Source of the DNA: a bacterium | GTDB lineage: Bacteria; Zhuqueibacterota; Zhuqueibacteria; Residuimicrobiales; Krinioviventaceae | Assembly: GCA_963674595.2 (NCBI GenBank) | Contig: CAXXFV010000006.1 | Coordinates: forward strand, 64,001-128,000 | Length of the DNA stretch: 64,000 bases | Direction of reading: 5' to 3' | Part shown: positions 1 to 64,000 of the stretch, one piece after another | Position numbering within the stretch: position 1 is the stretch's first letter | How the letters are laid out: the number at the start of each line of letters is the position of its first letter | The notes under the pieces: generated by a model | Seen by the model: the letters and a program-made list of their open reading frames with translations, nothing else | Told to the model about the DNA's origin: nothing | The model's database searches: none | Program-made: the position numbers and the translations under genes

Positions 1-321
1 ATGGTCTTTGATATCGCATTCATTCTTTTCGATCCGAACATAATTTAAAATTTCCGGATAATCTTTTTCCAGTGCCGGTCCCCAGGGCGCTGAGGCCAAA
101 GGGGCCTGACCATGCATTTCTTTATAGTCCCATTGCCTTTCGATTCGAACAATGTTTTCCAGATTTTTATTAAAAGTGTCATAACTTAATTCGTGCTGGA
201 CCCAATAATAGATCATAATACAAGCGGCTAATCCTATGGTTAGGCCAGATATGTTTATAAATGCATATAACTTGTTGCGCAGCAGATTTCTAAAAGCGAT
301 TTTCAAGTAATTTTTCAACAT
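1..321 (-). CDS. ABC permease (MacB/FtsX family), N-terminal part, truncated by the window edge
   Basis: Not in the ORF track. Hand translation from ATG at 321 gives MLKNYLKIAFRNLLRNKLYAFINISGLTIGLAACIMIYYWVQHELSYD..., the same N-terminal signature as the neighbouring permeases. The frame is open to position 1. Confidence 0.9.
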   Translation of the reverse strand, partial: MLKNYLKIAFRNLLRNKLYAFINISGLTIGLAACIMIYYWVQHELSYDTFNKNLENIVRIERQWDYKEMHGQAPLASAPWGPALEKDYPEILNYVRIEKNECDIKDH

Positions 322-333
322 TGCGAATTCACC

Positions 334-2670
334 TTATTCATATTTTAAAGTTTGTACCGGATTTGTCATAGCTGCTTTTAATGTATGAAAGCTGATTGTA
401 AACAAAGCCAACAGTATTGTTATCAGTCCTGTTATGAGAAATGGAGTTACTGAAAGATTTATGCGATAGGCATAGTTTTTCAGCCAGTTGTTGATAAATA
501 ACCAGGAAACAGGCCAGGCTATTAAATTTGCTAAAAGAACCCATTTTGAAATGTTTTTGTAAAAGAGCAAAAGAATAGCCGGTACCGAGGCCCCGGCTAC
601 TTTACGGATTCCGATTTCTTTTGTCCGTCGCTCGACCATAAAGATAGACAATCCAAAAAGTCCCATACTGGAAATAATAATAGTTAACAGAGCAAATGAT
701 GTGAATAATTTTCCCAGTTGTTGCTCAGATTGGTAAAGTGACTCAAAATCCTGGTCCATAAAATTATAAGAAAACGGGAATCCCGGGGCAATGCTGTTTA
801 TTGTTTTTTCGATATGTTGTAAAGATGCCTCTATTTCTGATGGTTTTATTTTTATGGCCAGATAATTATACCACCTGGGATCAAGATCAAAGGCACAGGG
901 TTTAATTTCAGAGTGAAGAGAATTGAAATTAAAATCTTTAATAACACCGATAATGCGGCCGTTACCTGATATGGATTTCCCTACGGGATTTTCGAGTCCC
1001 ATTTGTTTAACCGCCGTTTCGTTGATAACAAAACCCAGGCTGTCTGATGCAATATCCTCTGAAAAAAATCTGCCGGCGGCCATATTTATTTGAAACGTTT
1101 CAGTAAAATCAGGAGATACCGAAATAATATTCATCAAAATTGATTTTTGCTGATCGTTTCCTTCCCATTGATTAACATCGATACTTGCAAAGGCTTTTAT
1201 ACCAATTTTGTCTGATAGAACAGCGACATGAGTTATAGATGGTTTTTTAAGCAATTCATGTTTGATGGTATTGACTTTTGATTTACTCTCTCTATTTAGA
1301 GGAACAAATACAATGTGACTTTTCTCAAATCCCGGATTTTGTGCACGAAGATAATTCAGTTGACGTGAGATAAAAAGAGTCGCAACGATTAATATAGCTG
1401 TCATTGTAAATTGGAAAATAACAAGAACAGACCGGAACAAAGATGAACCGGAGGCCTGTTTACCTTTAAAAATAGCCACTGGTTTCAGTGAAGACAAATA
1501 CAAAGCCGGATAACTACCGGAAATAATGCCGGTAAATATAGATAGTATTAAAAGAGCGCCTATGAGCGGTAAGTTGTGCAGGATATTAAAGGTCAGATAT
1601 TTACCTGAATACTGGTTAAAGACCGGTACTAACAACTTGACAATTAACAGGCTTGAAAACAGTGATAAAATTGTGATAAAAACAGCTTCCAGATAAAACT
1701 GGATTGTCAGGTCCAGTTTGTTTGCACCGACAACTTTACGCAATCCGATTTCTTTTGTTCGAACAGATGTTCTCGCCGTGGTCAGGTTCATAAAGTTAAT
1801 ACAGGCAATGAGCAAAACAAATACGGCAATAACGGTAAAAATATAAATATAGGTAATGATACCGCCGCCGTTGATATTGCGGATATGTATGTCTTTTAAG
1901 GCCTGAAGGTATAATTTCGGTTTCCACTTGAAAGTAGCGGACTGTGCGGCAAAGTCTGCAATTTTGGTGTTCAAGTCGCTCACATTCGTATTCTCATTGA
2001 GCAATACAAATGTATTATAGCCCCATTCGTGCCAATTATTTTCATCACCGCTTCCCATCAATTCTTTATAATGTTTAAAGGGAAAAAACAGTTCACATTG
2101 AAAATAACTGTTTTTCGGAATGTCTTTAATAACGGCTGTTATTTTAAAATCGGTTTTATTGTTTACCGTAATTATTTTATCCAGAGGTTCCGTATCGCCA
2201 AACAGTTTGTGCGCCATTGTCTCCGTAATAACAACAGAGTAGGGAAGTGTCAGAGCAGATTGCTTGTCTCCTTTAACAAAATCATAGGAAAAAATATCAA
2301 AAAAATCGGGATTGGCAAAACTACTCTTTGTTTCTAAAACTGATTCGTTTCGAGTGATCAGTAACCTGTCCTGCAATTTATAGGTTGTTGATTTTGTGAT
2401 TTCAGGAAATTTATTTTTTATCGCCTTTGCCAGGGCCGTCGGTGTGGAGGCATAATTGCGCATTTCTTTATATGTGGCATCTTTTAAATTGACTCTGTAA
2501 ATGGAACCTGTGTTTTTATGAAACGAGTCATAGCTTAATTCATGCTGAATCCACACCATGATAAAAACGCAAACCGACAATCCGGCTGTTAATCCGATTA
2601 TATTGATAAACGTAAATAATTTCTGTTTACGCATAATTCGTAATATTATTTTTAAATGATTGAAGAGCAT
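334..2670 (-). CDS. ABC transporter permease, duplicated MacB_PCD + FtsX architecture
   Basis: 778 aa; motifs INIIGL, ELSYD, IACINFMNL...KEIGLRKVVGA, second half RTKEIGIRKVAGAS, C-terminal NPVQTLKYE. Confidence 0.95.
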   Translation of the reverse strand: MLFNHLKIILRIMRKQKLFTFINIIGLTAGLSVCVFIMVWIQHELSYDSFHKNTGSIYRVNLKDATYKEMRNYASTPTALAKAIKNKFPEITKSTTYKLQDRLLITRNESVLETKSSFANPDFFDIFSYDFVKGDKQSALTLPYSVVITETMAHKLFGDTEPLDKIITVNNKTDFKITAVIKDIPKNSYFQCELFFPFKHYKELMGSGDENNWHEWGYNTFVLLNENTNVSDLNTKIADFAAQSATFKWKPKLYLQALKDIHIRNINGGGIITYIYIFTVIAVFVLLIACINFMNLTTARTSVRTKEIGLRKVVGANKLDLTIQFYLEAVFITILSLFSSLLIVKLLVPVFNQYSGKYLTFNILHNLPLIGALLILSIFTGIISGSYPALYLSSLKPVAIFKGKQASGSSLFRSVLVIFQFTMTAILIVATLFISRQLNYLRAQNPGFEKSHIVFVPLNRESKSKVNTIKHELLKKPSITHVAVLSDKIGIKAFASIDVNQWEGNDQQKSILMNIISVSPDFTETFQINMAAGRFFSEDIASDSLGFVINETAVKQMGLENPVGKSISGNGRIIGVIKDFNFNSLHSEIKPCAFDLDPRWYNYLAIKIKPSEIEASLQHIEKTINSIAPGFPFSYNFMDQDFESLYQSEQQLGKLFTSFALLTIIISSMGLFGLSIFMVERRTKEIGIRKVAGASVPAILLLFYKNISKWVLLANLIAWPVSWLFINNWLKNYAYRINLSVTPFLITGLITILLALFTISFHTLKAAMTNPVQTLKYE

Positions 2671-2691
2671 TTCGTTCTCCTGATATTTCTT

Positions 2692-4194
2692 TTAATCCTG
2701 AAAATGTGTTTGAAAAAATGAAAAAAACTCCGGGATCATTTGATACCACTCGTCATGATGATGTCCGCCATCAAAAAGGACATATTTATGATCCATGCCT
2801 TTTGTTTGTAATAACGAATGAAATTCTTCCGCCACCTTGTTTAATCCCAGTTCATCACTGTTGCCGCAGGTTATAAAAATATTTTGTTTAATTTTTTGCT
2901 GAGAATTGGAAACGATATAAAAGGGATTTTTTTCTACATATTCTTTTTGGGGTCTGTGCAGAACGCCGGAAACAGATACGACAGCTTTAAACCTGTCCGG
3001 ATACCTCAGTCCGAAACTCATGGCGGCAGTGCCACCGTTTGATAAGCCGATGATCCCGCAGGTGTTTTCGTTGACCCGATATTTACTTTCAACACAGGGT
3101 ATCAGTTCCTGGATAAAACTTTTTTCCAGATTTTTACCCGTTAAAGGCTCTACAAGAAACCTGGAACCTCGTGATCCCTGAGTGCCAATCAGGATAAAGG
3201 GTTCAACCTTTTTGGATAGGATCAAGTCATTATATATTTGATCCAGTCGACCGTTAACCAATGTTCCGTATATTTCGCTTCCGCCGCCAAAAGCGTAAAT
3301 AACCGGATATTTTTTGTTTTTATTCGTATAATAATCGGGCGGCAAGTACACACCGAAAACCCGTTCCTCGGATAAAATATCTGATTTATAATAATCCCTT
3401 ATCAAATAAAACGGCTGTTTTATTAATTCGCCATTTTGCAAAAAAAGTTCGTCAATAAAAATCCTTTTTGAAGATTGATAATCCATTTCAATTTGAAATA
3501 AATATTGACTTGTTCCGGAATTTTCTTTTTTGCCCAATGGTTGAATTTCAATGTGCCGGGGAAATTCACCGAATAATTGATAATCGTTTTTTAACTTCAA
3601 CTGTTCAAAAGAGAGGTCTGTGCTACCGGATAATTGACTGATTATATTTTCAACAAGAGGTTTCCAGGCATCTGTTTTAGGAGTATAGGGCAGGTACTGG
3701 TTGTTTTTAATAAAATCCTGTAATTTTATAATTGATGGAATTCTATTATAAAACCCGCCGCGTTTGGAATTATTTTCAATTATAAAAGAGAGCTTTACCT
3801 CTTTATTAGTATTTATAGAAGCCGGAATGTAGAATAGCGAATTCTTCCAGTTTTCAATCCGGAATAAAGGCGAAAGTGAACCGCAGGTGCCAACCAGGGA
3901 ATCGTTCCAATTGGCTTTAACAGCTTCACCAACTTTACCAATCATCAGTATTAAATCCGTGTTTACAAAATCGTCGGGAATCGTTTCGCGTATTGAAACA
4001 TTAAATTTTCCGATTTGCTCAAAGAGTAATTTGTCAGTAGGCTTTTCAATTTTAATCTGTGATTGCTGCGAGGGTGATGACTCTGCTTGAATGGTGTAAT
4101 TGCCGGTTAATTCTAACATATCCTGACTGGAAGAGATTTGACAGGTACAGAACACAATCACTAAAAATAGAAAGATATAACGTTTTTTATTCAT
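2692..4194 (-). CDS. Secreted alpha/beta-hydrolase (putative esterase, Fes/XynB-like C-terminal domain)
   Basis: Signal-like N-terminus; VYLPPDY...KYPVIY, nucleophile elbow GLSNGG, CGNSDELG, C-terminal GGHHH. Confidence 0.8.
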   Translation of the reverse strand: MNKKRYIFLFLVIVFCTCQISSSQDMLELTGNYTIQAESSPSQQSQIKIEKPTDKLLFEQIGKFNVSIRETIPDDFVNTDLILMIGKVGEAVKANWNDSLVGTCGSLSPLFRIENWKNSLFYIPASINTNKEVKLSFIIENNSKRGGFYNRIPSIIKLQDFIKNNQYLPYTPKTDAWKPLVENIISQLSGSTDLSFEQLKLKNDYQLFGEFPRHIEIQPLGKKENSGTSQYLFQIEMDYQSSKRIFIDELFLQNGELIKQPFYLIRDYYKSDILSEERVFGVYLPPDYYTNKNKKYPVIYAFGGGSEIYGTLVNGRLDQIYNDLILSKKVEPFILIGTQGSRGSRFLVEPLTGKNLEKSFIQELIPCVESKYRVNENTCGIIGLSNGGTAAMSFGLRYPDRFKAVVSVSGVLHRPQKEYVEKNPFYIVSNSQQKIKQNIFITCGNSDELGLNKVAEEFHSLLQTKGMDHKYVLFDGGHHHDEWYQMIPEFFSFFQTHFQD

Positions 4195-4243
4195 TATTTA
4201 ATACCTCGTTTTTACGTGTATTATAATTTTGTACAGGATCGTT

Positions 4244-4423
4244 TTACTCATACCTCAAACTCTCCACCGGATTGGCGGTAGCTGCACGGACCGTTTGAAA
4301 ACTGATCGTTAATAAAGCGATAACCAGTGCAGATACCCCTGCCAGCAAAAACGGCCAGATGGTTAAATCAATTCGATAGGCAAAGTTTTGCAGCCATTTG
4401 TTCATAGCGTACCAGGCAAGGGG
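4244..4423. repeat. Permease 3'-tail repeat, copy A
   Basis: 176/180 identical to 9097-9276 by manual alignment; similar to 6751-6939 and 13400-13552. Confidence 0.95.
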
Positions 4424-6706
4424 CCAGGCGATGAGGTTGGCGATTAAAATCAATACTAATAATTCTTTGATAAGGAAATTGATGATATTTGGTATTGATG
4501 CGCCAAATATTTTTCGTATCCCAATCTCTTTTGTCCTTTTTTCAGTAGTAAATGCAATTAAACCGTATAGACCCAAACAAGCGATGATAATAGCCAGAGA
4601 GGATGAGAGATTCAAGAGCAAAATTGTTTTTAATTCGGATTTGTATATTTTTTCAAAATGTTCATCCAAAAAGAAAAATTCAAAGGGACGGTCTGGAAAA
4701 TGCTCCGGCCATTTTTTTGCCATATAGTGTAAACATTCTGAAACCTGAATTGGATTAATTTTGACTGAGAGATATTTTCCCCAGCCGATATAAAAAACAA
4801 GCGGTTGTATTTTTTTATAAACAGGCGCAAAATTAAAATCTTTAACCACACCGATGACTCTGCCAGGTTTGTTTTGTGACCATGCTGAATGAAATATTTT
4901 GTTGATCGGCTCTTCCCATCCAATTGTTTTGACGGCTGTTTCATTCACTATATAAGCATGTGTTGCATCTGTTCCATAGTCTTGAGAAAAATCTCTTCCT
5001 TTAATAATTTCAAAATTATATGTTTTTATAAAATCGTAATCTACTCTAATTGTTGGAAAACTGGTTTTATTATCATGTTGTTCCAGCATTACTGGTGCGT
5101 CACTGTACTTGTTGCCTTCCCACCAAAATCGCATTGAACGTTTACCTGTCATACCACTTGGAAAGTCTGAAGAAGCAGAAACGTTTAAAATCCCGTTATG
5201 TTGTTCCAGTTGTTTTTTATATGACAGATGTTTTTGTTTACCCCAGTTTCCCCGAAGCGGAATTACCAGAATTTGGTTTTTAAACACACCAAGTTGTTTT
5301 TTATGCATATATTTCAGTTGATTTGCAAAAATTAACGTTGTACATATTAATGCAATACAAATTACAAATTGCGAAACGACTAGAACCTTTTTAAAAGTGA
5401 ATTTGGTATGTCTATTTGAAAAGGCCTTTTGGAAAACGGAAACAGGATGAAAACCGGACAGGAACACTGCGGGGTACCATCCAGCAATTAAACCAAGAAA
5501 GAGTGTGATAATCAGAAAACCCAATATAAGGGGCCAGTTTTGAAAATAATGCAATGTCAGGTTCCGGTCCACAAGTTGACTGAAAAAGGGTAATATTAAT
5601 TCCGTTAAAAGCAAAGCGGCAATAAAAGCAAAAATCGCTGTAAATAGTGATTCGCCAAGAAATTGTATAATTAAAGATTTACGTTGTGCTCCAATGACTT
5701 TACGAACCCCTATTTCATGCGCTCGATTTTCAAAACGGGATGTTGATAAATTCATATAATTGATACAGGCAATAACAAGAATTAAAAGGGCAATAACAGA
5801 TAGCATTATTATTTGCCTGTAATTTTCATTGGTTTCAAGGCCGTTCCTCCCCATTATATAAAGATGTGTTTTGGTGAGTGGCTGGAAAGCCGGAAGCCTT
5901 GTAATTTCTTTGGGATAATCCGGGCTCGGATGTTTATTAGCAAATTCAATGAGTTTATTTTCCAATGTTGAGGGTGAATGCTTTTTATCCATTAACACAA
6001 AAGATTTAAAAGTATTTGATCTGCGCCATCTGTCCCAGGGTGAAGGAGAAATCCCAATCACCTCTTCAGCGCAGGACATGGACGCCAGAAAGTCAAATTT
6101 TATGTGTGAATTATCCGGAATATTTTTTAATACGCCTGTAATTGTAAAATCGAATTTTTTAAATTGATTGTCATATACAATAATTTTACCAACAGGGTTT
6201 TCGTCTCCGAAATATTTTTCAGCCATTTGTTCAGTCAATACGATGGAATAGGGATTGACAAGCGCTGTCCTTGGGTTACCTTGTATTAAGGGGTATGTAA
6301 ATATTTCAAATACTGTTGCATCTGCAAAAAGTATATGTTCTTCATAAAACCGATTTTCGCCGTAGGACAGTAATATTTTTTGTTCGTTTCTCAAAGGGGC
6401 ATATATTGCGCTTGTAAACCGACAATAATTTAGAATTTCCGGAATTTCATCACAAATTGCCGGTGTCATGGGTGCCGATGTTTCTGCAAAGAAAATTGAA
6501 TCTGGTCCTCGACGTATTTCTGTATGGACTTTATAAATGCAATCTGCATTTTCGTGAAACCGGTCTGAACTTGCCTCATGATACGCGTAAATAAAAATCA
6601 TAAATGCAACTGTTAATCCGACCGACATACCAAAAACATTTATTAAAGTAAATGCTTTATGTTTTAACAAGTTTCGAAGTGCAATTTTCACATAATTTTT
6701 TAACAT
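4244..6706 (-). CDS. ABC transporter permease (MacB/FtsX duplicated)
   Basis: 820 aa; MLKNYVKIALRNL, IACINYMNL, EIGVRKVIGA, ANPVESLRYE. Confidence 0.95.
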   Translation of the reverse strand: MLKNYVKIALRNLLKHKAFTLINVFGMSVGLTVAFMIFIYAYHEASSDRFHENADCIYKVHTEIRRGPDSIFFAETSAPMTPAICDEIPEILNYCRFTSAIYAPLRNEQKILLSYGENRFYEEHILFADATVFEIFTYPLIQGNPRTALVNPYSIVLTEQMAEKYFGDENPVGKIIVYDNQFKKFDFTITGVLKNIPDNSHIKFDFLASMSCAEEVIGISPSPWDRWRRSNTFKSFVLMDKKHSPSTLENKLIEFANKHPSPDYPKEITRLPAFQPLTKTHLYIMGRNGLETNENYRQIIMLSVIALLILVIACINYMNLSTSRFENRAHEIGVRKVIGAQRKSLIIQFLGESLFTAIFAFIAALLLTELILPFFSQLVDRNLTLHYFQNWPLILGFLIITLFLGLIAGWYPAVFLSGFHPVSVFQKAFSNRHTKFTFKKVLVVSQFVICIALICTTLIFANQLKYMHKKQLGVFKNQILVIPLRGNWGKQKHLSYKKQLEQHNGILNVSASSDFPSGMTGKRSMRFWWEGNKYSDAPVMLEQHDNKTSFPTIRVDYDFIKTYNFEIIKGRDFSQDYGTDATHAYIVNETAVKTIGWEEPINKIFHSAWSQNKPGRVIGVVKDFNFAPVYKKIQPLVFYIGWGKYLSVKINPIQVSECLHYMAKKWPEHFPDRPFEFFFLDEHFEKIYKSELKTILLLNLSSSLAIIIACLGLYGLIAFTTEKRTKEIGIRKIFGASIPNIINFLIKELLVLILIANLIAWPLAWYAMNKWLQNFAYRIDLTIWPFLLAGVSALVIALLTISFQTVRAATANPVESLRYE

Positions 6707-6750
6707 AATTCATCCCACTTAAACAAAATTATACTTCCAGATTCTATAGT

Positions 6751-6939
6751 CTACTCATACCTTAAACTCTCCACCGGATTGGCCGTGGCTGCCCGGACCG
6801 TTTGAAAACTGATCGTCAGTAAGGCAATTACCAGCGCTGCTAATCCTGCCAGCAAAAACGGCCAGATCGTTAAATCAATTCTGTAAGCGAAACTTTGCAG
6901 CCATTTGTTCATAGCGTACCAGGCAAGGGGAGCGGCGAT
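6751..6939. repeat. Permease 3'-tail repeat, copy C
   Basis: About 87% identical to 9097-9276 by manual count; also shares the further AGCGGCGAT with that copy. Confidence 0.9.
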
Positions 6940-9078
6940 TCCAAGTGCTACGAATACACTAATGGTTATTTTTTTTGTAAATAGAACTAAAATATGTAAA
7001 ACAGAAGCTCCGTTGACACGCCGGATACCGATTTCTTTGGTTCGCTGTTCTGTAGAAATTGCGGTTATACCAATAAGTCCAAGACAGGCAAGGAAAATAG
7101 ACAGAACAGTAAATACATAAAAAAGATGTTCAAGACGAACTTCAAAACGATAGAGATTATCAATATAATTATCAAGAAATTGCCCATCCAAAGGCCATGC
7201 GGGTATAATTGATTTCCAGGTTTTTTCAATATCTTTGATTGTGCTGAAATCTGCGTGTCCATTCAACTTTACGATTATTGATAGGAACCTATTCTTTTCC
7301 ATCAATTCTATATATGTCGGGAGCTGTTTTTCGTGTAAGGAAAAATAATTAAAATCCTTTATGACGCCGACGACCTCTTTACCACCGTGAAATGTTTTTC
7401 CAACAGGATTTTTCCAGTTTAGTGTTTTAACGGTTGATTCTGTTAGAATGATCGCATTACTGTCGCTATAGCCTGGGAAGAAAAAACGTCCTTCAATGAG
7501 TTCAAAGTTCATAGTCTGTAAAAAATTGTCTCCAACTTCCAGTTCCTTAAAACTCATTTGTTCACCGGGTTCTTGTTTCCTTATTACGAGGTTACATCGT
7601 CCTCCTGCGTTTACAGGTGTTTGGCCGTAACTTATGGCCGAAATATTAGGATGTTGAAGCAATTGGTCTTTTAATGCATTATAATCACCCTCATCAAAAT
7701 TGATCCTATAATGTATGTTGATCATATATATATTATCTTTACGGAATCCCAGGTTTTTATTGTGTATAAAGTGAATTTGTGTTCGCATCAAAGCCAAAGT
7801 CGTTAATAGTATTATCGCGATTGTAAATTGAACCGTAATGAGTATTGATCGCATGATATGATTTTGTTTTGGCGGCGCTGATTTTCCAAGAATTGTCAAA
7901 GGATCTGTTCCGGCTGCAAGCCAGGCGGGGTAGAGGCCCGACAACAGTGTTGTTATCACAAGAATTATCAAAGCAAAAATATAAAAGAAAAAATTATTCC
8001 ATAGTCGTGTTTGATAATCAATACCGATAATATTTTGTAAAACCGGATTAAGAATATGCATGAGGAGAATCGCTAATAACAAACTTGTTAATGAAATAAT
8101 AAATGATTCTGTTAAAAATTGTACGATAAGGCTGCTTTTATTGGCATTGAAAATTTTTCGTATTCCTATTTGTACACGTTTTTGTACTTGTTGCGCTATA
8201 GTTATATTGATGATGTTTATACATGCAATTAAAAGTATGAGAATAGCGATTGCTGTAAAAAGAAAAATATATATCTGCGGCAAAACCTTTGCATACTCGT
8301 CTTTAACTTGCGATTGTAAATGTATGTCACTAATCTGCTGCAATTCCAGTTTCTTACAAGCATCGTTTTTTATGGTTTTTATGAATTCATTCAGGTTTAT
8401 ATTGAGTTGTGCTTTTGGAACCGTGGTCGGCTTTTTAATATAAATAATTGGTCCATAATAAGTCCAGCTATCAAGATTTTGGGACCATCTGGACCAGCTT
8501 AAAATTGCATCAAATTGCATGTGACAATTTGTTGGAATGTCTTGGATGACAGCCGTAACTGTGTAGTTTTGAGAATTATCAATTTTAACAATGTTGCCAA
8601 CAGGATTCTGTTCTCCAAACAGTCTTTTAGAAAGGCTTCTTGTAAGCACGAGACTGTTTGGAGCTTCAAGTGCACTCTCTGGATTACCCTGTATGAATTC
8701 GAACGAAAAGACGTTAAAAAAGTTTGCATCCGCTCGCCAGTTTTTAATATTCTGAAGAGTTTTATCCTTATAGGAAAATATTTCACCACCATAAATTTCC
8801 ATTCTGGTTAGAATTGTTGATTCGGGCAAGTATGTATTAATCGCATTGTATAAAAGAAATGAGGTTCGTATTTGGTCATTTTGTATTAAACGATAGATGT
8901 TATCATAATCTTTAAAAAATCTATCAAAATTTTTTTCGTGTTGAATATATGCAAAAATCGTAAAAAAACATGCTATTCCAACAGCTAAACCAATGATGCT
9001 TAAAAGTGAGTATAGTTTTTGATTTTTAATCGACCGAATTGCGTATTTTATGATGTTGAAAGTCATGTTTTCTCCCAT
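6751..9078 (-). CDS. ABC transporter permease (MacB/FtsX duplicated)
   Basis: 775 aa; IACINIINI, QIGIRKIFNA, RTKEIGIRRVNGAS, ANPVESLRYE. Confidence 0.95.
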   Translation of the reverse strand: MGENMTFNIIKYAIRSIKNQKLYSLLSIIGLAVGIACFFTIFAYIQHEKNFDRFFKDYDNIYRLIQNDQIRTSFLLYNAINTYLPESTILTRMEIYGGEIFSYKDKTLQNIKNWRADANFFNVFSFEFIQGNPESALEAPNSLVLTRSLSKRLFGEQNPVGNIVKIDNSQNYTVTAVIQDIPTNCHMQFDAILSWSRWSQNLDSWTYYGPIIYIKKPTTVPKAQLNINLNEFIKTIKNDACKKLELQQISDIHLQSQVKDEYAKVLPQIYIFLFTAIAILILLIACINIINITIAQQVQKRVQIGIRKIFNANKSSLIVQFLTESFIISLTSLLLAILLMHILNPVLQNIIGIDYQTRLWNNFFFYIFALIILVITTLLSGLYPAWLAAGTDPLTILGKSAPPKQNHIMRSILITVQFTIAIILLTTLALMRTQIHFIHNKNLGFRKDNIYMINIHYRINFDEGDYNALKDQLLQHPNISAISYGQTPVNAGGRCNLVIRKQEPGEQMSFKELEVGDNFLQTMNFELIEGRFFFPGYSDSNAIILTESTVKTLNWKNPVGKTFHGGKEVVGVIKDFNYFSLHEKQLPTYIELMEKNRFLSIIVKLNGHADFSTIKDIEKTWKSIIPAWPLDGQFLDNYIDNLYRFEVRLEHLFYVFTVLSIFLACLGLIGITAISTEQRTKEIGIRRVNGASVLHILVLFTKKITISVFVALGIAAPLAWYAMNKWLQSFAYRIDLTIWPFLLAGLAALVIALLTISFQTVRAATANPVESLRYE

Positions 9079-9096
9079 AGAACGATATTTTTAGTA

Positions 9097-9285
9097 TTAC
9101 TCATACCTCAAACTCTCCACCGGATTGGCTGTAGCTGCCCGGATTGTTTGAAAACTGATCGTTAATAAAGCGATAACCAGTGCAGATACCCCTGCCAGCA
9201 AAAACGGCCAGATGGTTAAATCAATTCGATAGGCAAAGTTTTGCAGCCATTTGTTCATAGCGTACCAGGCAAGGGGAGCGGCGAT
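9097..9285. repeat. Permease 3'-tail repeat, copy B
   Basis: Contains a 131-nt run fully identical to copy A (9146-9276 = 4293-4423). Confidence 0.95.
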
Positions 9286-11454
9286 CATACCGGCGGCAAG
9301 GACAAGTTTAATAAACGGTATGGTAAACGTCGTAAAAAGCTGTGGGAGGGAAGCGCCGACGATTTTCCTTATACCGATTTCTTTTTTACGCTGTTCAACC
9401 GTCAGTCTGGTCAAGCCAAACAGTCCTAACCCGGCCAGCAAAATTGTTAAAACAGAGGCAAAGGAAACAAGTGCCGATGTATTTTGTTCTGCCCGATAGG
9501 TACGTTCAATACTCTCATCCAAAAATCGATATTCAAAAGGATCATTGGGAGCAAGTTCGCCATAGGTTTTTTTTATAAAATCTATTGTCGCGGGTATTTG
9601 GTGTCCGTTAATTTTTATAAAAATATAATTCAGCCAATAGGAATCGATTTTCAGCACAACCGGGTTAATATTATAATGAAGCGGCTGGGCATGAAAGTCT
9701 TTAACCACGCCAACGATATATCCCGGCGAGTCCCAGAAAGAAAACCGTTTGCCGATGGGATTTTCCATTCCCATGGCTTTAACAGCCGTTTCGTTGACTA
9801 TATAAGCGGCGGAATCATCACCGGCAAAATTTTTCGAAAAAGGGCGTCCTTTAACAATGTTCATATCAAAAGTTTCAAAATAGTCATAATCCACCAGACC
9901 GGCGTTCATGCGTATATGTTGTCCCGGCTGTTTACCTTCCCAATCATAATCTCCGGGTGAAGAGCCGATATTACTCGGCAATTGAAAGGAGGCTGTTACA
10001 TTTGCAATATTTGTATTTTGTTTTAATTTGTCTTTAAATGTTGAATAGTTGTCTAAAAATTCTTTTTTCATTCTCAGGTAAATAACCTGGTCCTTTGTAA
10101 AACCCAAATCTTTGTTTTGAATAAAGGAAAGCTGTTTGGATATAATAATTGTGCCTGTAATTAGAAAAATCGAAATCATGAATTGTAAAATGATCAGACT
10201 TGCACGAAAAACAGTTTTTATCTGTTTGTTTAAAGATGTGCTCTTTAACATTAAAAAGGGCTGATAATTGGACAATACCAGTGAGGGATAGGCTCCGGCC
10301 AAAAAAGCTGTTAAAATTGTTATTGCAACACTGCCTGCCAGGATAGTATGGTTCAGGACGGATGTAAATTGAAAGGACTTGCCAGATATTTGGTTGAATG
10401 CCGGCAGAACAAAATCAATTAATAAAAGAGATAAAAGTAATGCAAATAAGGTAATAATCAGGGTTTCTAAAAAAAACTGACCGCAGAGATATCTTTTGGA
10501 ACTACCGAATATTTTCCGCATACCGATTTCATTTAGTCGACGCGAAAACTGGGCGGTGGTTAAAATGATATAGTTTATGCCGGCTATTAAAAGAATAAAA
10601 ACAGCCAGTGCCGAAAATATCCATACATATTTTATGCTGCCCCGGTTATTCATATCATAACTCAGGTTGGAGTGTAGATGGATTTTACCAAAGGGCTGCA
10701 AATAGACATAATTCTTTTTTTCAGGAATATATTTTTGCAAAAATGAGCGAATTTTTGTATTGACGGCTGCTAACGGCGCATCCGGTTGTAACTGCACGAA
10801 CGAGTAATAGGTATGGGCTCGCCAAAAGTCTATATCAACGCGTTCCCGTAAATATTCAAACGGGACCAATATATCAAATTGTAAACTGGAATTTTCAGGG
10901 ACGTTTTTAAATACACCGGTAATTTGCATAGAGTGTTTTTCTGCAAAGAGTATGGTTTTTCCAATGAGATCATCATCACCGAAATATTTTTTAGCCATGT
11001 TTTCTGACAGCATCATTGTAAAAGGTTCGACAAGCTGGGGCGAACCATTGTCTTTGACAATCGGAAAAGAAAACATGTCCAGAAAATCGGGGTCAACAAA
11101 GGCCACATTTTTTTCTTTATAAATATTATCCTCTTTTTTAATAATCCACTCACCAAAGTTATTACATCTTGTGGCTTTTATGATTTCAGGAAATTCGTTT
11201 TTCAATGCCGGTGCAAGGGGTCCCGGGGTAACGGCCTGATGAATTATCTGGTCGCTTGTTTCGTTTTGAATAACCACCCGGTAAAGGTTATCAATATTCT
11301 GATGAAAACGGTCAAAAGTCAGTTCATCATGCACCCATAAAAATACAAGGATAGCACTGGAAAGACCCAAAGTCAGTCCGATAATATTGATAAAAAAGGT
11401 GGTTTTGTTTTTTGCTGCTTGTCTGAAAAATGTTTTTATAATATTTTTCAACAT
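9097..11454 (-). CDS. ABC transporter permease (MacB/FtsX duplicated)
   Basis: 785 aa; INIIGL, DELTFDRFH, EIGMRKIFGS, KEIGIRKIVGAS, ANPVESLRYE. Confidence 0.95.
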   Translation of the reverse strand: MLKNIIKTFFRQAAKNKTTFFINIIGLTLGLSSAILVFLWVHDELTFDRFHQNIDNLYRVVIQNETSDQIIHQAVTPGPLAPALKNEFPEIIKATRCNNFGEWIIKKEDNIYKEKNVAFVDPDFLDMFSFPIVKDNGSPQLVEPFTMMLSENMAKKYFGDDDLIGKTILFAEKHSMQITGVFKNVPENSSLQFDILVPFEYLRERVDIDFWRAHTYYSFVQLQPDAPLAAVNTKIRSFLQKYIPEKKNYVYLQPFGKIHLHSNLSYDMNNRGSIKYVWIFSALAVFILLIAGINYIILTTAQFSRRLNEIGMRKIFGSSKRYLCGQFFLETLIITLFALLLSLLLIDFVLPAFNQISGKSFQFTSVLNHTILAGSVAITILTAFLAGAYPSLVLSNYQPFLMLKSTSLNKQIKTVFRASLIILQFMISIFLITGTIIISKQLSFIQNKDLGFTKDQVIYLRMKKEFLDNYSTFKDKLKQNTNIANVTASFQLPSNIGSSPGDYDWEGKQPGQHIRMNAGLVDYDYFETFDMNIVKGRPFSKNFAGDDSAAYIVNETAVKAMGMENPIGKRFSFWDSPGYIVGVVKDFHAQPLHYNINPVVLKIDSYWLNYIFIKINGHQIPATIDFIKKTYGELAPNDPFEYRFLDESIERTYRAEQNTSALVSFASVLTILLAGLGLFGLTRLTVEQRKKEIGIRKIVGASLPQLFTTFTIPFIKLVLAAGMIAAPLAWYAMNKWLQNFAYRIDLTIWPFLLAGVSALVIALLTISFQTIRAATANPVESLRYE

Positions 11455-11600
11455 GTTGGGGATTCCTTTTGTGTTTCTAATTTAAACTCAACTATAAAAT
11501 GGGTTCAAAGTTGGAAAGCCATCCTATCTGAGGCTATTTCGCCAGTCTATTAGCGATTATCAACGTTAGTTTTAAAATTATCCAATATTACATTTAGTGA

Positions 11601-13313
11601 TCATTTATTTTCGTTGTTGAATAGATAAGCATAGGCATTTTTAAATAGCATCAGTTTCAACATTCGTTTTGCCAGTGTGTTTCCCGGGAAAACTGTTAAA
11701 GCTTTTTTATAGTATTTTTCTGCCTGGGTATAATTTCCTGCGATTTCATTACGCTGTGCAAGCGCATACCAGCTTTCTGTCCAGTCAGGGCATTCTTTGG
11801 TATATAAAGTCAGAAAGTTTGCATAATCTTCAATACTCTTTTTGTTTGGCAGCAGCCAAAAAAGAAAATCATTTATCAACATTCCTTTATTAATTCCTGT
11901 TGCTTTGTATTGTTTTATAAAATTGTAATATACTTTTTCAAGCCCTTCATAGCCATTGTTTGTATATGCTTCTGACAGCTCTGTTTTGAATTGTTCTTTC
12001 AGGTTTTTGACGTTATCAAAATTGAAAATAAACTCAAGAACAGGGTCTTCATTGTTGCGAAAATTTTTTGATGATAGAGGGATATAAAAATCCGGTCTTG
12101 TGCAATCTGCCATCTCCCATTCAGTGGTGTCCTGATGGTAAATTTGCGATGTACGTACAGGCAATTTACTGTTCGGAAGGGTAAACATTCTTTGTGCCCC
12201 GTAGTGATTTGGCCTGCCGCCTGTATTCTCACCAACAAATGTTGCATTTGTATAAATATCAAATTGTGTTGCAAAATGTTGTGATGCAGAGCCGGTTACT
12301 CGTCCGATTATGACAAATAGTTTATCAGGTTTATCCAGGTTTGGACGAGCTATTATACCTTTAAGAAGAGGCATTTCAAAATGATCACCGCCTCCATTGT
12401 TCCTAACATCGAGGACAAGTTTTTCTGCTCCCTTTTCATCAAATTTTTCAAGCACCTCTTTATAAAATCTGTCAAAATCGCCTTCAGATTTTGGCTGCAT
12501 CTCTTTTAAATACACAAACATTGTTTTGTGCTCTGGAATGTATTGATACCAGTATGCATCTCCTGGTTTAGACAAATATAGGGGCAGCGGTTGATTCGAC
12601 ACATCATTCAACTCGAGAAACCCTTTTTTATTTTGACCGTTCCTGTAAGTGATAATTAATTTTAACACCTCCATAAATGGCATAGGTTCAATTGTGTATT
12701 CGAATTGTTCTGATAATTCATTTTGTAAAGTAAGAACAAGTTTTTTGTCCGTTATCCCAACATTACAATAATCTAATGCACCAACCAGAGAAAAATATAA
12801 ATCGCATAATGCCAATCGTCCGTTATAATTATCACCATTAATTAAATTCATTAATTTATCACGAGTATCATCGGCCGTCAGGTTTCCAAATTTTAATACC
12901 TTGCATCCCAATATTTTTTTATGCTTTGCACTTATGCCTTTTACGAATATTCCATCTGAAAATTGATACATAAAAACAGGATACATATCATAATAGCTTA
13001 GAGCTGTAGAATCTTCTGTTTGCCATAGGGCAATGCCGGTATGCATGTCTTTAATTTTTGCCATTAATTCGTGAATACCAAACACCACTTTTTGATCGGA
13101 TAAATCAGGTATACGTTTTTTTAATTTTTCTGCAGCATCGAGGAATTCGTTTTTATTTATATTTGCGTAAACATTCGGGTGCTGTGTTTCCAAACGGCCA
13201 ATAAGATAATCAATATCCTGGACCCACTTTTCTGTATTCTTGTTTATTTGTGCAAAAATTGAATGAGTCATTATTACAATTGTAAGAATAATAAATTTTA
13301 TCTGATTCATCAA
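11601..13313 (-). CDS. Secreted S41-family (tail-specific protease-like) peptidase with C-terminal TPR
   Basis: Signal peptide; LVLDVRNNGGG, IGRVTGSASQ (catalytic Ser region), VGENTGG; TPR-like WYALAQ...GNYTQAEKYYKKALTVFP. Confidence 0.75.
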   Translation of the reverse strand: MMNQIKFIILTIVIMTHSIFAQINKNTEKWVQDIDYLIGRLETQHPNVYANINKNEFLDAAEKLKKRIPDLSDQKVVFGIHELMAKIKDMHTGIALWQTEDSTALSYYDMYPVFMYQFSDGIFVKGISAKHKKILGCKVLKFGNLTADDTRDKLMNLINGDNYNGRLALCDLYFSLVGALDYCNVGITDKKLVLTLQNELSEQFEYTIEPMPFMEVLKLIITYRNGQNKKGFLELNDVSNQPLPLYLSKPGDAYWYQYIPEHKTMFVYLKEMQPKSEGDFDRFYKEVLEKFDEKGAEKLVLDVRNNGGGDHFEMPLLKGIIARPNLDKPDKLFVIIGRVTGSASQHFATQFDIYTNATFVGENTGGRPNHYGAQRMFTLPNSKLPVRTSQIYHQDTTEWEMADCTRPDFYIPLSSKNFRNNEDPVLEFIFNFDNVKNLKEQFKTELSEAYTNNGYEGLEKVYYNFIKQYKATGINKGMLINDFLFWLLPNKKSIEDYANFLTLYTKECPDWTESWYALAQRNEIAGNYTQAEKYYKKALTVFPGNTLAKRMLKLMLFKNAYAYLFNNENK

Positions 13314-13399
13314 GTTTCCTTGTTCTACGTTTATTTTTCTATTGTTGGTTTTAAATTCAGTTTGTTAAATACCAATATTAATTATGTCTCTTAAGATTA

Positions 13400-13552
13400 C
13401 TACTCATACCTTAAACTTTCCACCGGATTGGCCGTAGCTGCCCTTATCGTTTGAAAACTGATTGTTAATAAGGCAATTAATAACGCTGAAAATCCTGCCA
13501 GTAGAAAGGGCCAGATGGTTAAATCGATTCGATAGGCAAAGTGTTGCAGCCA
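13400..13552. repeat. Permease 3'-tail repeat, copy D (more diverged)
   Basis: Encodes WLQHFAYRIDLTIWPFLLAG...ISFQTIRAATANPVESLRYE with clearly aligned nucleotide sequence. Confidence 0.85.
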
Positions 13553-15796
13553 ATTTTGAACAAAATACCATGCGATGGGAGCAGCAAAAATTGCTGCAAG
13601 ACTCAATAAAAAGATGAATTCTTTGGAAATCATATAGAATATTTGCAAAACAGAAGCGCCTAAAACTTTTCTTACGCCGATTTCTTTGGTGCGTTGTTCC
13701 GTACTGTAGGATATCAATCCCAAAAGGCCTAAACAGGCGATAAATATTGCCAGCGTGGTAAAGGTATTTACTACTTTACGGATTGCCTGTTCTCCGCCAT
13801 ATTGATAAGCATAAATTTGATCCAAAAAACGGTATTCTAATGAGGATGACGGTGCAAATTGTTTCCATTTTTCGTTCAATAGTTCAAGTGCTTCATTTGT
13901 TTTGTCAGGTGCAACGCGTATGGTCATCCAGTTTAGGCTTTTGGGTTTAAGAAAAATTGTGAATGCATCGATTTTGTGATGGAGCGATTCTGTATGAAAG
14001 TCTTTAACAACACCGATAATTTTCCCTGGCTTTTCCATAAATGCCGGTACCCAAAATGATTTGCCGACTGCTGTTTCCCAGCCGAGTTTCTTTTTTAATG
14101 TTTCGTTTATTATATAAGCATCCTTAACATCGGTTTGCATAAGCGGTGAAAAATCCCGTCCTTCGACAAGTTTAAGATTAAAGAACTCTAAAAAATTATA
14201 ATCGACCGCTGTTAATGAGGTTATCCACGATTGATCAGGTATTTGTCCTTCGAACTGAAATGTTTGACCTTCAAAACCTGGAAAATTATTTGGACCAAAG
14301 GCCGAAACATTTTTAATCAGTGTATTGGATAAAAGTTCATGTTTAATAGCAGTCAGGTTTTTTTGTACTGTTTCCGGCATTTTAACAGTAACAACTTGTG
14401 TTTTATCAAATCCAAGGTCTTTATTTTGAATCCAATTCAGTTGTTTTTCAATAAACAGGGTACAAATGATTAATATAATTGAAATGCAAAATTGTGCAGT
14501 AACCAATATCTTTTGCAGGCTTTTGCCTTTCTTTTTATCCTTTGATGAGTTAAACACACTTAGGGGTTGTGGAAGCGACATACTCAGGGCCGGATAAATT
14601 CCTGCCAAGATACCCGTTAAACCCGATAGAATAGCCATGACCATATAAATCAATAATTTATTATTATGGTAAAAACTAAATTCATTATTAAAAGTATTAT
14701 TTGTTTGACTGATTATTGCAAAAATCAATGCAGCTAATATCATGGATATGAAAGACGTTACAACAGATTCACTTATAAATTGTATTGTTAGTTGTTTTCG
14801 ATGAGCGCCGATCATTTTTCGAATACCAACTTCTTTTGAACGTCTCAAAGAACGTGCTGTTGTCAGGTTTATATAATTTATACAGGCAATAACGAGAATT
14901 AATATGGCGATAAAAGAAAGAACATAGACAAAAACAATATCAAACTTTTTCCAGTTTATTTGATCGAACTCTAGTTTCCCGGAATAGAGGTGCATGTCTT
15001 TTAAGGATTGCAAATAAACATCGATTTCCATATCCGGATGGTATTTATTGCAAATACCGGCAATTTTTTTATCCACACTTTTGGGATCAATATTCGATTC
15101 AAGCATGACATACGTATAAAATCCGGCGTCAATTTTTTCTTTTTCTGATTTTTGTTTTTCCAATAGCCAGCTTTTGGGAAAAGGGGCCAGCATGTTGATT
15201 TGAAGATGTGAAGTGTTGGGTATTTCTTTTAATACGGCAGAAATGATATAAGAATTATTCTCTGCAATAGTTATGCTTTTTCCGACTGGATTTTCCCGGC
15301 CAAAGATTTTTTCCGATAATTGCTTTGATAAAATGAGGCTGTTTGGGTTTTTAAAAGCATTTTGGGCATTCCCATATAAAAAATCAAAATCGAAAAATTG
15401 AAAAAAGGAGGGATCTGTAAAATAGAATGAATAAACCTGTGAAATATTATCATTATATTTTACAGGGGTTGCCCCGTTTATACCATATAATCGAACAAAA
15501 TCTTTAATTTCCGGGTAATCCTGTTTTAATATTCGACCCATCCATTCAAACGAACCACAGTGCTGCAATGCGCCAATACCTTCAATATTGGCATCGAGAA
15601 TCGTTCGATAAATGTTGTCTCTGTTTTTGTGAAATCGATCAAATGAAAGATGATAGCCCATAATGATATAAATGAAAAGACAACATAAAAATCCTATTGT
15701 TAATCTCAGGATGTTTATCATTGTATAATATTTTTGTCGAACCAAATAACGTATTGTTGTTTTTAGATAATTTTTAATAATTGACATTTCGTTCAA
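13400..15796 (-). CDS. ABC transporter permease (MacB/FtsX duplicated); the true start may be the ATG at 15787
   Basis: 798 aa; IACINYINLTTAR, KEVGIRKMIGA, RTKEIGVRKVLGAS, ANPVESLRYE. Confidence 0.95.
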   Translation of the reverse strand: MNEMSIIKNYLKTTIRYLVRQKYYTMINILRLTIGFLCCLFIYIIMGYHLSFDRFHKNRDNIYRTILDANIEGIGALQHCGSFEWMGRILKQDYPEIKDFVRLYGINGATPVKYNDNISQVYSFYFTDPSFFQFFDFDFLYGNAQNAFKNPNSLILSKQLSEKIFGRENPVGKSITIAENNSYIISAVLKEIPNTSHLQINMLAPFPKSWLLEKQKSEKEKIDAGFYTYVMLESNIDPKSVDKKIAGICNKYHPDMEIDVYLQSLKDMHLYSGKLEFDQINWKKFDIVFVYVLSFIAILILVIACINYINLTTARSLRRSKEVGIRKMIGAHRKQLTIQFISESVVTSFISMILAALIFAIISQTNNTFNNEFSFYHNNKLLIYMVMAILSGLTGILAGIYPALSMSLPQPLSVFNSSKDKKKGKSLQKILVTAQFCISIILIICTLFIEKQLNWIQNKDLGFDKTQVVTVKMPETVQKNLTAIKHELLSNTLIKNVSAFGPNNFPGFEGQTFQFEGQIPDQSWITSLTAVDYNFLEFFNLKLVEGRDFSPLMQTDVKDAYIINETLKKKLGWETAVGKSFWVPAFMEKPGKIIGVVKDFHTESLHHKIDAFTIFLKPKSLNWMTIRVAPDKTNEALELLNEKWKQFAPSSSLEYRFLDQIYAYQYGGEQAIRKVVNTFTTLAIFIACLGLLGLISYSTEQRTKEIGVRKVLGASVLQIFYMISKEFIFLLSLAAIFAAPIAWYFVQNWLQHFAYRIDLTIWPFLLAGFSALLIALLTISFQTIRAATANPVESLRYE

Positions 15797-15823
15797 ACCT
15801 TAATTAAGAAGGAAAAGAATTTT

Positions 15824-18205
15824 TTACTCATACCTGAGCGCTTTAATTGGATTAGCTGTAGCCGCACGAATCGCCTGCCAACTAATGGACAACATAGCAA
15901 TCATTAATGCTATCAGCCCTGCCAGTAAAAACGGCCAAAATGTAATTTGGGTCCTATATACGAAATTTTGCAGCCAATTTTTCATCACCAAATAGGCTAT
16001 GGGCCAGGCTATTAGATTTGCGAAACCAACCCATTTTAAAAAGTCTTTAGCAAGCAGAGTTATTATACCAGGTACAGAGGCACCCAAAACTTTTCTTACA
16101 CCGATCTCACGGGTTTTGCTTTCAATAATAAAAGAGGACAGGCCCAACAAACCTAAACAACTAATAATTATGGCCAGAATCGCTGCAAAAAGAGATAGTT
16201 TGCCGGTACGTTCTTCAGCCAGAAATTTTGCATTATGAATATCCTGCACGAATTCATATTCAAAGGGAATGTCCGGTAAAATATTTTTGAAAGCTGTTTC
16301 AATTTTTTGTAAAGCGATCCCTTTGTTTACATTCGGCATTAGACGGATATATGTAAAATGTAGACCGTAATCAGAAAGAAAAATTATAGTAGGCACTGTT
16401 TCCGCATAAGGAGACCCTTTGACCATATCCTTAGCAACACCTAAAATTTTATATGTATAATTGGTTTTACTTAAATGTTGACATTTTATGATTTTCCCCA
16501 CAGGTTCAATAAAACCCATCTGTTTTGCTGCTGATTCGTTAATGATAACACCTTCATAATCAGTTATACGATCACGTTGAAAGTCCCGGCCATCAATAAA
16601 CTGTAATCCGATAGTTTTTCCGTATTCCGGATTTGTTACCACCACATTATACGTCGGGTTATAGCCGGGATCTTTTCCTTGCCAGTCAATTCCGCCAATC
16701 CATCCAAAGGTGTTGGTGATGGAGTAATTGGATTCTGTTATTGCATCAACATACCCGGTGTTTAACAGAGCATTTCGCAAAACATTATATTTGTCCCTGG
16801 GAATGTCGGGACGCAGAGCTATCATACCGTCTTTTGAATATCCAACCGGACGATCTTTAACAAATTGTATGTGTTTATAAACAATCAGTGAACCAATAAT
16901 CAAGGTTATTGAAGCAGCAAATTGCAGAATGACCAATGTAGCGCGTAATTTTCGGGATAACCGGCTGCCTGTGGTTTTGGCCCCTTTTAAAGCTTTTACA
17001 GGATTAAAAGAGGACAGGTACAGAGCCGGATAACCGCCTGCAAGAAGGGACGTTAATATGGTAAACAGAATAATGACCAGCCAAAAAGAATAATTACCCC
17101 AGGGCAGGGCCAGGTTTTTGGCAATCAGCTTGTTAAAAAAGTTCAATGATAATTCAACCGTTCCCAAAGACACGGCAGCAGCAAAACAGGATATGATTAA
17201 AGATTCACTTAAAAATCTGCTGATCAGGTCTATTTTAGTCGAGCCAAGTGTTTTGCAAACTCCGATTTCTTTTACCCGTTTTTCAGAACATGCCGTGTTT
17301 AGGTTGACAAAATTTATACATGCTAATAGCACGACCATTATGGCTATTATTGTAAAAAGCCATACCATTTGTAATCGTTCACTCATTACATTGACACCGT
17401 TTTCAAATTTTGAATACAAGTGCCATTTACTCATGGGATGTAAAAAAAGTTCAGGATGATGTTTGGCTTCATCCTGATTAACGAATGGCAGGGTGGCATT
17501 TTTAATAATTGAAGACAGGCGATCCCAATCTTCTGATGACTGCCGCTGAACATACAACCACATGTTGCAGTTGTTCCATTCATTTAATCCGGACCAGCCA
17601 TCCAGATAAATATCAAGGGGAGCTAAAAACGTTGCTTCATTGAATACAGAATTTTGAGGCAGGTCTTTATAAACACCAGTAACTTTGAGGTCATAATTCA
17701 TAACCATTTGAACAATCTTGTTCACAGGATTAATATCACCAAATAGTTTTCTGGCTAGTGAATGTGATAGCAGGATTGTATGCTTATCGTCCAGGCCATT
17801 TTGTGTGCCGTGAACCATTTCGAGTGAAAACATTCGAGGGCCATCCGGCTGCATAAAATATCCGCCTTGAGTAAAGCGTGTGTTTTCATAAGCTATAACC
17901 TTTTGTTCCAATCGTTGGCGGACCAAAGCCGTATATTTAAAATATTCTCCATACTCTGATTTTAGTAAAGTCCCCAGTCCTGTAGGAACAGCATTGCTTG
18001 TCATCCCTGTGTCATCATTACGGAATACCTGGGCTATATCATTATAATTTTTATGATACCTGTTAAATGATAATTCGTCATATATCCACAAAGTGATTAA
18101 AATAGCAACCGACATGCCTAACGCAAGACCGGCAATATTTAAAAGAGTATAATTTTTATTACGAATAAAATTTCTAAATGCCATTTTAACATATTTTATA
18201 AACAT
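15824..18205 (-). CDS. ABC transporter permease (MacB/FtsX duplicated)
   Basis: 793 aa; LACINFVNL, KEIGVCKTLGS, REIGVRKVLGAS, ANPIKALRYE. Confidence 0.95.
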   Translation of the reverse strand: MFIKYVKMAFRNFIRNKNYTLLNIAGLALGMSVAILITLWIYDELSFNRYHKNYNDIAQVFRNDDTGMTSNAVPTGLGTLLKSEYGEYFKYTALVRQRLEQKVIAYENTRFTQGGYFMQPDGPRMFSLEMVHGTQNGLDDKHTILLSHSLARKLFGDINPVNKIVQMVMNYDLKVTGVYKDLPQNSVFNEATFLAPLDIYLDGWSGLNEWNNCNMWLYVQRQSSEDWDRLSSIIKNATLPFVNQDEAKHHPELFLHPMSKWHLYSKFENGVNVMSERLQMVWLFTIIAIMVVLLACINFVNLNTACSEKRVKEIGVCKTLGSTKIDLISRFLSESLIISCFAAAVSLGTVELSLNFFNKLIAKNLALPWGNYSFWLVIILFTILTSLLAGGYPALYLSSFNPVKALKGAKTTGSRLSRKLRATLVILQFAASITLIIGSLIVYKHIQFVKDRPVGYSKDGMIALRPDIPRDKYNVLRNALLNTGYVDAITESNYSITNTFGWIGGIDWQGKDPGYNPTYNVVVTNPEYGKTIGLQFIDGRDFQRDRITDYEGVIINESAAKQMGFIEPVGKIIKCQHLSKTNYTYKILGVAKDMVKGSPYAETVPTIIFLSDYGLHFTYIRLMPNVNKGIALQKIETAFKNILPDIPFEYEFVQDIHNAKFLAEERTGKLSLFAAILAIIISCLGLLGLSSFIIESKTREIGVRKVLGASVPGIITLLAKDFLKWVGFANLIAWPIAYLVMKNWLQNFVYRTQITFWPFLLAGLIALMIAMLSISWQAIRAATANPIKALRYE

Positions 18206-18245
18206 AGTTGCCTCATATTAACTCAAATATTGGTGATGTTTGTCA

Positions 18246-20708
18246 TTACTCGTATCGTAAACTCTCCACAGGATTGGCTGTAGCTGCGCGAATTGCTCTG
18301 GACCCAACGATACCGAGACTCGCAAAAAGCGATACAAGAGCCGCCAGAATAAAAAGCCATACACTGATATTAATTCTATAGGCCATTGAAGACAAAATCG
18401 TATTTGTTAAAAATATTGCTATCGGGCAGGCAATAATATTGGCAATGAATACCAATGTTAAAAAAGATTTTGATAACGACGTGGTAATGTTTTGAACGGA
18501 GGCACCAAGCACTTTACGAATACCGATTTCTTTTGTTTTCCTTTCAATAATAAATGATGCAAGACCCAAAATTCCCAGACAGGCAATAATTAATGCCAGT
18601 AAAGATGTAATTCGCATAATCTTATCCAACACCATCCAGATTGAAAATGTCTTTTGGATTTCATCATCAACAAAAGAATATTCCAAGCGTTGATCGAATT
18701 TAAATTCATTCCATGTTGTTTTTAAATGCTGTATTGCCTCCGTGTAAAGTGCATTATCTATTTTTATTAACAAATAATTAAAATTTCGTGTGTTTACTTT
18801 TAAGCAAAAAGGCTGAATTTTTGTATCGGCATGTGATCTGAAGTTAAAGTCTTTTACAACACCGATGATTTTGCCTTTGTACAATCTTTGAATTTGGTCT
18901 CTCCGTTTGTTGTATGATTCCATTTCTTGTCCTTCTGCGTTTTCCCAGCCAAAGGTTTTCATGGCCTCATGGTTGACGATAAAAGCTTCTCGTAAATCAC
19001 TGCTAATGTCTGATGAAAAATCACGACCGGAAATAATGTCAATACCCAATGTTTTAATAAAATCAGTATCAACATAATATGTCCCAAGCTGTATGTCAGA
19101 AAAATCTTTTGAACGATAAGTCGGATAAACTGTATTAGACCCTCCAGGTAGTCCTGATGATGAGGTTATGTTTAAAATGGACGAATGTTTTATTAGTTCG
19201 TTCTTTAATAAAGAATATTTTTTAATAACATTATAATCGTCAACAGCAATACTTATGACATGCTCTTTATCAAATCCCAAATCTTTGGTTTTAAGAAAAT
19301 CGATCTGTTTGATCATATGAAATGATGTTATGATAAAAACAATCGATGCTGCAAATTGAGTAATGACCAGTATTTTTCGAAACATGCCTGATTTTTTGCC
19401 TTTTTTATTTCCACCTTTCATTACGTCAACAGCATGAAAACGCGATAGATAAAAAGCCGGGTAGCAACCTGCCAGAAAACCGGTGACAATAGCAATAATA
19501 AGCAGATAAATCCAATATATAATATTTTGAGACGCATGCAGATCAATAATCCGATCCGGCAGTTGAGGATCCAGTTTAAATAATTTACTTATAAATGTTC
19601 CCCACATGGGCAGTAGTGCTTGAACGATACCAAGCGCAAAAATAAATGCTATCAGACTAAACAGGATGGATTCCCCTAAAAATTGTTTAATGATTTGTTT
19701 GCGAAAAGCGCCCAATGTTTTACGGATGCCGATTTCTTTGAACCTGATACTCGCCCGTGCTGTGGTTAAATTAGTGTAATTAATACAAGCGATGAACAAA
19801 ATCATAAAAGCGATTGCCATCATAAAACCGGAAATAATTGAAATACCAAAGTCTCCCATTGCTAAGCCAATTTTAAGTGTATTATAATACATGTCTTGTA
19901 GCGGCATCAACTTGTAGTTTATTTCCTCATACCTTCCTTTATCGACAAATTTTTCAACAAATGGCGGAAAAAGTTTTTCGAGTTCACGGGGTGTTTGCCC
20001 GTTTTGCAGCATAACATAATTCCATGTGGGGCCTTCCCATTTTTGGGTAAGAAATTCATTACCCAAGATGGAATTTAAACTGCTGTATGAAGCAAGAAAA
20101 TTGAATTTTAAATGAGAATTGGCAGGTGTTTCTTTTAATATTCCCGTTACTGTAAAAGGTAGTTTTTTTTTCATAAATTGCGTTTGAACATTGATTGTTT
20201 GACCGACGGGGTTCTGGTCGCTAAACAATTTTTGGGCTGTTTTAGGCGTCAATACAACGGTAAAAGGCTCTTGCAAGGCAGTATTTTTATTGCCTGTTTT
20301 TAATGGAAAAGAAAATATATCAAAAACAGAAGGATCTGCAAACATGAATTCTTTTTCTGTAAAATAAGGACCGCCAACATCCACCTTGTATTGCAATAAA
20401 TTTGTAAAACGGACTGCATTTTTTATGGAAGGAAATTCCTGTAGCAGTAACGGCTGCAGGGGAGCGCCGATTTTTGCACTCTTTCTTGATCTACCCTCAA
20501 TGGTTTGTTCTTTATAAATACAATAAATATTATCTTTGTTTTTGTGAAAATTGTCATAGCTTTTTTCATAGTTAATAAATGAGAAAATGAGAAAAAAACA
20601 TACCATACCCACGGAAAGCCCAAAAATACTAATCAATGAAAACATTTTATTTTTCGTCAAGTTTCGTAGAGCTGTTTTTATATAATTTCTAAACATCATT
20701 CCTCCCAA
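18246..20708 (-). CDS. ABC transporter permease (MacB/FtsX duplicated)
   Basis: 820 aa; MFRNYIKTALRNL, IACINYTNLTTAR, KEIGIRKVLGAS, ANPVESLRYE. Confidence 0.95.
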   Translation of the reverse strand: MGGMMFRNYIKTALRNLTKNKMFSLISIFGLSVGMVCFFLIFSFINYEKSYDNFHKNKDNIYCIYKEQTIEGRSRKSAKIGAPLQPLLLQEFPSIKNAVRFTNLLQYKVDVGGPYFTEKEFMFADPSVFDIFSFPLKTGNKNTALQEPFTVVLTPKTAQKLFSDQNPVGQTINVQTQFMKKKLPFTVTGILKETPANSHLKFNFLASYSSLNSILGNEFLTQKWEGPTWNYVMLQNGQTPRELEKLFPPFVEKFVDKGRYEEINYKLMPLQDMYYNTLKIGLAMGDFGISIISGFMMAIAFMILFIACINYTNLTTARASIRFKEIGIRKTLGAFRKQIIKQFLGESILFSLIAFIFALGIVQALLPMWGTFISKLFKLDPQLPDRIIDLHASQNIIYWIYLLIIAIVTGFLAGCYPAFYLSRFHAVDVMKGGNKKGKKSGMFRKILVITQFAASIVFIITSFHMIKQIDFLKTKDLGFDKEHVISIAVDDYNVIKKYSLLKNELIKHSSILNITSSSGLPGGSNTVYPTYRSKDFSDIQLGTYYVDTDFIKTLGIDIISGRDFSSDISSDLREAFIVNHEAMKTFGWENAEGQEMESYNKRRDQIQRLYKGKIIGVVKDFNFRSHADTKIQPFCLKVNTRNFNYLLIKIDNALYTEAIQHLKTTWNEFKFDQRLEYSFVDDEIQKTFSIWMVLDKIMRITSLLALIIACLGILGLASFIIERKTKEIGIRKVLGASVQNITTSLSKSFLTLVFIANIIACPIAIFLTNTILSSMAYRINISVWLFILAALVSLFASLGIVGSRAIRAATANPVESLRYE

Positions 20709-20802
20709 ATTTTTAATCCAGCCAAGATTGTTTAAAATTCATTTTTATCTCTCAAGTTCTCATTTTGATATTCTGTAAACATCTTTTTTATTTTAGAAAT
20801 TT

Positions 20803-23187
20803 TTATTCATACCTTAAGCTTTCCACAGGATTTATTGAAGCAGCCCTGTAACTGATAAATCCGGTTATTACAAATGCAACGGTAAGAACAATAAAACCCG
20901 CAAACAGAAAAATTGAGAATGAAACATTCGTCTGGTATGCATAGGTATGCAGCCATTTTTCAATTATCCATAATCCAGCTACGCCGGATAATATCGTTGT
21001 GATAAATAAAAGTTTAACCTGAGACCCAAGTAACAATTTAGCAATATCATTATTGGTGGCACCTATTGTTTTGCGAATACCGATTTCTTTAGTGCGTTGC
21101 TTAACGGTAATTGCAGTAATTGAACCCAATCCTAAAACTGTAAGGATAAGCGCCAATAATGAACCGGACTGTACCAACTGAATAAGTTTATGTTCTCCAT
21201 TATACATTGCCTCAAAAGCTTCCTGGATAAAAACAAAATCCGGGATGTAATTTGGATCGTGCTTTTGAAAAGTATGTGCGATCCGTTCTAAAGTTGCCTT
21301 TGTATCGGTTGTGGCAATTTTAATAGATATAGTAAAAATATCATCTTTGTAATATGTAAACATTTCCGGCATAATTGGTTCACGTAAGGACGCATAATGA
21401 TAATTTTTAACGACACCAATAACTTTAAATGGCTTTTTAAATATTTCGACTTGTGCACCAATGGGTTCTGATAGTCCCAATTCTCTGACCGCTGCTTCAT
21501 TCAAAACGACAGCGTTTCGGTCGACACTTCGGTTGGCATCAAAGTTTCGGCCTGCATTTAATTGCATTCCAAAAGTTTCCAAATAGTCTGGTTGAATCCG
21601 CACTTCACGAATTGTTATACGAGAGTCATAGGGCGCTCCATAAGGTACAATATACTGATAACTGGCACCTTTCCCGGGCCTCGAATGAGAACCTGTAACC
21701 GATTTAATATCTGTATATTGGTTTAATTCACTTTTGATAACATTGTACTTGTTTTGTATTTTTGGTGTAAGATTTTCAAACGCTACAATGTTTTTTGATT
21801 CAAAGCCCAATGATTTGTTATTCATGAAATTAAACTGTTTTTGTAGAACAAATAAATTTGTCAATAATAACATGCAAATTGAAAATTGAAAGACAACAAC
21901 ACCTTTTCGTAATCTATGTTTGGGTTGTTTGGAAACACTACTTCCTTTTAATATTTGTACCGGGTTGAATTTTGATAGATAGTATGCCGGATAGATGCCG
22001 GATAAAATACCGATGAAAAAAACAAAAGCTAATATACCCAATGCCATACCAGGTTCAAGTAATGCGGCAAGTTGAAGCTCCCTGCCTACAAGATTACCAA
22101 ACGGTTTTATTAATAACAGCGAACATTGAATTGCAATTAAAAAAGAGATAACTGTTATTGATAAAGATTCGTATAAAAATTGTTTGATTAAACTAAATCG
22201 GGTTGCACCCACTGTTTTTCGGATACCTGTTTCGCGGGACTTTTTAGTGCTTTGTACTAAAAATAGATTAACAAAGTTTGCAATGGCAATTATTAAAATT
22301 AAAACTGTTAAAACAATTAAAATTCGTAACGTGTTTAAATCTCCCTTTTCCCCAATTTCATATTTTGTATTCGAATGCAGATAGATATCTTTTAAAGATA
22401 TCATTCTCCCTTTCATGGTTGTTTCTGTTGGTTTTCCAACTGCAAGCATTCGGTTATATTCTGATTCGATATTAGTGACAGATGCATCTAATGATGCGTT
22501 TTCATTTATTAAATAATAAGTATAAAATTCAAAACCGCCCATTCGGGGGAGATAGGAATTTGCTTCTATAGGAAGTAGAATGTCAAAATCAAAATGTGTT
22601 CTTTTAGATAAATTAGGAACAACGGCCGTTACGCGAAAAAGCTGTTCCTGCCCCGCTAAACAATATTCATTAACCTGTACCATTTTACCGATTGGGTTTT
22701 CAGAACCAAACAATTTTTCTGCAGTCCGTTGATTTATGACCAATCCATCTGAAGATTGTAATGCTTTATTTATATCTCCTGCCAGGACATCCATTTGGAA
22801 CACTTTAAAAAATGTCGAATCAGTATAGAAAAATTTTTGATTACGAAAACTACGATTAGCATATACTATTTCAGGATTATGTGTACGATAAATTTGAACG
22901 GTCGCTTTTATTTCGGGTACTTTTGAAGGTAGTTCAATAACAGCATTACGTGGACAAATTGGAAATTCGTTAATTTTATTGTTTTCCTTGAATAAAGTAT
23001 TCATGCGAAATATACGATCCGCATGAGTCCAATGCCGGTCATAACTTAATTCATGCTGAATAAAAATTAATAATAACAGGACTGCTGTTAGACCTGTCGA
23101 AAAACCGAATACATTTACAAATGAAATCCATTTATTCTTTTTAAAAATTCGTAATATGTTTTTCATATTTTCCTCTTGATTCGGCAT
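20803..23187 (-). CDS. ABC transporter permease (MacB/FtsX duplicated)
   Basis: 794 aa; HELSYD, IANFVNL, ETGIRKTVGA, RTKEIGIRKTIGA, NPVESLRYE. Confidence 0.95.
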   Translation of the reverse strand: MPNQEENMKNILRIFKKNKWISFVNVFGFSTGLTAVLLLLIFIQHELSYDRHWTHADRIFRMNTLFKENNKINEFPICPRNAVIELPSKVPEIKATVQIYRTHNPEIVYANRSFRNQKFFYTDSTFFKVFQMDVLAGDINKALQSSDGLVINQRTAEKLFGSENPIGKMVQVNEYCLAGQEQLFRVTAVVPNLSKRTHFDFDILLPIEANSYLPRMGGFEFYTYYLINENASLDASVTNIESEYNRMLAVGKPTETTMKGRMISLKDIYLHSNTKYEIGEKGDLNTLRILIVLTVLILIIAIANFVNLFLVQSTKKSRETGIRKTVGATRFSLIKQFLYESLSITVISFLIAIQCSLLLIKPFGNLVGRELQLAALLEPGMALGILAFVFFIGILSGIYPAYYLSKFNPVQILKGSSVSKQPKHRLRKGVVVFQFSICMLLLTNLFVLQKQFNFMNNKSLGFESKNIVAFENLTPKIQNKYNVIKSELNQYTDIKSVTGSHSRPGKGASYQYIVPYGAPYDSRITIREVRIQPDYLETFGMQLNAGRNFDANRSVDRNAVVLNEAAVRELGLSEPIGAQVEIFKKPFKVIGVVKNYHYASLREPIMPEMFTYYKDDIFTISIKIATTDTKATLERIAHTFQKHDPNYIPDFVFIQEAFEAMYNGEHKLIQLVQSGSLLALILTVLGLGSITAITVKQRTKEIGIRKTIGATNNDIAKLLLGSQVKLLFITTILSGVAGLWIIEKWLHTYAYQTNVSFSIFLFAGFIVLTVAFVITGFISYRAASINPVESLRYE

Positions 23188-23285
23188 TCACTCAATTTTT
23201 GTGAACAGCCTATTTGATTAACTCAATAATTGATTTTATGTTAGACTCTGAAATAGTATGATTTTATAATTCATTTAATTCATAA

Positions 23286-25697
23286 CTATTCATATCTCAA
23301 CGTCTCCACCGGATTGGTTGTGGCCGCTTTGAGCGAACGGGAGTTGACTGTGAGCAACGTTATAAATGCAATAACGAGCAGAGGAATAATAAACAACCAC
23401 GGATTTATATGCATAGGAAAGGCAAAAGTGTTCAGCCATTGTTTTATCGCCAGGTAGGAGAGAGGTATGGAGATAATAAATGACAAACTCATCAACAGAA
23501 TAAATTCTTTGGACAGCAGAAACAATATACCTGAAACATCCGCACCAAGCACTTTGCGGATACCGATCTCTTTGATTCGCCTGGATGCCATAAAAGAAGC
23601 CAGACCAAAAATACCAAGTCCGGTAACAAACAGGGCAAGAAATGAAAACAAGCCGACAACCTGTCCCAAAAGTTCATCTGCCTGGTATTGTTGATTGTAA
23701 TAGTCATCCAGAAAAAAGAAATCAAATGGATTGCCGGGAAAGAATTTTTTATAGTTTTGTTCAAGCGTTTTTATGGTATTTTGAATGTCTGCTGTTCCGA
23801 CTTTAACGGCAAACTGGCCCCGCACATCGCGTCCACCCGGTAAAAAACGATATATATGCGGTTCAAAAGCTTGTTTTAGGGACTGTTGATGAAAGTCTTT
23901 CAGAACACCGATGAGTGTATAGGTTTTTCCCCAATAACTGATTTCCTTGTTTAGTGCCTGTTCTTTATTTTCAAATCCAATCCACTTTACCGCTGTTTCA
24001 TTAAAAATAAGGGCGTCTTTGTCTGTTGCAAACTCTTTGGAAAAATTGCGGCCGCCGGCCAGTTTCAAATCGAAAAAATCAATATAGTCGTAATCAATAC
24101 CCACAATCTGATAGTTCTTCCCCTGACTGACGTCCTGACCTTTGATGAAAATACCGCCGTTGTCCCAGTAAATTTGCCGTCCCGGTACTTCGGTACAGAC
24201 ACAGAATTTTTTTATGTCTGTTTGCCGCAGCAATTCTTGTTTAAAGGTTTCCAGTTTGTTGTTAAAATTGTCATCCCGAACCCGTGGCGCTTTGATAACA
24301 ACGACCTGTTCCATATTAAAGCCAAGGTCCTGTTTTTTCATAAAGGCTATTTGTTGTGAAATGGTCAAGGTCCCTGTAATCAAAACAAAGGCCATGATAA
24401 ATTGAAAGATAACCAATGCTTTTCGCAAATTGAATTTACAACCTGCTTTACCGGAAAATCCTTTGAGTGTTTTTATCGGTTCAAAAGAGGTCATTACTAT
24501 TACAGGATAAATTCCCGAAAAAAGCACGCCGGCCAGAAAGAACAGCGCCAGGTATGGGAAAAACCATGTTTGACTCCACAAGGGCCATGAAACCGGGAGA
24601 CCTGTCAGGTTACAAAAGAGCGGGTTCAGCAGTTTGATTGCTCCCAGGGCTAGAACGACTGCAAAAATATTTATCAGCACGGTTTCCAAAAGAAACTGGA
24701 TTAATAGCTGACTTTTGGTCGCACCGATAACTTTGCGCAGGCCCACTTCCCGTGCCCGTGTCAAAGACTGTGAGGTGGAAAGATTGATATAATTTACCCA
24801 TGCAATAACAATAATAATCAGAGCAATGATATATAGATATTTTATAGTTTCATTGTTGCCGTTGGCCTCATATTCCTGCATATAGTGCGAGGTCAGGTGG
24901 ATGTCGGTTACCGGCTGAAAAACGAGATCAATGGTCATTTTATAATCTACCAGCCAGGGACAATTAGCTGTGACAAGATCGGCAAATCCCTGCTTTAAAT
25001 CAGCAGGTGTGGTTCCTTGCTGCAAACGCAGGTAGGTATAGGCGCCTGTGTGACCCCAGGCTTCCTCATAGGAGGGGCCGTATTTGGCGGCAAGGTTTTT
25101 CCATGGAAGAACGATGTCGAATTTTAAATGCGAGTTTTCCGGAGTGTCTTTAAATGTCCCGATTATCTGATAATCATCTTTCTTATCCACGCTCAATACC
25201 TTGCCGATGGGGGAGAGATCACCGAAATATTTTCGTGCCGTTGATTCGGATACATAAGCTTTATTCGGTTCTTTTAAACCGTCCACCGGATTTCCTTCCA
25301 GGAATGGAAACTCAAATATTTCAAAAAATTCCGGTTCCATAAAATACATACGTTCTTCAGGAAACATTATATCGCCAAAGGAAACCGAAGCACGGTATCT
25401 GAAAATTTTGGCTATTTTTTCGACATTGGAAAATTGTTCGCGAATTAGCGGCGCAGCCGGAGGGCAACATGATGCAAACCGGACTGTTTTGCCTTCTGAA
25501 CTGGTCCGTTCATAGCGTAATCTGTAAATGCGGTCAGTGTCTGCGTGAAATTTATCATAACTCTGTTCGAATTTGATGTAATGAAGGATCAGTAAACACG
25601 CTGTTATACCCACGGCCAGGCCAAGAATATTGATAGATGAAAAAAGAGTATTTTTTTTCAGGTTCCGAAAAGCAGATTTCAGATAATTAAAAAACAT
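23286..25697 (-). CDS. ABC transporter permease (MacB/FtsX duplicated), first of the array
   Basis: 803 aa; MFFNYLKSAFRNL, IAWVNYINL, REVGLRKVIGA, KEIGIRKVLGA, NPVETLRYE. Confidence 0.95.
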   Translation of the reverse strand: MFFNYLKSAFRNLKKNTLFSSINILGLAVGITACLLILHYIKFEQSYDKFHADTDRIYRLRYERTSSEGKTVRFASCCPPAAPLIREQFSNVEKIAKIFRYRASVSFGDIMFPEERMYFMEPEFFEIFEFPFLEGNPVDGLKEPNKAYVSESTARKYFGDLSPIGKVLSVDKKDDYQIIGTFKDTPENSHLKFDIVLPWKNLAAKYGPSYEEAWGHTGAYTYLRLQQGTTPADLKQGFADLVTANCPWLVDYKMTIDLVFQPVTDIHLTSHYMQEYEANGNNETIKYLYIIALIIIVIAWVNYINLSTSQSLTRAREVGLRKVIGATKSQLLIQFLLETVLINIFAVVLALGAIKLLNPLFCNLTGLPVSWPLWSQTWFFPYLALFFLAGVLFSGIYPVIVMTSFEPIKTLKGFSGKAGCKFNLRKALVIFQFIMAFVLITGTLTISQQIAFMKKQDLGFNMEQVVVIKAPRVRDDNFNNKLETFKQELLRQTDIKKFCVCTEVPGRQIYWDNGGIFIKGQDVSQGKNYQIVGIDYDYIDFFDLKLAGGRNFSKEFATDKDALIFNETAVKWIGFENKEQALNKEISYWGKTYTLIGVLKDFHQQSLKQAFEPHIYRFLPGGRDVRGQFAVKVGTADIQNTIKTLEQNYKKFFPGNPFDFFFLDDYYNQQYQADELLGQVVGLFSFLALFVTGLGIFGLASFMASRRIKEIGIRKVLGADVSGILFLLSKEFILLMSLSFIISIPLSYLAIKQWLNTFAFPMHINPWLFIIPLLVIAFITLLTVNSRSLKAATTNPVETLRYE

Positions 25698-25736
25698 ACC
25701 GGCTCCGTTGATGTTTTAGTTAGGTGTTATACAGAA

Positions 25737-26426
25737 CTAGATATGGAACTGACTGTTGAGGTTTTCGGTAACAACATGACCGTCAAACAAGTGAATCGTC
25801 CGGTTTCCATATTCGGCATAGGTTGGTGAGTGAGTTACCATGATAATCGTGGTGCCGTTATTGTTTAACTCGGTCAGAATGTTCATCACTTCGTCACCAT
25901 GCGCAGAATCGAGATTACCGGTCGGTTCATCAGCGAGAATAATTTTAGGTTTGGCGACAACGGCCCGTGCAACGGCAACACGCTGCTGCTGTCCTCCTGA
26001 TAGCTGTTGTGGAAAATGGTTGCGGCGGTGCATAATTTGCATGTGTTCCAACGCTTCCTCAACACGTTTTTTACGATCGGACGTGTTTACTTTGAGGTAT
26101 AATAACGGCAGTTCAACATTTTCAAAAACAGTCAATTCGTCGATCAGATTAAAACTCTGGAAAACAAACCCGATATTTGATTTTCGCATATTGGCCCGTT
26201 GGCGTTCCGTATATTTTGCCACTTCTTCATCCAGAAAAAAATATTCGCCGTCAGATGGATTGTCCAGCAATCCAAGCAGGTTCAGCAGGGTTGATTTTCC
26301 GCAGCCTGAAGGCCCCATAATGGATACGAATTCTTTTTCTCTTATTTCAATGTTGATATTATTTAACGCTGTTGTTTCAACCTCTTCGGTGGTATAAATT
26401 TTCTTTAAATTTTTAGTCTTAATCAT
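25737..26426 (-). CDS. ABC transporter ATP-binding protein (MacB/LolD/FtsE subfamily)
   Basis: Walker [19 protein letters not shown], signature LSGGQQQRV, Walker [13 protein letters not shown]-loop VTHS. Confidence 0.97.
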
Positions 26427-26449
26427 ATGACTGCTCCTTTAAACTGTTT

Positions 26450-26794
26450 TTATGCGGCGAGCTGTTTTATTTTTGAAAATTTTTTTAATTTTATCAGATG
26501 ATTATTGAAAAAATAATATTGCGCGTCTGTTATTGTTTTATTTTGATAGATTTTTTCTACGAGATGCAGCAGTTTTTGAGATGTTGATTCGATCTCTTTT
26601 AATATTGAAACTGTATTTTTATCATGATGGTGAAAAATGTATTTTTGCACCATTGTTAAAATTTTTATTGTCAAACATTGTATGGCACAACGATACGCTT
26701 GTGCCGGTTCTGCTGGAAATGAATCTGCTGTTTTCAGCAAAACCACGGAAAAAAGCCGGCATTGCTGCCATATTTTCTGATCGTTCTTTTCCAT
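26450..26794 (-). CDS. Small helical protein, probably a divergent four-helix-bundle (23S rRNA-IVP/Avd-like) family member
   Basis: 114 aa. It starts 2 nt after the MFP stop. N-terminus KIWQQ...LLKTADSFPAE resembles the family pattern VWQKA...IY..T..FP.EE. Confidence 0.5.
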   Translation of the reverse strand: MEKNDQKIWQQCRLFSVVLLKTADSFPAEPAQAYRCAIQCLTIKILTMVQKYIFHHHDKNTVSILKEIESTSQKLLHLVEKIYQNKTITDAQYYFFNNHLIKLKKFSKIKQLAA

Positions 26795-26796
26795 TT

Positions 26797-28047
26797 TTAT
26801 TTCAATAACAGCTTTTCAATATCACCAAAATTATCATAAGAGGACGTAATGACTTTTTCACCCACTTTTAGGCCTTCCAGAACTTCATAAACATTCAGGT
26901 TTTGTCGTCCCAAACGAATGGGGCGTTTCACGGCAAAATTACCGGATTCATCCACCACATAAACCCACTGACCGCCGGTTTTCTGGTAAAAACCGCCTCT
27001 GGGTAAAAGCGTTGCAACAGTTAAATCGCCCAGTTCCAGTTGAATATGCAGGGTTTGCCCACGTCTTATGCCCTCCGGTTCCTTGTCGGCAAATTCAAGG
27101 TCTACTTCAAAGCGGCCTTCCAAAACTTCAGGGAATATTTTTTTAACAATCATTTTATAGTTTTCTCCGGCGAATTCGAAACGGCCTGTGCGTCCCAATT
27201 CAATTCGGGCAATGTAATGTTCATCAACCTTTGCCCTGACTTTAAATCCATCCAGTACATCAACCTGTCCCAGTCGTTGTCCTGTTGATTTTGATTCGCC
27301 TACTTCGGCATTCAACGATGTAAGCTGACCGGTGACCGGTGCTTTAAGGACAAGATTTTCCATATTTTGTTTTACTATTTCAAGGTTGCTTTCCATGCGA
27401 TTCAGCGAGATTTCCAGATTTGTAATCTGTATCTCACGGAACAATGAATCCTGTTTATGCGAAGTCAATGTTAATTCACGTTTTTTAAGAGAATACTCGT
27501 AATTATCCCGTGCCAGTTCAAATTCTTCCTGTGAAATAAGGTTTTTATCTAAAAGTTGCTGCGCTCTTTCAAAAGCCCTTTTCTGCTTTTTAATGGTAAA
27601 ATTTAATTCAATTAACTGGCCCTGAAGAGACAATTTGTTTTGTTCCATCTGCAGCCGTGTGTTACGAAGATTGTTACTTTGTGCAAACAATTCGGCTTCC
27701 CGGTACATAATTTCCATTACCAAATTTGTATTGGTGAGTTTTAAAATTTTATCACCTTTTTGTACAAAGTTTCCGGCTTCAAGATACAATGTGTCAACCC
27801 GTCCGCCTTCAATGGCATCCAGATAGATAGTTTTTATGGGGATAACATTGCCTATTATCGGAATAAACTCTTGGAAATCGCCTTCCGTGACGGTGGAAAT
27901 GGTTATCCGTTCGGTTTGCACGTTTAGTTTGCTGCTGTGGTCGCCGAATAAAATGTTATAAAATACGATAATAACAAATAAAGCAGCAATAGAGTAAATG
28001 AGAATATTTTTCAGGGTCCATTTTTTTTTCTTGATCTGTCTGTCCAT
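26797..28047 (-). CDS. Efflux periplasmic adaptor (membrane-fusion protein, HlyD/MacA family)
   Basis: MDRQIKKKKW followed by a single TM; lipoyl halves LDAIEGGRV...VQKGD and KAPVTGQL around a coiled coil; C-terminal EVLEGLKVGEKVITSSY. Confidence 0.92.
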   Translation of the reverse strand: MDRQIKKKKWTLKNILIYSIAALFVIIVFYNILFGDHSSKLNVQTERITISTVTEGDFQEFIPIIGNVIPIKTIYLDAIEGGRVDTLYLEAGNFVQKGDKILKLTNTNLVMEIMYREAELFAQSNNLRNTRLQMEQNKLSLQGQLIELNFTIKKQKRAFERAQQLLDKNLISQEEFELARDNYEYSLKKRELTLTSHKQDSLFREIQITNLEISLNRMESNLEIVKQNMENLVLKAPVTGQLTSLNAEVGESKSTGQRLGQVDVLDGFKVRAKVDEHYIARIELGRTGRFEFAGENYKMIVKKIFPEVLEGRFEVDLEFADKEPEGIRRGQTLHIQLELGDLTVATLLPRGGFYQKTGGQWVYVVDESGNFAVKRPIRLGRQNLNVYEVLEGLKVGEKVITSSYDNFGDIEKLLLK

Positions 28048-28083
28048 ATTAGCATCTCGGATTAGGTTTTTATTTTCAACTAG

Positions 28084-28100
28084 AGCACAAAATGTGCCAA
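28084..28100 (-). promoter_or_regulatory. Sigma54 (-24/-12) promoter of the transporter operon
   Basis: Minus strand TTGGCACATTTTGTGCT = GG-N10-GC with TGGCAC consensus, ~37 nt upstream of the MFP start and adjacent to a sigma54 activator gene. Confidence 0.85.
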
Positions 28101-28171
28101 TGGATTTTAAGCTTATACAAGCTTGAATTTTTAGCTGTAAAAAAATCAGGTATACGGTTTCATTACAAAGG

Positions 28172-28189
28172 GTGTGCGAATTCGCACAC
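28172..28189. promoter_or_regulatory. Perfect 18-bp palindrome, probable enhancer (UAS) for the adjacent bEBP
   Basis: GTGTGCGAATTCGCACAC, ~70-90 bp upstream of the -24 element. Confidence 0.7.
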
Positions 28190-28286
28190 TTTAATCCAAT
28201 TTATAAAAATTTTATGGAATAAACGCTTGATTTCTTGGTACAAATTTTGTAATTCTAAGATGCGAATTTAATATAAGGACGCATGC

Positions 28287-29660
28287 ATGAGTATATCACT
28301 AGGTAAAATTTTAATCGTTGATGATAATGAAGACATTTTATTCGCGGGTCGGCTGTTGTTAAAAGAGTATGCCTCATTGATACATACGGAAAAAGACCCG
28401 GAAATGATACCAACTTTATTAAAAAATGAAAACTATGATCTGGTTTTGCTGGATATGAATTTCACCCAGGACGTGACAAGCGGCTCTGAGGGATTTTTTT
28501 GGTTAAAGAAAATTTTAGAACTGGACCCTGGTATTGTTGTAATTTTGATAACAGCCTATGGTGATGTTGAAATGGCGGTTCGGGCCATTAAAGAAGGGGC
28601 AACTGATTTTGTTTTAAAACCCTGGCAAAATGAAAAACTGCTGGCAACCTTGTCTGCAGCCATGAATTTACGCAGGTCCATGGTAGAAGTGGACCGGTTG
28701 AAAAATCGTCAAAAACAGTTTTATGACGACATGGACCAGCGTTATCATGATATGATCGGTGTTAGTCCCGGTATGCAGCAGGTGTTTAATAGCATCGACA
28801 AGGTGGCAGAAACGGACGCCAATGTTCTTATTCTTGGAGAAAACGGCACCGGCAAAGAACTGGTTGCCAGGGCATTGCACCGGCAATCGGGCCGTTCTAA
28901 TGAAGCTTTTATTAGTGTGGATATGGGGGCTATTACCGAAACCCTGTTTGAGAGTGAACTGTTCGGGCATGTAAAAGGAGCTTATACGGACGCCCGGCAG
29001 GACCGCATCGGCCGTTTTGAACTGGCAGCCGGCGGTACGTTGTTTTTGGATGAAATTGGTAATTTATCCATGGCCCAACAGGCCAAATTATTAAGGGTCC
29101 TGGAAGAGCGTCAGGTTACTCGTATCGGTTCGAACAAATCCATTCCCATTGACATTCGTTTGATTTGTGCGACAAACATGCCCATTTATGAAATGGTCGC
29201 CCAAAAAGAGTTCCGCCAGGATTTGCTGTATCGTATCAATACCGTTGAAATTCATTTGCCGCCGCTTCGGGAACGCGTTCAGGACATTCCCTTGCTTGTA
29301 GACCACTTTTTGCAGATTAATAGTAAAAAATATAAAAAGAACATTTCAGGAACAAGTCCGGCTACCTTGAAGAAATTACAAACCTATCAATGGCCGGGAA
29401 ATATCCGGGAACTGCGGCATTCGATAGAGCGGGCTGTTATAATGAGTGATTCTGTGATTTTACAACCCCCGGATTTTTTGCTGACGGATGTTTCCGAAGA
29501 AGAAGGTATTGTTCTTGACGGTTATGATTTGGAAAAAGTAGAAAAAACCGTTATTCGTAAAGTATTGCTGGCAAACCATGATAATATTTCCCATGCCGCC
29601 AAAGAACTGGGAATTACCCGGACCGCATTATACCGACGGATGAAAAAATATGGGCTTTAA
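28287..29660 (+). CDS. Sigma54-dependent response regulator (REC-AAA+-Fis HTH, NtrC family)
   Basis: ILIVDD, LLDMNF, KPW; GENGTGKEL, ESELFGHVKGAYTDA (GAFTGA-loop variant), LFLDEIG, FRQDLLYRIN, WPGNIREL; HTH NISHAAKELGITRTALYRRM. Confidence 0.96.
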   Translation: MSISLGKILIVDDNEDILFAGRLLLKEYASLIHTEKDPEMIPTLLKNENYDLVLLDMNFTQDVTSGSEGFFWLKKILELDPGIVVILITAYGDVEMAVRAIKEGATDFVLKPWQNEKLLATLSAAMNLRRSMVEVDRLKNRQKQFYDDMDQRYHDMIGVSPGMQQVFNSIDKVAETDANVLILGENGTGKELVARALHRQSGRSNEAFISVDMGAITETLFESELFGHVKGAYTDARQDRIGRFELAAGGTLFLDEIGNLSMAQQAKLLRVLEERQVTRIGSNKSIPIDIRLICATNMPIYEMVAQKEFRQDLLYRINTVEIHLPPLRERVQDIPLLVDHFLQINSKKYKKNISGTSPATLKKLQTYQWPGNIRELRHSIERAVIMSDSVILQPPDFLLTDVSEEEGIVLDGYDLEKVEKTVIRKVLLANHDNISHAAKELGITRTALYRRMKKYGL

Positions 29661-31002
29661 AAACTTTCGTTTTCAATGTTTGTGGCGTTTGTTTTTCATT
29701 TTTTTGTCCCTGACGGCAACCACCTATTTTTTAACCCAGACAAAACTTTATGCCACGGTCATTATATTTGTGTTTATTATTGCTCTGCAGCTTTATAACC
29801 TGTTTTTATATGTTCAAAAAACAAATATTGAGTTGAAACGTTTTCTGGAATCAATTCGTCATTCAGATTTTTCAACCAGCTTTACACGGTATGAATCCGA
29901 TGTCGGTTTCGGGGATTTGTATGATGAATTTAATCTGGTCATCAAACAGTTTCAAAAGGCACGTTCCGAAAAGGAAGAACAATACCGCTACCTGCAAACC
30001 GTGGTTCAACATATCGGCACCGGACTTTTTGCCTTTAAAGCCACCGGCGAAATCGATCTGATCAACAATGCTGCCAGACGTCTGCTGAAAATTCCTCATG
30101 CCCGGCACATTAAACAATTGCAGCAATCCTGTCCTGAACTGGCGGAAAAAATTTTGCAGCTCCGTTCCGGGCAAAAAACTCTTGTAAAGCTTTATATTGA
30201 AAACGAATTTTTACAGCTCACTGTTTATGCAACAGAATTTGTTTTACATCAGCAAAAATATAAACTGGTTTCCCTTTCCAATATTCAAAGTGAACTGGAA
30301 GAGAAGGAAATGGAAGCCTGGCAAAACCTGATCCGGGTACTGACACATGAAATTATGAACTCGATTACGCCCATATCTTCACTGGCGTCAACCACCACTA
30401 AAATTGTCGGCAAACATTTGGATAAATTCGATCATCCCAGCGATGCTGCTGAGGATTTTCAGGATGTCTTACAGGCTATCCAAACCATTGAAAAGCGAAG
30501 TAATAACCTGCTGCACTTTGTACAAAATTATCGCAAGCTTACCAAAATACCGGCGCCTGATTTTAAAATATTTCAGATTTCAGAACTGTTTGCCCAGGTG
30601 AATCAGCTTGTACGTGCGCAGATGCAGCAGTTTGGAATTCAGTACCAATGCTCCATCGATCCCGAATCTTTGGAACTGACGGCTGATCCGGGTTTGCTGG
30701 AACAGGTATTGTTAAATTTGTTGAAAAATGCCGTCGAAGCTGTTCAGGGACAAACGGCGCCTGTTGTTGAACTAGATGCCGGTCTTGATGGCACAGGCAG
30801 ACCCTTTATTCGTGTTTCCGACAATGGTTATGGCATTCAAAAAGACGCCATGAAAAATATGTTTATTCCGTTTTTTACCACCAAAAAGGAAGGCTCCGGT
30901 ATCGGTCTTTCGTTATCCCGGCAGATCATGCGCCAGCATGGCGGTGCTATTCAGGTGGTTTCTGTTCCCAATGAAAAGACTGTTTTTACCCTGCGGTTTT
31001 GA
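29650..31002 (+). CDS. Sensor histidine kinase (two adjacent TMs, PAS-like region, HisKA/HATPase)
   Basis: H-box LTHEIMNS, N-box QVLLNLLKNA, DNGYGI, FFTTK, GSGIGL; overlaps the regulator stop by 11 bp. Confidence 0.94.
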   Translation: MGFKNFRFQCLWRLFFIFLSLTATTYFLTQTKLYATVIIFVFIIALQLYNLFLYVQKTNIELKRFLESIRHSDFSTSFTRYESDVGFGDLYDEFNLVIKQFQKARSEKEEQYRYLQTVVQHIGTGLFAFKATGEIDLINNAARRLLKIPHARHIKQLQQSCPELAEKILQLRSGQKTLVKLYIENEFLQLTVYATEFVLHQQKYKLVSLSNIQSELEEKEMEAWQNLIRVLTHEIMNSITPISSLASTTTKIVGKHLDKFDHPSDAAEDFQDVLQAIQTIEKRSNNLLHFVQNYRKLTKIPAPDFKIFQISELFAQVNQLVRAQMQQFGIQYQCSIDPESLELTADPGLLEQVLLNLLKNAVEAVQGQTAPVVELDAGLDGTGRPFIRVSDNGYGIQKDAMKNMFIPFFTTKKEGSGIGLSLSRQIMRQHGGAIQVVSVPNEKTVFTLRF

Positions 31003-31074
31003 ATTTTAGATTTTGATTTAAATTAAATTTGATGAGGAATTTAATCCAGATTCCTTTGTAACGTACCTAATTAT

Positions 31075-31461
31075 TTATTCTCCTGTATTAAAAAGCCAAT
31101 TCCTGGCATCCTCTTCATTATCAAATATTTTAACCGGAAAACCGCGATTCGATGCCACTGTTGCAGCAAAAACATTATCCTGCCGTGATTGTTCGTTAAG
31201 GTCTACGACAGCCAGTTGAAATTTACGACTCCAACCGACTGCATCGGGATTTTTTGCGCCATAATATGCTTTCATGATAGGCAACCGTCCCGTAAGGTTT
31301 AAAATAGCCAATATTTTATGGATTGACTTTTCATGGCACATTTTCATTACACGTATCCAGACGTTGGTCATAATTTCTGTTTCCTGCCCTGGTATTCGGT
31401 CCCCTGATACTTTAACCAGAATATAATTTTCTTCTTCCTGTATGATAACATTGTCCGTCAT
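31075..31461 (-). CDS. STAS/SpoIIAA-like small protein
   Basis: 128 aa; ends TVASNRGFPVKIFDNEEDARNWL, typical of SpoIIAA-like proteins; GAGGAG RBS. Confidence 0.7.
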   Translation of the reverse strand: MTDNVIIQEEENYILVKVSGDRIPGQETEIMTNVWIRVMKMCHEKSIHKILAILNLTGRLPIMKAYYGAKNPDAVGWSRKFQLAVVDLNEQSRQDNVFAATVASNRGFPVKIFDNEEDARNWLFNTGE

Positions 31462-31784
31462 TGAAACTCCTCATATATTTCACAAACATTGACAGGAAAT
31501 AATATACATAATTTGTTATCTTGTACATGCCGACTTTTTTTTCTGCCAAATTTAATATGCATTATTTAAATCATTATCTTTATACAGTTATTTCACAAAC
31601 CTCCGGCTTGATAAAATCCCTGAAATTATTTCAATACCGACGATAATATTGACAACCCGATAACTTTTAATATTCAATTTTATTATCTGTTACATAGAAC
31701 TTTATTCTTTAAAGATATATTTCAAAAATATTAATGACTGTTAAGAAAGTTTTGTGGCTTTTTTACCAGTAAAGCCATTTAATT

Positions 31785-32177
31785 TTATTTCTTTTTCTTA
31801 TACTTGTTTATTATTAACAGTGTGAGGCAGGTAAATAGCAGAATCCCAAGGTAGCTAAAGAGTAAATCGATTATAGAAAAATTTCGTGTTTTTATAAAAT
31901 ATTGAGAAATTTCTTCAATCGTTATTAAAATAGTTATGATAAAGGCAGCTCTAGATGCCCGTTTCTTTTGTATATCAAAAGATTGTTTTATAATCAATAT
32001 TTGCTGAACCAGAAAAGTAAAAGTGCCTATCAACAACAGATGTCCAATTTTATCCCCATGGGGAAACATGTACAATCTGTTTATAAAAAAAGGCAATTCT
32101 CCTTTGTCGGCGCTAAAAAAAATCCATACCATGAAAATTGTACATAGCGAAATAAAAATAATGGAAATATTTTTCAT
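31785..32177 (-). CDS. VanZ-family membrane protein
   Basis: DKIGH, EEISQYF..TRNFS..DL motifs; hydrophobic segments. Confidence 0.8.
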   Translation of the reverse strand: MKNISIIFISLCTIFMVWIFFSADKGELPFFINRLYMFPHGDKIGHLLLIGTFTFLVQQILIIKQSFDIQKKRASRAAFIITILITIEEISQYFIKTRNFSIIDLLFSYLGILLFTCLTLLIINKYKKKK

Positions 32178-32208
32178 AAAATTTTTTATCTATCCCTACT
32201 ATTAACTT

Positions 32209-35106
32209 TTAATAACCATTCAAAATACGTACCGGCCCAATCAAACCGGATGGCATAAGCGGGCTGTCTTTTGTATAGTGCCGGCCTGATGTAAACGTAT
32301 AGCGTCCTGCAGGGCTTTTTTGACCGTTTTTGAACCAAGCCGGCCATCTGTAAAGTGTTTCCCAGTCTTTCCAGTCGGCGTCCAGGGGGAGTTGCTCGTC
32401 CCCGATCATACGGTTAACCCAGGTATTAACAACAGCTATTTCAAGGTTATTTTTTCCGGGAATCAGCGCGTTGGAAATGTCAACACGATAGGGCGGTTTC
32501 CATGTAATACCGCAATCTTTACCATTAAGTGTGACCCGGGCCATGACCTGGACATTTTTGAAATCCAGACAAAATTGAGCGGTGCTGTTTAATTTAACAG
32601 TATCAGCAAAATCAAATTCGGTCTTATAATTTGCCGTGCCGGAATAGTATTTTACCAACGGATCAGAAAATTCGGACCAGGATTTCAAATTGTCGAGTGT
32701 CAGTGTATCCTGCGTTCCCCAGTTAGGATCGAAACTCAGTTGCCAGGTGCTTTTAATTTCCTGGACCAGTTGCCAGGTAGAAAAAGGATTTTTTTGTGAT
32801 TTATTAACAGTCGGTTTTTCCCGAAAAACAACAAACCAGCTCTGTGCAGGATTAAATTGCAGGGGTATTGTTGTATTGTTTTTGTTTTGCTGAACATTCG
32901 GCAGATTAAAAATTTCCCCGGTTTCCGCATTCCATAGTTCCGGTTTTCTGCCTGTGATTCGAAAAGTGCATTCACGTTTTACAGGTTCCTGTTTGGTATT
33001 GGCGATGAAATACAGATCCGTTTCTTTTGTATGACGGTGGATCCACATCAAATCGTCACCTTTAAAATCAGGATCAATTTTGTCCCCGGCGAAAACAGTT
33101 TTCCAGCCATCCTTGGGAAGTAAAGGCCAACTATCCGCTAAATTTTTTACCCGAGTGTCGGATTCAGGATACCCTTCCAGACCGGGCGTACCGGTGATGG
33201 GGGATTGTAAATAAATTAAAGCGCCTTGTTCTTTTAACTCCTGGATCTTTAGGGCAGCCGGCAGAGTTAATTTTCCGGAACGGGGGAGAGCAAGGTATTT
33301 GTAACTGACGCCTGTCGGCAGATAAATTCGTCCCTGTTTGACCGACATTTGTTGAATGATTTCGCTTGTGCAAAAATCAAAGTCATAACCGAAAGGAAGT
33401 TCAAATTCCATATCGTTAAAGTTAAGCGGTGCGCCTTCATGATATAAACAGGCTACGTCCACAACCCTGCGGCCTTGCTGCAAAAGAAATTGACAGCGGG
33501 ACACATAATTAAAATAGGGTTTGCTAAATTCCCACCAGGTTTGATGGCGGTTAAAATGCTGTCCCCATTTTCGATGCGTCAGTCCCGGCACCATATTGTC
33601 ATAAGCCTGGTGGGCTGACAGGTGAATGATATAATGGCTGACGCCGTTGCAAAAGGCTTCATCACCCATAGCTTTGATGAGATAAGGGTGGTCTACCCAA
33701 CCCCGGCAGCCGGTAAAAGCTTCGGCGCCGACCCGGTTTTTACCATAGGTATTGGCTATTGATGCCAACCCTTTCATCGATGTATACCAATATTTACTGA
33801 ATGTTGGAAACGGATTAATAATATCTCTTTCCGTCCAAAATTCACAGATGGGAAAATCACTTTTACTTGCATAATCCAGCGTATTGACACACAGACGGCC
33901 ATAGGGTTCACAGGAAAATTGCACGCCATAGGATTTGATCAATTCCTTAAGCCGGTTAATATAGTTTGCCGGAATAACTTTGCTTACTGTCTGACGAAGG
34001 TCCCAAAGAAAACGGTCGGTTTTTTCACGACTTTCAACAGCCTGGCCTGTCAGGACGAGCAGCCAGGGATGTATATCATATCCCCGTCTGGCTTGAAACT
34101 CTTTTTCAAAATCTTTGGTCCAGTTTTGACCATGAGCTTCCCAACTGTCAATGTGAATATATTGCAGTGTACGACCGGCTTTATCTCCGGCCGCCTCAAG
34201 TATAGGTTTAAGTCGGTGTTCGAAATGCGTATCAATGCCGCGTTTATTCAACCGGTCGCATTCCAGGCCCACAGCCGTAATAGGGCAGGGGCGTGTCATT
34301 TTAAAATTACTGGCATATCCCAGCCGAATGATCGTCCAGTTTCCTTTCGGAGCGTTCCATTCTAGCCGGCCATCGTTTTGCATACGATCTGTCAGATCGA
34401 TAATATCTTTACGGTTCACCGGAACCAGATTTGTGTTTTCATCAAGTGACGGCAGATGGGTTTTCCATCCGCGACCATCAAAGTCTATAAGAGGGGCAAT
34501 ACGGGGTGTTTTGTCCAGTGATGAGGGATAGGCAAGTACGGCCACATCCCGGTACGAGTCGATCTCTTTTAGCGCCTTGGTAACCACCGGATTCATCGTT
34601 TGTCCCGGATTCATCCAGGCTGCTTTCAGGTTCGGCCGGTAATCCACAATCGGTTTTTCCAGGAGCGTTGAAATTTGTTTGCCGCCCTTAATTTGAGTTT
34701 CGCTCCATACCAGTTCCTGCATGGACAAATCGGGCGTAATATAGGGGCCTCCGCTGCCGTAACCGAAATCGACACTCAAATCAAAGTCCAGCCCCAAACG
34801 ATCCGCCTCGGAAATGGCCCACTGCATGGCCTCGTTCCATTCCTCTGTTCCCGCTTCAACCTTGCCCTGCGGCGCCCACCAGGGCCCGCTTACTTCCATC
34901 CATAATACACCGCCAATGCCAACGCGTTTCATGGCTTCCAGGTCTTTGGTAATGCCTTCCTTGCTGATATTGCCGTTAATCCAGAACCAAAACACCCAGG
35001 GCTTGACCGAATCAGGCGGATTTTGAAAGGAATGTTCCAGGTTTTGATTGCTGACATTACAGCTTGCAAAAAGAAAAAGTATCAGGGATAAAAGTAGTTT
35101 TTTCAC
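32209..35106 (-). CDS. Glycoside hydrolase family 106 (alpha-L-rhamnosidase-like) lipoprotein
   Basis: Lipobox LFASC; FQNPP..KPWVFWFWINGNISKEGITKDLEAMK, SGGP, HIDSWE, AEAFT, C-terminal NTWVNRMIGD...SGLIGPV. Confidence 0.88.
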   Translation of the reverse strand: MKKLLLSLILFLFASCNVSNQNLEHSFQNPPDSVKPWVFWFWINGNISKEGITKDLEAMKRVGIGGVLWMEVSGPWWAPQGKVEAGTEEWNEAMQWAISEADRLGLDFDLSVDFGYGSGGPYITPDLSMQELVWSETQIKGGKQISTLLEKPIVDYRPNLKAAWMNPGQTMNPVVTKALKEIDSYRDVAVLAYPSSLDKTPRIAPLIDFDGRGWKTHLPSLDENTNLVPVNRKDIIDLTDRMQNDGRLEWNAPKGNWTIIRLGYASNFKMTRPCPITAVGLECDRLNKRGIDTHFEHRLKPILEAAGDKAGRTLQYIHIDSWEAHGQNWTKDFEKEFQARRGYDIHPWLLVLTGQAVESREKTDRFLWDLRQTVSKVIPANYINRLKELIKSYGVQFSCEPYGRLCVNTLDYASKSDFPICEFWTERDIINPFPTFSKYWYTSMKGLASIANTYGKNRVGAEAFTGCRGWVDHPYLIKAMGDEAFCNGVSHYIIHLSAHQAYDNMVPGLTHRKWGQHFNRHQTWWEFSKPYFNYVSRCQFLLQQGRRVVDVACLYHEGAPLNFNDMEFELPFGYDFDFCTSEIIQQMSVKQGRIYLPTGVSYKYLALPRSGKLTLPAALKIQELKEQGALIYLQSPITGTPGLEGYPESDTRVKNLADSWPLLPKDGWKTVFAGDKIDPDFKGDDLMWIHRHTKETDLYFIANTKQEPVKRECTFRITGRKPELWNAETGEIFNLPNVQQNKNNTTIPLQFNPAQSWFVVFREKPTVNKSQKNPFSTWQLVQEIKSTWQLSFDPNWGTQDTLTLDNLKSWSEFSDPLVKYYSGTANYKTEFDFADTVKLNSTAQFCLDFKNVQVMARVTLNGKDCGITWKPPYRVDISNALIPGKNNLEIAVVNTWVNRMIGDEQLPLDADWKDWETLYRWPAWFKNGQKSPAGRYTFTSGRHYTKDSPLMPSGLIGPVRILNGY

Positions 35107-35116
35107 TTGACGCCTC

Positions 35117-35917
35117 TTACATATAAATTTCCGGCTCCTTGCGCTGGGAACAATTGCTTTGCAGCCATTCTGTTATTTGGTCCATTCTTGGATGTACAAT
35201 CTCCCGGGCACCGGACGGACAATTTTTAACACATGCACAACAGACGATGCATGATTCCTGATTTGTCATAATAGTGCTGTTTATGCTGATTGCAAAAGTC
35301 GGGCAGACATTAAAACAAATTTCACATTTTGTGCATAGCTCTTCATTTGTCGTCGGAGAAATTGCAAGTTTGGGACTGCGTTCTCTGTATGGATGATTTC
35401 CGGGAATGTTTAATGTGGACGTATTATTGTTTTGATAAAACTGCTCCAATACACTGTTGATGTCCTTCCCAAAGGATTCAGCCTTTTCCAGGTCTATTTC
35501 ATCCGGGCGACCATCAGCAATGGGTGTTTCTTCCGTGGAAAAGGAATGCTCTCCAATAAAAGCTGCTCCGGCGATTGGAATAAATCCATTTTCAGAAACG
35601 AGATCACGCAGCTCGACAAGAGCATCTTCATATTCCCGGTTACCATACACCACAACCAGGACAGCAGGTGTGTGTTCGGCCTTGAGTTGTTTTAACCGTT
35701 CAATAGCAACAAGCGGAACCCTGCCGCCGTACACCGGAACACCGATGATGGCCAATTCTTTTTCTGCCGCATTATCTGTTTCTTTTAGTTTTGACTTTCG
35801 TGTTAAATCCAGATGTTCTATTTTATTAGCCTGAATACCGTTTGCAATACTTTCCAGAACTTTTTTTGTTGTTTCGGTTGGTGAAAAATAGACTAATTTT
35901 ACTGTCGTAAGCGGCAT
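35117..35917 (-). CDS. Flavodoxin-like + 4Fe-4S dicluster protein (EFR1-like)
   Basis: YFSPT, PVYGGRVP, YGNREYEDAL; two CxxCxxCxxxCP motifs. Confidence 0.88.
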   Translation of the reverse strand: MPLTTVKLVYFSPTETTKKVLESIANGIQANKIEHLDLTRKSKLKETDNAAEKELAIIGVPVYGGRVPLVAIERLKQLKAEHTPAVLVVVYGNREYEDALVELRDLVSENGFIPIAGAAFIGEHSFSTEETPIADGRPDEIDLEKAESFGKDINSVLEQFYQNNNTSTLNIPGNHPYRERSPKLAISPTTNEELCTKCEICFNVCPTFAISINSTIMTNQESCIVCCACVKNCPSGAREIVHPRMDQITEWLQSNCSQRKEPEIYM

Positions 35918-36016
35918 AGTTGGTTCCTTTTCAAAATCGCTTGTTGAATCAAGTGTTTTCTATATGTTCATGTTATTATATTTAAGGCTGGTAATAAACA
36001 AATCGTTTGGATATAT

Positions 36017-36045
36017 AGAGTAGCCAGAATTTTTGGAATAGTCAA
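36017..36045 (-). promoter_or_regulatory. Putative sigma70 promoter
   Basis: TTGACT-N17-TACTCT upstream of 35917. Confidence 0.5.
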
Positions 36046-36112
36046 GAAATTTTTGTTTGATATGCGGTATGTTTTGTAGATGAAAAATAAAACCTGGAAA
36101 CTGTTTGTCAAA

Positions 36113-36706
36113 TTATTTTGCTTTGCGGGTGCCTAACAGATCAGAAAATTTTCTTTTTAACCAGGACGTATTGTTTGGAAAAATCATCCCGGAAGCGTGA
36201 CGAATGTCTTCAACGGAATAAAAAGCATTTGGATTAAAGTGTTGTATGTTTGTAAGCACATAGGGCAAATAGGAACGTTTGGTTACCGTGAAAATAATTT
36301 GCACAGGTCCGGTTGCGCCGGCTGCATCCACAACTGTTACGCCCAGATCCGAAACTCTTAAAAAGTTTATCAGATCCGATGCATCCTTTCGTGTAATGAC
36401 CTGCACAACGACCATTCCCATTGCCAGCTTTTGTTCGATGAGAATGCCGATAAAATTTCCGATTGCAAATCCCAGGGCATAGGCAAAATAATTAACAATA
36501 TTTGTTAAATTATTCATAACCTGGCCGATTGCCAGCAGCCAGATAAATACCTCAAAAAAGCCAAGAATGGGGGCAATTTTTTTATCCCCTTTGGAGACGA
36601 GGATAATACGCAGCGTACCCAGTGTTACATCCATTATTCGTGCCAGGCATATTAACAATGGAATAACAATATAGGTAAAATAAGAAGAGTTTATAATATC
36701 GTTCAT
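36113..36706 (-). CDS. UPF0316/DUF2179-family membrane protein
   Basis: ARIMDVTLGTLR, GFFEVFIW, YALGFAIGNFIGILIE, NPNAFYSVEDIR. Confidence 0.85.
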   Translation of the reverse strand: MNDIINSSYFTYIVIPLLICLARIMDVTLGTLRIILVSKGDKKIAPILGFFEVFIWLLAIGQVMNNLTNIVNYFAYALGFAIGNFIGILIEQKLAMGMVVVQVITRKDASDLINFLRVSDLGVTVVDAAGATGPVQIIFTVTKRSYLPYVLTNIQHFNPNAFYSVEDIRHASGMIFPNNTSWLKRKFSDLLGTRKAK

Positions 36707-36786
36707 TTGTTCGGCTCTGTTTTGTTCAGCGGTTTCGGTTTTTTTGGTTATAGAAATTGATATATCAGTCCATATCTGTCAGTGGA

Positions 36787-36815
36787 AGTGTACAAATTTT
36801 ATAAAAGCAGTGCAA
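36787..36815 (-). promoter_or_regulatory. Putative sigma70 promoter
   Basis: TTGCAC-N17-TACACT upstream of 36706. Confidence 0.45.
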
Positions 36816-36965
36816 GTGGTTTTTGAAATTTTTGGTTGATTTAGGGAGGGTATGTTTGAATTTTACAAAATTGTTAGGATTGCAGGGAAATATTTTTAGC
36901 ATAAGGCTATATATGAATATTAATTATAGTTTAATGATAGGTGGTTTTAAATTGAAGTTTGATTC

Positions 36966-37026
36966 TGATAATGCATGCATAACTAGAAAGGCGATAATCT
37001 TGTCTGAGTTAATGTGATTGTTGGGC
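36966..37026 (-). mobile_element. Degenerate integron attC site (61 bp)
   Basis: Minus strand GCCCAAC-AATCA-CATTAAC-TCAGAC...CTAGTTATG-CATGC-ATTATCA, 7 nt after the stop codon. R'', L'' and L' are recognisable; the R' GTT has decayed to ATT. Confidence 0.6.
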
Positions 37027-37033
37027 AATATCT

Positions 37034-38128
37034 CTATGTATATTTTCTGCTTATTATTGACCATGAAGTAAGACGACGTGATAAATTATATTTAGGTGGA
37101 TAATAATACGGATTTTGATTTAACATTAAACTTCTTACAAAAGCTTTACTTGATAAATCGCATTTATTCCACCAAGACTCTGAAAAATAGGTATTCTCAC
37201 AATAAGCAAAAAAGAATTGAGGGATAAAACACTCAAGCTCTTCATTCGAGAGTTTCTGAATGTCATCAATGTATTTACTAGGTGCATCTGATTTTGTCTC
37301 CCAGAGGAATACAATATTTGCGCCATCATATCCTATATCCACACCAAACGAAAGCCACTCTATTTCTGCATTTACATCATGCAATGTTTGTAGATGTTCA
37401 CCTCTCAAAGTTTGGTTTGGTGAAATTCCTCCAGTTGAAGCTATATCAAGCGAGCCAGTTATTTTGATATGAAAAGTATCAAAGCCACTATAGTCATGAC
37501 GTAGATAAGAATCATCCATTATAGTTTTAACTCGCTTTAACTCTTCATATCCCTTCTTGAATCCCGTGTTCAGAATCTCAAGTTTTTCTTGATTTCTTTT
37601 TTGAATATCGATTGTCATTCCTCGATCGATATATTTTTTTATCGTGGGAATTGATAGAATCCCTCGTTTTTTCTGATATAATTCCCAACAAATAGCTCTA
37701 TAACCTATAAGAAAAATTTGTTCTTTAGACCCCGAGAATGGTTTAGATTCAAGCGTCGCAAATGTACTACTATCATGTTTATTGCAGAATGCCTCGAAAG
37801 TAGCTGCCTTACGTAAACCTTTTCGATGTACTTTAAGTTGATCGCTTTCAAGGCTCTTTGGATAGAAAGTTAAAATGTGATGATCAGGACTTTCTATTGC
37901 CTTTAGTACGCGCGATCGCTGTAATGTATGTGCAGAGGATATTTTTCCGCAAACATTGGGAGCAGCTTCTGGGTGAAGGCAAATAGGACACCTTGAATTT
38001 TTCGATGTTTTATCCCTAATTGCCTCAAAAGGTAGTTGGTTTTCTGATTCTCTGTTTAAGTGGCAATTTTTATATTTTAGACCGGACCCACACCAACAAG
38101 GATCATTTCTTCCAATTTTTTTTGACAA
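37034..38128 (-). CDS. SEC-C motif-containing protein (integron cassette-like gene)
   Basis: KIGRNDPCWCGSGLKYKNCH; further C/H motifs (CLHP...C, AHTLQ, FCNKHD); GTTAGGC core site directly before RBS AGGAG and the TTG start. Confidence 0.85.
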   Translation of the reverse strand: MSKKIGRNDPCWCGSGLKYKNCHLNRESENQLPFEAIRDKTSKNSRCPICLHPEAAPNVCGKISSAHTLQRSRVLKAIESPDHHILTFYPKSLESDQLKVHRKGLRKAATFEAFCNKHDSSTFATLESKPFSGSKEQIFLIGYRAICWELYQKKRGILSIPTIKKYIDRGMTIDIQKRNQEKLEILNTGFKKGYEELKRVKTIMDDSYLRHDYSGFDTFHIKITGSLDIASTGGISPNQTLRGEHLQTLHDVNAEIEWLSFGVDIGYDGANIVFLWETKSDAPSKYIDDIQKLSNEELECFIPQFFFAYCENTYFSESWWNKCDLSSKAFVRSLMLNQNPYYYPPKYNLSRRLTSWSIISRKYT

Positions 38129-38259
38129 ACCTGTCTACTCCCTAGTGCCTAACATAGTTATTAGATTCTAATAATTTATTATAAATCGATATTATATGTT
38201 GTTGGATCAGAAAAACTGACCCTGTTTATCACTGGAAGCAATTGTTCTTTTTATTTATT

Positions 38260-38721
38260 TTATTGATTTTTTAATTGTGCAGCTTTTTTTTCTATCATTT
38301 GTTGTAGCTCTTGAATATTTTCCTCTACTTTTTGAGCACCTAATTGGCCGCCTTTTTCCATTAGTGAAGGCATTAATTTTATTGCTTTTATTCCTGTAGG
38401 TGTTCTATAAAAAGCATTTATCTCTTTTAGTTCGTTTGTAGTGAAAGCATCTGCATAAATATCAATTAAATCTGGTTTAAGATTTTTATAGCTCATATGT
38501 TTATTCAAAAAATCCAACATTACTTGCTTATATGGCTCCAAAGATGGATTTTGCTGTATTTGCAAATTCAACATCTGTGGTATTGTTTGCTCTAGTAACG
38601 TCTCCATTCCAATAGAGTTTAATAATATTTCAGCTTCTTTCCGGGATTCTTTATCTGCTGCAAATGTATATCCTGAAATTAATAGCAAAATAAGAAACAT
38701 TTTTAAATTAAATACTTTCAT
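38260..38721 (-). CDS. DUF2059-family secreted protein
   Basis: Signal peptide; IYADAFTTNELKEINAFYRTPTGIK. Confidence 0.85.
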   Translation of the reverse strand: MKVFNLKMFLILLLISGYTFAADKESRKEAEILLNSIGMETLLEQTIPQMLNLQIQQNPSLEPYKQVMLDFLNKHMSYKNLKPDLIDIYADAFTTNELKEINAFYRTPTGIKAIKLMPSLMEKGGQLGAQKVEENIQELQQMIEKKAAQLKNQ

Positions 38722-39009
38722 TTGTTAACTCCTTTACGATTTAGAACACAATGACAATCTTTGGTTTGCTTTATAGAAACAAAAAACTGTTAACTTTTGG
38801 GCATTTCATCAAGTCCGACCTTCAAGTTGGCGACCATTTTTTTAACCACATCGTTGTTTAAAAAAAAGTACTTAAATTTTGAATTTCTATTACCCCAATT
38901 TTCTTAATAACTATTATAGGCGGTTGTCCGAATTGCATTGCTTGGAAGGGCTAATAACCAATTTTTTTATTTATTCATTTATTGAATTCCACCAGAACAA
39001 TTCCTGTAA

Positions 39010-41145
39010 CTATTTGGCACATCGAAAGCCGACTGTATTGTAACAACTGCCCGGACTAAAAGCATATCGATTCTTATAATGTATATCTTCGGATTTATCC
39101 TTCCAGGAAGCGCCGCGCAGCACACGATGGTCACCACTTGAAGGGCCTGTTGGATTATTAATAGGACTCCTTTTATAATAAGACCGGCTATACCAATCAG
39201 AACACCATTCCAATACATTGCCGCTCATATCATAGAGGTCCAGCTCGTTAGGTTGTTTTTTGCCAATCGGGTGTGTTGCCCGTCTGGAATTTTTGTTATA
39301 CCATGCAACATCATTTAAGCGGTCACTGCCGCTATATTTGAAATGTTTGGATTTATTTCCGCCACCGGCGGCATATTCCCACTCTGCTTCGGTGGGTAAC
39401 CGTTTCCCTGCCCACTTTGCATATTCTTTAGCGCCAAACCATGAAACCATTGTAACCGGGTGATTTGCATAGCCCATTTCGGTTACATATTTTTTATCAT
39501 AAATTACAATTTTACTGTCTTTATTTGATATATCAAGCCAAAGAGCATTATTTGTTGCATGCCTTCTTTTAGCATTTAAAAATTCGCAAAATTGCTTATT
39601 GGTAACTTCATATTTATCTATATAAAAAGCATCCAATACTACTCTATGAACCGGGGTTTCATCGTAAAACTCTTTGCTGCCCATTAAAAATGTGCCACCA
39701 GCCACATATACCATATCGCCTAATTTTTCTGAATCATTTATATAACTAGTACGAGAACTTTTTTTTCTATGAGGGATTTTAAATTGTGCTACAACTGTTA
39801 ACACAAAATTATCATTATCGCCGGCAACAGGATACAACCATATTCTTTCTACATCGCGGAAAATATCTTGAGCATTACCTGATATGTCTGAGACAAGAAT
39901 ACTGTTTGAAACTTTTGTTTCGTGAATAAACTGCTCAATTTTAGAGTAACTTTGTTTTATCTGTTTATAAACATTAAATGCTGTTTTTGCAATATCATCA
40001 GCCGGGTTTCCTTCGGTAGTGACATTCACTGCATATTTGGCGACAAGTTCTTTTTCTTTTACATCAAGCAGTTGCTGCTCAAGTTCCTCTACTTAATCAT
40101 CAAAGTATTGCATTGCTTTATTTATACTGCTTTCCATATCATTGTCATCATAAATTACGGTTGTTAATGATTCAATGGTTTGTTTGAGATAGCTGCCTTG
40201 ATTAGCCAGTTTTTCTTCAAGCAATGCAATATCATCATCTATTTTGGCAATATTGGAAAATCCAGTTCTTATTATTTTTTGCTGTCTGCGGCTGGATGTG
40301 CTATTGGTACCGTCTATTGCTATTTTACCTAGATTTACTTCAAACTCTGTAGCTTTAATATCATCATCTGAAATGCCCTGGTTTTGTAATTTTGTTTTGT
40401 AATCATTATCGCTTAATAAATTGATAACAAGATAGTTTTCTGGTAGATCATTTGAATTGTCTTTTAATATATTTGATTTTTTTAGTGAAGCCACATTGAC
40501 CTTTATAAGATAAATAAATTTACTGCGATTGTTAATGGTTTTTGAAATATACTGTTTTTCAATAGTCATTTGACCGCTGACTTGAGAACTTATGTCATCG
40601 GTTAATAATTTTTTATTTTTAATGACAGTTAAACTTGAGATGAATACACCATTCAAGTCTTCTATTGCGATTGGCGCCAGTAACTTTTCTGCCCGGTTTG
40701 ATAATTTCCCTTTAGAGGCCCACATATCTATGTCATTTAACAATACAAGATAAAGACCTTGAAACGTTAAATTGGATAGGTCCTTTTGCATTTGTTGTTC
40801 GATGTCTTTACGACTTTGTTTTTTAATTTCTATTTGTTCCTGCATTTTTTTAATATCTATCAGTTTCAACAATTCCTGTTTGTCCATCATGACATTCGTA
40901 ATACTGTTTTGCAGGATCGCGATCTGATTTTCAACATCAATATTGTTACGTTTAATTTGAATTTTTAATTCATCAATATCGAGTGATTTGAAAATTACCT
41001 GTTCTGTTTTGATTTTCAGACTTATTGATGATTCTTTAATGTTGTTTTTTTCAAGCAACAACGAACTTGTTGGCTGGAAAATTTGAGAGTAAAGAGATGA
41101 ATGGATTAAAAACAAGAATATAATATTTAATGATTTTTTAACCAT
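39010..41145 (-). pseudogene. Secreted coiled-coil + FGE-sulfatase (SUMF1/CLec-fold) protein interrupted by an in-frame TAA
   Basis: ORFs 40093-41145 and 39010-40029 share a frame and are joined by TAA plus 21 sense codons; C-terminal GGTFLMGS, YEVTN, RLPTEAEWEYAA, DMSGNVLEW, RVLRGASW, GFRC. Confidence 0.8.
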
Positions 41146-41300
41146 TATGTTCTCCGGACGTTCAATACTGTGTTTTAGTTTAGTAATCGTTTGTTTTTTA
41201 GAATCAACTAGTTAAGCTTTATGAGAGGAACTGTGATTTTATCAAAATACAATGTGTTTAATCAACCAATAGTTTTCTTTGGGTAAAAAAAATAAAAATT

Positions 41301-41478
41301 GAACCTGACACAATCTCTTCCTCGTTTGTTCTTTGAATCCCGTATTTTAAGGTGGAAAATCAGCCAGGTTTGTTTCAGAATTATCCTTAAATGACCAACC
41401 CGTCTGAAAAACAAACTTGAACCGACAAAAGAATAATACAAATTCTATAATAACCGCGCAAGTTGTTTTTGGAAAAAT
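41301..41478 (-). repeat. Promoter/leader repeat family 1, copy 1
   Basis: Aligns with 42960-43140 and 49750-49940; contains TTGCGC(41456-61)-N17-TATTAT(41433-38). Confidence 0.85.
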
Positions 41479-41516
41479 TTTGTTAATCGGTGGATCGTAA
41501 AAGCTGACTCGGTCTG

Positions 41517-42980
41517 TTACTTGTTTTGCATTATCCCCATTTTTTCGACGAGATGCATAACATTAATTGTGCGCACGTCGCCCTTTTTTAGAGAAGCTTC
41601 TGCAGCCGCAATCCCGGCGGCATGCCCAAGCGCCATCATTGTGCGCGATAACCGACAACTGGATGCTGCTATGTGGCTAAAGCCCGCCCCTCGACCGGCT
41701 ACCAGCAGATTATCAACTCCTTTCGGAATCAGGCAGCGATAGGGTATTCCATAGCTCTCTTCCACATTGCGCAGCCCGCCGCCGCGCCCGTGAGTATCCA
41801 TTGGATGATCGGCAACCGCGATCATGTCAGGGTGCTTTTGTTTTACCAAACCTGTAACAAGATCGTGTTCCGTCAAGATGTATTCGGTAACGACCCGGTA
41901 GCTCTCCCGGATGCCAAGCATGGGAGCAAAACTATGAAATTTATACCCCTTGAATTCCGGAAATTTTGAAAGCCATTGCCAGTGTACAGTAGTCCGGGAC
42001 TGAGCTAATTCATAAGCCCTGGTGTATCCCGAATCAATCAGGGTATGACCGTCAAGTATCCCCAGAGGATTAACAATTCGATCACCGCCGGGAAGCTGAT
42101 GTACGCTGGCTACCAGCGGCCAACCGTTTGTTTTTGTCTGCGCCGGTATCTCCTGTATTTGTTCTGTGTTACGCATTGTAACTCTGTAACACAGAGATGT
42201 TGCATTTAATGTATTCCCTGGTTTATCGGCCGCATGCGGTTCATTAAACCGTTCCCGACCGTCCTCGCCAAGCATCACCTCACAACCTGCGTCACGACAC
42301 ACATACGCTCCGCCGGTACAGTCGATAAAGACGATACTGCGGATTTCCCGGGTTCCTCCATTTGCGTCTTTTACGATAATGGACTCGATTTGTCGTTTTT
42401 TCATGTTTGCGTGCAGGAAACTGGTGGAGAGCAGGACCCGGCATTTTTCAGTCGATGCGAGAAGGTACCATGCCGCTTTGTGGAAAGCAGCCGGATCAAA
42501 TACCACGGCGTGAAAGTTTTTTTCCGGTACGCCGGCACGCTGCGTGGTGCTGCTATATGTTAGTTTTGGATCCGGTATCAACAACGCACCGAACCGTGTT
42601 GGCGTCCGCACGGTAACGCCGACACTCTGAGGTAGACGGCTCAGTTGTTCATATATCTCCCGGGCGAACGAGCACCCCGGTCCCGGTTCCCAGCGGCAGA
42701 CATAGGCTCCTGTTGATGTTCCTCCCAGTTCCTCTCGTTTTTCCACCAGTATCACATCCGCTCCTGCCCGCGCTGCTGCCAGCGCCGCACCGATACCGGC
42801 ACTCCCGCCCCCAATAACACAAACGTCACAAACGATGTTCTCTTTTTTTGTCTCAGCGGCAGGCAATGCTGAGGACAGAAACAAGATGCACCAGACTAAA
42901 AGAACAAACCACCGACAGTTAATTATTATCCAGCCAAACATTCTAACAACAAAATAATCGGAATATAACCTTGAATCCAA
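41517..42980 (-). CDS. FAD-dependent oxidoreductase (FAD_oxidored family), probably secreted
   Basis: DVCVIGGGSAGIGAALAAARAG, FIDCTG, GIRESYR, YGIPYRCLIP..VDNLLVAGR; visibly more GC-rich than its flanks. Confidence 0.88.
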   Translation of the reverse strand: MDSRLYSDYFVVRMFGWIIINCRWFVLLVWCILFLSSALPAAETKKENIVCDVCVIGGGSAGIGAALAAARAGADVILVEKREELGGTSTGAYVCRWEPGPGCSFAREIYEQLSRLPQSVGVTVRTPTRFGALLIPDPKLTYSSTTQRAGVPEKNFHAVVFDPAAFHKAAWYLLASTEKCRVLLSTSFLHANMKKRQIESIIVKDANGGTREIRSIVFIDCTGGAYVCRDAGCEVMLGEDGRERFNEPHAADKPGNTLNATSLCYRVTMRNTEQIQEIPAQTKTNGWPLVASVHQLPGGDRIVNPLGILDGHTLIDSGYTRAYELAQSRTTVHWQWLSKFPEFKGYKFHSFAPMLGIRESYRVVTEYILTEHDLVTGLVKQKHPDMIAVADHPMDTHGRGGGLRNVEESYGIPYRCLIPKGVDNLLVAGRGAGFSHIAASSCRLSRTMMALGHAAGIAAAEASLKKGDVRTINVMHLVEKMGIMQNK

Positions 42981-43140
42981 CTCAATTTCTTCCTTATGTA
43001 TTCTACGAATCCCGTTTCATGATGGAAAATCAGCCAGATTTGTTTTATAATTACTCGTAAATGATCATCCAACCTGAAAAACAAACCTGGACCGGCAAAA
43101 ACATAATACTAATTCTTAAATAACCGCGCAAGTTGTTTTT
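42960..43140 (-). repeat. Promoter/leader repeat family 1, copy 2
   Basis: TTGCGC(43126-31)-N17-TATTAT(43103-08); supplies the RBS and TTG start of 41517-42980. Confidence 0.85.
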
Positions 43141-43286
43141 ATATAATTATTTTTTCTAATCTGTTATCAAGATTAAAAATAAAACCCCCTCTGATTAAGA
43201 TGTTGGAAAAATGAGTGTTCTAATAATTAATAGAAACCGAAAAATCTATAAGCTGCTTTTAACGGATTTTAATTGTTGAATATTTT

Positions 43287-43967
43287 TTATTCTATCCGTA
43301 CCTCACTCAGTAAAACACAGGATATTTTATTTGCTTTTGTTCCAAAGGTAAAATTTTGCACCGGTCCTGAAAGCAGCGTGGATTCCTGTGCGATCACGGT
43401 CCCGCCGATATTATCATAGTTATCCGTTGCTGTAACTACCGAAGGAGAATTTGATGTCACGGTAATCCGGGTGTAATACCATGTGTCGTCTGAAATAACG
43501 TTCGACCCATCCGAGGCATAGTTTGTGCTCAAATTCAGCACCCGACAGGATGGAAACCAGTTTGTGGAATCTGAATAAAGGTCTATTGTAATGTTCATCA
43601 TTCTGCCGTCGCTGTTTGTTTTCCACTTGAGAAAAATACTGTTATCTATTGCAGAACTATTTGCAGCAAGATGAACCGCTTTGTTGGTTTGGCTATCGTT
43701 GCCGTAAATTTTTAAACCCTCTGTAACGCATTCAAATACGCCTTTTGCCGGTGTGACGTGCTCAACAACAGGTTCTGTAACGATACATTCCCAGTTTGAT
43801 AAATTCAACACCTGAGCAGGAGGGGTGGTGGAAAATGTTATACTGTCTACCTGCGAAAGATCAAAACTGTCCGAGGTTTGGTCTGTTTTATATATTGTAA
43901 GGGATTGTGAAAAAACGATATTTGACAGCAATAAAAATGTCAGCAGTGTTATTTTTTTCATTTTCAT
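43287..43967 (-). CDS. Secreted hypothetical protein
   Basis: Signal peptide, short 'FDLSQVDSITFS' beta-motif, then a beta-rich domain. Confidence 0.75.
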   Translation of the reverse strand: MKMKKITLLTFLLLSNIVFSQSLTIYKTDQTSDSFDLSQVDSITFSTTPPAQVLNLSNWECIVTEPVVEHVTPAKGVFECVTEGLKIYGNDSQTNKAVHLAANSSAIDNSIFLKWKTNSDGRMMNITIDLYSDSTNWFPSCRVLNLSTNYASDGSNVISDDTWYYTRITVTSNSPSVVTATDNYDNIGGTVIAQESTLLSGPVQNFTFGTKANKISCVLLSEVRIE

Positions 43968-43974
43968 ATCTCTT

Positions 43975-44463
43975 TTATTTTACAAACAACATTTTTTTGG
44001 TAATAAGCGAATTTGCAAACGATACCTGATAGATGTACAAACCGGTAGCAACCGGCTGTCCGCTATCGTTATCTCCGTTCGAGGTGATGGTATATGCACC
44101 TTGTGCGGCATGTGTATTTTCAAATGATTTGACTAATTGTCCGTTAATGTTGAAAATTTTTATTTGAACGTTGCCTTTTTCCGGAATCTGGTATTCAATG
44201 GTTGTACTGGGATTAAAGGGATTGGGATAATTTTGCAGCAATTTAAATGTTTTGATAACAGTATTTATTTCTTTGTCTCCGTCCACACTTGAAAAATTCG
44301 AAAAAACCAGTTTTTGTATGTCCGCAACCGGAATGACCGTTGCATTTCCGTTTGACCATACCGTTAAATAATATGTTTGCGAATAAAGAGCGCCTGTGCA
44401 TAACAGAAAAAGTATTAATGTTATTTTTTTCATAATAATTCCTAAATCGTTAATCAACTGCAT
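43975..44463 (-). CDS. Small secreted protein with FlgD-Ig/'secretion system C-terminal' domain
   Basis: Signal peptide (likely start MKKITL); LLQNYPNPFNPSTTIEY...GLYIY...KKMLFVK. Confidence 0.85.
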   Translation of the reverse strand: MQLINDLGIIMKKITLILFLLCTGALYSQTYYLTVWSNGNATVIPVADIQKLVFSNFSSVDGDKEINTVIKTFKLLQNYPNPFNPSTTIEYQIPEKGNVQIKIFNINGQLVKSFENTHAAQGAYTITSNGDNDSGQPVATGLYIYQVSFANSLITKKMLFVK

Positions 44464-44474
44464 CTGTTAAACAT

Positions 44475-45873
44475 TTAAAAAGACACATTTGTGACTTTGT
44501 TTGAAAGTGTAAAGGTTTTTTTCAATGTTCCACCCGAATAGGCCCCGCCCACATATAAACCATTTGCGTTGGTGCCGGTTGATGTGCCGCCCGTGTAAAT
44601 AGAATAGGTCGCTCCGTTTTTTAATTCCGGAGAAGAAAAAACCACATAATATACATTTCGGACCGGTTTGAATGTGACCAGGTTGTTACCGCTTGCATCC
44701 TGAATATGGAACAGAGTGGAAGAACCGAACATTGAGTTGGTTGTTGCTTTAATTGCATACTGCTCAGAACTTGTGCTGGTTGCTTCAATCATATTGCCGG
44801 AATTCGGTCCGGTAGCAATCAATAATCCACCGGATACTTTAAAAGTCCCGTTATAATCCAAAGCAACTTCAGGATTTGAAGTTGGGCCGTGGACCACAAC
44901 CGTTCCACCGGTCATCACAATGTTGCCATTGCTGTCCAGTCCGTCACCTTTTGTTGTATTGAGAGATATGTTGCCGCCATTCAGATAGAGATAGCTGACG
45001 TCGTTGGCTTCACCGCCGTTTCCTTTGGTGGCATTAAATCCGTCGTCGCTTGCAAGGATACTGACCTCGCCATTGTTTACCGTAATTTCCGGGGCTTCAA
45101 TTCCTTCAGTTGATTCTGTTATGGCAAGTATACCGTTGTTTATAGTGACTGATGTTTCCGTTCTCTATCCGGATATCATCATCGCTGCAAAGAGCGTGTT
45201 GCTCTGATCCTTTTCCGTTGATTGTTAAACTGCCGGTCCCATTAAAAACAATCGTACCTTCACTAAAAAAAGCGGCGCCCTGTTCTTCTGTTTCACCGGA
45301 ATCGTTGACGATTTCATCACTGTAGGAAGCGCCGTCTGTCAGAATATTGGTGGTACCATCGACCAACGTTACGGTTGCTTTTTTCTTTGACTGACTATTT
45401 ATTGCCGGTCCGTTTGGATTGGTTATGTTTATATTATTAAAAAACAGGTAAAACTTTTTTTCACTGTAAATTTTAAACATACCGCTAGACGTTTCCCCTG
45501 AAAGTTTATAGTTAACACCTTGTGCGTCTTCGGTCGCATTTACCGTAACATTTGCCCCATCCACATCAACCGATACGCCTTCAAAGGCCAGGGGATTGAT
45601 AACCGACACATAAGAACCGTTATAATTGATGTATACGGTGTCGGGATTATCTGTAAATGAAATACTGTCAATTTCTGCCATGGAATATTGTACGATCGTA
45701 TTTCCCATACGAAAATTTATCAGATCACCTTTATTACTAAAGTAGATCTCTTCAATATTTGACAGTGAAGCACCCAACGTCATATGATCAGACTTGTGGA
45801 GATACATTTTCCCTTGAGCAAACAAAATTGTACTAAAAAACAGGCATGCAAATAATAGAATGTTTTTTTTCAT
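44475..45873 (-). pseudogene. Carbohydrate-binding beta-helix protein (Cthe_2159/DUF4353-like), frameshifted near 45155
   Basis: GPAINSQSKK, LTDG, FFSEG, HALCSDD in the first ORF. An alternative frame continues ETSVTINNG...EGIEA...DDGFNA...GDGLDSNG into ORF 44475-44918. Confidence 0.8.
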
Positions 45874-46191
45874 GGTATGACTATTCCACTTTAGGTGATG
45901 AATAAGTAAAACTGGTATTTACTTTAGTTGTTCAAATGATTGGTGAAAAAAAAGTTTAATTTCTTTTTAAACACTTTTATTTTTATTTTCTTGCACTTTT
46001 TTGAAAAACAAATGTTTGTAATTTTATTATGATTAATTGGTTTGGCAGGTGTATCGGATTGTAAATATGAAGTTTGTGTTATGAAAGGAGGGAGTATGAT
46101 AGGCAAAACATGTCAGAATTTTTTAGATTTTGTATATTGATATGTTGGGACCGGAAGAAGGACCCAACACATCAATTAATTTCAAACTTTG

Positions 46192-46530
46192 TTATTCTAC
46201 AATACGGACAGCTGTTCCTGAAAGCCCTGTACGTGCAACAGTGGAATTTATTTTGGAGAGTCTTACATTTATAACAGCATCAGCGCCGATTGAAGCTGCT
46301 TCCTCTTTTAAAATTTCCAAAGCAGCATCCCCATCACCGGGCTTATCAACGGCAACACTTCCGATAACGATATATTTGTAATCAAAAATATCTCCCGAAT
46401 AGACTTTAACATCTTCCGGAGAAGTCGGCTCATATGCCTCGGCCCCGTCCTGAATATAGTGGGTACGTACAGCACAACTGCAAATAAATAAAGCAAAGAC
46501 GACCATAACCTGTAGAATTGATTTTTTCAT
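46192..46530 (-). CDS. Small lipoprotein, YbjQ-like fold
   Basis: Lipobox-like ICSC; LKEEAASIGADAVINVR...GTAVR. Confidence 0.75.
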   Translation of the reverse strand: MKKSILQVMVVFALFICSCAVRTHYIQDGAEAYEPTSPEDVKVYSGDIFDYKYIVIGSVAVDKPGDGDAALEILKEEAASIGADAVINVRLSKINSTVARTGLSGTAVRIVE

Positions 46531-46542
46531 TAGAGACCTCCT

Positions 46543-46890
46543 TTATTGCAGTTTAACTGCTGTACCATATGCCTTTATTGCGGATTGCCAGTATCCAGAG
46601 TCAATTTCCAGTCTGAGATTGATAATAGCATCCGCACCTAATTGTGCAGCCTGTTTTTTCAAATGCCCTACAGCCGTTTCGGCATTTTCACCTGCATCCG
46701 CATCTGCAACGACCTCTCCGATTACTACATAATCGGCATCGATTTTTGACGTAGAATATACTTTTACGTCAGATGCCGGAACCGGTTCAAAGGAAGAATC
46801 CGGATAATCATCAGTATTTATATGAGCAACTGAAGAACAACCCGCTACAATTAGTACGGCAAACAATCCAGTGACAAGTAATTTGAACAT
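46543..46890 (-). CDS. Small lipoprotein, YbjQ-like fold (paralogue of 46192-46530)
   Basis: Lipobox VAGC; LKKQAAQLGADAIINLR...GTAVK; AAGGAGG RBS. Confidence 0.78.
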   Translation of the reverse strand: MFKLLVTGLFAVLIVAGCSSVAHINTDDYPDSSFEPVPASDVKVYSTSKIDADYVVIGEVVADADAGENAETAVGHLKKQAAQLGADAIINLRLEIDSGYWQSAIKAYGTAVKLQ

Positions 46891-47096
46891 AGACAGCCTC
46901 CTTATATAGTAATGGGATTAAAAAAGTGAATGATTTTAATTTTACTTTCCCCTAAATCACCAATCAAGGTTGACCCTGTGGATAAATTTAGTATTTTTCC
47001 AATATAAAATTATTAAAACATAAATACAATAAAATAAACAAGTTTTTTTAGTTTTTTTTATTCTCAATAGCTTTAAGTGTTTACCTGATCGCTCAT

Positions 47097-49520
47097 TTAA
47101 ATCCTTGGTTCATACATTTCTTTAGAAAACGACATACGGCAGCACAATCCATTTCCGTTGATGAACTTTATGTTGCCTTCCAGTTGATCTCTAACCAAAT
47201 CAATGACTGTTTGAAGTCCTAGATGAATATCTTTTTCAAAATCAAAATCTTTTGGTAATCCTATCCCGTTATCCGCAATTTCCAGCACGAGAACATTTTT
47301 TGTATTTATATGCATCGATATCTGAATTTTACCACGCCTTTTATCAGGGAAAGCATGTTTAATTGAGTTGGTCAACAATTCATTAATAACAAGCCCGATT
47401 GGAATGGCCGTATCTATCAAAACATCTGCGCCCTTTATGTTAATTTCTATTGTTAAATTTCTCATAATTTCTAAAAAGCATTGTTTTATTAATGAAACCA
47501 GACTCTTGATAAAGTCTTCCAAATTAATATGGGATAAATCTTTGGATTCGTATAGTTTTTGATGGACGAGCGACATACATTGAATTTTGTTCTCAATATC
47601 TGTAAATGCGCTTTCAAGTTCTTTGTTTTTAATCGTCCGTGATTTTAGACGAAGCATAGAGGAAATAATTTGCATGTTGTTTTTAGTTCGATGATAAAGT
47701 TCTCGAAGCAGTATTTCTTTTTCACTCAAGTTTTTTTTGATTTCTTCTTCTGCGCGTTTCCGTTCGGTGATATCCCGAAAAATACCTTGCAGAACCTTTC
47801 TGCCGCCAATTTCCAGTGCTGTTGCGCTGATTCGAACCGGAATAACCTGACCGGACTGGCCAATTACCACTGATTCGATGTCAGAGACCTGACCGATATT
47901 AACATGGTTGATAAATTTGTCTGTATATTGATCTGTATCAGGGTGTAAAATGATACGGTTTTTTCCTTTAATCTCACTCCGGGGCAAACCCAATAGTTTT
48001 TCGGCCATCTTGTTTGCATCAATAATAATCTCAGTTTCAACGTCGGCAATAAAGATGGCATCTCCGGCGTTTTCAAATAGAGCACGATATTTTTCCTCGT
48101 TATCACGTAACGCTTGTTCGATTTTGTTTCGTTCCGTAATATCTCTCATTATACCTACACTAAAAATTTCTTCATTATGCTTATATGTAGAAACTCGCAC
48201 ATCCATGTCAAAAACAGTACCATCTTTTGTTAAACCCTTTGTTTCATAAAGTGTCGGTGTCGGTTTTCCCATGGAACGGTTAATCGCAAGGCTACGAATC
48301 CATGCTCGTTCCGACGGTGCGATTTGGTCAATAAGAGGGCTCCCGATCAATTCCGAATCGTCACGAAAACCAAACAATTTCAGGTAAGCTTGATTGACCA
48401 TATAGGTTCTACCTGATTTGCTTACACCTATGGCATAACCGGCTTCATCAAACAACGCACGAAGTTTTGTTTCGTTCTCTTTTAATCTGTCTTCATTGTG
48501 TTTAAAATCTGTTATATCTACATTTGTACCAATTATACGGACAGGCTCGCCATTATTGTCCAAAAATGTACGGGAAACTGCTTTTATAAAACGGATTGAA
48601 CCATCGGGAAGGATAACGCGGAATTCCGGTGCATATTCTTTTTCGCCCCGAAGAGCTGCCTGGATTTCACCCTTTATTCTCGTTTTATCTTCAGGATGAA
48701 GAATATCTAACCATGCCTTGTAGGCAACTTTAGAATCTTTTTGACTGATACCATATAGACGATACATACTTTCGTCCCAGATCAAGTGGTTGTTGTTGAT
48801 ATTCCAATCCCAGATGCCGATATTGCTTGCAGCGGTGGCTAGCTTCAGGCGTTCGATCGTTTTATCTAGTTCCTGAGTCCGTTTTTTGACCCTTGACTCC
48901 AGAGTTTTGTTAATCCTCTCAAGTTCTTTTTCAACACGTTTTCGTTTTTCAATTTCAAATAGCAGCTTTAACTGGTCTTCGATAATTGTTTTGAAAGACC
49001 AGAGCAGATCTTTGTATACAGGATTATCCTTTTGGGACCGAATCGGTTTTGAATCCAAAACGCAGATCGTACCAAAAGTTTCACCGGTCGGCCAATGGAG
49101 TGGAATGCCCAGATATGAAATCATGTTAAGAGGGACATCTGGATTGTTTTTCCATTTTTCATGTTGAAGTGCGTCATCCACATAAAGCATACTGTCTTCA
49201 TTCATAACTGTTTCACAATAAAGCTTGCCGTGCAGGTGTTCCGAAGCGCCTACTTTGTAGGGGTTACCTTTTGTTTCACTGCTTACAAGGACTTCGATTT
49301 GCTTTTGGCTCACCTTCATTATAAGACCAGCCGGGACCTGGAATATGTCTGCCAAAGAATTGACTATATTCTGCCACTTTTGGACAGTATCATCCGGTAC
49401 TATCCTTTCCAGAACATTGAATTTAATTTTATACCCATCCATTGTTCTTTTTCCCTCGTATACATTTATCAGATACTTTAACGTTACTGTTTTATCCGGA
49501 TAGTTTAGGTAATTAAACAA
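47097..49520 (-). CDS. Cytoplasmic GAF-PAS-PAS-PAS histidine kinase (HisKA_2 type)
   Basis: GAF (SYLGIPL...GTICVLD), three PAS/PAC repeats ending DITD/DITE, ELYHRTKNNMQ, NELLTNSIKHAF, DNGIG. The true start may be the later Met (MDGYK). Confidence 0.9.
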   Translation of the reverse strand: MFNYLNYPDKTVTLKYLINVYEGKRTMDGYKIKFNVLERIVPDDTVQKWQNIVNSLADIFQVPAGLIMKVSQKQIEVLVSSETKGNPYKVGASEHLHGKLYCETVMNEDSMLYVDDALQHEKWKNNPDVPLNMISYLGIPLHWPTGETFGTICVLDSKPIRSQKDNPVYKDLLWSFKTIIEDQLKLLFEIEKRKRVEKELERINKTLESRVKKRTQELDKTIERLKLATAASNIGIWDWNINNNHLIWDESMYRLYGISQKDSKVAYKAWLDILHPEDKTRIKGEIQAALRGEKEYAPEFRVILPDGSIRFIKAVSRTFLDNNGEPVRIIGTNVDITDFKHNEDRLKENETKLRALFDEAGYAIGVSKSGRTYMVNQAYLKLFGFRDDSELIGSPLIDQIAPSERAWIRSLAINRSMGKPTPTLYETKGLTKDGTVFDMDVRVSTYKHNEEIFSVGIMRDITERNKIEQALRDNEEKYRALFENAGDAIFIADVETEIIIDANKMAEKLLGLPRSEIKGKNRIILHPDTDQYTDKFINHVNIGQVSDIESVVIGQSGQVIPVRISATALEIGGRKVLQGIFRDITERKRAEEEIKKNLSEKEILLRELYHRTKNNMQIISSMLRLKSRTIKNKELESAFTDIENKIQCMSLVHQKLYESKDLSHINLEDFIKSLVSLIKQCFLEIMRNLTIEINIKGADVLIDTAIPIGLVINELLTNSIKHAFPDKRRGKIQISMHINTKNVLVLEIADNGIGLPKDFDFEKDIHLGLQTVIDLVRDQLEGNIKFINGNGLCCRMSFSKEMYEPRI

Positions 49521-49749
49521 GATAATTATGGTATAGCTGTTTGGATATGCGTGTAATGCATCAGGAGAACTAGTCCAAACAGCACCGTTATATTAACTTG
49601 TATCTATGGATATTATCTCCATTCTTTTAAACTAAGAAGATAAATATTTTATCTGGATCCGATTTTACAAAAAGTATCCAGAGTGTAAAGTGTTAAACTT
49701 CAGTTTAGTGATTTTTTTAGATCTAATAATTTTGTCGGCAGGACAACAG

Positions 49750-49940
49750 GAATATGATTTTAAATCCGACACAATCTCTTCCTTGCTTGACCAGTAAACC
49801 CGTGATTATAAATAATAAATCGTTAAGGTCGCTCCATTAACACCCTTGAACGCCCAATTCTACTGAAAAACAAACCTTTACGATTGATATACATATTATA
49901 CAAATTAAATAATACCAGCGCAAGGGGTTTTTGGGAAAAT
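49750..49940 (-). repeat. Promoter/leader repeat family 1, copy 3 (more diverged)
   Basis: TTGCGC(49918-23)-N17-TATAAT(49895-900); shares CTGAAAAACAAAC and GACACAATCTCTTCCT with copy 1. Confidence 0.75.
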
Positions 49941-49962
49941 TCACTAATAAATTGAAGAATCA

Positions 49963-49993
49963 TTCATACAGGGATTTACAATCCCTGTATGAA
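49963..49993. terminator. Strong hairpin downstream of the sialidase-like gene
   Basis: TTCATACAGGGATT-TAC-AATCCCTGTATGAA, perfect 14-bp stem; weak U-tract. Confidence 0.55.
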
Positions 49994-50021
49994 CATTAAT
50001 TATTATGATATTTTGAAATCA

Positions 50022-51089
50022 TTAAAACTCGGGTGGGTTGCCGATAATGGCATATTCATCGAACACGCTATGCATAATGGTGGTCCTGTTATTGGTTGTG
50101 TAAACAATATGTATTTTGCCGTCGCTTGTTTGAATGGCATAGGGATAGGCAAAGGTATTGTCGCCGCCGGCAATATTTCGTTGATAGGGGTAGCTTTTAT
50201 CGCCGTCCACTGAAACCGCCACGGTCAGCGGTGTGCGATCATTCATATTGTTATTATAAACAAGCAGCAAATGGCCGTTGTGCAGTTTGATAAAATCGAC
50301 AGCGGAGTTGGGATTAGGGAATTTGGTCTCTACTGCATCCGTCCAGGTATAGCCGCCGTCACGGGACTCGGAACGCAGCGTGTATCCGTGGTCGGTCGGT
50401 AAAAAATCACCGCCACGACGGATATAGGCAACGAGGTAATCATCCGAAAGCTGGACCACCTGGGCCTGAAGGTTGCCCATTAATGACTTGATTCGGTTGG
50501 TTTCCGTCCATTTTTTGGTTTTGGGATTATAATGCATAAAATAAGAACTGGTTGTTGCCGCCGTCATCTCACGGTCTTGTCCGCTTTCATAGTACATGGG
50601 CAGGAGATAATCGCCATTGTTCAGCACGATTGGCTGTCCCCGCACCATGGTGCCCTCTTGAAAATTGAGCATAAAAGAGTCTGACCAGGTTTGTGCACCG
50701 TCATCGGAAATTTTGACTTTGACGCGGGCGTTGGACCAGGTGTCTCCATAACGATTCACATAAAACAGCCACACACGGCCATCCGGGGCCTGCCACACCA
50801 CGGGATTGCCTTCGCCGCGGTCCGGTGTGTTGGCGATGACAACCGGTTCTGACCATTGCACCTCACCGGTTTTAAGACGGGCGCCGTAAACAGCCGTGTC
50901 GTCGCCGTATTCACCGGAACCGCCATAGTATGCGAGATAAAGGTCCCCATTAGCGAGCTGGGTAATAGATGCCGGGTGTTTGTATTGCCCGGGATGCTCC
51001 GGCCCAAAAACACGATAGGTCTCAATGTTATAACTTTGAGCAAATGCCAAAACACTGAACTGCAGGAAAAAGACAAGGAAATATTTCAT
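50022..51089 (-). CDS. BNR/Asp-box beta-propeller, exo-alpha-sialidase-like
   Basis: Signal peptide; Asp boxes SDDGAQTW, SRDGGYTW, SVDGDKSY; PNPNSA, RTPL, YP motifs. Confidence 0.85.
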   Translation of the reverse strand: MKYFLVFFLQFSVLAFAQSYNIETYRVFGPEHPGQYKHPASITQLANGDLYLAYYGGSGEYGDDTAVYGARLKTGEVQWSEPVVIANTPDRGEGNPVVWQAPDGRVWLFYVNRYGDTWSNARVKVKISDDGAQTWSDSFMLNFQEGTMVRGQPIVLNNGDYLLPMYYESGQDREMTAATTSSYFMHYNPKTKKWTETNRIKSLMGNLQAQVVQLSDDYLVAYIRRGGDFLPTDHGYTLRSESRDGGYTWTDAVETKFPNPNSAVDFIKLHNGHLLLVYNNNMNDRTPLTVAVSVDGDKSYPYQRNIAGGDNTFAYPYAIQTSDGKIHIVYTTNNRTTIMHSVFDEYAIIGNPPEF

Positions 51090-51238
51090 GGTCAGTTTCT
51101 CCGTTTTAGGGAATTGTTTTATTCTGTTTGAGGCTGTGCGGGATTATTTTCAATTAAAAAATTGTGTTATAATCTTTAGAATAATTAACAGAAGGGAGGT
51201 GCTGAATTATTTCAGGTTTTGGTGAGGGTTGTTGGTTG
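51055..51238. repeat. Direct repeat family 2, copy 1 (upstream region + first codons of the sialidase-like gene)
   Basis: Aligns over ~185 bp with 55374-55556. Confidence 0.9.
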
Positions 51239-51518
51239 CAGATGTCAGGCTTTTGTTTTGTAAAAATAAAAAACAGGTTTTAATTGAAAGACAGGCTGTT
51301 GGCTCATCAACAAATTTAGTACCATTAACCATGTCTGTAGAGTATGAATGAAGAGTTCTTTAGGGTGATTTTTTGCCGGATTCCTGCTGGGAACCCGGCA
51401 TTCAGTTCAAACCTGTTAGACCATATCAGAATACATGACAGTCATTTAAAGAGAATTTGAGACTCTGAGCGATTACAGGTGTTTTTATTCTAAAGTAACC
51501 ACAGTAGTTAAAGCTCTT

Positions 51519-52040
51519 TTACTTGCCCTGTTCGTCTACCCATGATTCATGGGAATGTATAATCTGCCAGTCCTCCGAACTATTTTTCCAGATCATAGTA
51601 AAAACATGCTTGTATTGAGCCGTTTCACCACTTTTTAACTTCATATCAACCTGCTCTTGACTGGTGAGTAGTGCCGTGTCCGCTCCAAGCGGGACGACTT
51701 GTACATCACGCAATTCCAAGTGCTGGCTTTCTCTCATGGCAAAGTTGGATGTGATCGCCTGTATCCAGTCATTTCGTTGGGCAAAAAAGACTGCCCCTGC
51801 GACGCTGGACGCAAACTCGTCTTTGCTGTAAAACTTTTCCCAGGCGGCGACATCATTTTTATTGATTGCGGCAATAAGCTGAGTGAACCTATCAGTTATT
51901 TTTTTTACGATGTCCGTTTTATCAAGGTCGGTAGATGTTTTCATGATAATCTCCTTTCCTGTGTTCTGGGGCGTTTCAGCATACACGGAAAGCCCGCAAA
52001 CCACTGTTGTTATTAAAGTCATCAGCATTATCTTTTTCAT
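51519..52040 (-). CDS. SnoaL/NTF2-like (DUF4440) secreted protein
   Basis: Start moved to ATG 52040 (AAGGAG RBS, MKKIMLM signal peptide); C-terminal FTMIWKNSSEDWQIIHSHES. Confidence 0.8.
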   Translation of the reverse strand: MKKIMLMTLITTVVCGLSVYAETPQNTGKEIIMKTSTDLDKTDIVKKITDRFTQLIAAINKNDVAAWEKFYSKDEFASSVAGAVFFAQRNDWIQAITSNFAMRESQHLELRDVQVVPLGADTALLTSQEQVDMKLKSGETAQYKHVFTMIWKNSSEDWQIIHSHESWVDEQGK

Positions 52041-52405
52041 AACATTAACTCCTTTCTCATCAACAGTACGTCTGTGATTTTTTTGTTTTAATGGTACATC
52101 TTTACAAGGTGATACGGGATTGTCTCTCGGGAGAACCATCAAACCGTTTAATTCTTTACCAACTGTACATCTCAAATATCATTATTTTTAAGTAATATAG
52201 ATACTACCAAAACGAGCTGTTTATAAATAAATTGAATTTAATTGTCCTTCTGATCAGTCATTCATGTCGTCGGTTTCAAGCGTGTTAAAGCGAGTATTCA
52301 GCTCGACAGTCACAAAGTATGCCAGTAGCCATTCTCGCCGTATGATTTTATTTGATGCCGCCAGGTCCGAAAGAAAGAGTGTCCGCTGGAGAGATGTATT
52401 CGCCG

Positions 52406-53524
52406 TTATTTTATATAAAGCACTTTTTGTACCTGGTTTGTTTCACTGGTTTGCAAATGTATTAAATAGAGGCCGGCCGAGACCTCGTTTCCTTCATTAT
52501 CGCGGCCATTCCAAGAAAGCCCATAATTCCCTGCATTTTGCACACCGCCGGCCAGGGTCTTGACCTTCCGCCCAAGAATGTCAAAAACAGCTATCTCTGC
52601 ATATGCGGTTTTATGTAAATTATAACTAATGTTTGTTTGCGGATTAAACGGATTTGGATAGGCTTGCTCCAGGTGTGTTGTGGCTGGCATTACATCTTGA
52701 TTCATCTCCAAAGACAAAGAAGATAAAACCGTCACTTTTCCATCCATACTAACATCTGAAAGGCGATAAGAATACAATTGGTTCATGGTCACATTTACAT
52801 CGGAAAAAGAATACTTTTTCCTTGTTGAAGCTGAACCTCTTCCCTTTAAATCCTTGCATGTTTCATACGAAGCAATGGTCACCCAATCCGAATGGCTGTT
52901 ACATCGTTCCAGGATAAAACCCAGGTTATTGGTTTCACTTTCCGTGATCCATTCCAAAGAGATAGCCAGATTTTCAATAAAAGCATTAAATGAAGTCAGG
53001 CTAACAGGCAGCGAAGCATCGTTAAAGGTTATTGTATCAAATCCAAATCCAGATAATGACTCATATTTGGTTACAGTGAATGATGTCACACCTGTCCAGT
53101 TCAGTGTCACGGTTTTGCCTTCCCCTGCATCAAAATTATCGTATACAATTGAATTTGATCCTCCCGTAGGCGTATAAACCCATAGTAGTGAGCCACCCGA
53201 AAAATAGCCTTCAACCGCATAAATTGTAGAAATGTCGACTGCATCGCTAAAAGTAAATGTTATTTCCAAAACATTATATGAAGCCGCAACAATAATTCCA
53301 CTGGATCCCTTAGCTCCGCCTGCATTCATTATGCCAATACCGCCTTCACCTTCTGTGGGTTCACCTGACACAGTAACTGTAATAAGATCAACTGTTTCTT
53401 GAACAGTTTCACCAACCATTTCTGCTGTTTCCCACGTAAAATAACTTTGGGCATTCAAATTTTGTACAGCACTCTGGGTAATGACAGAACATAAAACCAG
53501 TAAAATTTTAACAGTCTTTTGCAC
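52406..53524 (-). CDS. Secreted protein with LPVxLxxF Ig-like module and FlgD/secretion CTD
   Basis: Signal peptide; SLPVSLTSF...WITESETNNLGF; AYPNPFNPQT...GLYLIHL. Confidence 0.85.
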   Translation of the reverse strand: MQKTVKILLVLCSVITQSAVQNLNAQSYFTWETAEMVGETVQETVDLITVTVSGEPTEGEGGIGIMNAGGAKGSSGIIVAASYNVLEITFTFSDAVDISTIYAVEGYFSGGSLLWVYTPTGGSNSIVYDNFDAGEGKTVTLNWTGVTSFTVTKYESLSGFGFDTITFNDASLPVSLTSFNAFIENLAISLEWITESETNNLGFILERCNSHSDWVTIASYETCKDLKGRGSASTRKKYSFSDVNVTMNQLYSYRLSDVSMDGKVTVLSSLSLEMNQDVMPATTHLEQAYPNPFNPQTNISYNLHKTAYAEIAVFDILGRKVKTLAGGVQNAGNYGLSWNGRDNEGNEVSAGLYLIHLQTSETNQVQKVLYIK

Positions 53525-53899
53525 AGATTTCTCCTTCTCCTTGTTGAGCAGGATTAATTTATTATGATGAGATTGGCTATAGCTTGCCGTTAATTGATAG
53601 TATGGTGCTCTGAAGGGTGAAGTGACATATATTCCCGATTCCGGCTTTGAGAATTTATTCGAGATTGATCAGTATTATTTTGATAATGGTTTGCTAAATG
53701 AATCAGGTAAAGAACATTTTTGATAGATTTTTGTGTCGCCATTTTCCTGTCATTTTATAATTTATCATATCATTCATTGACAGATAGTCGGATGCGCCTG
53801 CATAACGTTTTCGTATGACTTGCCGGCTCTATTGCTTAAGTTTGATTAGCATGAGGTTGATAAATGTAAAAAATAAAGGGATAAATAAAAAATTATGGT

Positions 53900-53923
53900 T
53901 GTCTCATTTTTAAAAATGGAACA
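53900..53923. promoter_or_regulatory. Near-perfect 24-bp palindrome between the AraC gene and the downstream gene; candidate operator
   Basis: TGTCTCATTTTT/AAAAATGGAACA (20/24 positions symmetric). Confidence 0.4.
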
Positions 53924-53930
53924 TTTTGAT

Positions 53931-55139
53931 CTACAATAGGGTGTGTTTTGTCATATAGTTGCGTGGAGAGATACCTTCGAATTTTTTAAAGGCGTTATAA
54001 AAAGTGCTGCGGCTGGAAAAACCTGAGGACTTGCCAATCCCCTCGAGAGAGAGTTCAGATCCTTTACCGATGGCAATCATTTTTTTTGCATGTTCAATCC
54101 GCCATTGATTGCGGTAATCATTAAAGGATTGTTTTTTTATGTACCTGAAATAGTAGGACAAGTGGTGCGTTGGTATATTACAAATTTTTGATAAAAGGTT
54201 CAGATTGCAGTCCGGCTGCAGGTAGGATTTATGTGTTTCCATACAGGATTCGGCATTCTGTCCTATCCGGTTCAGATAATCGGATTCAAATGCCGGACTT
54301 TTATTTTCATCAACCGGACTAGACGCCAAAGCCTCAGTACTGACACTGACGGTATGCAATGGCTCTGCGGTGACAGGATATCGTGGCAGACCGTAGAGTA
54401 CAGCCGGAAAAAAAAAGGGTGAGATCAATAATCCTGCCAGTCCGATTCCTGATAACAATTGCAGGAGGTTGAGACTGTAAAAAAGAACAGTATTTTTAAT
54501 GATAAAGCTTTGCGCAAGATGCAGGGTATGGCAAATAGTCAGGATGAATATAAATCCCAGCAAAAGTGTAAGCCATTTGATCATGAAACGCTGACAGGAC
54601 AATATGGTGGAAGAATTTTTTCGGTTCAAGTTTTTGCTCAATAATACAACAGCCCCAACAGTATACGCTAAAACCAGTACAGGCCGGCTCAGGTATATAA
54701 TTGGTTTGGGAATGGCATGAAATAAAAAATAGGAATCAAAAAGTTTCACGAATTGCCTGCTTTCAATTAATCGATAAGCTATTTCTTTTTTGAATGCCCA
54801 TGGCGTGAGCATATAGGAAAGTGTTCCGATAAAAAATATCATCATGGGGAGCAGATGCAGCAGGTCGCTTTTTTTCAAACGAAGTGAATCCGTTAACAGA
54901 CTGCGTACATACAGAAACAAAACCGGACCGATCAAATAGGTCAGAAAACCGACATTGATGAAAACAATGCTGACAAGCCATATTGATTTTGAATAGAAAA
55001 CGGCATATTCTATCAGAGCATAAAGACCCACCAGAAAAAAGAAAGCACCCAGAAAGATAGAAAAATAGGATTTCCGTGCATTGAAAGAGACAAGAATGAC
55101 AGACAGGATGATTCCAAGTAGTGAAAATGATAACAGCAT
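53931..55139 (-). CDS. Membrane-anchored AraC-family transcriptional regulator
   Basis: About 7 hydrophobic segments, then HHLSY...SFNDYRNQWRIEHAK...SLEGIGKSSGFSSRSTFYNAFKKFEGISP. Confidence 0.9.
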   Translation of the reverse strand: MLLSFSLLGIILSVILVSFNARKSYFSIFLGAFFFLVGLYALIEYAVFYSKSIWLVSIVFINVGFLTYLIGPVLFLYVRSLLTDSLRLKKSDLLHLLPMMIFFIGTLSYMLTPWAFKKEIAYRLIESRQFVKLFDSYFLFHAIPKPIIYLSRPVLVLAYTVGAVVLLSKNLNRKNSSTILSCQRFMIKWLTLLLGFIFILTICHTLHLAQSFIIKNTVLFYSLNLLQLLSGIGLAGLLISPFFFPAVLYGLPRYPVTAEPLHTVSVSTEALASSPVDENKSPAFESDYLNRIGQNAESCMETHKSYLQPDCNLNLLSKICNIPTHHLSYYFRYIKKQSFNDYRNQWRIEHAKKMIAIGKGSELSLEGIGKSSGFSSRSTFYNAFKKFEGISPRNYMTKHTLL

Positions 55140-55373
55140 ATATATTTACAAGTGTTAATGCATTTGAAAATTTATCGAGAATTTGACAAATACAGATTAG
55201 TAAAACTTTCTTTTAAAAGCAAGAGACAATATTATTATAAAAAAGACAGGCATTTAGCAACCTGTTCTATTCTTATTCACTTTACCCATTAAAGAATCAA
55301 CGAAAAAATATATTTTCTTACAAGTTTTTCAGTGTTGATAATGGAGCGGCTCGGTATAATCGGCACCCTGCAT

Positions 55374-55556
55374 CTGAATTATAGGAAAAAGACAAGGATA
55401 TATTTCATAGTCAGTTTCTCCGTTTTAAGGGAATTATTATATTCTGTTTGAGGCTGTGTGGGATTATTTTCAATTAAAAGATTGTGTTAATAACTTTTAA
55501 AATTAATAAAAAGGCGGTGCTGAATTATTTCAAGTTTTGGTGTGGTTGGTTGGTTG
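55374..55556. repeat. Direct repeat family 2, copy 2, with a truncated gene start (MKYILVFFL-stop)
   Basis: Copy of 51055-51238; the CAG codon of the sialidase-like gene is TAA here. Confidence 0.9.
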
Positions 55557-55562
55557 TTAAAA

Positions 55563-56561
55563 CTAGAATTTTTGTTTAGATAACTTTTCAAGCTCAGCGA
55601 GTATACAATAAAACTTAAATTCACCAAGTGACAAGTCTTCAATGCAGATATTTTTTTTGGGTTTATACCAGCTCTTGTTCAAATATTCATTTAACAATTT
55701 TTCATTTTGAAAAATGTAACCTTTGCGTGCAAGTATTTCATTTTTCATATCATAAAGTTGTTCTTTAGTTTGTTTTTGACACTTTAATAAGGATGTAATG
55801 TATTCCTTGAACTTGTCAATATATGCTGAATTATAATCTATAAATGAAATGGATAACATTTCATCTTTTTTCGGCAGGTAATTCTGAAATGAGTATATGG
55901 TCGTATTTTCATTGTATTGTACATTAATACCCGGACGTGAAATTTTTTGAAAAAAACGTCTGCTATCCCAGTCAGGAGATAATTCATAATAACATTTGGT
56001 TACAAAATTTGTGGATAAATAGTTTGTGTGATCAAATATAATTTTGCCGTAACCAATAGAATCTGCCCACGTATTTCCTGTTCCAATTAAATAGGTAAAA
56101 TATAGTGTCGGTGAAAATCCATCCTCACCCCAATAACCGGTATAACCCACTTCAACTATTGTTGTGTCATTCGCCGCAAAGTCCATTTCCCAGTAGTACC
56201 AGGGTCTTTTAAAAGTACGAGATACTATCTTTTTTTTTATTGTTTTTGTCTTGACCTTAATCTTTTGACTATTAACTTTGCACCAAAAGTTACTGATCTC
56301 AAGACTAGAATTTAGCCCACAATTACTGTCTGCGGGAAAACCAACTTTTTCTCTGGATTTTTTGTCGTTGTTATACATCCAAAATTTGGCATACACATTT
56401 ATTTCATTTTCTTTTAATGTGATATATACATATTCTCGGCTCATACTAATATTAGTATTTTTGGTCGGATATATGTTGCCCTGCCTGGAATCTAAATTAC
56501 CAATATCGCCGTAAGCTGTCTTAAAAATCAGGAAAATTGTTAAAATGAAATATGGTTTCAA
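55563..56561 (-). CDS. Secreted DUF4424-like protein with C-terminal YARHG-like domain
   Basis: ISMSREYV, VGFP, YLIGTGNTWADSIG; C-terminal MKNEILARKGYIFQ...SWYKP. Confidence 0.7.
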   Translation of the reverse strand: MKPYFILTIFLIFKTAYGDIGNLDSRQGNIYPTKNTNISMSREYVYITLKENEINVYAKFWMYNNDKKSREKVGFPADSNCGLNSSLEISNFWCKVNSQKIKVKTKTIKKKIVSRTFKRPWYYWEMDFAANDTTIVEVGYTGYWGEDGFSPTLYFTYLIGTGNTWADSIGYGKIIFDHTNYLSTNFVTKCYYELSPDWDSRRFFQKISRPGINVQYNENTTIYSFQNYLPKKDEMLSISFIDYNSAYIDKFKEYITSLLKCQKQTKEQLYDMKNEILARKGYIFQNEKLLNEYLNKSWYKPKKNICIEDLSLGEFKFYCILAELEKLSKQKF

Positions 56562-56656
56562 AATACTTTCATGTGGTTGATTGGATAATTAGTCGGATAA
56601 TCCATCGATCTAAATTATTTCAAGTTCTTTTTGAAACCTGGATTATACAATTCTTA

Positions 56657-57019
56657 CTACTTGAAAATATATTCCACTTCTGTTGCATTATATTTTCTAA
56701 ATAGACTAATAATATTTACTACATAAAATACATCAGAATTGTTATCTACTTTGAATTTAATTTTTTTTCCATGAAAAATATCAGATAATTCTTCTAATTC
56801 TCTTTCCGTACCATTTAAAAATATATTGTTATTTTTAAGCTCCAGATAAATATCAGGGGCACTTGTTCTAATATTTTTATAAGGAAAATTAAGCCCTAAC
56901 TGATACGGTTTTATCTTCATATCAATTTCAGGCCGTGCAATGAAAAATAGTGTTAGATGTTTTTGATGTTTTTCCGAAATTTTATAAGTTGGACCAATAA
57001 TATTCCATAAATTTTTCAC
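56657..57019 (-). CDS. Hypothetical protein
   Basis: 120 aa; GTGA overlap with the upstream ORF; very AT-rich. Confidence 0.55.
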   Translation of the reverse strand: MKNLWNIIGPTYKISEKHQKHLTLFFIARPEIDMKIKPYQLGLNFPYKNIRTSAPDIYLELKNNNIFLNGTERELEELSDIFHGKKIKFKVDNNSDVFYVVNIISLFRKYNATEVEYIFK

Positions 57020-57735
57020 AAAAGTTCTTGATCAGCTTCTATAAACAGGCAAATACTAACATTGTTAATAAATAACGAATCAATTGTATTGTATAAATCC
57101 TCCGCTACTATTAATTTGTCCCTTAATGCAAGTCTATGTTCGATATCAATATCTATAGTGAGATATTTATCTGCCTCTATAGGACGCTCTAAATAAGGTA
57201 AAGTTAATGTTCTAATTGTTAGTCCAAAATATTTTAATAAACCATACTGATTTTGGTGGAATTTTTTTTCTATTCTTGGTAATGTATAATATAGCATTAG
57301 TTCAATATATTTATCAGAATTCATTTTTGCGATTTGTGAAATGATATGAACATCTTGTGTATCCGGAATTAATACAAACAGACCTGAACCTATTATTACA
57401 TTTCGGATGTCTGTACTTTTAATTTTTTCGTATAGTATTTTTTTTGCACACTTTATTTCATCTGAATTGATGAAATCCGGATCAGAATATAATTTTTGAA
57501 TTAATTCCGACCAAACAGGCAATTCTCCTTCAATCATAATATATCGAAGTTCGGAAATGATCACATCTAATAAAGTGTAGGGACTTGTATGATACTTGTC
57601 ATCTTTTGGTTTATCTTTTATATAATTTTCAAATTCGACTGATAATGATTTTTTTAAATTTTGAGCTTCAGAAGCACTATTTAACAGAATTAAACAAATA
57701 ATGGTCAGGATTATAGAATTATGATATGTTTTCAT
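57016..57735 (-). CDS. Hypothetical secreted protein
   Basis: 239 aa; signal-like N-terminus; very AT-rich. Confidence 0.65.
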   Translation of the reverse strand: MKTYHNSIILTIICLILLNSASEAQNLKKSLSVEFENYIKDKPKDDKYHTSPYTLLDVIISELRYIMIEGELPVWSELIQKLYSDPDFINSDEIKCAKKILYEKIKSTDIRNVIIGSGLFVLIPDTQDVHIISQIAKMNSDKYIELMLYYTLPRIEKKFHQNQYGLLKYFGLTIRTLTLPYLERPIEADKYLTIDIDIEHRLALRDKLIVAEDLYNTIDSLFINNVSICLFIEADQELL

Positions 57736-57905
57736 GTTTTATGCCTTTGGTATAGCATTTAGTTCAGTTATAAGCAGGTTATTTGCCCACCATTTAATTG
57801 TTATTAATCTTTAAGGATAATCAAAACCAAAGATTGATAGAATACTTTTTGCAGAGTATTCTTTTTATACAACATAGTTATTAACTCAGCCCTAAAATTC
57901 TCCCA

Positions 57906-59492
57906 TTAATTGCCCTGGTATTCAAAATAATCGAACCTGGCCGGTTCCTGACAATCCTTGCCTTTGCCTGTGGCGTAAAGTCCGACATATACGCCTGTGA
58001 ATCCGCCGACTGTTTCCGTACTCAGGAACCTGGAATCAACCTGTTCGATATGAACATAATCTCCTCCCTGGGAACAGGAGAAGGTAAAAGAGGTCGTTTC
58101 GCCTGTAATCCTCAGGTTAACGGGTCCGGGTTTGAGTATAAACTCTTTGGACCGGTAGGTAATTGAACCAAAATGCAGCTCAGCGTAGATTATCCGCTCT
58201 TTGCCTGATTTTTTAACAAACAAATCGAAATGCTGACCGTTATTCAGTAATATCAATCCGGCCTGTTCATTATCATTTTTCGGATTAAATTCAAGACTTG
58301 TCGTCGCTGTAAAATTCATGTGCTGTAATCTTTTGCCGATAAACGCCGGTGTTCCTTTATCGCCGATTTGTTGTGCCAATCCATTTAGATATAAAACACC
58401 GTCTTTAATATGATAAAATAACTGTTCTTTTTTCAGGGGCTGGATAATGTTCCAGTCCAATGCCAGCTTTTGATTATCAAACTCATCTCTTGCCGGTTTT
58501 TGGGGAAAGGGTTGTAACGGCAGTGTCGGACAGGTCATATCAATTGTTACGGTACCGTTGCCGTTAACAACGGGCCAGCCGTTTTTTGGCCAGGTTACCG
58601 GTGCCAGACAGGTTTCGCGGCCTAAAATATGGTGAAAAGGGTATCCAAGCGATTTTCGGTAACCATGAAAAATCATCCACCATGAGCCGTCATGCGCCTG
58701 AACCAGGTCGGCATGTCCGACCCCTTGAATAGGATTATTTTGTCCGGCTGCATTGGCATGTGCCAAAATCGGATTCGAAGGATTTTTCGTATAGGGTCCC
58801 CAAATTGTATTACTTTTAGCAATGGTTTCACAATGCGCTTCTTCGGTACCGCCTTCGGCCGCCATGAGGTAGTAATAGCCGTCTTTTTTATAAATGCGGG
58901 GACCTTCGGCGTATCGTCCGCCTGTTCCGAACCATAATTTCCGTCCTTCAGTCAGCAATTCGCCGGTTTGTAAATTGATTTCATATAATATAAATTTGGA
59001 AGAGATCACATAGGTTTTTCCATCCTCATCAAAAAACAATTCCGGATCAATACCGGGAATATCAATCCATACCGGATTTGACCAGGGCCCGGCCGGATCG
59101 GTCGCTGTGATATAAAAATTGCCGCCTTTGCCGACATTGGTTGTGATCATGTAATAAATGCCGTTATGATAACGGATTGTAGCGGCATAAATATTTAATC
59201 CATCCGGCATTTGTTCGGCACGGTCAATACAATAACCGATTTGCTGCCAGTTTACCAGGTCTTTACTGTGAAAAACCGGCACACCGGGAAAATATTCAAA
59301 GGTACTGGTAACCAGATAATAGTCATCTCCAACCCGGCATACGCTAGGATCAGAATAAAAGCCGGGTATGACCGGATTATGAAAAGTGATTTTTTCATTG
59401 GGGGCCGTTTTAACGGCAAAAGGATTGTTATGAACTTGAGCATGAATCGTCATGTTAAAAACCAGTAATAATATTAATATGTTATTTTTCAT
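57906..59492 (-). CDS. Glycoside hydrolase family 43 (beta-xylosidase/arabinofuranosidase) with C-terminal beta-sandwich
   Basis: NPVIPGFYSDPS, STFEYFPGVP, GIDP, AEGP, AEGGT, GHADLV, LGRET, GGFTG. Confidence 0.93.
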   Translation of the reverse strand: MKNNILILLLVFNMTIHAQVHNNPFAVKTAPNEKITFHNPVIPGFYSDPSVCRVGDDYYLVTSTFEYFPGVPVFHSKDLVNWQQIGYCIDRAEQMPDGLNIYAATIRYHNGIYYMITTNVGKGGNFYITATDPAGPWSNPVWIDIPGIDPELFFDEDGKTYVISSKFILYEINLQTGELLTEGRKLWFGTGGRYAEGPRIYKKDGYYYLMAAEGGTEEAHCETIAKSNTIWGPYTKNPSNPILAHANAAGQNNPIQGVGHADLVQAHDGSWWMIFHGYRKSLGYPFHHILGRETCLAPVTWPKNGWPVVNGNGTVTIDMTCPTLPLQPFPQKPARDEFDNQKLALDWNIIQPLKKEQLFYHIKDGVLYLNGLAQQIGDKGTPAFIGKRLQHMNFTATTSLEFNPKNDNEQAGLILLNNGQHFDLFVKKSGKERIIYAELHFGSITYRSKEFILKPGPVNLRITGETTSFTFSCSQGGDYVHIEQVDSRFLSTETVGGFTGVYVGLYATGKGKDCQEPARFDYFEYQGN

Positions 59493-59579
59493 TATTTACT
59501 TTTTTCTCATTTGTGATAATAATACCCGTGTTTTAAGTTTTGGCCATTCTGAATGCAAATCTAGAATAATGTCAAATAA

Positions 59580-59608
59580 ATAGTACGAACTATGAGAAAA
59601 CATAGCAA
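59580..59608 (-). promoter_or_regulatory. Putative sigma70 promoter
   Basis: TTGCTA-N17-TACTAT upstream of the GH43 gene. Confidence 0.45.
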
Positions 59609-59661
59609 GAGATTTTTGTAAAATAGTTGTGCAAAAGGAGGGAGGCCCCCATTGACAATTT

Positions 59662-61666
59662 TTATTTTAAAAGTAAACATTTTTTAGTAAACGTGTAATC
59701 AGAACTGGTGAAATGGATCAGATACAATCCGGACTGAACAGATTCACCCGCATTGTCCATTCCATCCCATTGAATTTTATGCGAACCGGCGTTAAAATGA
59801 TTTTCCGCCAGGCTGCGGATTTCCTGACCCAGCACATTATAAATGCTGATGTGCACCAGGTTGTCTGCTGGAATTTTAAATACAATAAAAGTTGATGAAT
59901 TGAATGGATTGGGATAGTTTTGTTCCAGTTCGCAGGAGGAGGATAATGATATTGGAGAACTGTTTGAAACGTCCGTTGTTATGGGTATAATATCTCCTTC
60001 TATTAAAACCGGTTCATATCCCAATTGTATTGTGAATTCGCCGTTCACTCCGGTAATCGTTTTTTCTTGTGGAACCGTGTTTAACGTGTCTGTAATAATA
60101 TGTATTAATTTTAAAGAATCAATATTATCTAAATTTTTAAATGTGACATATTCTCCGGTGGGATTGTTTCTATAGTCAAAGTCTGGCGGCGGTTCTCCGG
60201 TTTCACTCCATAATACGGAAAGGGGACCGGAAAGACGCTGGAATTTATAAAACCGGGTTCGCGGATCATCGCTTATTTTAAATTTTTCAACAGTTGTAAA
60301 ATCGCCCAGCATTTCAACAAGCAGTTTATAGGTATAGTAGCTTGGTTTTTCCGGATACCCTTGAGACCGCACGCCAATAAAATTGACCCAGCCGATACTA
60401 CCCAACAAATAGTTTCGAAATTCAGGAACATCATTCGTGCCGGATAAACATGCCCGTTCGGCACCTTCACCAAATGCCGTAACAAAAGATTTGACGACCT
60501 CTCTGGCATGGCGCGCATAATACCAGTTGGTTATTTCAGAATTTTCGTTGATCAATTCTGTTAATAACATGGCATGGGGATCATTACCCGTAAACAATGA
60601 ATTTGGAAAATCTCCATATATTTTTTTTGCCCAGTCGCTGCTTGAAGGCTGGTAGGCAGGTGCATTGAACTGGCAAAAACCGGGTATAGTCAGTCCAAAA
60701 TTATACCCTACACTGCTGATCGTCGTCCACATATCGTCTACATATATGGGTTTATCTCCTGCATGGTCATGAATAAAAGCAAACTCCTGGTCGATAATAC
60801 GCCAACCGAAATGAGGATGCCAACCGATATAATCACACTCGATGCCGTCTTCGTCGTTGCCAAAACTATCCAGCATTTTTTTAAGACTGTCCCAACCGGC
60901 CGTATAGGTGCTGCTGCGATAGTTTTCGCCATTCAATCGTTTTTTGGACTAAACTGTTTGGGTCCTGAGGATCAAATTCAGGATAATCGGGGAAATCTGC
61001 AAACAGATCAAACAAAATTGCCCCGGCAGACACAACCTTTGTATTGCCCGTGGGGTCTGCTTCTTGAATAGCCGTATAGGTAATCCGGTGAAGATGTAAA
61101 AGATTATCGATGGTGTCATACCAGTAGGGGCCCCACTCGGCGTCGCCTTTGCCGGAACCGCTGTACCGGATTTCACCCGAATATACATAAAACCGGATTG
61201 GATGGGTCAATCCTTCCATGTCATTGATTCCGTCGCCATCGTATCTTTCCACAACCGCTTTTATAAAATCTATCCAGTATTGTTCAAACGCAGAATCCGG
61301 GGCTGCTTCACCCACCTGAGGAATATCTTTATCGGGAAACGCCCATTGCGCATCGCAATTTAAATAGGGTGTAAGGGTAAAACCGTGTTTTTGAAACACC
61401 GTTACAATATCGTCCATCTTTTTAAAATTAATGGGATCAGAAGCGCCGGTTTGCATGTCGTTCCAGCTTGCCACACCATTTACGTTAATTCCGCCAGGTG
61501 TCCCCAGTTTTTCAAGTTTAGTGAGAAGGTGCTCTATGTGCGGATCATACCATGATAATCCGGCCTCATTCCATTCCAGCCCAAATCGCCAACTGACCTG
61601 AGCTTTGGCTGCCGGTAAAGCGATGAGCATTAAAGCCGTAAAAAGTAAAAATGCAGATTTTTTCAT
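59662..61666 (-). pseudogene. Secreted glycoside hydrolase-like (GH-A clan-like) protein with FlgD/secretion CTD, split by a 1-nt insertion in an A-run
   Basis: Removing one A from A6 (60940-60945) fuses ...SLVQKRLNGENYR...; AVVERYDGDG, AIQEADP, KPSYYTYK, NYPNPFN. Confidence 0.8.
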
Positions 61667-62018
61667 ATTCGTCTCTCCAGAAATTTTGTTGTTCTACTTT
61701 TGAAGAGTCTGTCATATGAATTAGGCTAATAGTTTTAATAATAAAACATCAGGACGAAAACGTTTAATCCAAAACAATATCTTTACGAATGAGATCACAA
61801 CGCCCATGATAAGGATAAAGATACGGCTGCTGTTTCAAGTAATAGTCGAGATGTAATTATTATAAAAGAATTTTTTTTAAAGCTAAAAATTAATATAAAT
61901 GGGACAAATTGTTGACTTTTTCAAACCTGTTATCTTAACTATTTGCGTTGAGGTTGACTTTTTATTTATCCAAATTTTGTATTTTTTTTGCAACTCGGAA
62001 TTTTATCGAATAATTGAT

Positions 62019-63953
62019 CTAGCTGTTCCACAGATCGTTTAGTGACACGTTTAACGGTTCCGGTTTTGAACTGCTGATAAAAATGCGGAACCACAGATCA
62101 AAAGCCAGTATCATATATAATAACCGGCCCCAGTTTTGTTGCCCGGAGCGGTGTTCATTAATAGTTTGTTCGATAAAATTAAGGTTAAAATAATCGGCAT
62201 CGCACAAATCGGGGCTTAATATATTGTTCACAGATCGGTTGCCAATGGCTTTACGTAACCATACGCCTGTTGGGGGTGCAAAACCGCCTTTTTGTTTTTC
62301 CAGATTTTCATGCGGAAGGACTTTTGCGGCAATAAAATCATATTGTGCTTTTTTAAGCCAGCCATTACTTCTCATTAATTGTATTGTATTACCGCCGACT
62401 TTATGAGATTGGGGCAGACGACAGATCACATCGCACACGTCCCGGTCGAAAAAGGGTTCCCGGACCATAATATTATGGGCGTCGGCCATTCTACCGATTT
62501 TTTGAAATACGCCAAAGCTGCCGTCAACATAAAAGTCCTGAATGGCCAACCGGTCATATTCATTGGCATGATCAGCAACCGGCACATCAAGACTGACATC
62601 CAAATTAACCAGTTCCTGCATGCGTGGATTGAAAAGTTTTTTTATCGGTTCCAGTCCCATTGTATGCCATAACGGACGGGCCAGACGATCAAAATAAGCC
62701 TGTTCCAAACTAAACAGGGAACACCGCAAAATTCTCTGAACAGCCGACAACATTTGGTTGTTTGACAATCCGTTCTGGCATGTTTTCCTGAGAACGGATG
62801 ATAAACCGGTGGGTTTGATTAATGCCTGTACATATTTCCTGCGGACAGCCAGCGGGTAATGACGGCCAAATAAATGGTCCGGACCGTCACCGGAAATAAC
62901 GCCTTGTACAAGTCCTTTGGCATATTCAAGAACATGATATACCGGAACTGCCGAGGAATCGGCTAACGGCTCCTCAGTCCACCAGGCAATTTGCGGCAGG
63001 ATTTGAATTGCCTGTTCCATATTAGGTATCATTTCGTGGTGTTTTGTTTTAAAATGATCTGCAATAATTTGTGCAAATCCCGATTCGTCGAGACGTCCGT
63101 GAGGTATTTTTGCTGAAATCGTTGTAACCGGTTGTGAAGAAACTGAACTTGCTATGGCCACGTTGGTGCTGGAATCCAGTCCGCCGCTTAAAAGTAAACC
63201 GATATTTTTATCTGTCTGTAGTCTTTTTTCTATGGAGTGCTGAAAATAGTGATACATCTCATCAGCCGGCGTGTTATTGCCATCGGTAAAACTTTCAAAC
63301 CAATCCACCCTACTTACCGTCACCTTGTTATTTTCATAAACGACCACACACCCGGGGGCCAGTTTGTTTACACCCTGAAAAAGACTTGAGGGAGGTAAAA
63401 TATGTCCGGTTGTGAAAAATTGCGCCAGTACGGTTTCATTGACGTTGCGTTTAAAATTGGGTATGTGCAATAGCGGTTTAAGGGTTGTTGAAAAGGCAAA
63501 AAAGGAAGAATTTGCTATATAAAATAATCTGTAAATTCCGCCATACCGGTCCAGACCTGCGGTGAGCCTTTGATGCTGTTCGTCCCAAACGGCAAAGGCA
63601 TGCAATCCGTCCAGCCGGCGCAGCAATTCTGCACCTTCCTCTTCATACAGGTGCGCAACCAGTTCGGCATCGCAGGATGTTTTAATCTCATGTCCTTTTA
63701 AAAGCAGCCAATCGCGTATTTCACGAGTGTTGTGTATTTCACCAGCTACAACAGCCCGGATTTTTCCGGATTCATTAGATGCGATAACGGCTTTTTGTGT
63801 TTCTTTGAGTATGGGGTGTCGGTTAACACCCAGTGCTGCTATTGATTTATAATAATTATCATGATTTTGTTGTGCTAATCCCTGCTCCATATATTCGAGT
63901 ATGTTTTTAACCTGTCCCTTTACCGGATCGATGCATCCATAGATAGCGTGCAT
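62019..63953 (-). CDS. Asparagine synthetase-like (AsnB family) amide ligase with a degenerate glutaminase domain
   Basis: LLSGGLDSS PP-loop, EEPLADSS, SGDGPDHLFG, REPFFD, KGGF; N-terminus MHAIYG instead of MCGI. Confidence 0.85.
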   Translation of the reverse strand: MHAIYGCIDPVKGQVKNILEYMEQGLAQQNHDNYYKSIAALGVNRHPILKETQKAVIASNESGKIRAVVAGEIHNTREIRDWLLLKGHEIKTSCDAELVAHLYEEEGAELLRRLDGLHAFAVWDEQHQRLTAGLDRYGGIYRLFYIANSSFFAFSTTLKPLLHIPNFKRNVNETVLAQFFTTGHILPPSSLFQGVNKLAPGCVVVYENNKVTVSRVDWFESFTDGNNTPADEMYHYFQHSIEKRLQTDKNIGLLLSGGLDSSTNVAIASSVSSQPVTTISAKIPHGRLDESGFAQIIADHFKTKHHEMIPNMEQAIQILPQIAWWTEEPLADSSAVPVYHVLEYAKGLVQGVISGDGPDHLFGRHYPLAVRRKYVQALIKPTGLSSVLRKTCQNGLSNNQMLSAVQRILRCSLFSLEQAYFDRLARPLWHTMGLEPIKKLFNPRMQELVNLDVSLDVPVADHANEYDRLAIQDFYVDGSFGVFQKIGRMADAHNIMVREPFFDRDVCDVICRLPQSHKVGGNTIQLMRSNGWLKKAQYDFIAAKVLPHENLEKQKGGFAPPTGVWLRKAIGNRSVNNILSPDLCDADYFNLNFIEQTINEHRSGQQNWGRLLYMILAFDLWFRIFISSSKPEPLNVSLNDLWNS

Positions 63954-64000
63954 GAATAATATGCTCCTTTCAGATATAAAGAGTGGTTTTAATTTTAGTA

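Follow-up and report, generated by a model that had tools for sequence, protein, structure and literature searches.

A sigma-54-preceded array of at least ten MacB/FtsX-type permease genes with one ATPase and one adaptor

Behind a single sigma-54 promoter, the minus strand of the 64-kb window (the whole stretch of DNA that we analysed) carries genes for an adaptor, a small helical protein, an ABC ATPase and ten co-oriented permeases, with an S41–TPR peptidase and a CE1-type esterase interleaved among the permeases. Nine permeases are complete; the tenth is truncated by the window edge, and the array continues beyond it. Gene order and Pfam domains agree with a preliminary description of this DNA on each of these elements, including the location of both hydrolases within the permease run. 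The features are as follows.

29650-31002, plus strand: histidine kinase, 450 aa; 11-nt overlap with the regulator gene
28287-29660, plus strand: NtrC-type response regulator, 457 aa, divergent from the operon
28172-28189, no strand assigned: perfect 18-bp palindrome, GTGTGCGAATTCGCACAC, putative NtrC-type regulator binding site (upstream activating sequence, UAS)
28084-28099, minus strand: sigma-54 promoter, TGGCACATTTTGTGCT; -24 GG, -12 GC, canonical spacing
26797-28047, minus strand: adaptor (MFP), 416 aa, N-terminal TM anchor
26450-26794, minus strand: small helical protein, 114 aa, soluble
25737-26426, minus strand: ABC ATPase, 229 aa, LolD/MacB type, sole ATPase of the array
23286-25697, minus strand: permease P1, 803 aa, fused double MacB_PCD+FtsX
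20803-23187, minus strand: permease P2, 794 aa
18246-20708, minus strand: permease P3, 820 aa; ORF start TTG, ATG 3 codons in
15824-18205, minus strand: permease P4, 793 aa
13400-15796, minus strand: permease P5, 798 aa
11601-13313, minus strand: exported serine peptidase of family S41, 570 aa; Peptidase_S41 plus TPR (Pfam)
9097-11454, minus strand: permease P6, 785 aa
6751-9078, minus strand: permease P7, 775 aa
4244-6706, minus strand: permease P8, 820 aa
2692-4194, minus strand: exported esterase, 500 aa
334-2670, minus strand: permease P9, 778 aa
1-321, minus strand: tenth permease, first 107 aa; ORF open at 3′ end; MacB_PCD E 3e-5, TM1 present

Orientation is uniform throughout the run, and the gaps measure 2-146 bp (10 of 14 are shorter than 50 bp), matching the short spacers first described. 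The promoter lies 36 bp before the start codon of the adaptor gene and is the only site in the 64 kb with at most one mismatch to TGGCAC-N5-TTGC; upstream of the adaptor gene in related loci, the motif GGCA[CT]-N5-TTG occurs in the sense orientation in 34 of 77 cases and in the antisense orientation in none (shuffle mean 0.27). The palindrome, a single copy in the window, sits about 75 bp upstream of the promoter, and in 33 of 74 related loci its core, TGTnCG-N4-CGnACA, again precedes the adaptor gene (shuffle mean 0.17, maximum 2). On the minus strand, no terminator-like match falls within any intergenic gap of the run, and predicted folding of the four largest gaps is no more stable than that of their shuffles (z from -0.32 to +1.07), in keeping with the earlier remark that no strong internal terminator was noticed. 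Internal promoters may nevertheless exist, as weak sigma-70-like matches occur in three gaps (11584-11556, 13368-13341 and 20755-20727) and a Bacteroidetes-type TAnnTTTG motif lies between P8 and P7; across positions 18000-32500, 69 promoter-like matches were observed versus 48.7 ± 5.7 expected. Positions 1-28100 of the minus strand most likely form one sigma-54-dependent operon, in which, as far as the sequence indicates, the array would be co-transcribed.

The divergently encoded regulator comprises a receiver, a sigma-54 AAA+ domain (Pfam Sigma54_activat, E 4e-68) and a Fis HTH. Its sigma-54 contact loop reads GAYTDA, versus the canonical GAFTGA; most of the family has GAFTDA (39 of 48). 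The kinase contains a HATPase_c domain (Pfam), an H-box, HEIMN, at residue 233 and weak PAS and HisKA matches, and its two adjacent TM helices are joined by a linker of about 5 residues, leaving no periplasmic domain. The preliminary description, too, had the kinase lack a periplasmic sensor. The hairpin is kept throughout an alignment of 43 kinase ORFs, 42 of them from related loci and one from the window.

The adaptor has a TM helix at residues 15-33, matches Pfam HlyD_3 and HlyD_D23 and scores 134.8 bits against TIGR01730 (cut-off 94.9). Homologues at E ≤ 1e-20 numbered 7969 of 8000 scored candidates, the best matches being 63-77% identical, and the operon is a member of a very large, widespread family. 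The ATPase (ABC_tran, E 4e-35) retains a Walker A motif, GPSGCGKS, and the signature LSGGQ.

All nine complete permeases score above the Pfam cut-offs for MacB_PCD and FtsX, with two FtsX stretches in each and two MacB_PCD stretches in seven. In an AlphaFold model, P1 (pLDDT 92.5, pTM 0.90) has 8 TM helices and 2 periplasmic domains; going by this model, the permeases are fused double MacB/FtsX units that share this architecture. The best PDB match to the model is YbbP (E 2e-18, TM 0.47-0.50), followed by MacB, and LolCDE, BceB and HrtB also appear. An NBD-coupling motif, EIGxRKxxGA, is found in both halves of P1 and P3-P9, with a variant in P2, and a C-terminal NPVxSLRYE tail is kept among the paralogues. 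The periplasmic domains are the most divergent parts (mean pairwise identity among paralogues 26% and 28%, versus 35-52% for the TM blocks); still, the Pfam model recognises them with E values from 1e-20 to 4e-33, and calling them barely alignable, as had been done, was an overstatement.

When 107 permeases were grouped into 21 subfamilies and 35 singletons, the window's nine fell into nine different groups, and in a tree they do not form a single clade. P1 is sister to a Calditrichota permease (55% identity), P4 is placed within a Bacteroidota clade and the placement of P2 is unsure because of its long branch. The window's paralogues are old lineages from nine different old subfamilies rather than a library that is diversifying locally, which qualifies the earlier reading.

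We compared 80 related loci, drawn from over 10 phyla, in all of which the adaptor is present because it served as the search bait. The conserved core consists of the regulator pair, the palindrome, the sigma-54 promoter, the adaptor and the ATPase; regulator and/or kinase lie divergently upstream in 53 of the 80 loci, and different phyla repeat the order adaptor, ATPase, permeases with a sigma-54 promoter in front. Compared with the window, the ATPases have a median identity of 74%, the regulators 63%, the adaptors 55% and the kinases 46%, whereas the permeases reach about 33%. As the preliminary description had anticipated, permease number and type vary over this core, and no identical permease order was seen in distant relatives. 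Of the 40 loci that extend at least 9 kb further downstream, 6 have no complete permease, 10 have one, 8 have two and 16 have three; in 16 of the 40, the array has not ended where the locus stops. Exactly one ATPase gene accompanies the permeases in 27 of the 37 loci with at least two permease ORFs; the other 10 carry at least two ATPase genes, and in 5 of these an ATPase gene sits between permease genes. The family thus includes dedicated motors, and one ATPase with one adaptor for many permeases, although an accurate account of the window, is no family rule. TolC-like OEP genes lie inside or directly after the operon in 7 relatives; no outer-membrane factor gene was found within the 64-kb window.

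The S41 peptidase has a signal-peptide-like N terminus, a GRVTGSA motif and a C-terminal TPR module. Its model (pLDDT 92.5) matches the folds of the Bacteroides putative protease 4ghn, CPAF, the D1 C-terminal processing protease, Prc–NlpI and CtpA–LbcA, and 96 homologues were found at E ≤ 1e-10. It resembles Ctp/CPAF-type S41 proteases; NSR, the nisin-resistance protein, is absent from the matches listed, which qualifies the parallel once drawn to the nisin-resistance operon. The C-terminal domain of the esterase (residues 272-488) is a CE1/esterase-D-type α/β hydrolase (Esterase, E 9e-26) with a GLSNG nucleophile elbow, and its PDB sequence matches are feruloyl and CE1 esterases; residues 1-270 form an N-terminal domain that belongs to no known family, with no Pfam match and a weak Atlas lead to galactose-binding-like domains (0.84). 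Because this enzyme is carbohydrate-esterase-like and the surrounding genome region is rich in glycoside hydrolases, it may be an unrelated passenger. Exported hydrolases occur in or beside the arrays of 9 of the 80 related loci (S41, CE1 esterase, α/β hydrolase, β-lactamase fold and M28). Five hydrolases with different catalytic folds, the window's S41 included, carry a C-terminal TPR tail; two such tails, from loci L074 and L012, are 26% identical over 107 aa (E 8e-10).

Among known systems, MacAB–TolC shares the HlyD-type adaptor, the LolD/MacB-type nucleotide-binding domain and an FtsX 4-helix bundle whose TM1 and TM2 are separated by a periplasmic domain, and MacB structures rank among the best matches by fold and by sequence. 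MacB, however, is a homodimer of half-transporters with the ATPase fused N-terminally, whereas the window permeases have both halves fused in one 8-TM chain, two unlike periplasmic domains and a separate ATPase, and the array adds at least 10 alternative permeases and sigma-54 plus two-component control, with no TolC gene in the window. DarBCD (NF038008, NF038010, NF038007) likewise pairs a duplicated permease of about 780 aa with an adaptor and a separate ATPase, but has one permease per system; the window proteins score well below the equivalog cut-offs (DarC, adaptor, 202.8 bits versus 450; DarD, ATPase, 277.9 versus 375; DarB, permeases, 92-162 versus 700), and dar biosynthetic context is absent. 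The acidobacterial ADOP model (TIGR03434) matches the permeases over its full length (model positions ~4-803) and shares the internal duplication and the large paralogous families. The scores again miss the cut-off (253-279 bits versus 622), and the array differs in that its permeases come with an ATPase and an adaptor as well as with a regulator pair dedicated to it. To our knowledge, the ADOP model is described as of unknown function and ADOP genes as being without adjacent ATPase genes.

BceB has 10 TM helices and one extracellular domain, and belongs to Firmicutes systems with an OmpR-type regulator and no adaptor. With 8 TM helices, a pair of periplasmic domains and regulation by NtrC/sigma-54, the window system is not BceAB-type in its architecture. 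In the analogy proposed at the outset, only the kinase hairpin without a sensor stands, which BceAB–BceRS, in the part of its literature consulted, has next to an FtsX-fold permease; TM count, periplasmic domains and regulator type do not fit. The nsr operon (NSR/NsrFP), in the portion of its literature available to us, also has an S41 peptidase as neighbour, but that of the window is a 570-aa Ctp/CPAF-like enzyme with TPR. One energising module serving many interchangeable substrate-specific membrane subunits is familiar from group II ECF transporters and multitask ATPases (MsiK/MsmK); those are importers of unrelated folds with specificity subunits scattered in the genome, whereas here type VII exporter-type permeases are lined up in one operon. 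YbbAP–TesA of E. coli (9ge6, 9ge7; PMC12646458) combines a fused two-FtsX permease and two periplasmic domains with a separate ATPase, and YbbP is the nearest solved full-length fold to P1. It is an established precedent for the pairing of an exported hydrolase with a type VII ABC transporter. YbbP differs in its 10 TM helices, 13-14% identity, single permease and lack of an adaptor, and the partner TesA is an SGNH esterase, versus S41 and CE1 in the window.

The best explanation, which we hold to be somewhat better than an even bet, is a sigma-54-switched, modular MacAB/DarBCD-like pump in which alternative permeases share the ATPase and the adaptor. The hairpin kinase and the NtrC-type activator, bound at the palindrome, would switch the operon on. 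Its product would be a tripartite type VII ABC machine in modular form, with one anchored adaptor, one LolD/MacB-type ATPase and at least ten permeases, each a complete pseudo-dimeric unit of two FtsX 4-helix bundles with their own periplasmic domains. The ATPase dimer would dock on each permease through the coupling helices of both halves (EIGxRKxxGA) and the conserved C-terminal tail, so that a single ATPase/adaptor pool could serve permeases differing mainly in their substrate-selecting periplasmic domains. If the machine behaves like MacB, LolCDE and YbbAP, ATP hydrolysis would power movements in the periplasm (mechanotransmission), and compounds would leave through an outer-membrane duct encoded elsewhere or, for some permeases, may instead pass to the array's exported hydrolases. 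The evidence is consistent with a shared motor, rather than proof of one. We infer that ATPase and adaptor are shared, which way transport runs, what kind of substrates are moved and any link to the hydrolases; the system may also serve in defence against, or sensing of, peptides.

The same machines could instead extract and destroy substrates, or control hydrolases, with mechanotransmission feeding or activating periplasmic enzymes, as in YbbAP–TesA and FtsEX–EnvC, TPR tails docking the hydrolases on the transporter and the adaptor being structural. YbbP as the best full-length fold match argues for this reading, as do the exported hydrolases of five catalytic kinds that recur in or beside arrays, several with a shared TPR tail, and the likeness of the S41 model to Ctp-type proteases that work with TPR adaptors (CtpA–LbcA, Prc–NlpI). 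The Discussion of PMC12646458, which states that a partner protein in the periplasm is typical of type VII ABC transporters, points the same way. We nevertheless consider it unlikely: the adaptor is the best-conserved non-ATPase part and, with the TolC-like genes of seven loci, points to a duct, most permeases lack a neighbouring hydrolase (in the window, hydrolases accompany 2 of 10), and the 10-helix YbbP works without an adaptor.

Export of products made by the cell itself (for example peptides, lipids or glycolipids; compare DarBCD for darobactin, and DevBCA), with the permeases differing in the endogenous cargoes that they serve, is suggested by the closest named NCBIfam models, which are DarC for the adaptor, DarD for the ATPase and, second after ADOP, DarB for the permeases. 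Yet the scores lie far under the equivalog cut-offs, no biosynthetic genes (radical SAM, precursor, NRPS/PKS) occur among the ORFs scanned in the window, and a dedicated two-component switch with a variable permease set better fits a response to outside signals, which makes this reading quite improbable. Slightly less credit still goes to a pile of ‘orphan’ permeases of the kind proposed for ADOP, largely redundant or acting on their own, separately transcribed and with ATPases elsewhere or partly non-functional. ADOP is indeed the best-scoring NCBIfam model for the permeases, gaps of 86-146 bp contain the weak promoter-like matches, and some relatives (for example L025, L041 and L053) have fragmented permease ORFs; the nine complete genes of the window, however, are intact with conserved coupling motifs, the run is co-oriented, tightly spaced and free of terminators, and its order behind the promoter recurs across phyla.

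The 114-aa protein encoded between adaptor and ATPase matches no Pfam or NCBIfam model, and phmmer found no homologue in the 80 related loci. An Atlas lead points to bAvd/IVP clusters (0.86-0.87), and 8 relatives have IVP proteins in the equivalent place, to which hhalign aligns it with 49.5% probability across 26 columns. It is probably a degenerate 23S-rRNA-IVP/bAvd-like four-helix-bundle insert, not a core part.

Four permease genes share a repeat family (D1) at these positions:

4241-4432, minus strand: gene-conversion tract, P8 3′ end
6748-6939, minus strand: matching tract, P7
9094-9285, minus strand: matching tract, P6
13397-13588, minus strand: matching tract, P5

In their final 189 nt, P6 and P8 agree at 95% of nucleotides and at 92% of third codon positions, where the background is about 35%, and the homogenised tract has a sharp boundary at ~180 nt. 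Gene conversion has homogenised the last ~180 nt of P5, P6, P7 and P8.

The array runs along the minus strand away from a single intergenic region, on the other side of which lie a divergent regulator and kinase. Its permeases are numbered from the promoter.

26797–28047, minus: adaptor, HlyD-type and membrane-anchored, 416 aa, starting at 28047 and running downwards
after the adaptor, minus: small soluble protein, 114 aa
25737–26426, minus: ABC ATPase, 229 aa, after the 114-aa protein
after the ATPase, minus: permeases P1 to P5
11601–13313, minus: exported S41 peptidase with a C-terminal TPR module, between P5 and P6
after the S41 peptidase, minus: permeases P6 to P8
2692–4194, minus: exported esterase, between P8 and P9
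after the esterase, minus: permease P9
1–321, minus: first 107 residues of a tenth permease, P10, the rest cut off by the window edge
28287–29660, plus: NtrC-type response regulator, divergent, with receiver, Sigma54_activat (E = 4e-68) and Fis HTH domains
29650–31002, plus: histidine kinase, divergent, overlapping the regulator gene by 11 nt

The preliminary description had counted at least ten co-oriented permeases with one ATPase and one adaptor, and the gene order and domain content of the window agree with that count. Intergenic gaps inside the array measure 2–146 bp. The adaptor matches HlyD_3 and HlyD_D23 in Pfam and scores 134.8 bits against the TIGR01730 cut-off of 94.9; the ATPase, which adjoins the permeases, matches the DarD, LolD, FtsE and MacB models of NCBIfam. 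The array is consistent with a tripartite type VII ABC machine under a sigma-54 switch, whose one ATPase and one adaptor would be used by a set of alternative permeases, distinguished mainly by their periplasmic domains; what it would transport, in which direction, and that its ATPase is shared are points that we infer.

All nine complete permeases match MacB_PCD and FtsX above the Pfam cut-offs, and in each of them both halves match FtsX. An AlphaFold2 model of P1, built from a 103-sequence alignment (pLDDT 92.5, pTM 0.90), has eight TM helices, two periplasmic domains and a C-terminal helix, with a short helix after TM2 and another after TM6 that carry EIGxRKxxGA. This coupling motif is present in both permease halves, and physical coupling with the ATPase is predicted from sequence. 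When the P1 model was searched against the PDB, the best full-length fold match was E. coli YbbP (E = 2e-18, TM-score 0.47–0.50, 13–14% identity), followed by MacB, the periplasmic domain of a Porphyromonas permease, LolCDE, BceB and HrtB; a directly fused 8-TM permease of known structure was not among the hits. A 2018 review of the family covers the MacB, LolCE, YbbP and BceB layouts, without the 8-TM fused class (PMC5985334). Many relatives of P1 measure 860–900 aa, with about 75 additional residues at the N-terminus.

Mean pairwise identity among the nine window permeases is 26% in periplasmic domain 1, 28% in periplasmic domain 2, 35% over TM2–TM4, 42% over TM6–TM7 and 52% over TM8 and the C-terminal tail. 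The gradient of divergence is thus real, but the earlier wording that the periplasmic domains are 'barely alignable' was too strong for domains at the first two of these values. Because the paralogues are 25–40% identical over pairwise comparisons and the closest relative of any of them reaches 55%, synonymous sites are saturated for a dN/dS comparison of periplasmic and TM parts.

As in other members of the type VII ABC (MacB/FtsX) superfamily, the permeases contain the FtsX bundle of four TM helices, in which a large periplasmic domain separates TM1 from TM2, and the neighbouring ATPase is of the LolD/MacB type; the putative coupling helices are conserved. The array shares an encoded periplasmic adaptor with MacAB–TolC; for the outer-membrane factor of that system, the ORFs scanned in the window gave no OEP match, and such a partner may be encoded elsewhere. 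MacB is a homodimeric half-transporter with a fused N-terminal NBD, whereas the window permeases are fused dimers without an NBD, which is a separate 229-aa protein. ADOP proteins are described as 'orphan' permeases without an adjacent ABC ATPase gene. Their internal duplication is also present in the window permeases, and the ADOP model (TIGR03434) aligns over the whole length of each complete one, but at 253.1–279.2 bits against a cut-off of 622.3; unlike the orphans, the window array is headed by one ATPase gene. The DarB model aligns with each complete permease more weakly than ADOP does, and scores fall below all three DarBCD equivalog cut-offs (DarB 92–162 against 700, DarC 202.8 against 450, DarD 277.9 against 375). 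A link to darA/darE-type biosynthetic genes is likewise missing from the window, whose scanned ORFs include no member of the radical-SAM or similar families. The analogy with BceAB-type systems that had been drawn for this region fails on comparison: the BceAB permease has 10 TM helices and one large extracellular domain, whereas the window permeases have eight and two periplasmic domains, and the BceAB–BceRS regulator is OmpR-type, whereas that of the window combines a receiver, a sigma-54 AAA+ domain and a Fis HTH. The sensor-less kinase hairpin, with two TM helices and a minimal loop, is the only BceS-like feature.

Evidence for sigma-54 control comes from the window and from related loci in other genomes (handles of the form L0xx). 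The 239-bp regulator–adaptor intergenic region contains TGGCACATTTTGTGCT, which has GG and GC at the canonical −24/−12 spacing and is the sole site in the 64-kb window within one mismatch of TGGCAC-N5-TTGC. About 75 bp upstream of this promoter lies an 18-bp perfect palindrome, the sole match to its core in the window and a putative upstream site to which the activator would bind. Among related loci, the DNA ahead of the adaptor gene carries GGCA[CT]-N5-TTG in 34 of 77 in sense and in none in antisense orientation (shuffle mean 0.27), and the palindrome core TGTnCG-N4-CGnACA in 33 of 74 (shuffle mean 0.17). A strict promoter pattern had matched 14 of 78 loci when counted from the longest-ORF start and 16 of 77 from a profile-derived start; since many variant −12 elements were visible by eye, these strict scans were replaced by the graded patterns with controls.

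The AAA+ contact loop of the window regulator reads GAYTDA, where canonical activators have GAFTGA. Across the window and 47 related loci, GAFTDA occurs in 39 of 48 regulators and GAYTDA in 3, that of the window included. That the kinase lacks a periplasmic sensor, as first described, is upheld by its two-TM hairpin with a loop of about 5 residues, and an N-terminal two-helix hairpin with a 2–5-residue turn is present in all 43 aligned kinases (the window and 42 related loci). Two small minus-strand ORFs, 31785–32177 and 31075–31461, adjoin the kinase gene; one is weakly VanZ-like (E = 4e-4, below cut-off) and the other is without a family match.

Downstream of the promoter, the array is presumably co-transcribed. 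A consensus scan of the minus strand found no terminator-like site in any intergenic gap, and the four largest gaps show no folding beyond that of shuffled sequence, in keeping with the earlier remark that no strong internal terminator was noticed. Internal promoters are possible, given weak sigma-70-like matches in three gaps and one Bacteroidetes-type −7 motif in the gap between P8 and P7; over positions 1–20000, sigma-70 promoter matches are at chance (80 against 75.9) for a consensus that may not be the host's.

The family is large. Among 50%-identity representatives, P1 has 19,938 relatives at E ≤ 1e-30 and 96,854 at E ≤ 1e-3, and at least 7969 adaptor homologues were found at E ≤ 1e-20 among the 8000 candidates scored, the best being 63–77% identical and coming from KSB1, Marinimicrobia, Calditrichia, Gemmatimonadota and others. 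When one genome per species was scanned with an adaptor profile, 501 places were confirmed; from these, 80 loci were retained and annotated with profiles built from the window proteins. Culturable organisms among the sources of these loci include Solitalea longa (L062), Mucilaginibacter arboris (L080) and Arcticibacter sp. (L066). The closest adaptor among the scanned species genomes is 66% identical to that of the window, which in an adaptor tree groups among MAGs, some labelled 'Cytophagia'. A recurrent layout, with kinase and regulator on one side and adaptor, ATPase and permeases on the other, is found in Bacteroidota, Calditrichota, Ignavibacteriota, Fidelibacterota/Marinimicrobia, KSB1, Zixibacteria, Latescibacterota, Cloacimonadota, Gemmatimonadota, Acidobacteriota and others. 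The regulator and/or kinase is divergent upstream in 53 of the 80 loci, and contig ends cut many of the remaining ones. A full-text literature search, with subscription journals outside its coverage, returned no paper that gives the 8-TM fused class, its sigma-54 control or multi-permease arrays a function; one transcriptome paper lists similar genes in expression tables only (PMC10434189).

Comparison of these loci bears out the expectation of a conserved core with a changing permease set. Median identity to homologues in related loci is 74% for the ATPase, 63% for the regulator, 55% for the adaptor and 46% for the kinase, and about 33% for the permeases, sets of which vary in number and type. 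The best match of each window permease in any related locus is 33–55% identical, and a FastTree phylogeny built from 107 complete permeases spreads the nine window paralogues over more than one clade. The sister of P1 is the second permease of a Calditrichota locus (55% identity, support 100), and P8 groups with the first permease of the same locus, so that the order is reversed; P4 falls inside a Bacteroidota clade, P5 with Glassbacteria, P6 and P3 with Ignavibacteria, and P2 on a long branch where its placement is unsure. Average-linkage clustering at about 40% identity gave 21 subfamilies and 35 singletons and placed the window's nine permeases in nine groups. Single-linkage clustering at 42%, which chained most permeases into one group, was dropped. 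Locus strings differ even within genera, among three Ferruginibacter and among three Mucilaginibacter loci, and a common string was seen only in two Bacteroidales MAGs, with the caveat that loci compared between related species may not be orthologues.

In the 40 loci with at least 9 kb downstream, the number of complete permeases is 0 in 6, 1 in 10, 2 in 8 and 3 in 16. Large arrays are probably common, since in 16 of the 40 the array was still running at the end of the fetched DNA (10-kb flank). Among 37 loci with at least two permease ORFs, one ATPase gene is present in 27 and at least two in 10, interleaved in 5. A single ATPase gene is therefore not a rule of the family.

The 3′ ends of four permeases depart from this general divergence. 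The homogenised tracts are:

4241–4432, minus: 3′ end of P8
6748–6939, minus: 3′ end of P7
9094–9285, minus: 3′ end of P6
13397–13588, minus: 3′ end of P5

The last ~180 nt of P5, P6, P7 and P8 are far more alike than the remainder of these genes. Between P6 and P8, nucleotide identity in the tract is 95% and identity at third codon positions 92%, where the background at third positions is about 35%, and identity falls sharply about 180 nt before the stop codon. P5–P8 belong to different old subfamilies, so the likeness reflects gene conversion and not recent duplication. The segment encodes TM8 and the invariant C-terminal tail. Of the 104 within-locus pairs, 9 reach at least 75% identity in the 3′ segment, and the window supplies 6 of these 9; of the 5149 pairs between loci, 6 do so, all of them between closely related Bacteroidota loci (5 pairs among Mucilaginibacter L068, L070 and L080, and 1 between Cytophagales L060 and L061). 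Weaker 3′-end homogenisation is seen in L053, L069 and L070.

Other proteins accompany the permeases. In related loci we examined 36 unassigned plus-strand ORFs that lie within the operon or shortly behind it. Of these, 7 encode TolC-like OEP proteins and 8 encode 23S-rRNA-IVP four-helix-bundle proteins, 7 of the latter above the Pfam cut-off; these IVP/bAvd-like genes (L002, L011, L014, L035, L038, L048, L056 and L057) lie in the adaptor–ATPase region, several directly after the adaptor gene, which is the position of the window's 114-aa protein. No Pfam or NCBIfam family was found for the latter, which has a weak, partial match to 23S-rRNA-IVP proteins and an Atlas lead below 0.9, and is probably a degenerate IVP/bAvd-like insert. 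Another 8 of the 36 are hydrolases, to which phmmer added two.

Hydrolases of related loci (coordinates are positions within each fetched locus)
S41: L061, L068
CE1 esterase with TPR: L067, 13400–14662
alpha/beta hydrolase with TPR: L074, 12241–13815
beta-lactamase fold with TPR: L012, 16853–18658
beta-lactamase with NamZ_N: L069
alpha/beta hydrolase: L010
M28: L079
esterase, added by phmmer: L010
S41 with TPR, upstream, added by phmmer: L060, 3773–5506

Nearly all of these hydrolases have a signal-peptide-like start. A C-terminal TPR tail of about 100 aa is common to the window S41 peptidase and the L012, L067, L074 and L060 hydrolases, and the tails are alike across catalytic folds (L074 and L012, 26% identity over 107 aa, E = 8e-10). 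The window S41 peptidase scores 49.7 bits with Peptidase_S41 (cut-off 24) and contains GRVTGSA, the predicted serine nucleophile site. Its model (pLDDT 92.5) matches a Bacteroides putative protease (4ghn), CPAF, the D1 C-terminal processing protease (1fc7), CtpA/CtpB and Prc in fold; the Ctp/Prc-type matches include proteases that work with TPR adaptors. Recent work on YbbAP–TesA shows that a fused type VII permease can pass membrane-extracted compounds to a periplasmic esterase, and states that the function of type VII transporters typically comes from a protein partner in the periplasm (PMC12646458). Given this precedent, the recurrent hydrolases merit testing as partners, and those with TPR tails bear on the transporter–hydrolase pairing shown for YbbAP–TesA.

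A more ambitious reading, which as a whole we consider improbable, would make the array a modular 'extract-and-destroy' system that clears the envelope and is frequent in the FCB group and in phyla close to it. A strongly conserved sigma-54-switched core of hairpin kinase, NtrC-type activator, adaptor and ATPase would drive alternative fused permeases, and the permease repertoire would be reshuffled between genomes, a process aided by recombination in the homogenised 3′ tracts. Individual permeases would serve as docking sites for TPR-tagged exported hydrolases of several folds, which would degrade what these permeases extract from the membrane or periplasm, and the kinase hairpin would sense the state of the machine's conserved part, not a ligand.

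Returning to the main reading, a shared motor would, if true, mean that type VII ABC transporters can be organised on a new principle, with one ATPase and one adaptor for many specificity subunits. Tolerance to amphiphilic or peptide toxins would then likely depend to a major degree on this inducible system in soil, sediment and marine Bacteroidota, Calditrichota, Ignavibacteriota, KSB1, Marinimicrobia and others. The conserved palindrome and promoter offer a handle on the inducing signals.

The esterase of the window is CE1-like by sequence, and no known family was found for its N-terminal domain. It may be an unrelated passenger, because glycoside hydrolases lie nearby in the window. Positions 32209–64000 are an FCB-type polysaccharide-degrading context, encoding a GH106 rhamnosidase, a GH43 enzyme, BNR/sialidase-like and FGE-sulfatase-like proteins, three proteins with T9SS C-terminal sorting domains and a GAF-PAS HWE-type kinase. 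Scans of the whole window for tRNAs and Rfam families found nothing. A second sigma-54-like motif, TGGCATAATGAATGCA, lies at 53321–53336 on the minus strand, within the 5′ part of ORF 52406–53524, which encodes a protein with a T9SS sorting tail and whose true start may be further downstream.

Follow-up and report, generated by a model that had tools for sequence, protein, structure and literature searches.

Probable gene conversion and segmental concerted evolution in the 3' tails of tandem MacB-type permease genes

Rhs/CDI and similar polymorphic toxins undergo tip exchange with orphan modules, and homologous recombination at a constant segment has been proposed to swap their variable part. 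In Helicobacter pylori, the 3' segments of babA/babB and homA/homB evolve in concert (Pride and Blaser 2002, cited in PMC3960876), and the available portions of PMC3960876 describe these segments as resembling one another more closely inside a strain than across strains, while the other segments keep their allelic or orthologous history. Among ABC systems, Escherichia coli YbbAP works with the esterase TesA (PMC12646458, accessible sections), and the C-terminal minor coupling helix of MacB touches the NBD (PMC5985334, accessible sections).

The locus compared with these systems lies in a window of 64,000 nt (the whole stretch of DNA that was analysed), positions 1–28047 of which hold, on the minus strand, an operon-like array of an HlyD adaptor, one ABC ATPase, at least ten fused MacB-type permease paralogs and two exported hydrolases. 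The first gene of the operon encodes the HlyD-type membrane-fusion (adaptor) protein (26797–28047, minus strand). Upstream of it, at 28085–28190 (minus strand), lie an 18-nt perfect palindrome and the sequence TGGCAC-N5-GTGC, a candidate sigma-54 promoter, and a sigma-54 activator response regulator and a histidine kinase are encoded divergently from the array (28287–31002, plus strand). The ABC ATPase gene at the head of the array (25737–26426, minus strand) is the sole one among window ORFs of at least 150 aa. The permeases, all on the minus strand, are H (23286–25697), G (20803–23187), F (18246–20708) and E (15824–18205), which together span 15824–25697, then D (13400–15796, 798 aa), B (9097–11454, 785 aa), C (6751–9078, 775 aa), A (4244–6706, 820 aa) and G0 (334–2670), and a tenth of which the N-terminus alone is present, cut by the window edge (1–321). 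Permeases B, C and D each carry two MacB_PCD and two FtsX domains, and A carries MacB_PCD and two FtsX domains, with eight TM helices in its AF2 model (pLDDT 85). Two passenger genes, also on the minus strand, encode an exported S41 peptidase with TPR repeats, between D and B (11601–13313), and an exported esterase (alpha/beta hydrolase), after A (2692–4194). The nearest non-self match to permease A is 44–45% identical; the best full-length structural match of its model is 9ge6_A (E=2.4e-16, TM 0.50), and sequence identity to the solved structural matches is 11–18%. Sequence and model together assign the permease family of the array to the 8-helix MacB/YbbP-like (type VII ABC) group.

As in YbbAP-TesA and MacAB-TolC, so far as the accessible parts of PMC12646458 and PMC5985334 describe them, a fused double MacB-type permease with two periplasmic domains goes with a separate ATPase. 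Coupling helices contacting the ATPase, known from YbbAP and MacAB, are predicted here; an exported hydrolase is encoded alongside the permeases, as in YbbAP-TesA; and the array includes a HlyD/MacA-like adaptor, as does MacAB. Unlike YbbP, for which the same partial source gives 10 TM helices (PMC12646458), the model has 8, and unlike E. coli YbbAP and MacAB as described in those portions, at least ten permeases stand behind a single ATPase gene and a single adaptor gene. The one ABC ATPase and the one HlyD adaptor probably serve all permeases of the array. Tail homogenisation is not among the features described for E. coli YbbAP-TesA and MacAB-TolC in the accessible text of these sources.

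The homogenised tract of permease A consists of the stop codon and the last 180 coding nt, residues 761–820 (4244–4426, minus strand), and its counterparts on the same strand are tails B (9097–9279), C (6751–6939) and D (13400–13582). The first-pass annotation had reported 4 differences between A and B in the last 180 bp, with 131 identical nt in a row. Alignment and blastn reproduced both values, and placed the mismatches, counted over the last 180 coding nt and the stop codon, at A coordinates 4277, 4286, 4291 and 4292 and the longest exact run at 4293–4423. In a blastn search of the whole window, tail A (4244–4432) matched 9097–9285 at 96.3% over 189 nt; the A–B spacing of 4,853 nt given earlier (9097 minus 4244) was correct. 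Tail C is 87–88% identical to tails A and B, and blastn of 6752–6939 against tail A gave 87.2%, in agreement with the ~87% first assigned to 6751–6939; identity between B and C reaches ~9–12 nt further upstream than the tail tract of B. The relatedness first noticed at 13400–13552 was also recovered, since tail D (13401–13555) matches tail A at 83.9% over 155 nt by blastn and is 78–81% identical to A, B and C over the full 180 nt (overall range by method, 78–84%). The similarity of tail A stops as abruptly as had been claimed, at codon P762 (between ...IAW and PLAWYAMNKWLQ) on the 5' side, and on the 3' side it ends at the stop codon, beyond which the intergenic DNA is unrelated. Pairs among A–D exceed ~70% in the last three 30-codon sliding windows alone. 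Their bodies are as divergent as had been stated, with 0.46–0.51 nt identity and, in the same comparison, 0.30–0.35 aa identity (28–38% aa as the overall range), and the nt identity of A and B is 0.96 in the tail versus 0.51 in the body. Five of the nine complete permeases of the array are without a homogenised tail, and the tails of these five have 35–65% aa identity to A–D; at the nt level tail G0 is 0.60–0.65 identical to tails A–D, tail E is weakly related (0.63–0.67), and tails F, G and H are at background (0.46–0.58).

On sequence grounds, the tails of D, B, C and A very probably represent segmental concerted evolution through repeated gene conversion, in which near-identical 180-nt tails would sit on divergent genes because this stretch was repeatedly copied from gene to gene. 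The last 180 nt of these four contiguous paralogs have very probably been overwritten repeatedly by homologous, non-reciprocal recombination, so that the tails would evolve in concert while the bodies stay ancient diverged paralogs. The direct supports are near-identity including synonymous sites, sharp borders, incongruent grouping and recurrence. At identical residues, A and B use the same codon at 57/60 positions in the tail versus 124/254 in the body (Fisher p=1.9e-12), and A and C at 43/58 versus 95/214 (p=6e-5); in the control pair A–F the counts are 15/30 and 141/276 (p=1.0). Synonymous homogenisation is confined to the tail, which bears out the earlier argument that protein constraint alone is insufficient, and chance or codon bias is ruled out. 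The same-codon fraction is 0.47 in the bodies and 0.72 in the tails of the A–D set, and 0.34–0.49 and 0.61–0.82, respectively, in five other homogenised arrays.

The conserved synonymous sites of A–D might also be expected if the tail DNA or RNA were itself conserved, as an RNA structure, processing site, internal promoter or antisense gene. Such an element is very improbable: the RNA fold of tail A with its flank has z = +0.23, with 110 of 200 shuffles folding at least equally well, and the lack of any Rfam match in window positions 1–30000 also counts against it. Promoter-like and terminator-like sites occur at shuffle level (80 versus 75.9 expected and 19 versus 15.2, respectively), plus-strand ORFs touching the tails continue into unrelated sequence, and synonymous sites vary freely in tails E–H and between genomes, where the same-codon fraction of tails is 0.39–0.50.

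Parsimony-informative sites among the four tails support AB/CD at 9 positions, AC/BD at 1 and AD/BC at 0. Of the mosaic structure first ascribed to the tails, this one incompatible site (AC/BD) stands, and the motifs cited for it are mostly private single-base differences. All four A–B differences fall within the last 49 of 180 nt ((49/180)^4 = 0.0055), which is consistent with two or more tracts of unequal age. A rise in GC3, a possible sign of GC-biased conversion, was found at 3 of 7 loci, which counts against conversion.

Other genomes were sampled as 79 loci, the best of at least 407 tblastn matches to the tail, a choice that biases the sample. Separate tail and body trees, as the first-pass annotation had proposed, were built for 44 genes chosen from the window and from seven of these 79 loci, and were incongruent. 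The tail nt tree required 11 genome-label changes, where 7 is the minimum and shuffling gave a mean of 30.1, and none of 200 shuffles reached so low a count. The body aa tree required 28, a count equalled or undercut by 25 of 200 shuffles (mean 30.2). In these trees tails cluster by genome and bodies by type, and the nearer relatives of a body lie in foreign genomes, not in the array that carries it; the body L069_+4028, for instance, has 80% aa identity to L045_+5865 versus 28–29% to its own neighbours. Synonymous homogenisation and tree incongruence thus give strong support to the claim that a constant tail undergoes gene conversion.

Among the tblastn matches listed, the tail peptide is 57–80% identical across several phyla, and of 51 non-window loci with at least two permeases, 5 contain a pair with tails of at least 0.85 nt identity on bodies below 50% aa; at a tail cut-off of 0.80, 8 are homogenised and 43 are not. 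In Labilibaculum filiforme (L029), five paralogs have tails 91–97% identical on bodies 24–30% identical. The 5' end of the homogenised tract lies at −180 nt in the window, at −285 nt in L029 and at ~−150 to −195 nt elsewhere; together with the A–B differences in the last 49 nt, such variable ends are expected of overlapping homology-driven tracts. Tails from different genomes are at most 84% identical; those of locus L069 are 87–90% identical mutually and match no tail elsewhere above 79%. Between-genome blastn matches of tail to tail cover ~290 nt at gene ends, and longer ones join orthologous units only. Tail homogenisation recurs independently in other genomes. The recurrence also bears on an assembly artefact, in which a short-read assembler, by collapsing a repeat or building a chimeric one, would have produced the identical tails, the 131-nt exact repeat being close to the k-mer sizes of short-read assemblers. 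This is exceedingly improbable, since each tail closes a full-length gene in frame and has private differences, copies C and D are graded rather than identical, and records titled as the cultured strains Labilibaculum filiforme 59.16B and Draconibacterium orientale DSM 25947 show the same pattern; a misassembly may mislink a body and its downstream flank, but it cannot make the repeat.

Segmental concerted evolution is an already known kind of evolution that recurs in other bacteria. The array resembles babA/babB and homA/homB, so far as the available portions of PMC3960876 describe them, in within-genome gene conversion of the 3' segment only of paralogous membrane-protein genes. Relative to that partial account, it differs in that its genes encode inner-membrane ABC permeases and lie co-oriented in one tandem array, rather than encoding outer-membrane adhesins at dispersed loci. 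The bodies have also diverged much further (28–38% aa), four or five genes participate together, the pattern is found across phyla, and there is no evident link to antigenic or phase variation.

In the model of permease A, the tract runs from TM7b, the second half of TM7, through a short outer loop and TM8 to a C-terminal helix that matches the MacB minor coupling helix. The tract may lie at the C-terminus because the C-terminal ~95 residues form the family's longest well-conserved block. The tail would be a functionally generic membrane and ATPase-coupling module, so that conversion could start there and leave the converted genes functional, while conversion into the specificity-bearing periplasmic bodies would never be initiated or would be purged by selection. 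Once the tails were alike, further conversion would become easier and the process self-reinforcing. Conservation does not single out the tail, however: the majority-residue frequency is 0.71 in the tail, 0.78 in the best 60-aa window (705–764) and 0.74–0.75 in TM1 and TM2, none of which is homogenised in A–D. RecA usually needs roughly 20–30 nt of homology, and the non-homogenised window tails share exact runs of 11–17 nt only, which counts against the start step of conversion.

Alternatively, conversion may supply variation from which selection fixes tails that match a shared ATPase, perhaps also the adaptor. The sole ABC ATPase and HlyD genes found in the window head at least ten permeases that presumably share them, the tract ends in the equivalent of an NBD-contacting helix, the L029 tract extends over the region of the major coupling helix, at −285 nt, and the C-terminal motif (N)PVESLRYE is present in 9/9 window paralogs. 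Such matching is nevertheless rather unlikely, because the five divergent tails (35–65% aa) belong to permeases that presumably use the same ATPase, and protein selection does not demand synonymous identity. Permease F holds the AATANPVESLRYE end by different codons, so protein-level selection is enough for the contact motif, and the equivalent module of the first half (residues 329–431) is without homogenisation in A–D.

As a side effect of gene conversion, every unit closes with a 130–290-nt direct repeat usable for unequal crossover, and loss, gain and reshuffling of units would be a consequence with no demonstrated purpose. The first-pass annotation had gone further and read the tail as an exchange handle, mirroring Rhs/CDI tip exchange, by which crossover or conversion inserts, excises or shuffles units. 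As a selected handle, the tail would be kept because this also swaps bodies and passengers within and between genomes, with no need of a dedicated recombinase. The conversion component was borne out; unit insertion, excision and shuffling found no recombinase, fixed junction, orphan or recent duplicate behind them, and a tail kept for this purpose is unlikely. Among the 16 ORFs scanned there is no recombinase or transposase gene in 1–31000 and no integrase or transposase gene in 1–35106, blastn finds no orphan tails or displaced bodies in the window, and no window bodies are recently duplicated (top identity 38% aa); elsewhere, one near-identical pair (0.78, L021) was found among the 45 most tail-similar of 295 non-window pairs. 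The tract also has no fixed 5' end, tails at most 84% identical between genomes are poor for between-species exchange, selection leaves units gained and lost in tandem arrays of every kind, and the 43 of 51 arrays without homogenised tails at the 0.80 cut-off have equally unconserved neighbourhoods. A constant segment adjoining a variable one is shared with Rhs/CDI, as is the proposal that homologous recombination at the former exchanges the latter. Unlike in Rhs/CDI, the polarity is reversed, with a constant tail and a variable body, and what varies is an entire 700-aa transporter body rather than a toxin tip. Neither orphan modules nor immunity-like partners nor displaced fragments turned up in the window, and this genome gives no evidence of actual swaps.

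In favour of a handle, direct-repeat tails stand at every unit boundary as the sole long nt homology between units, and both window passengers directly follow a homogenised tail. Where bodies are matched between genomes at 50% aa or more, 2 of the 44 testable pairs of neighbours look orthologous, and this difference in unit neighbourhoods makes tail-mediated crossover plausible. L069 and L045 share one unit (78% nt over 2,432 nt) amid non-orthologous units, with breaks at the previous tail and at its own stop codon; L034 and L050 keep a collinear order interrupted by insertions and replacements the size of a unit, with breaks at gene ends, their anchor units diverging unequally (70%, 82% and 91% nt); and L029 has two orthologous units in swapped order relative to L022 and a duplicated segment of a tail plus a DUF4933 gene. 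These neighbourhood changes are compatible with tail-mediated crossover and, equally, with ordinary birth-and-death of array genes.

The permeases lie in one co-oriented gene train on the minus strand of window positions 1–28047, which is headed by the genes for an HlyD-type adaptor (26797–28047, minus strand) and one ABC ATPase (ABC_tran; 25737–26426, minus strand). Nine complete paralogous permeases of 775–820 aa follow in the transcription order H (23286–25697), G (20803–23187), F (18246–20708), E (15824–18205), D (13400–15796), B (9097–11454), C (6751–9078), A (4244–6706), and G0 (334–2670). A tenth, of which only the N-terminus is present (1–321, minus strand), crosses the left window edge; the array therefore continues past this edge, and the counts of units and of homogenised tails are lower bounds. 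Here, the tail denotes the last 180 coding nt of a permease gene together with the stop codon, and the body denotes the remainder. The array also contains two genes for exported hydrolases: the one after D (11601–13313, minus strand) encodes an S41 peptidase with TPR repeats and the one after A (2692–4194, minus strand) an esterase, and both directly follow a homogenised tail. DUF4933 proteins are found at a comparable array position in two loci of other genomes, L029 of Labilibaculum filiforme (14695–16230) and L022 (6206–7777). The arrangement in the window may be likened to YbbAP-TesA, in which permease and periplasmic hydrolase are partners. Divergent genes at 28287–31002 encode a sigma-54 activator and a histidine kinase, and facing this pair, upstream of the HlyD gene (28085–28190, minus strand), are a perfect 18-nt palindrome and the sequence TGGCAC-N5-GTGC, a candidate sigma-54-type promoter motif. 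The whole permease array may be a single sigma-54-dependent, signal-induced operon. The same operon head, orthologous to that of the window, is present in L029 and in L056 of Draconibacterium orientale (66% and 44% aa identity, respectively). In the latter array, an IS200-like (Y1_Tnp) transposase gene lies between two permeases (L056, 15660–16121).

Every one of the nine complete permeases possesses a MacB_PCD domain and two FtsX stretches, with scores that exceed the curated cut-offs of PF12704 and PF02687, and the ATPase and HlyD genes directly upstream are putative cognate partners by gene position. On the basis of domain content, the fold of the four-TM units, and the cognate ATPase, the permeases are type VII ABC transporter permeases of the MacB/FtsX superfamily. 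An AlphaFold (AF2) model of permease A, obtained from a 44-sequence alignment (pLDDT 85, pTM 0.81), predicts two MacB-like 4-helix units, in both of which a large periplasmic domain separates TM1 from TM2 and a coupling helix lies between TM2 and TM3, and eight long helices (residues 17–45, 294–326, 342–379, 391–417, 433–469, 680–723, 738–772, and 784–809). Foldseek matched this model to YbbAP, MacB, LolCDE, BceAB, and HrtBA at E ≤1e-7, of which Escherichia coli YbbAP was the top full-length match (9ge6_A, E = 2.4e-16, TM 0.50), followed by MacB and LolCDE, and phmmer retrieved MacB chains at 1.7e-11. According to PMC12646458, YbbP, the closest solved fused relative, has ten TM helices, two of which are linkers between the duplicated 4-TM units. 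In contrast, the permease A model has eight predicted helices and lacks a linker-helix pair between its two 4-TM units, so that the architecture would be related but distinct, and two directly fused MacB units may set these proteins apart as an architectural class of their own among type VII ABC permeases. Among 5.8 billion proteins, the nearest non-self relative of permease A is only 44–45% identical, although the search gave over 6,000 hits to the family; sampling of the source lineage is poor, and the permease family is huge and uncharacterised.

The first-pass annotation had reported near-identical 3′ ends on otherwise divergent permeases, and this holds in detail. The tails of A and B differ at 4 positions in the last 180 nt, with an exact run of 131 nt at 4293–4423, and the tails of C and D are related to them, being 87% (C) and 78–84% (D) identical to tail A. 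Identity sets in abruptly at codon P762 of A, midway through TM7, and runs as far as the stop codon, after which the spacers are unrelated. The bodies of A–D share 0.46–0.51 nt identity and 0.30–0.35 aa identity, and sliding windows over the A–D genes revealed nothing above background outside the tail. In the predicted structure, the tail peptide runs from halfway along TM7 through a short loop and TM8 to the C-terminal helix; the corresponding C-terminal helix of MacB is described in PMC5985334 as a minor coupling helix touching the ATPase. An assembly artefact as the source of the identity is unlikely because the tail copies are graded and in frame, and the same pattern is seen in loci whose record titles name cultured strains. 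For assemblers and annotators, exact repeats of 130–290 nt at the unit boundaries of these arrays call for caution.

Codon usage at conserved residues shows that the tail identity is not a product of chance. Where A and B have an identical residue, their codons agree at 57 of 60 positions in the tail vs. 124 of 254 in the body (p = 1.9e-12), whereas those of the control pair A–F agree at 15 of 30 and 141 of 276, respectively; across A–D, tails have a same-codon fraction of 0.72, vs. 0.47 for bodies. Permease F retains the C-terminal AATANPVESLRYE motif by means of different codons, an illustration of the outcome of selection on the protein alone. In five homogenised arrays elsewhere, the same-codon fraction is 0.61–0.82 in tails and 0.34–0.49 in bodies, and 0.39–0.50 for tails compared between genomes. 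Codon bias combined with protein constraint is ruled out as the cause of tail identity by these same-genome and cross-genome controls, in agreement with the earlier argument that protein-level constraint alone would be insufficient. The mosaic structure that had also been read into the tails was not supported as claimed (1 incompatible site vs. 9). An RNA or DNA element embedded in the tail would be another reason for conserved synonymous sites, and it is not supported: the fold z-score is +0.23, no Rfam match was found in 1–30000, and internal promoters and terminators occur at shuffle-level counts.

Separate trees of tails and bodies were built for 44 genes from the window and seven loci chosen as homogenised sets and apparent relatives, out of 79 loci in all. 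The tail tree has 11 genome-label changes (minimum 7), a value equalled by 0 of 200 shuffles, and the body tree has 28 (shuffled mean 30.2), equalled or undercut in 25 of 200. The two histories therefore disagree, as had been anticipated for conversion at the gene ends. Bodies are often nearer to relatives in other genomes (80%, 62%, and 59% aa identity) than to members of their own array (24–31%), and the tails of these bodies are still nearest to own-array tails. Within-genome tail similarity thus exceeds between-genome similarity, bodies behave in the opposite manner, and synonymous sites are homogenised beyond codon usage; this disagreement is the signature of concerted evolution restricted to one segment.

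The breadth of the pattern was surveyed by scanning the 60-aa tail against one genome per species, which gave 79 loci from the best 80 of 407 confirmed matches (identity 57–80%), the source species being absent from the 79 loci listed. Similar permease arrays are present in these loci. Two or more permeases are encoded in 51 loci (295 pairs), of which 5 have a pair of tails with at least 85% nt identity on bodies with less than 50% aa identity, and 8 of 51 do so at an 80% tail cut-off, again among loci from the best 80 of 407 matches. The strongest case is that of L. filiforme (L029), in which five paralogs have tails 91–97% identical and bodies 24–30% identical. Over all 193 tails with a locus partner, the nearest nucleotide neighbour lies in the same locus for 60. 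Tail identity showed no clear signal with distance in the array, the mean declining only from 0.666 for adjacent genes (n = 137) to 0.603 for genes six apart (n = 5). One permease in locus L045 appears to be split into two ORFs, 646–2421 (591 aa) and 2533–2991 (152 aa), the second with a normal tail end, which is likely a pseudogene or a sequencing frameshift. The array of this locus is followed by a gene for a BlaR1-like sensor (11203–13077).

Repeated homologous gene conversion among array members best explains these observations. The 5′ end of the tract varies, lying at −180 nt in the window, at −285 nt in L029, where it reaches the conserved KEIGIRK coupling-helix region, and at about −150 to −195 nt elsewhere. 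All four A–B differences fall within the last 49 nt of the tail, which suggests a younger tract within an older one. For 16 of the 36 window permease pairs, the longest exact match falls within the last 300 nt and is in register, and tail-vs-tail blastn between genomes gave matches of ~290 nt at gene ends, with longer ones only between orthologous units. The C-terminal block would be the longest conserved stretch and functionally generic, so that genes converted there could survive, and conversions extending into specificity-bearing bodies would not. This mechanism has several weak points: other segments surpass the tail in conservation (0.71, vs. 0.78 for residues 705–764 and 0.74–0.75 for TM1 and TM2), exact runs common to unconverted window tails are only 11–17 nt, and 5 of the 9 complete permeases of the window array are non-homogenised. 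Selection for matching to a presumably shared ATPase could possibly act as a filter on converted tails; however, the same array holds unconverted members, and partner matching is therefore not required. Conversion may also have left a GC-biased footprint, which is inconsistent between loci. GC3 is 0.40–0.55 in the homogenised window tails (4244–4426, 6751–6933, 9097–9279, and 13400–13582) and 0.31–0.38 in their bodies, and homogenised tails have a raised GC3 at 3 of 7 loci (the window, L029, and L056), those of L005, L073, L022, and L074 showing no such rise (pooled p = 0.0125, with pseudo-replicated data).

The first-pass annotation had gone further and proposed the constant tail as a recombination handle for inserting, excising, and shuffling permease units. 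Conversion at the tail is upheld, and insertion, excision, or shuffling as its function is not, since no recombinase gene (16 ORFs scanned), fixed site, or orphan modules were found; cassette exchange is plausible as a side effect rather than a demonstrated function. If frequent, crossover at the tails would account for the fast turnover of such arrays. In favour of a handle, each boundary between units carries a tail as a direct repeat, and conservation of unit neighbourhoods is strikingly low: only 2 of 44 testable neighbour pairs, next to bodies that match across genomes at 50% aa identity or more, look orthologous, L069 and L045 have one common unit whose flanking units are unrelated and whose breaks fall at gene ends, unit-sized insertions and replacements interrupt the collinearity of L034 and L050, the order of two units is swapped between L029 and L022, and a segment of tail plus DUF4933 is duplicated in L029. 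On the other hand, unit turnover is equally evident in arrays without homogenised tails, recent body duplicates are absent from the window, and among the 45 listed pairs with the most similar tails in other loci only one has near-identical bodies (body 0.78, L021). Tail identity between genomes is at most 84%, and the 5′ tract end, which differs between genomes, gives no support to a fixed recombination site. The suggested parallel with Rhs/CDI exchange fails for lack of orphan or displaced modules in the 64-kb window, where all 8 blastn matches of tail A lie at the 3′ ends of full-length permeases. A dedicated-site system of the integron or shufflon kind was likewise rejected: no integrase, invertase, or transposase domain was detected among the 16 ORFs scanned in 334–35106, the 5′ tract end is variable, and all tails are direct rather than inverted. 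Intergenic repeats of ~55 nt (88% identical) were seen just past permease stop codons in L034 (10194–10245 and 12687–12743) and L050 (13203–13259), in inverted orientation between the two loci and with none seen in the window; short palindromic or REP-like elements are a possible explanation.

A bolder reading, to which we would give little credence, is that the tails are a maintained, recombinase-free docking sequence that makes type VII permease arrays combinatorial cassette arrays. If so, any two tails could recombine by homologous crossover or long-tract conversion, with the result that whole bodies and their hydrolase passengers would be lost, duplicated, rearranged, or imported, lineages could rapidly retune the substrates of one shared ATPase/adaptor engine, and the 2 of 44 conserved unit neighbourhoods would be the footprint of this process.

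For gene conversion itself, the closest described phenomenon is the concerted evolution of 3′ segments in Helicobacter pylori babA/babB and homA/homB, as presented in PMC3960876, and in the literature searched no description of tail homogenisation in MacB/FtsX-type permease arrays was found. The window tails are an unusually sharp new instance of this known process. The segmental concerted evolution is extreme, in that sixty codons are near-identical including synonymous sites and the remaining ~730 codons have diverged like genes of different phyla, and homogenised tails of this kind have arisen more than once, among Bacteroidota, Ignavibacteria, and related groups. The pattern singles out the TM7–TM8–coupling-helix module as a generic, interchangeable part of a very large uncharacterised transporter family, in which the periplasmic bodies would bear specificity; this could be useful for chimera design and annotation.

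Outside the array, the window encodes three proteins with type IX secretion C-terminal sorting domains (43975–44463, 52406–53524, and 59662–60936) and the glycoside hydrolases GH106 (32209–35106) and GH43 (57906–59492), which, at a GC content of 38%, suggests a polysaccharide degrader from the Bacteroidota/FCB group.
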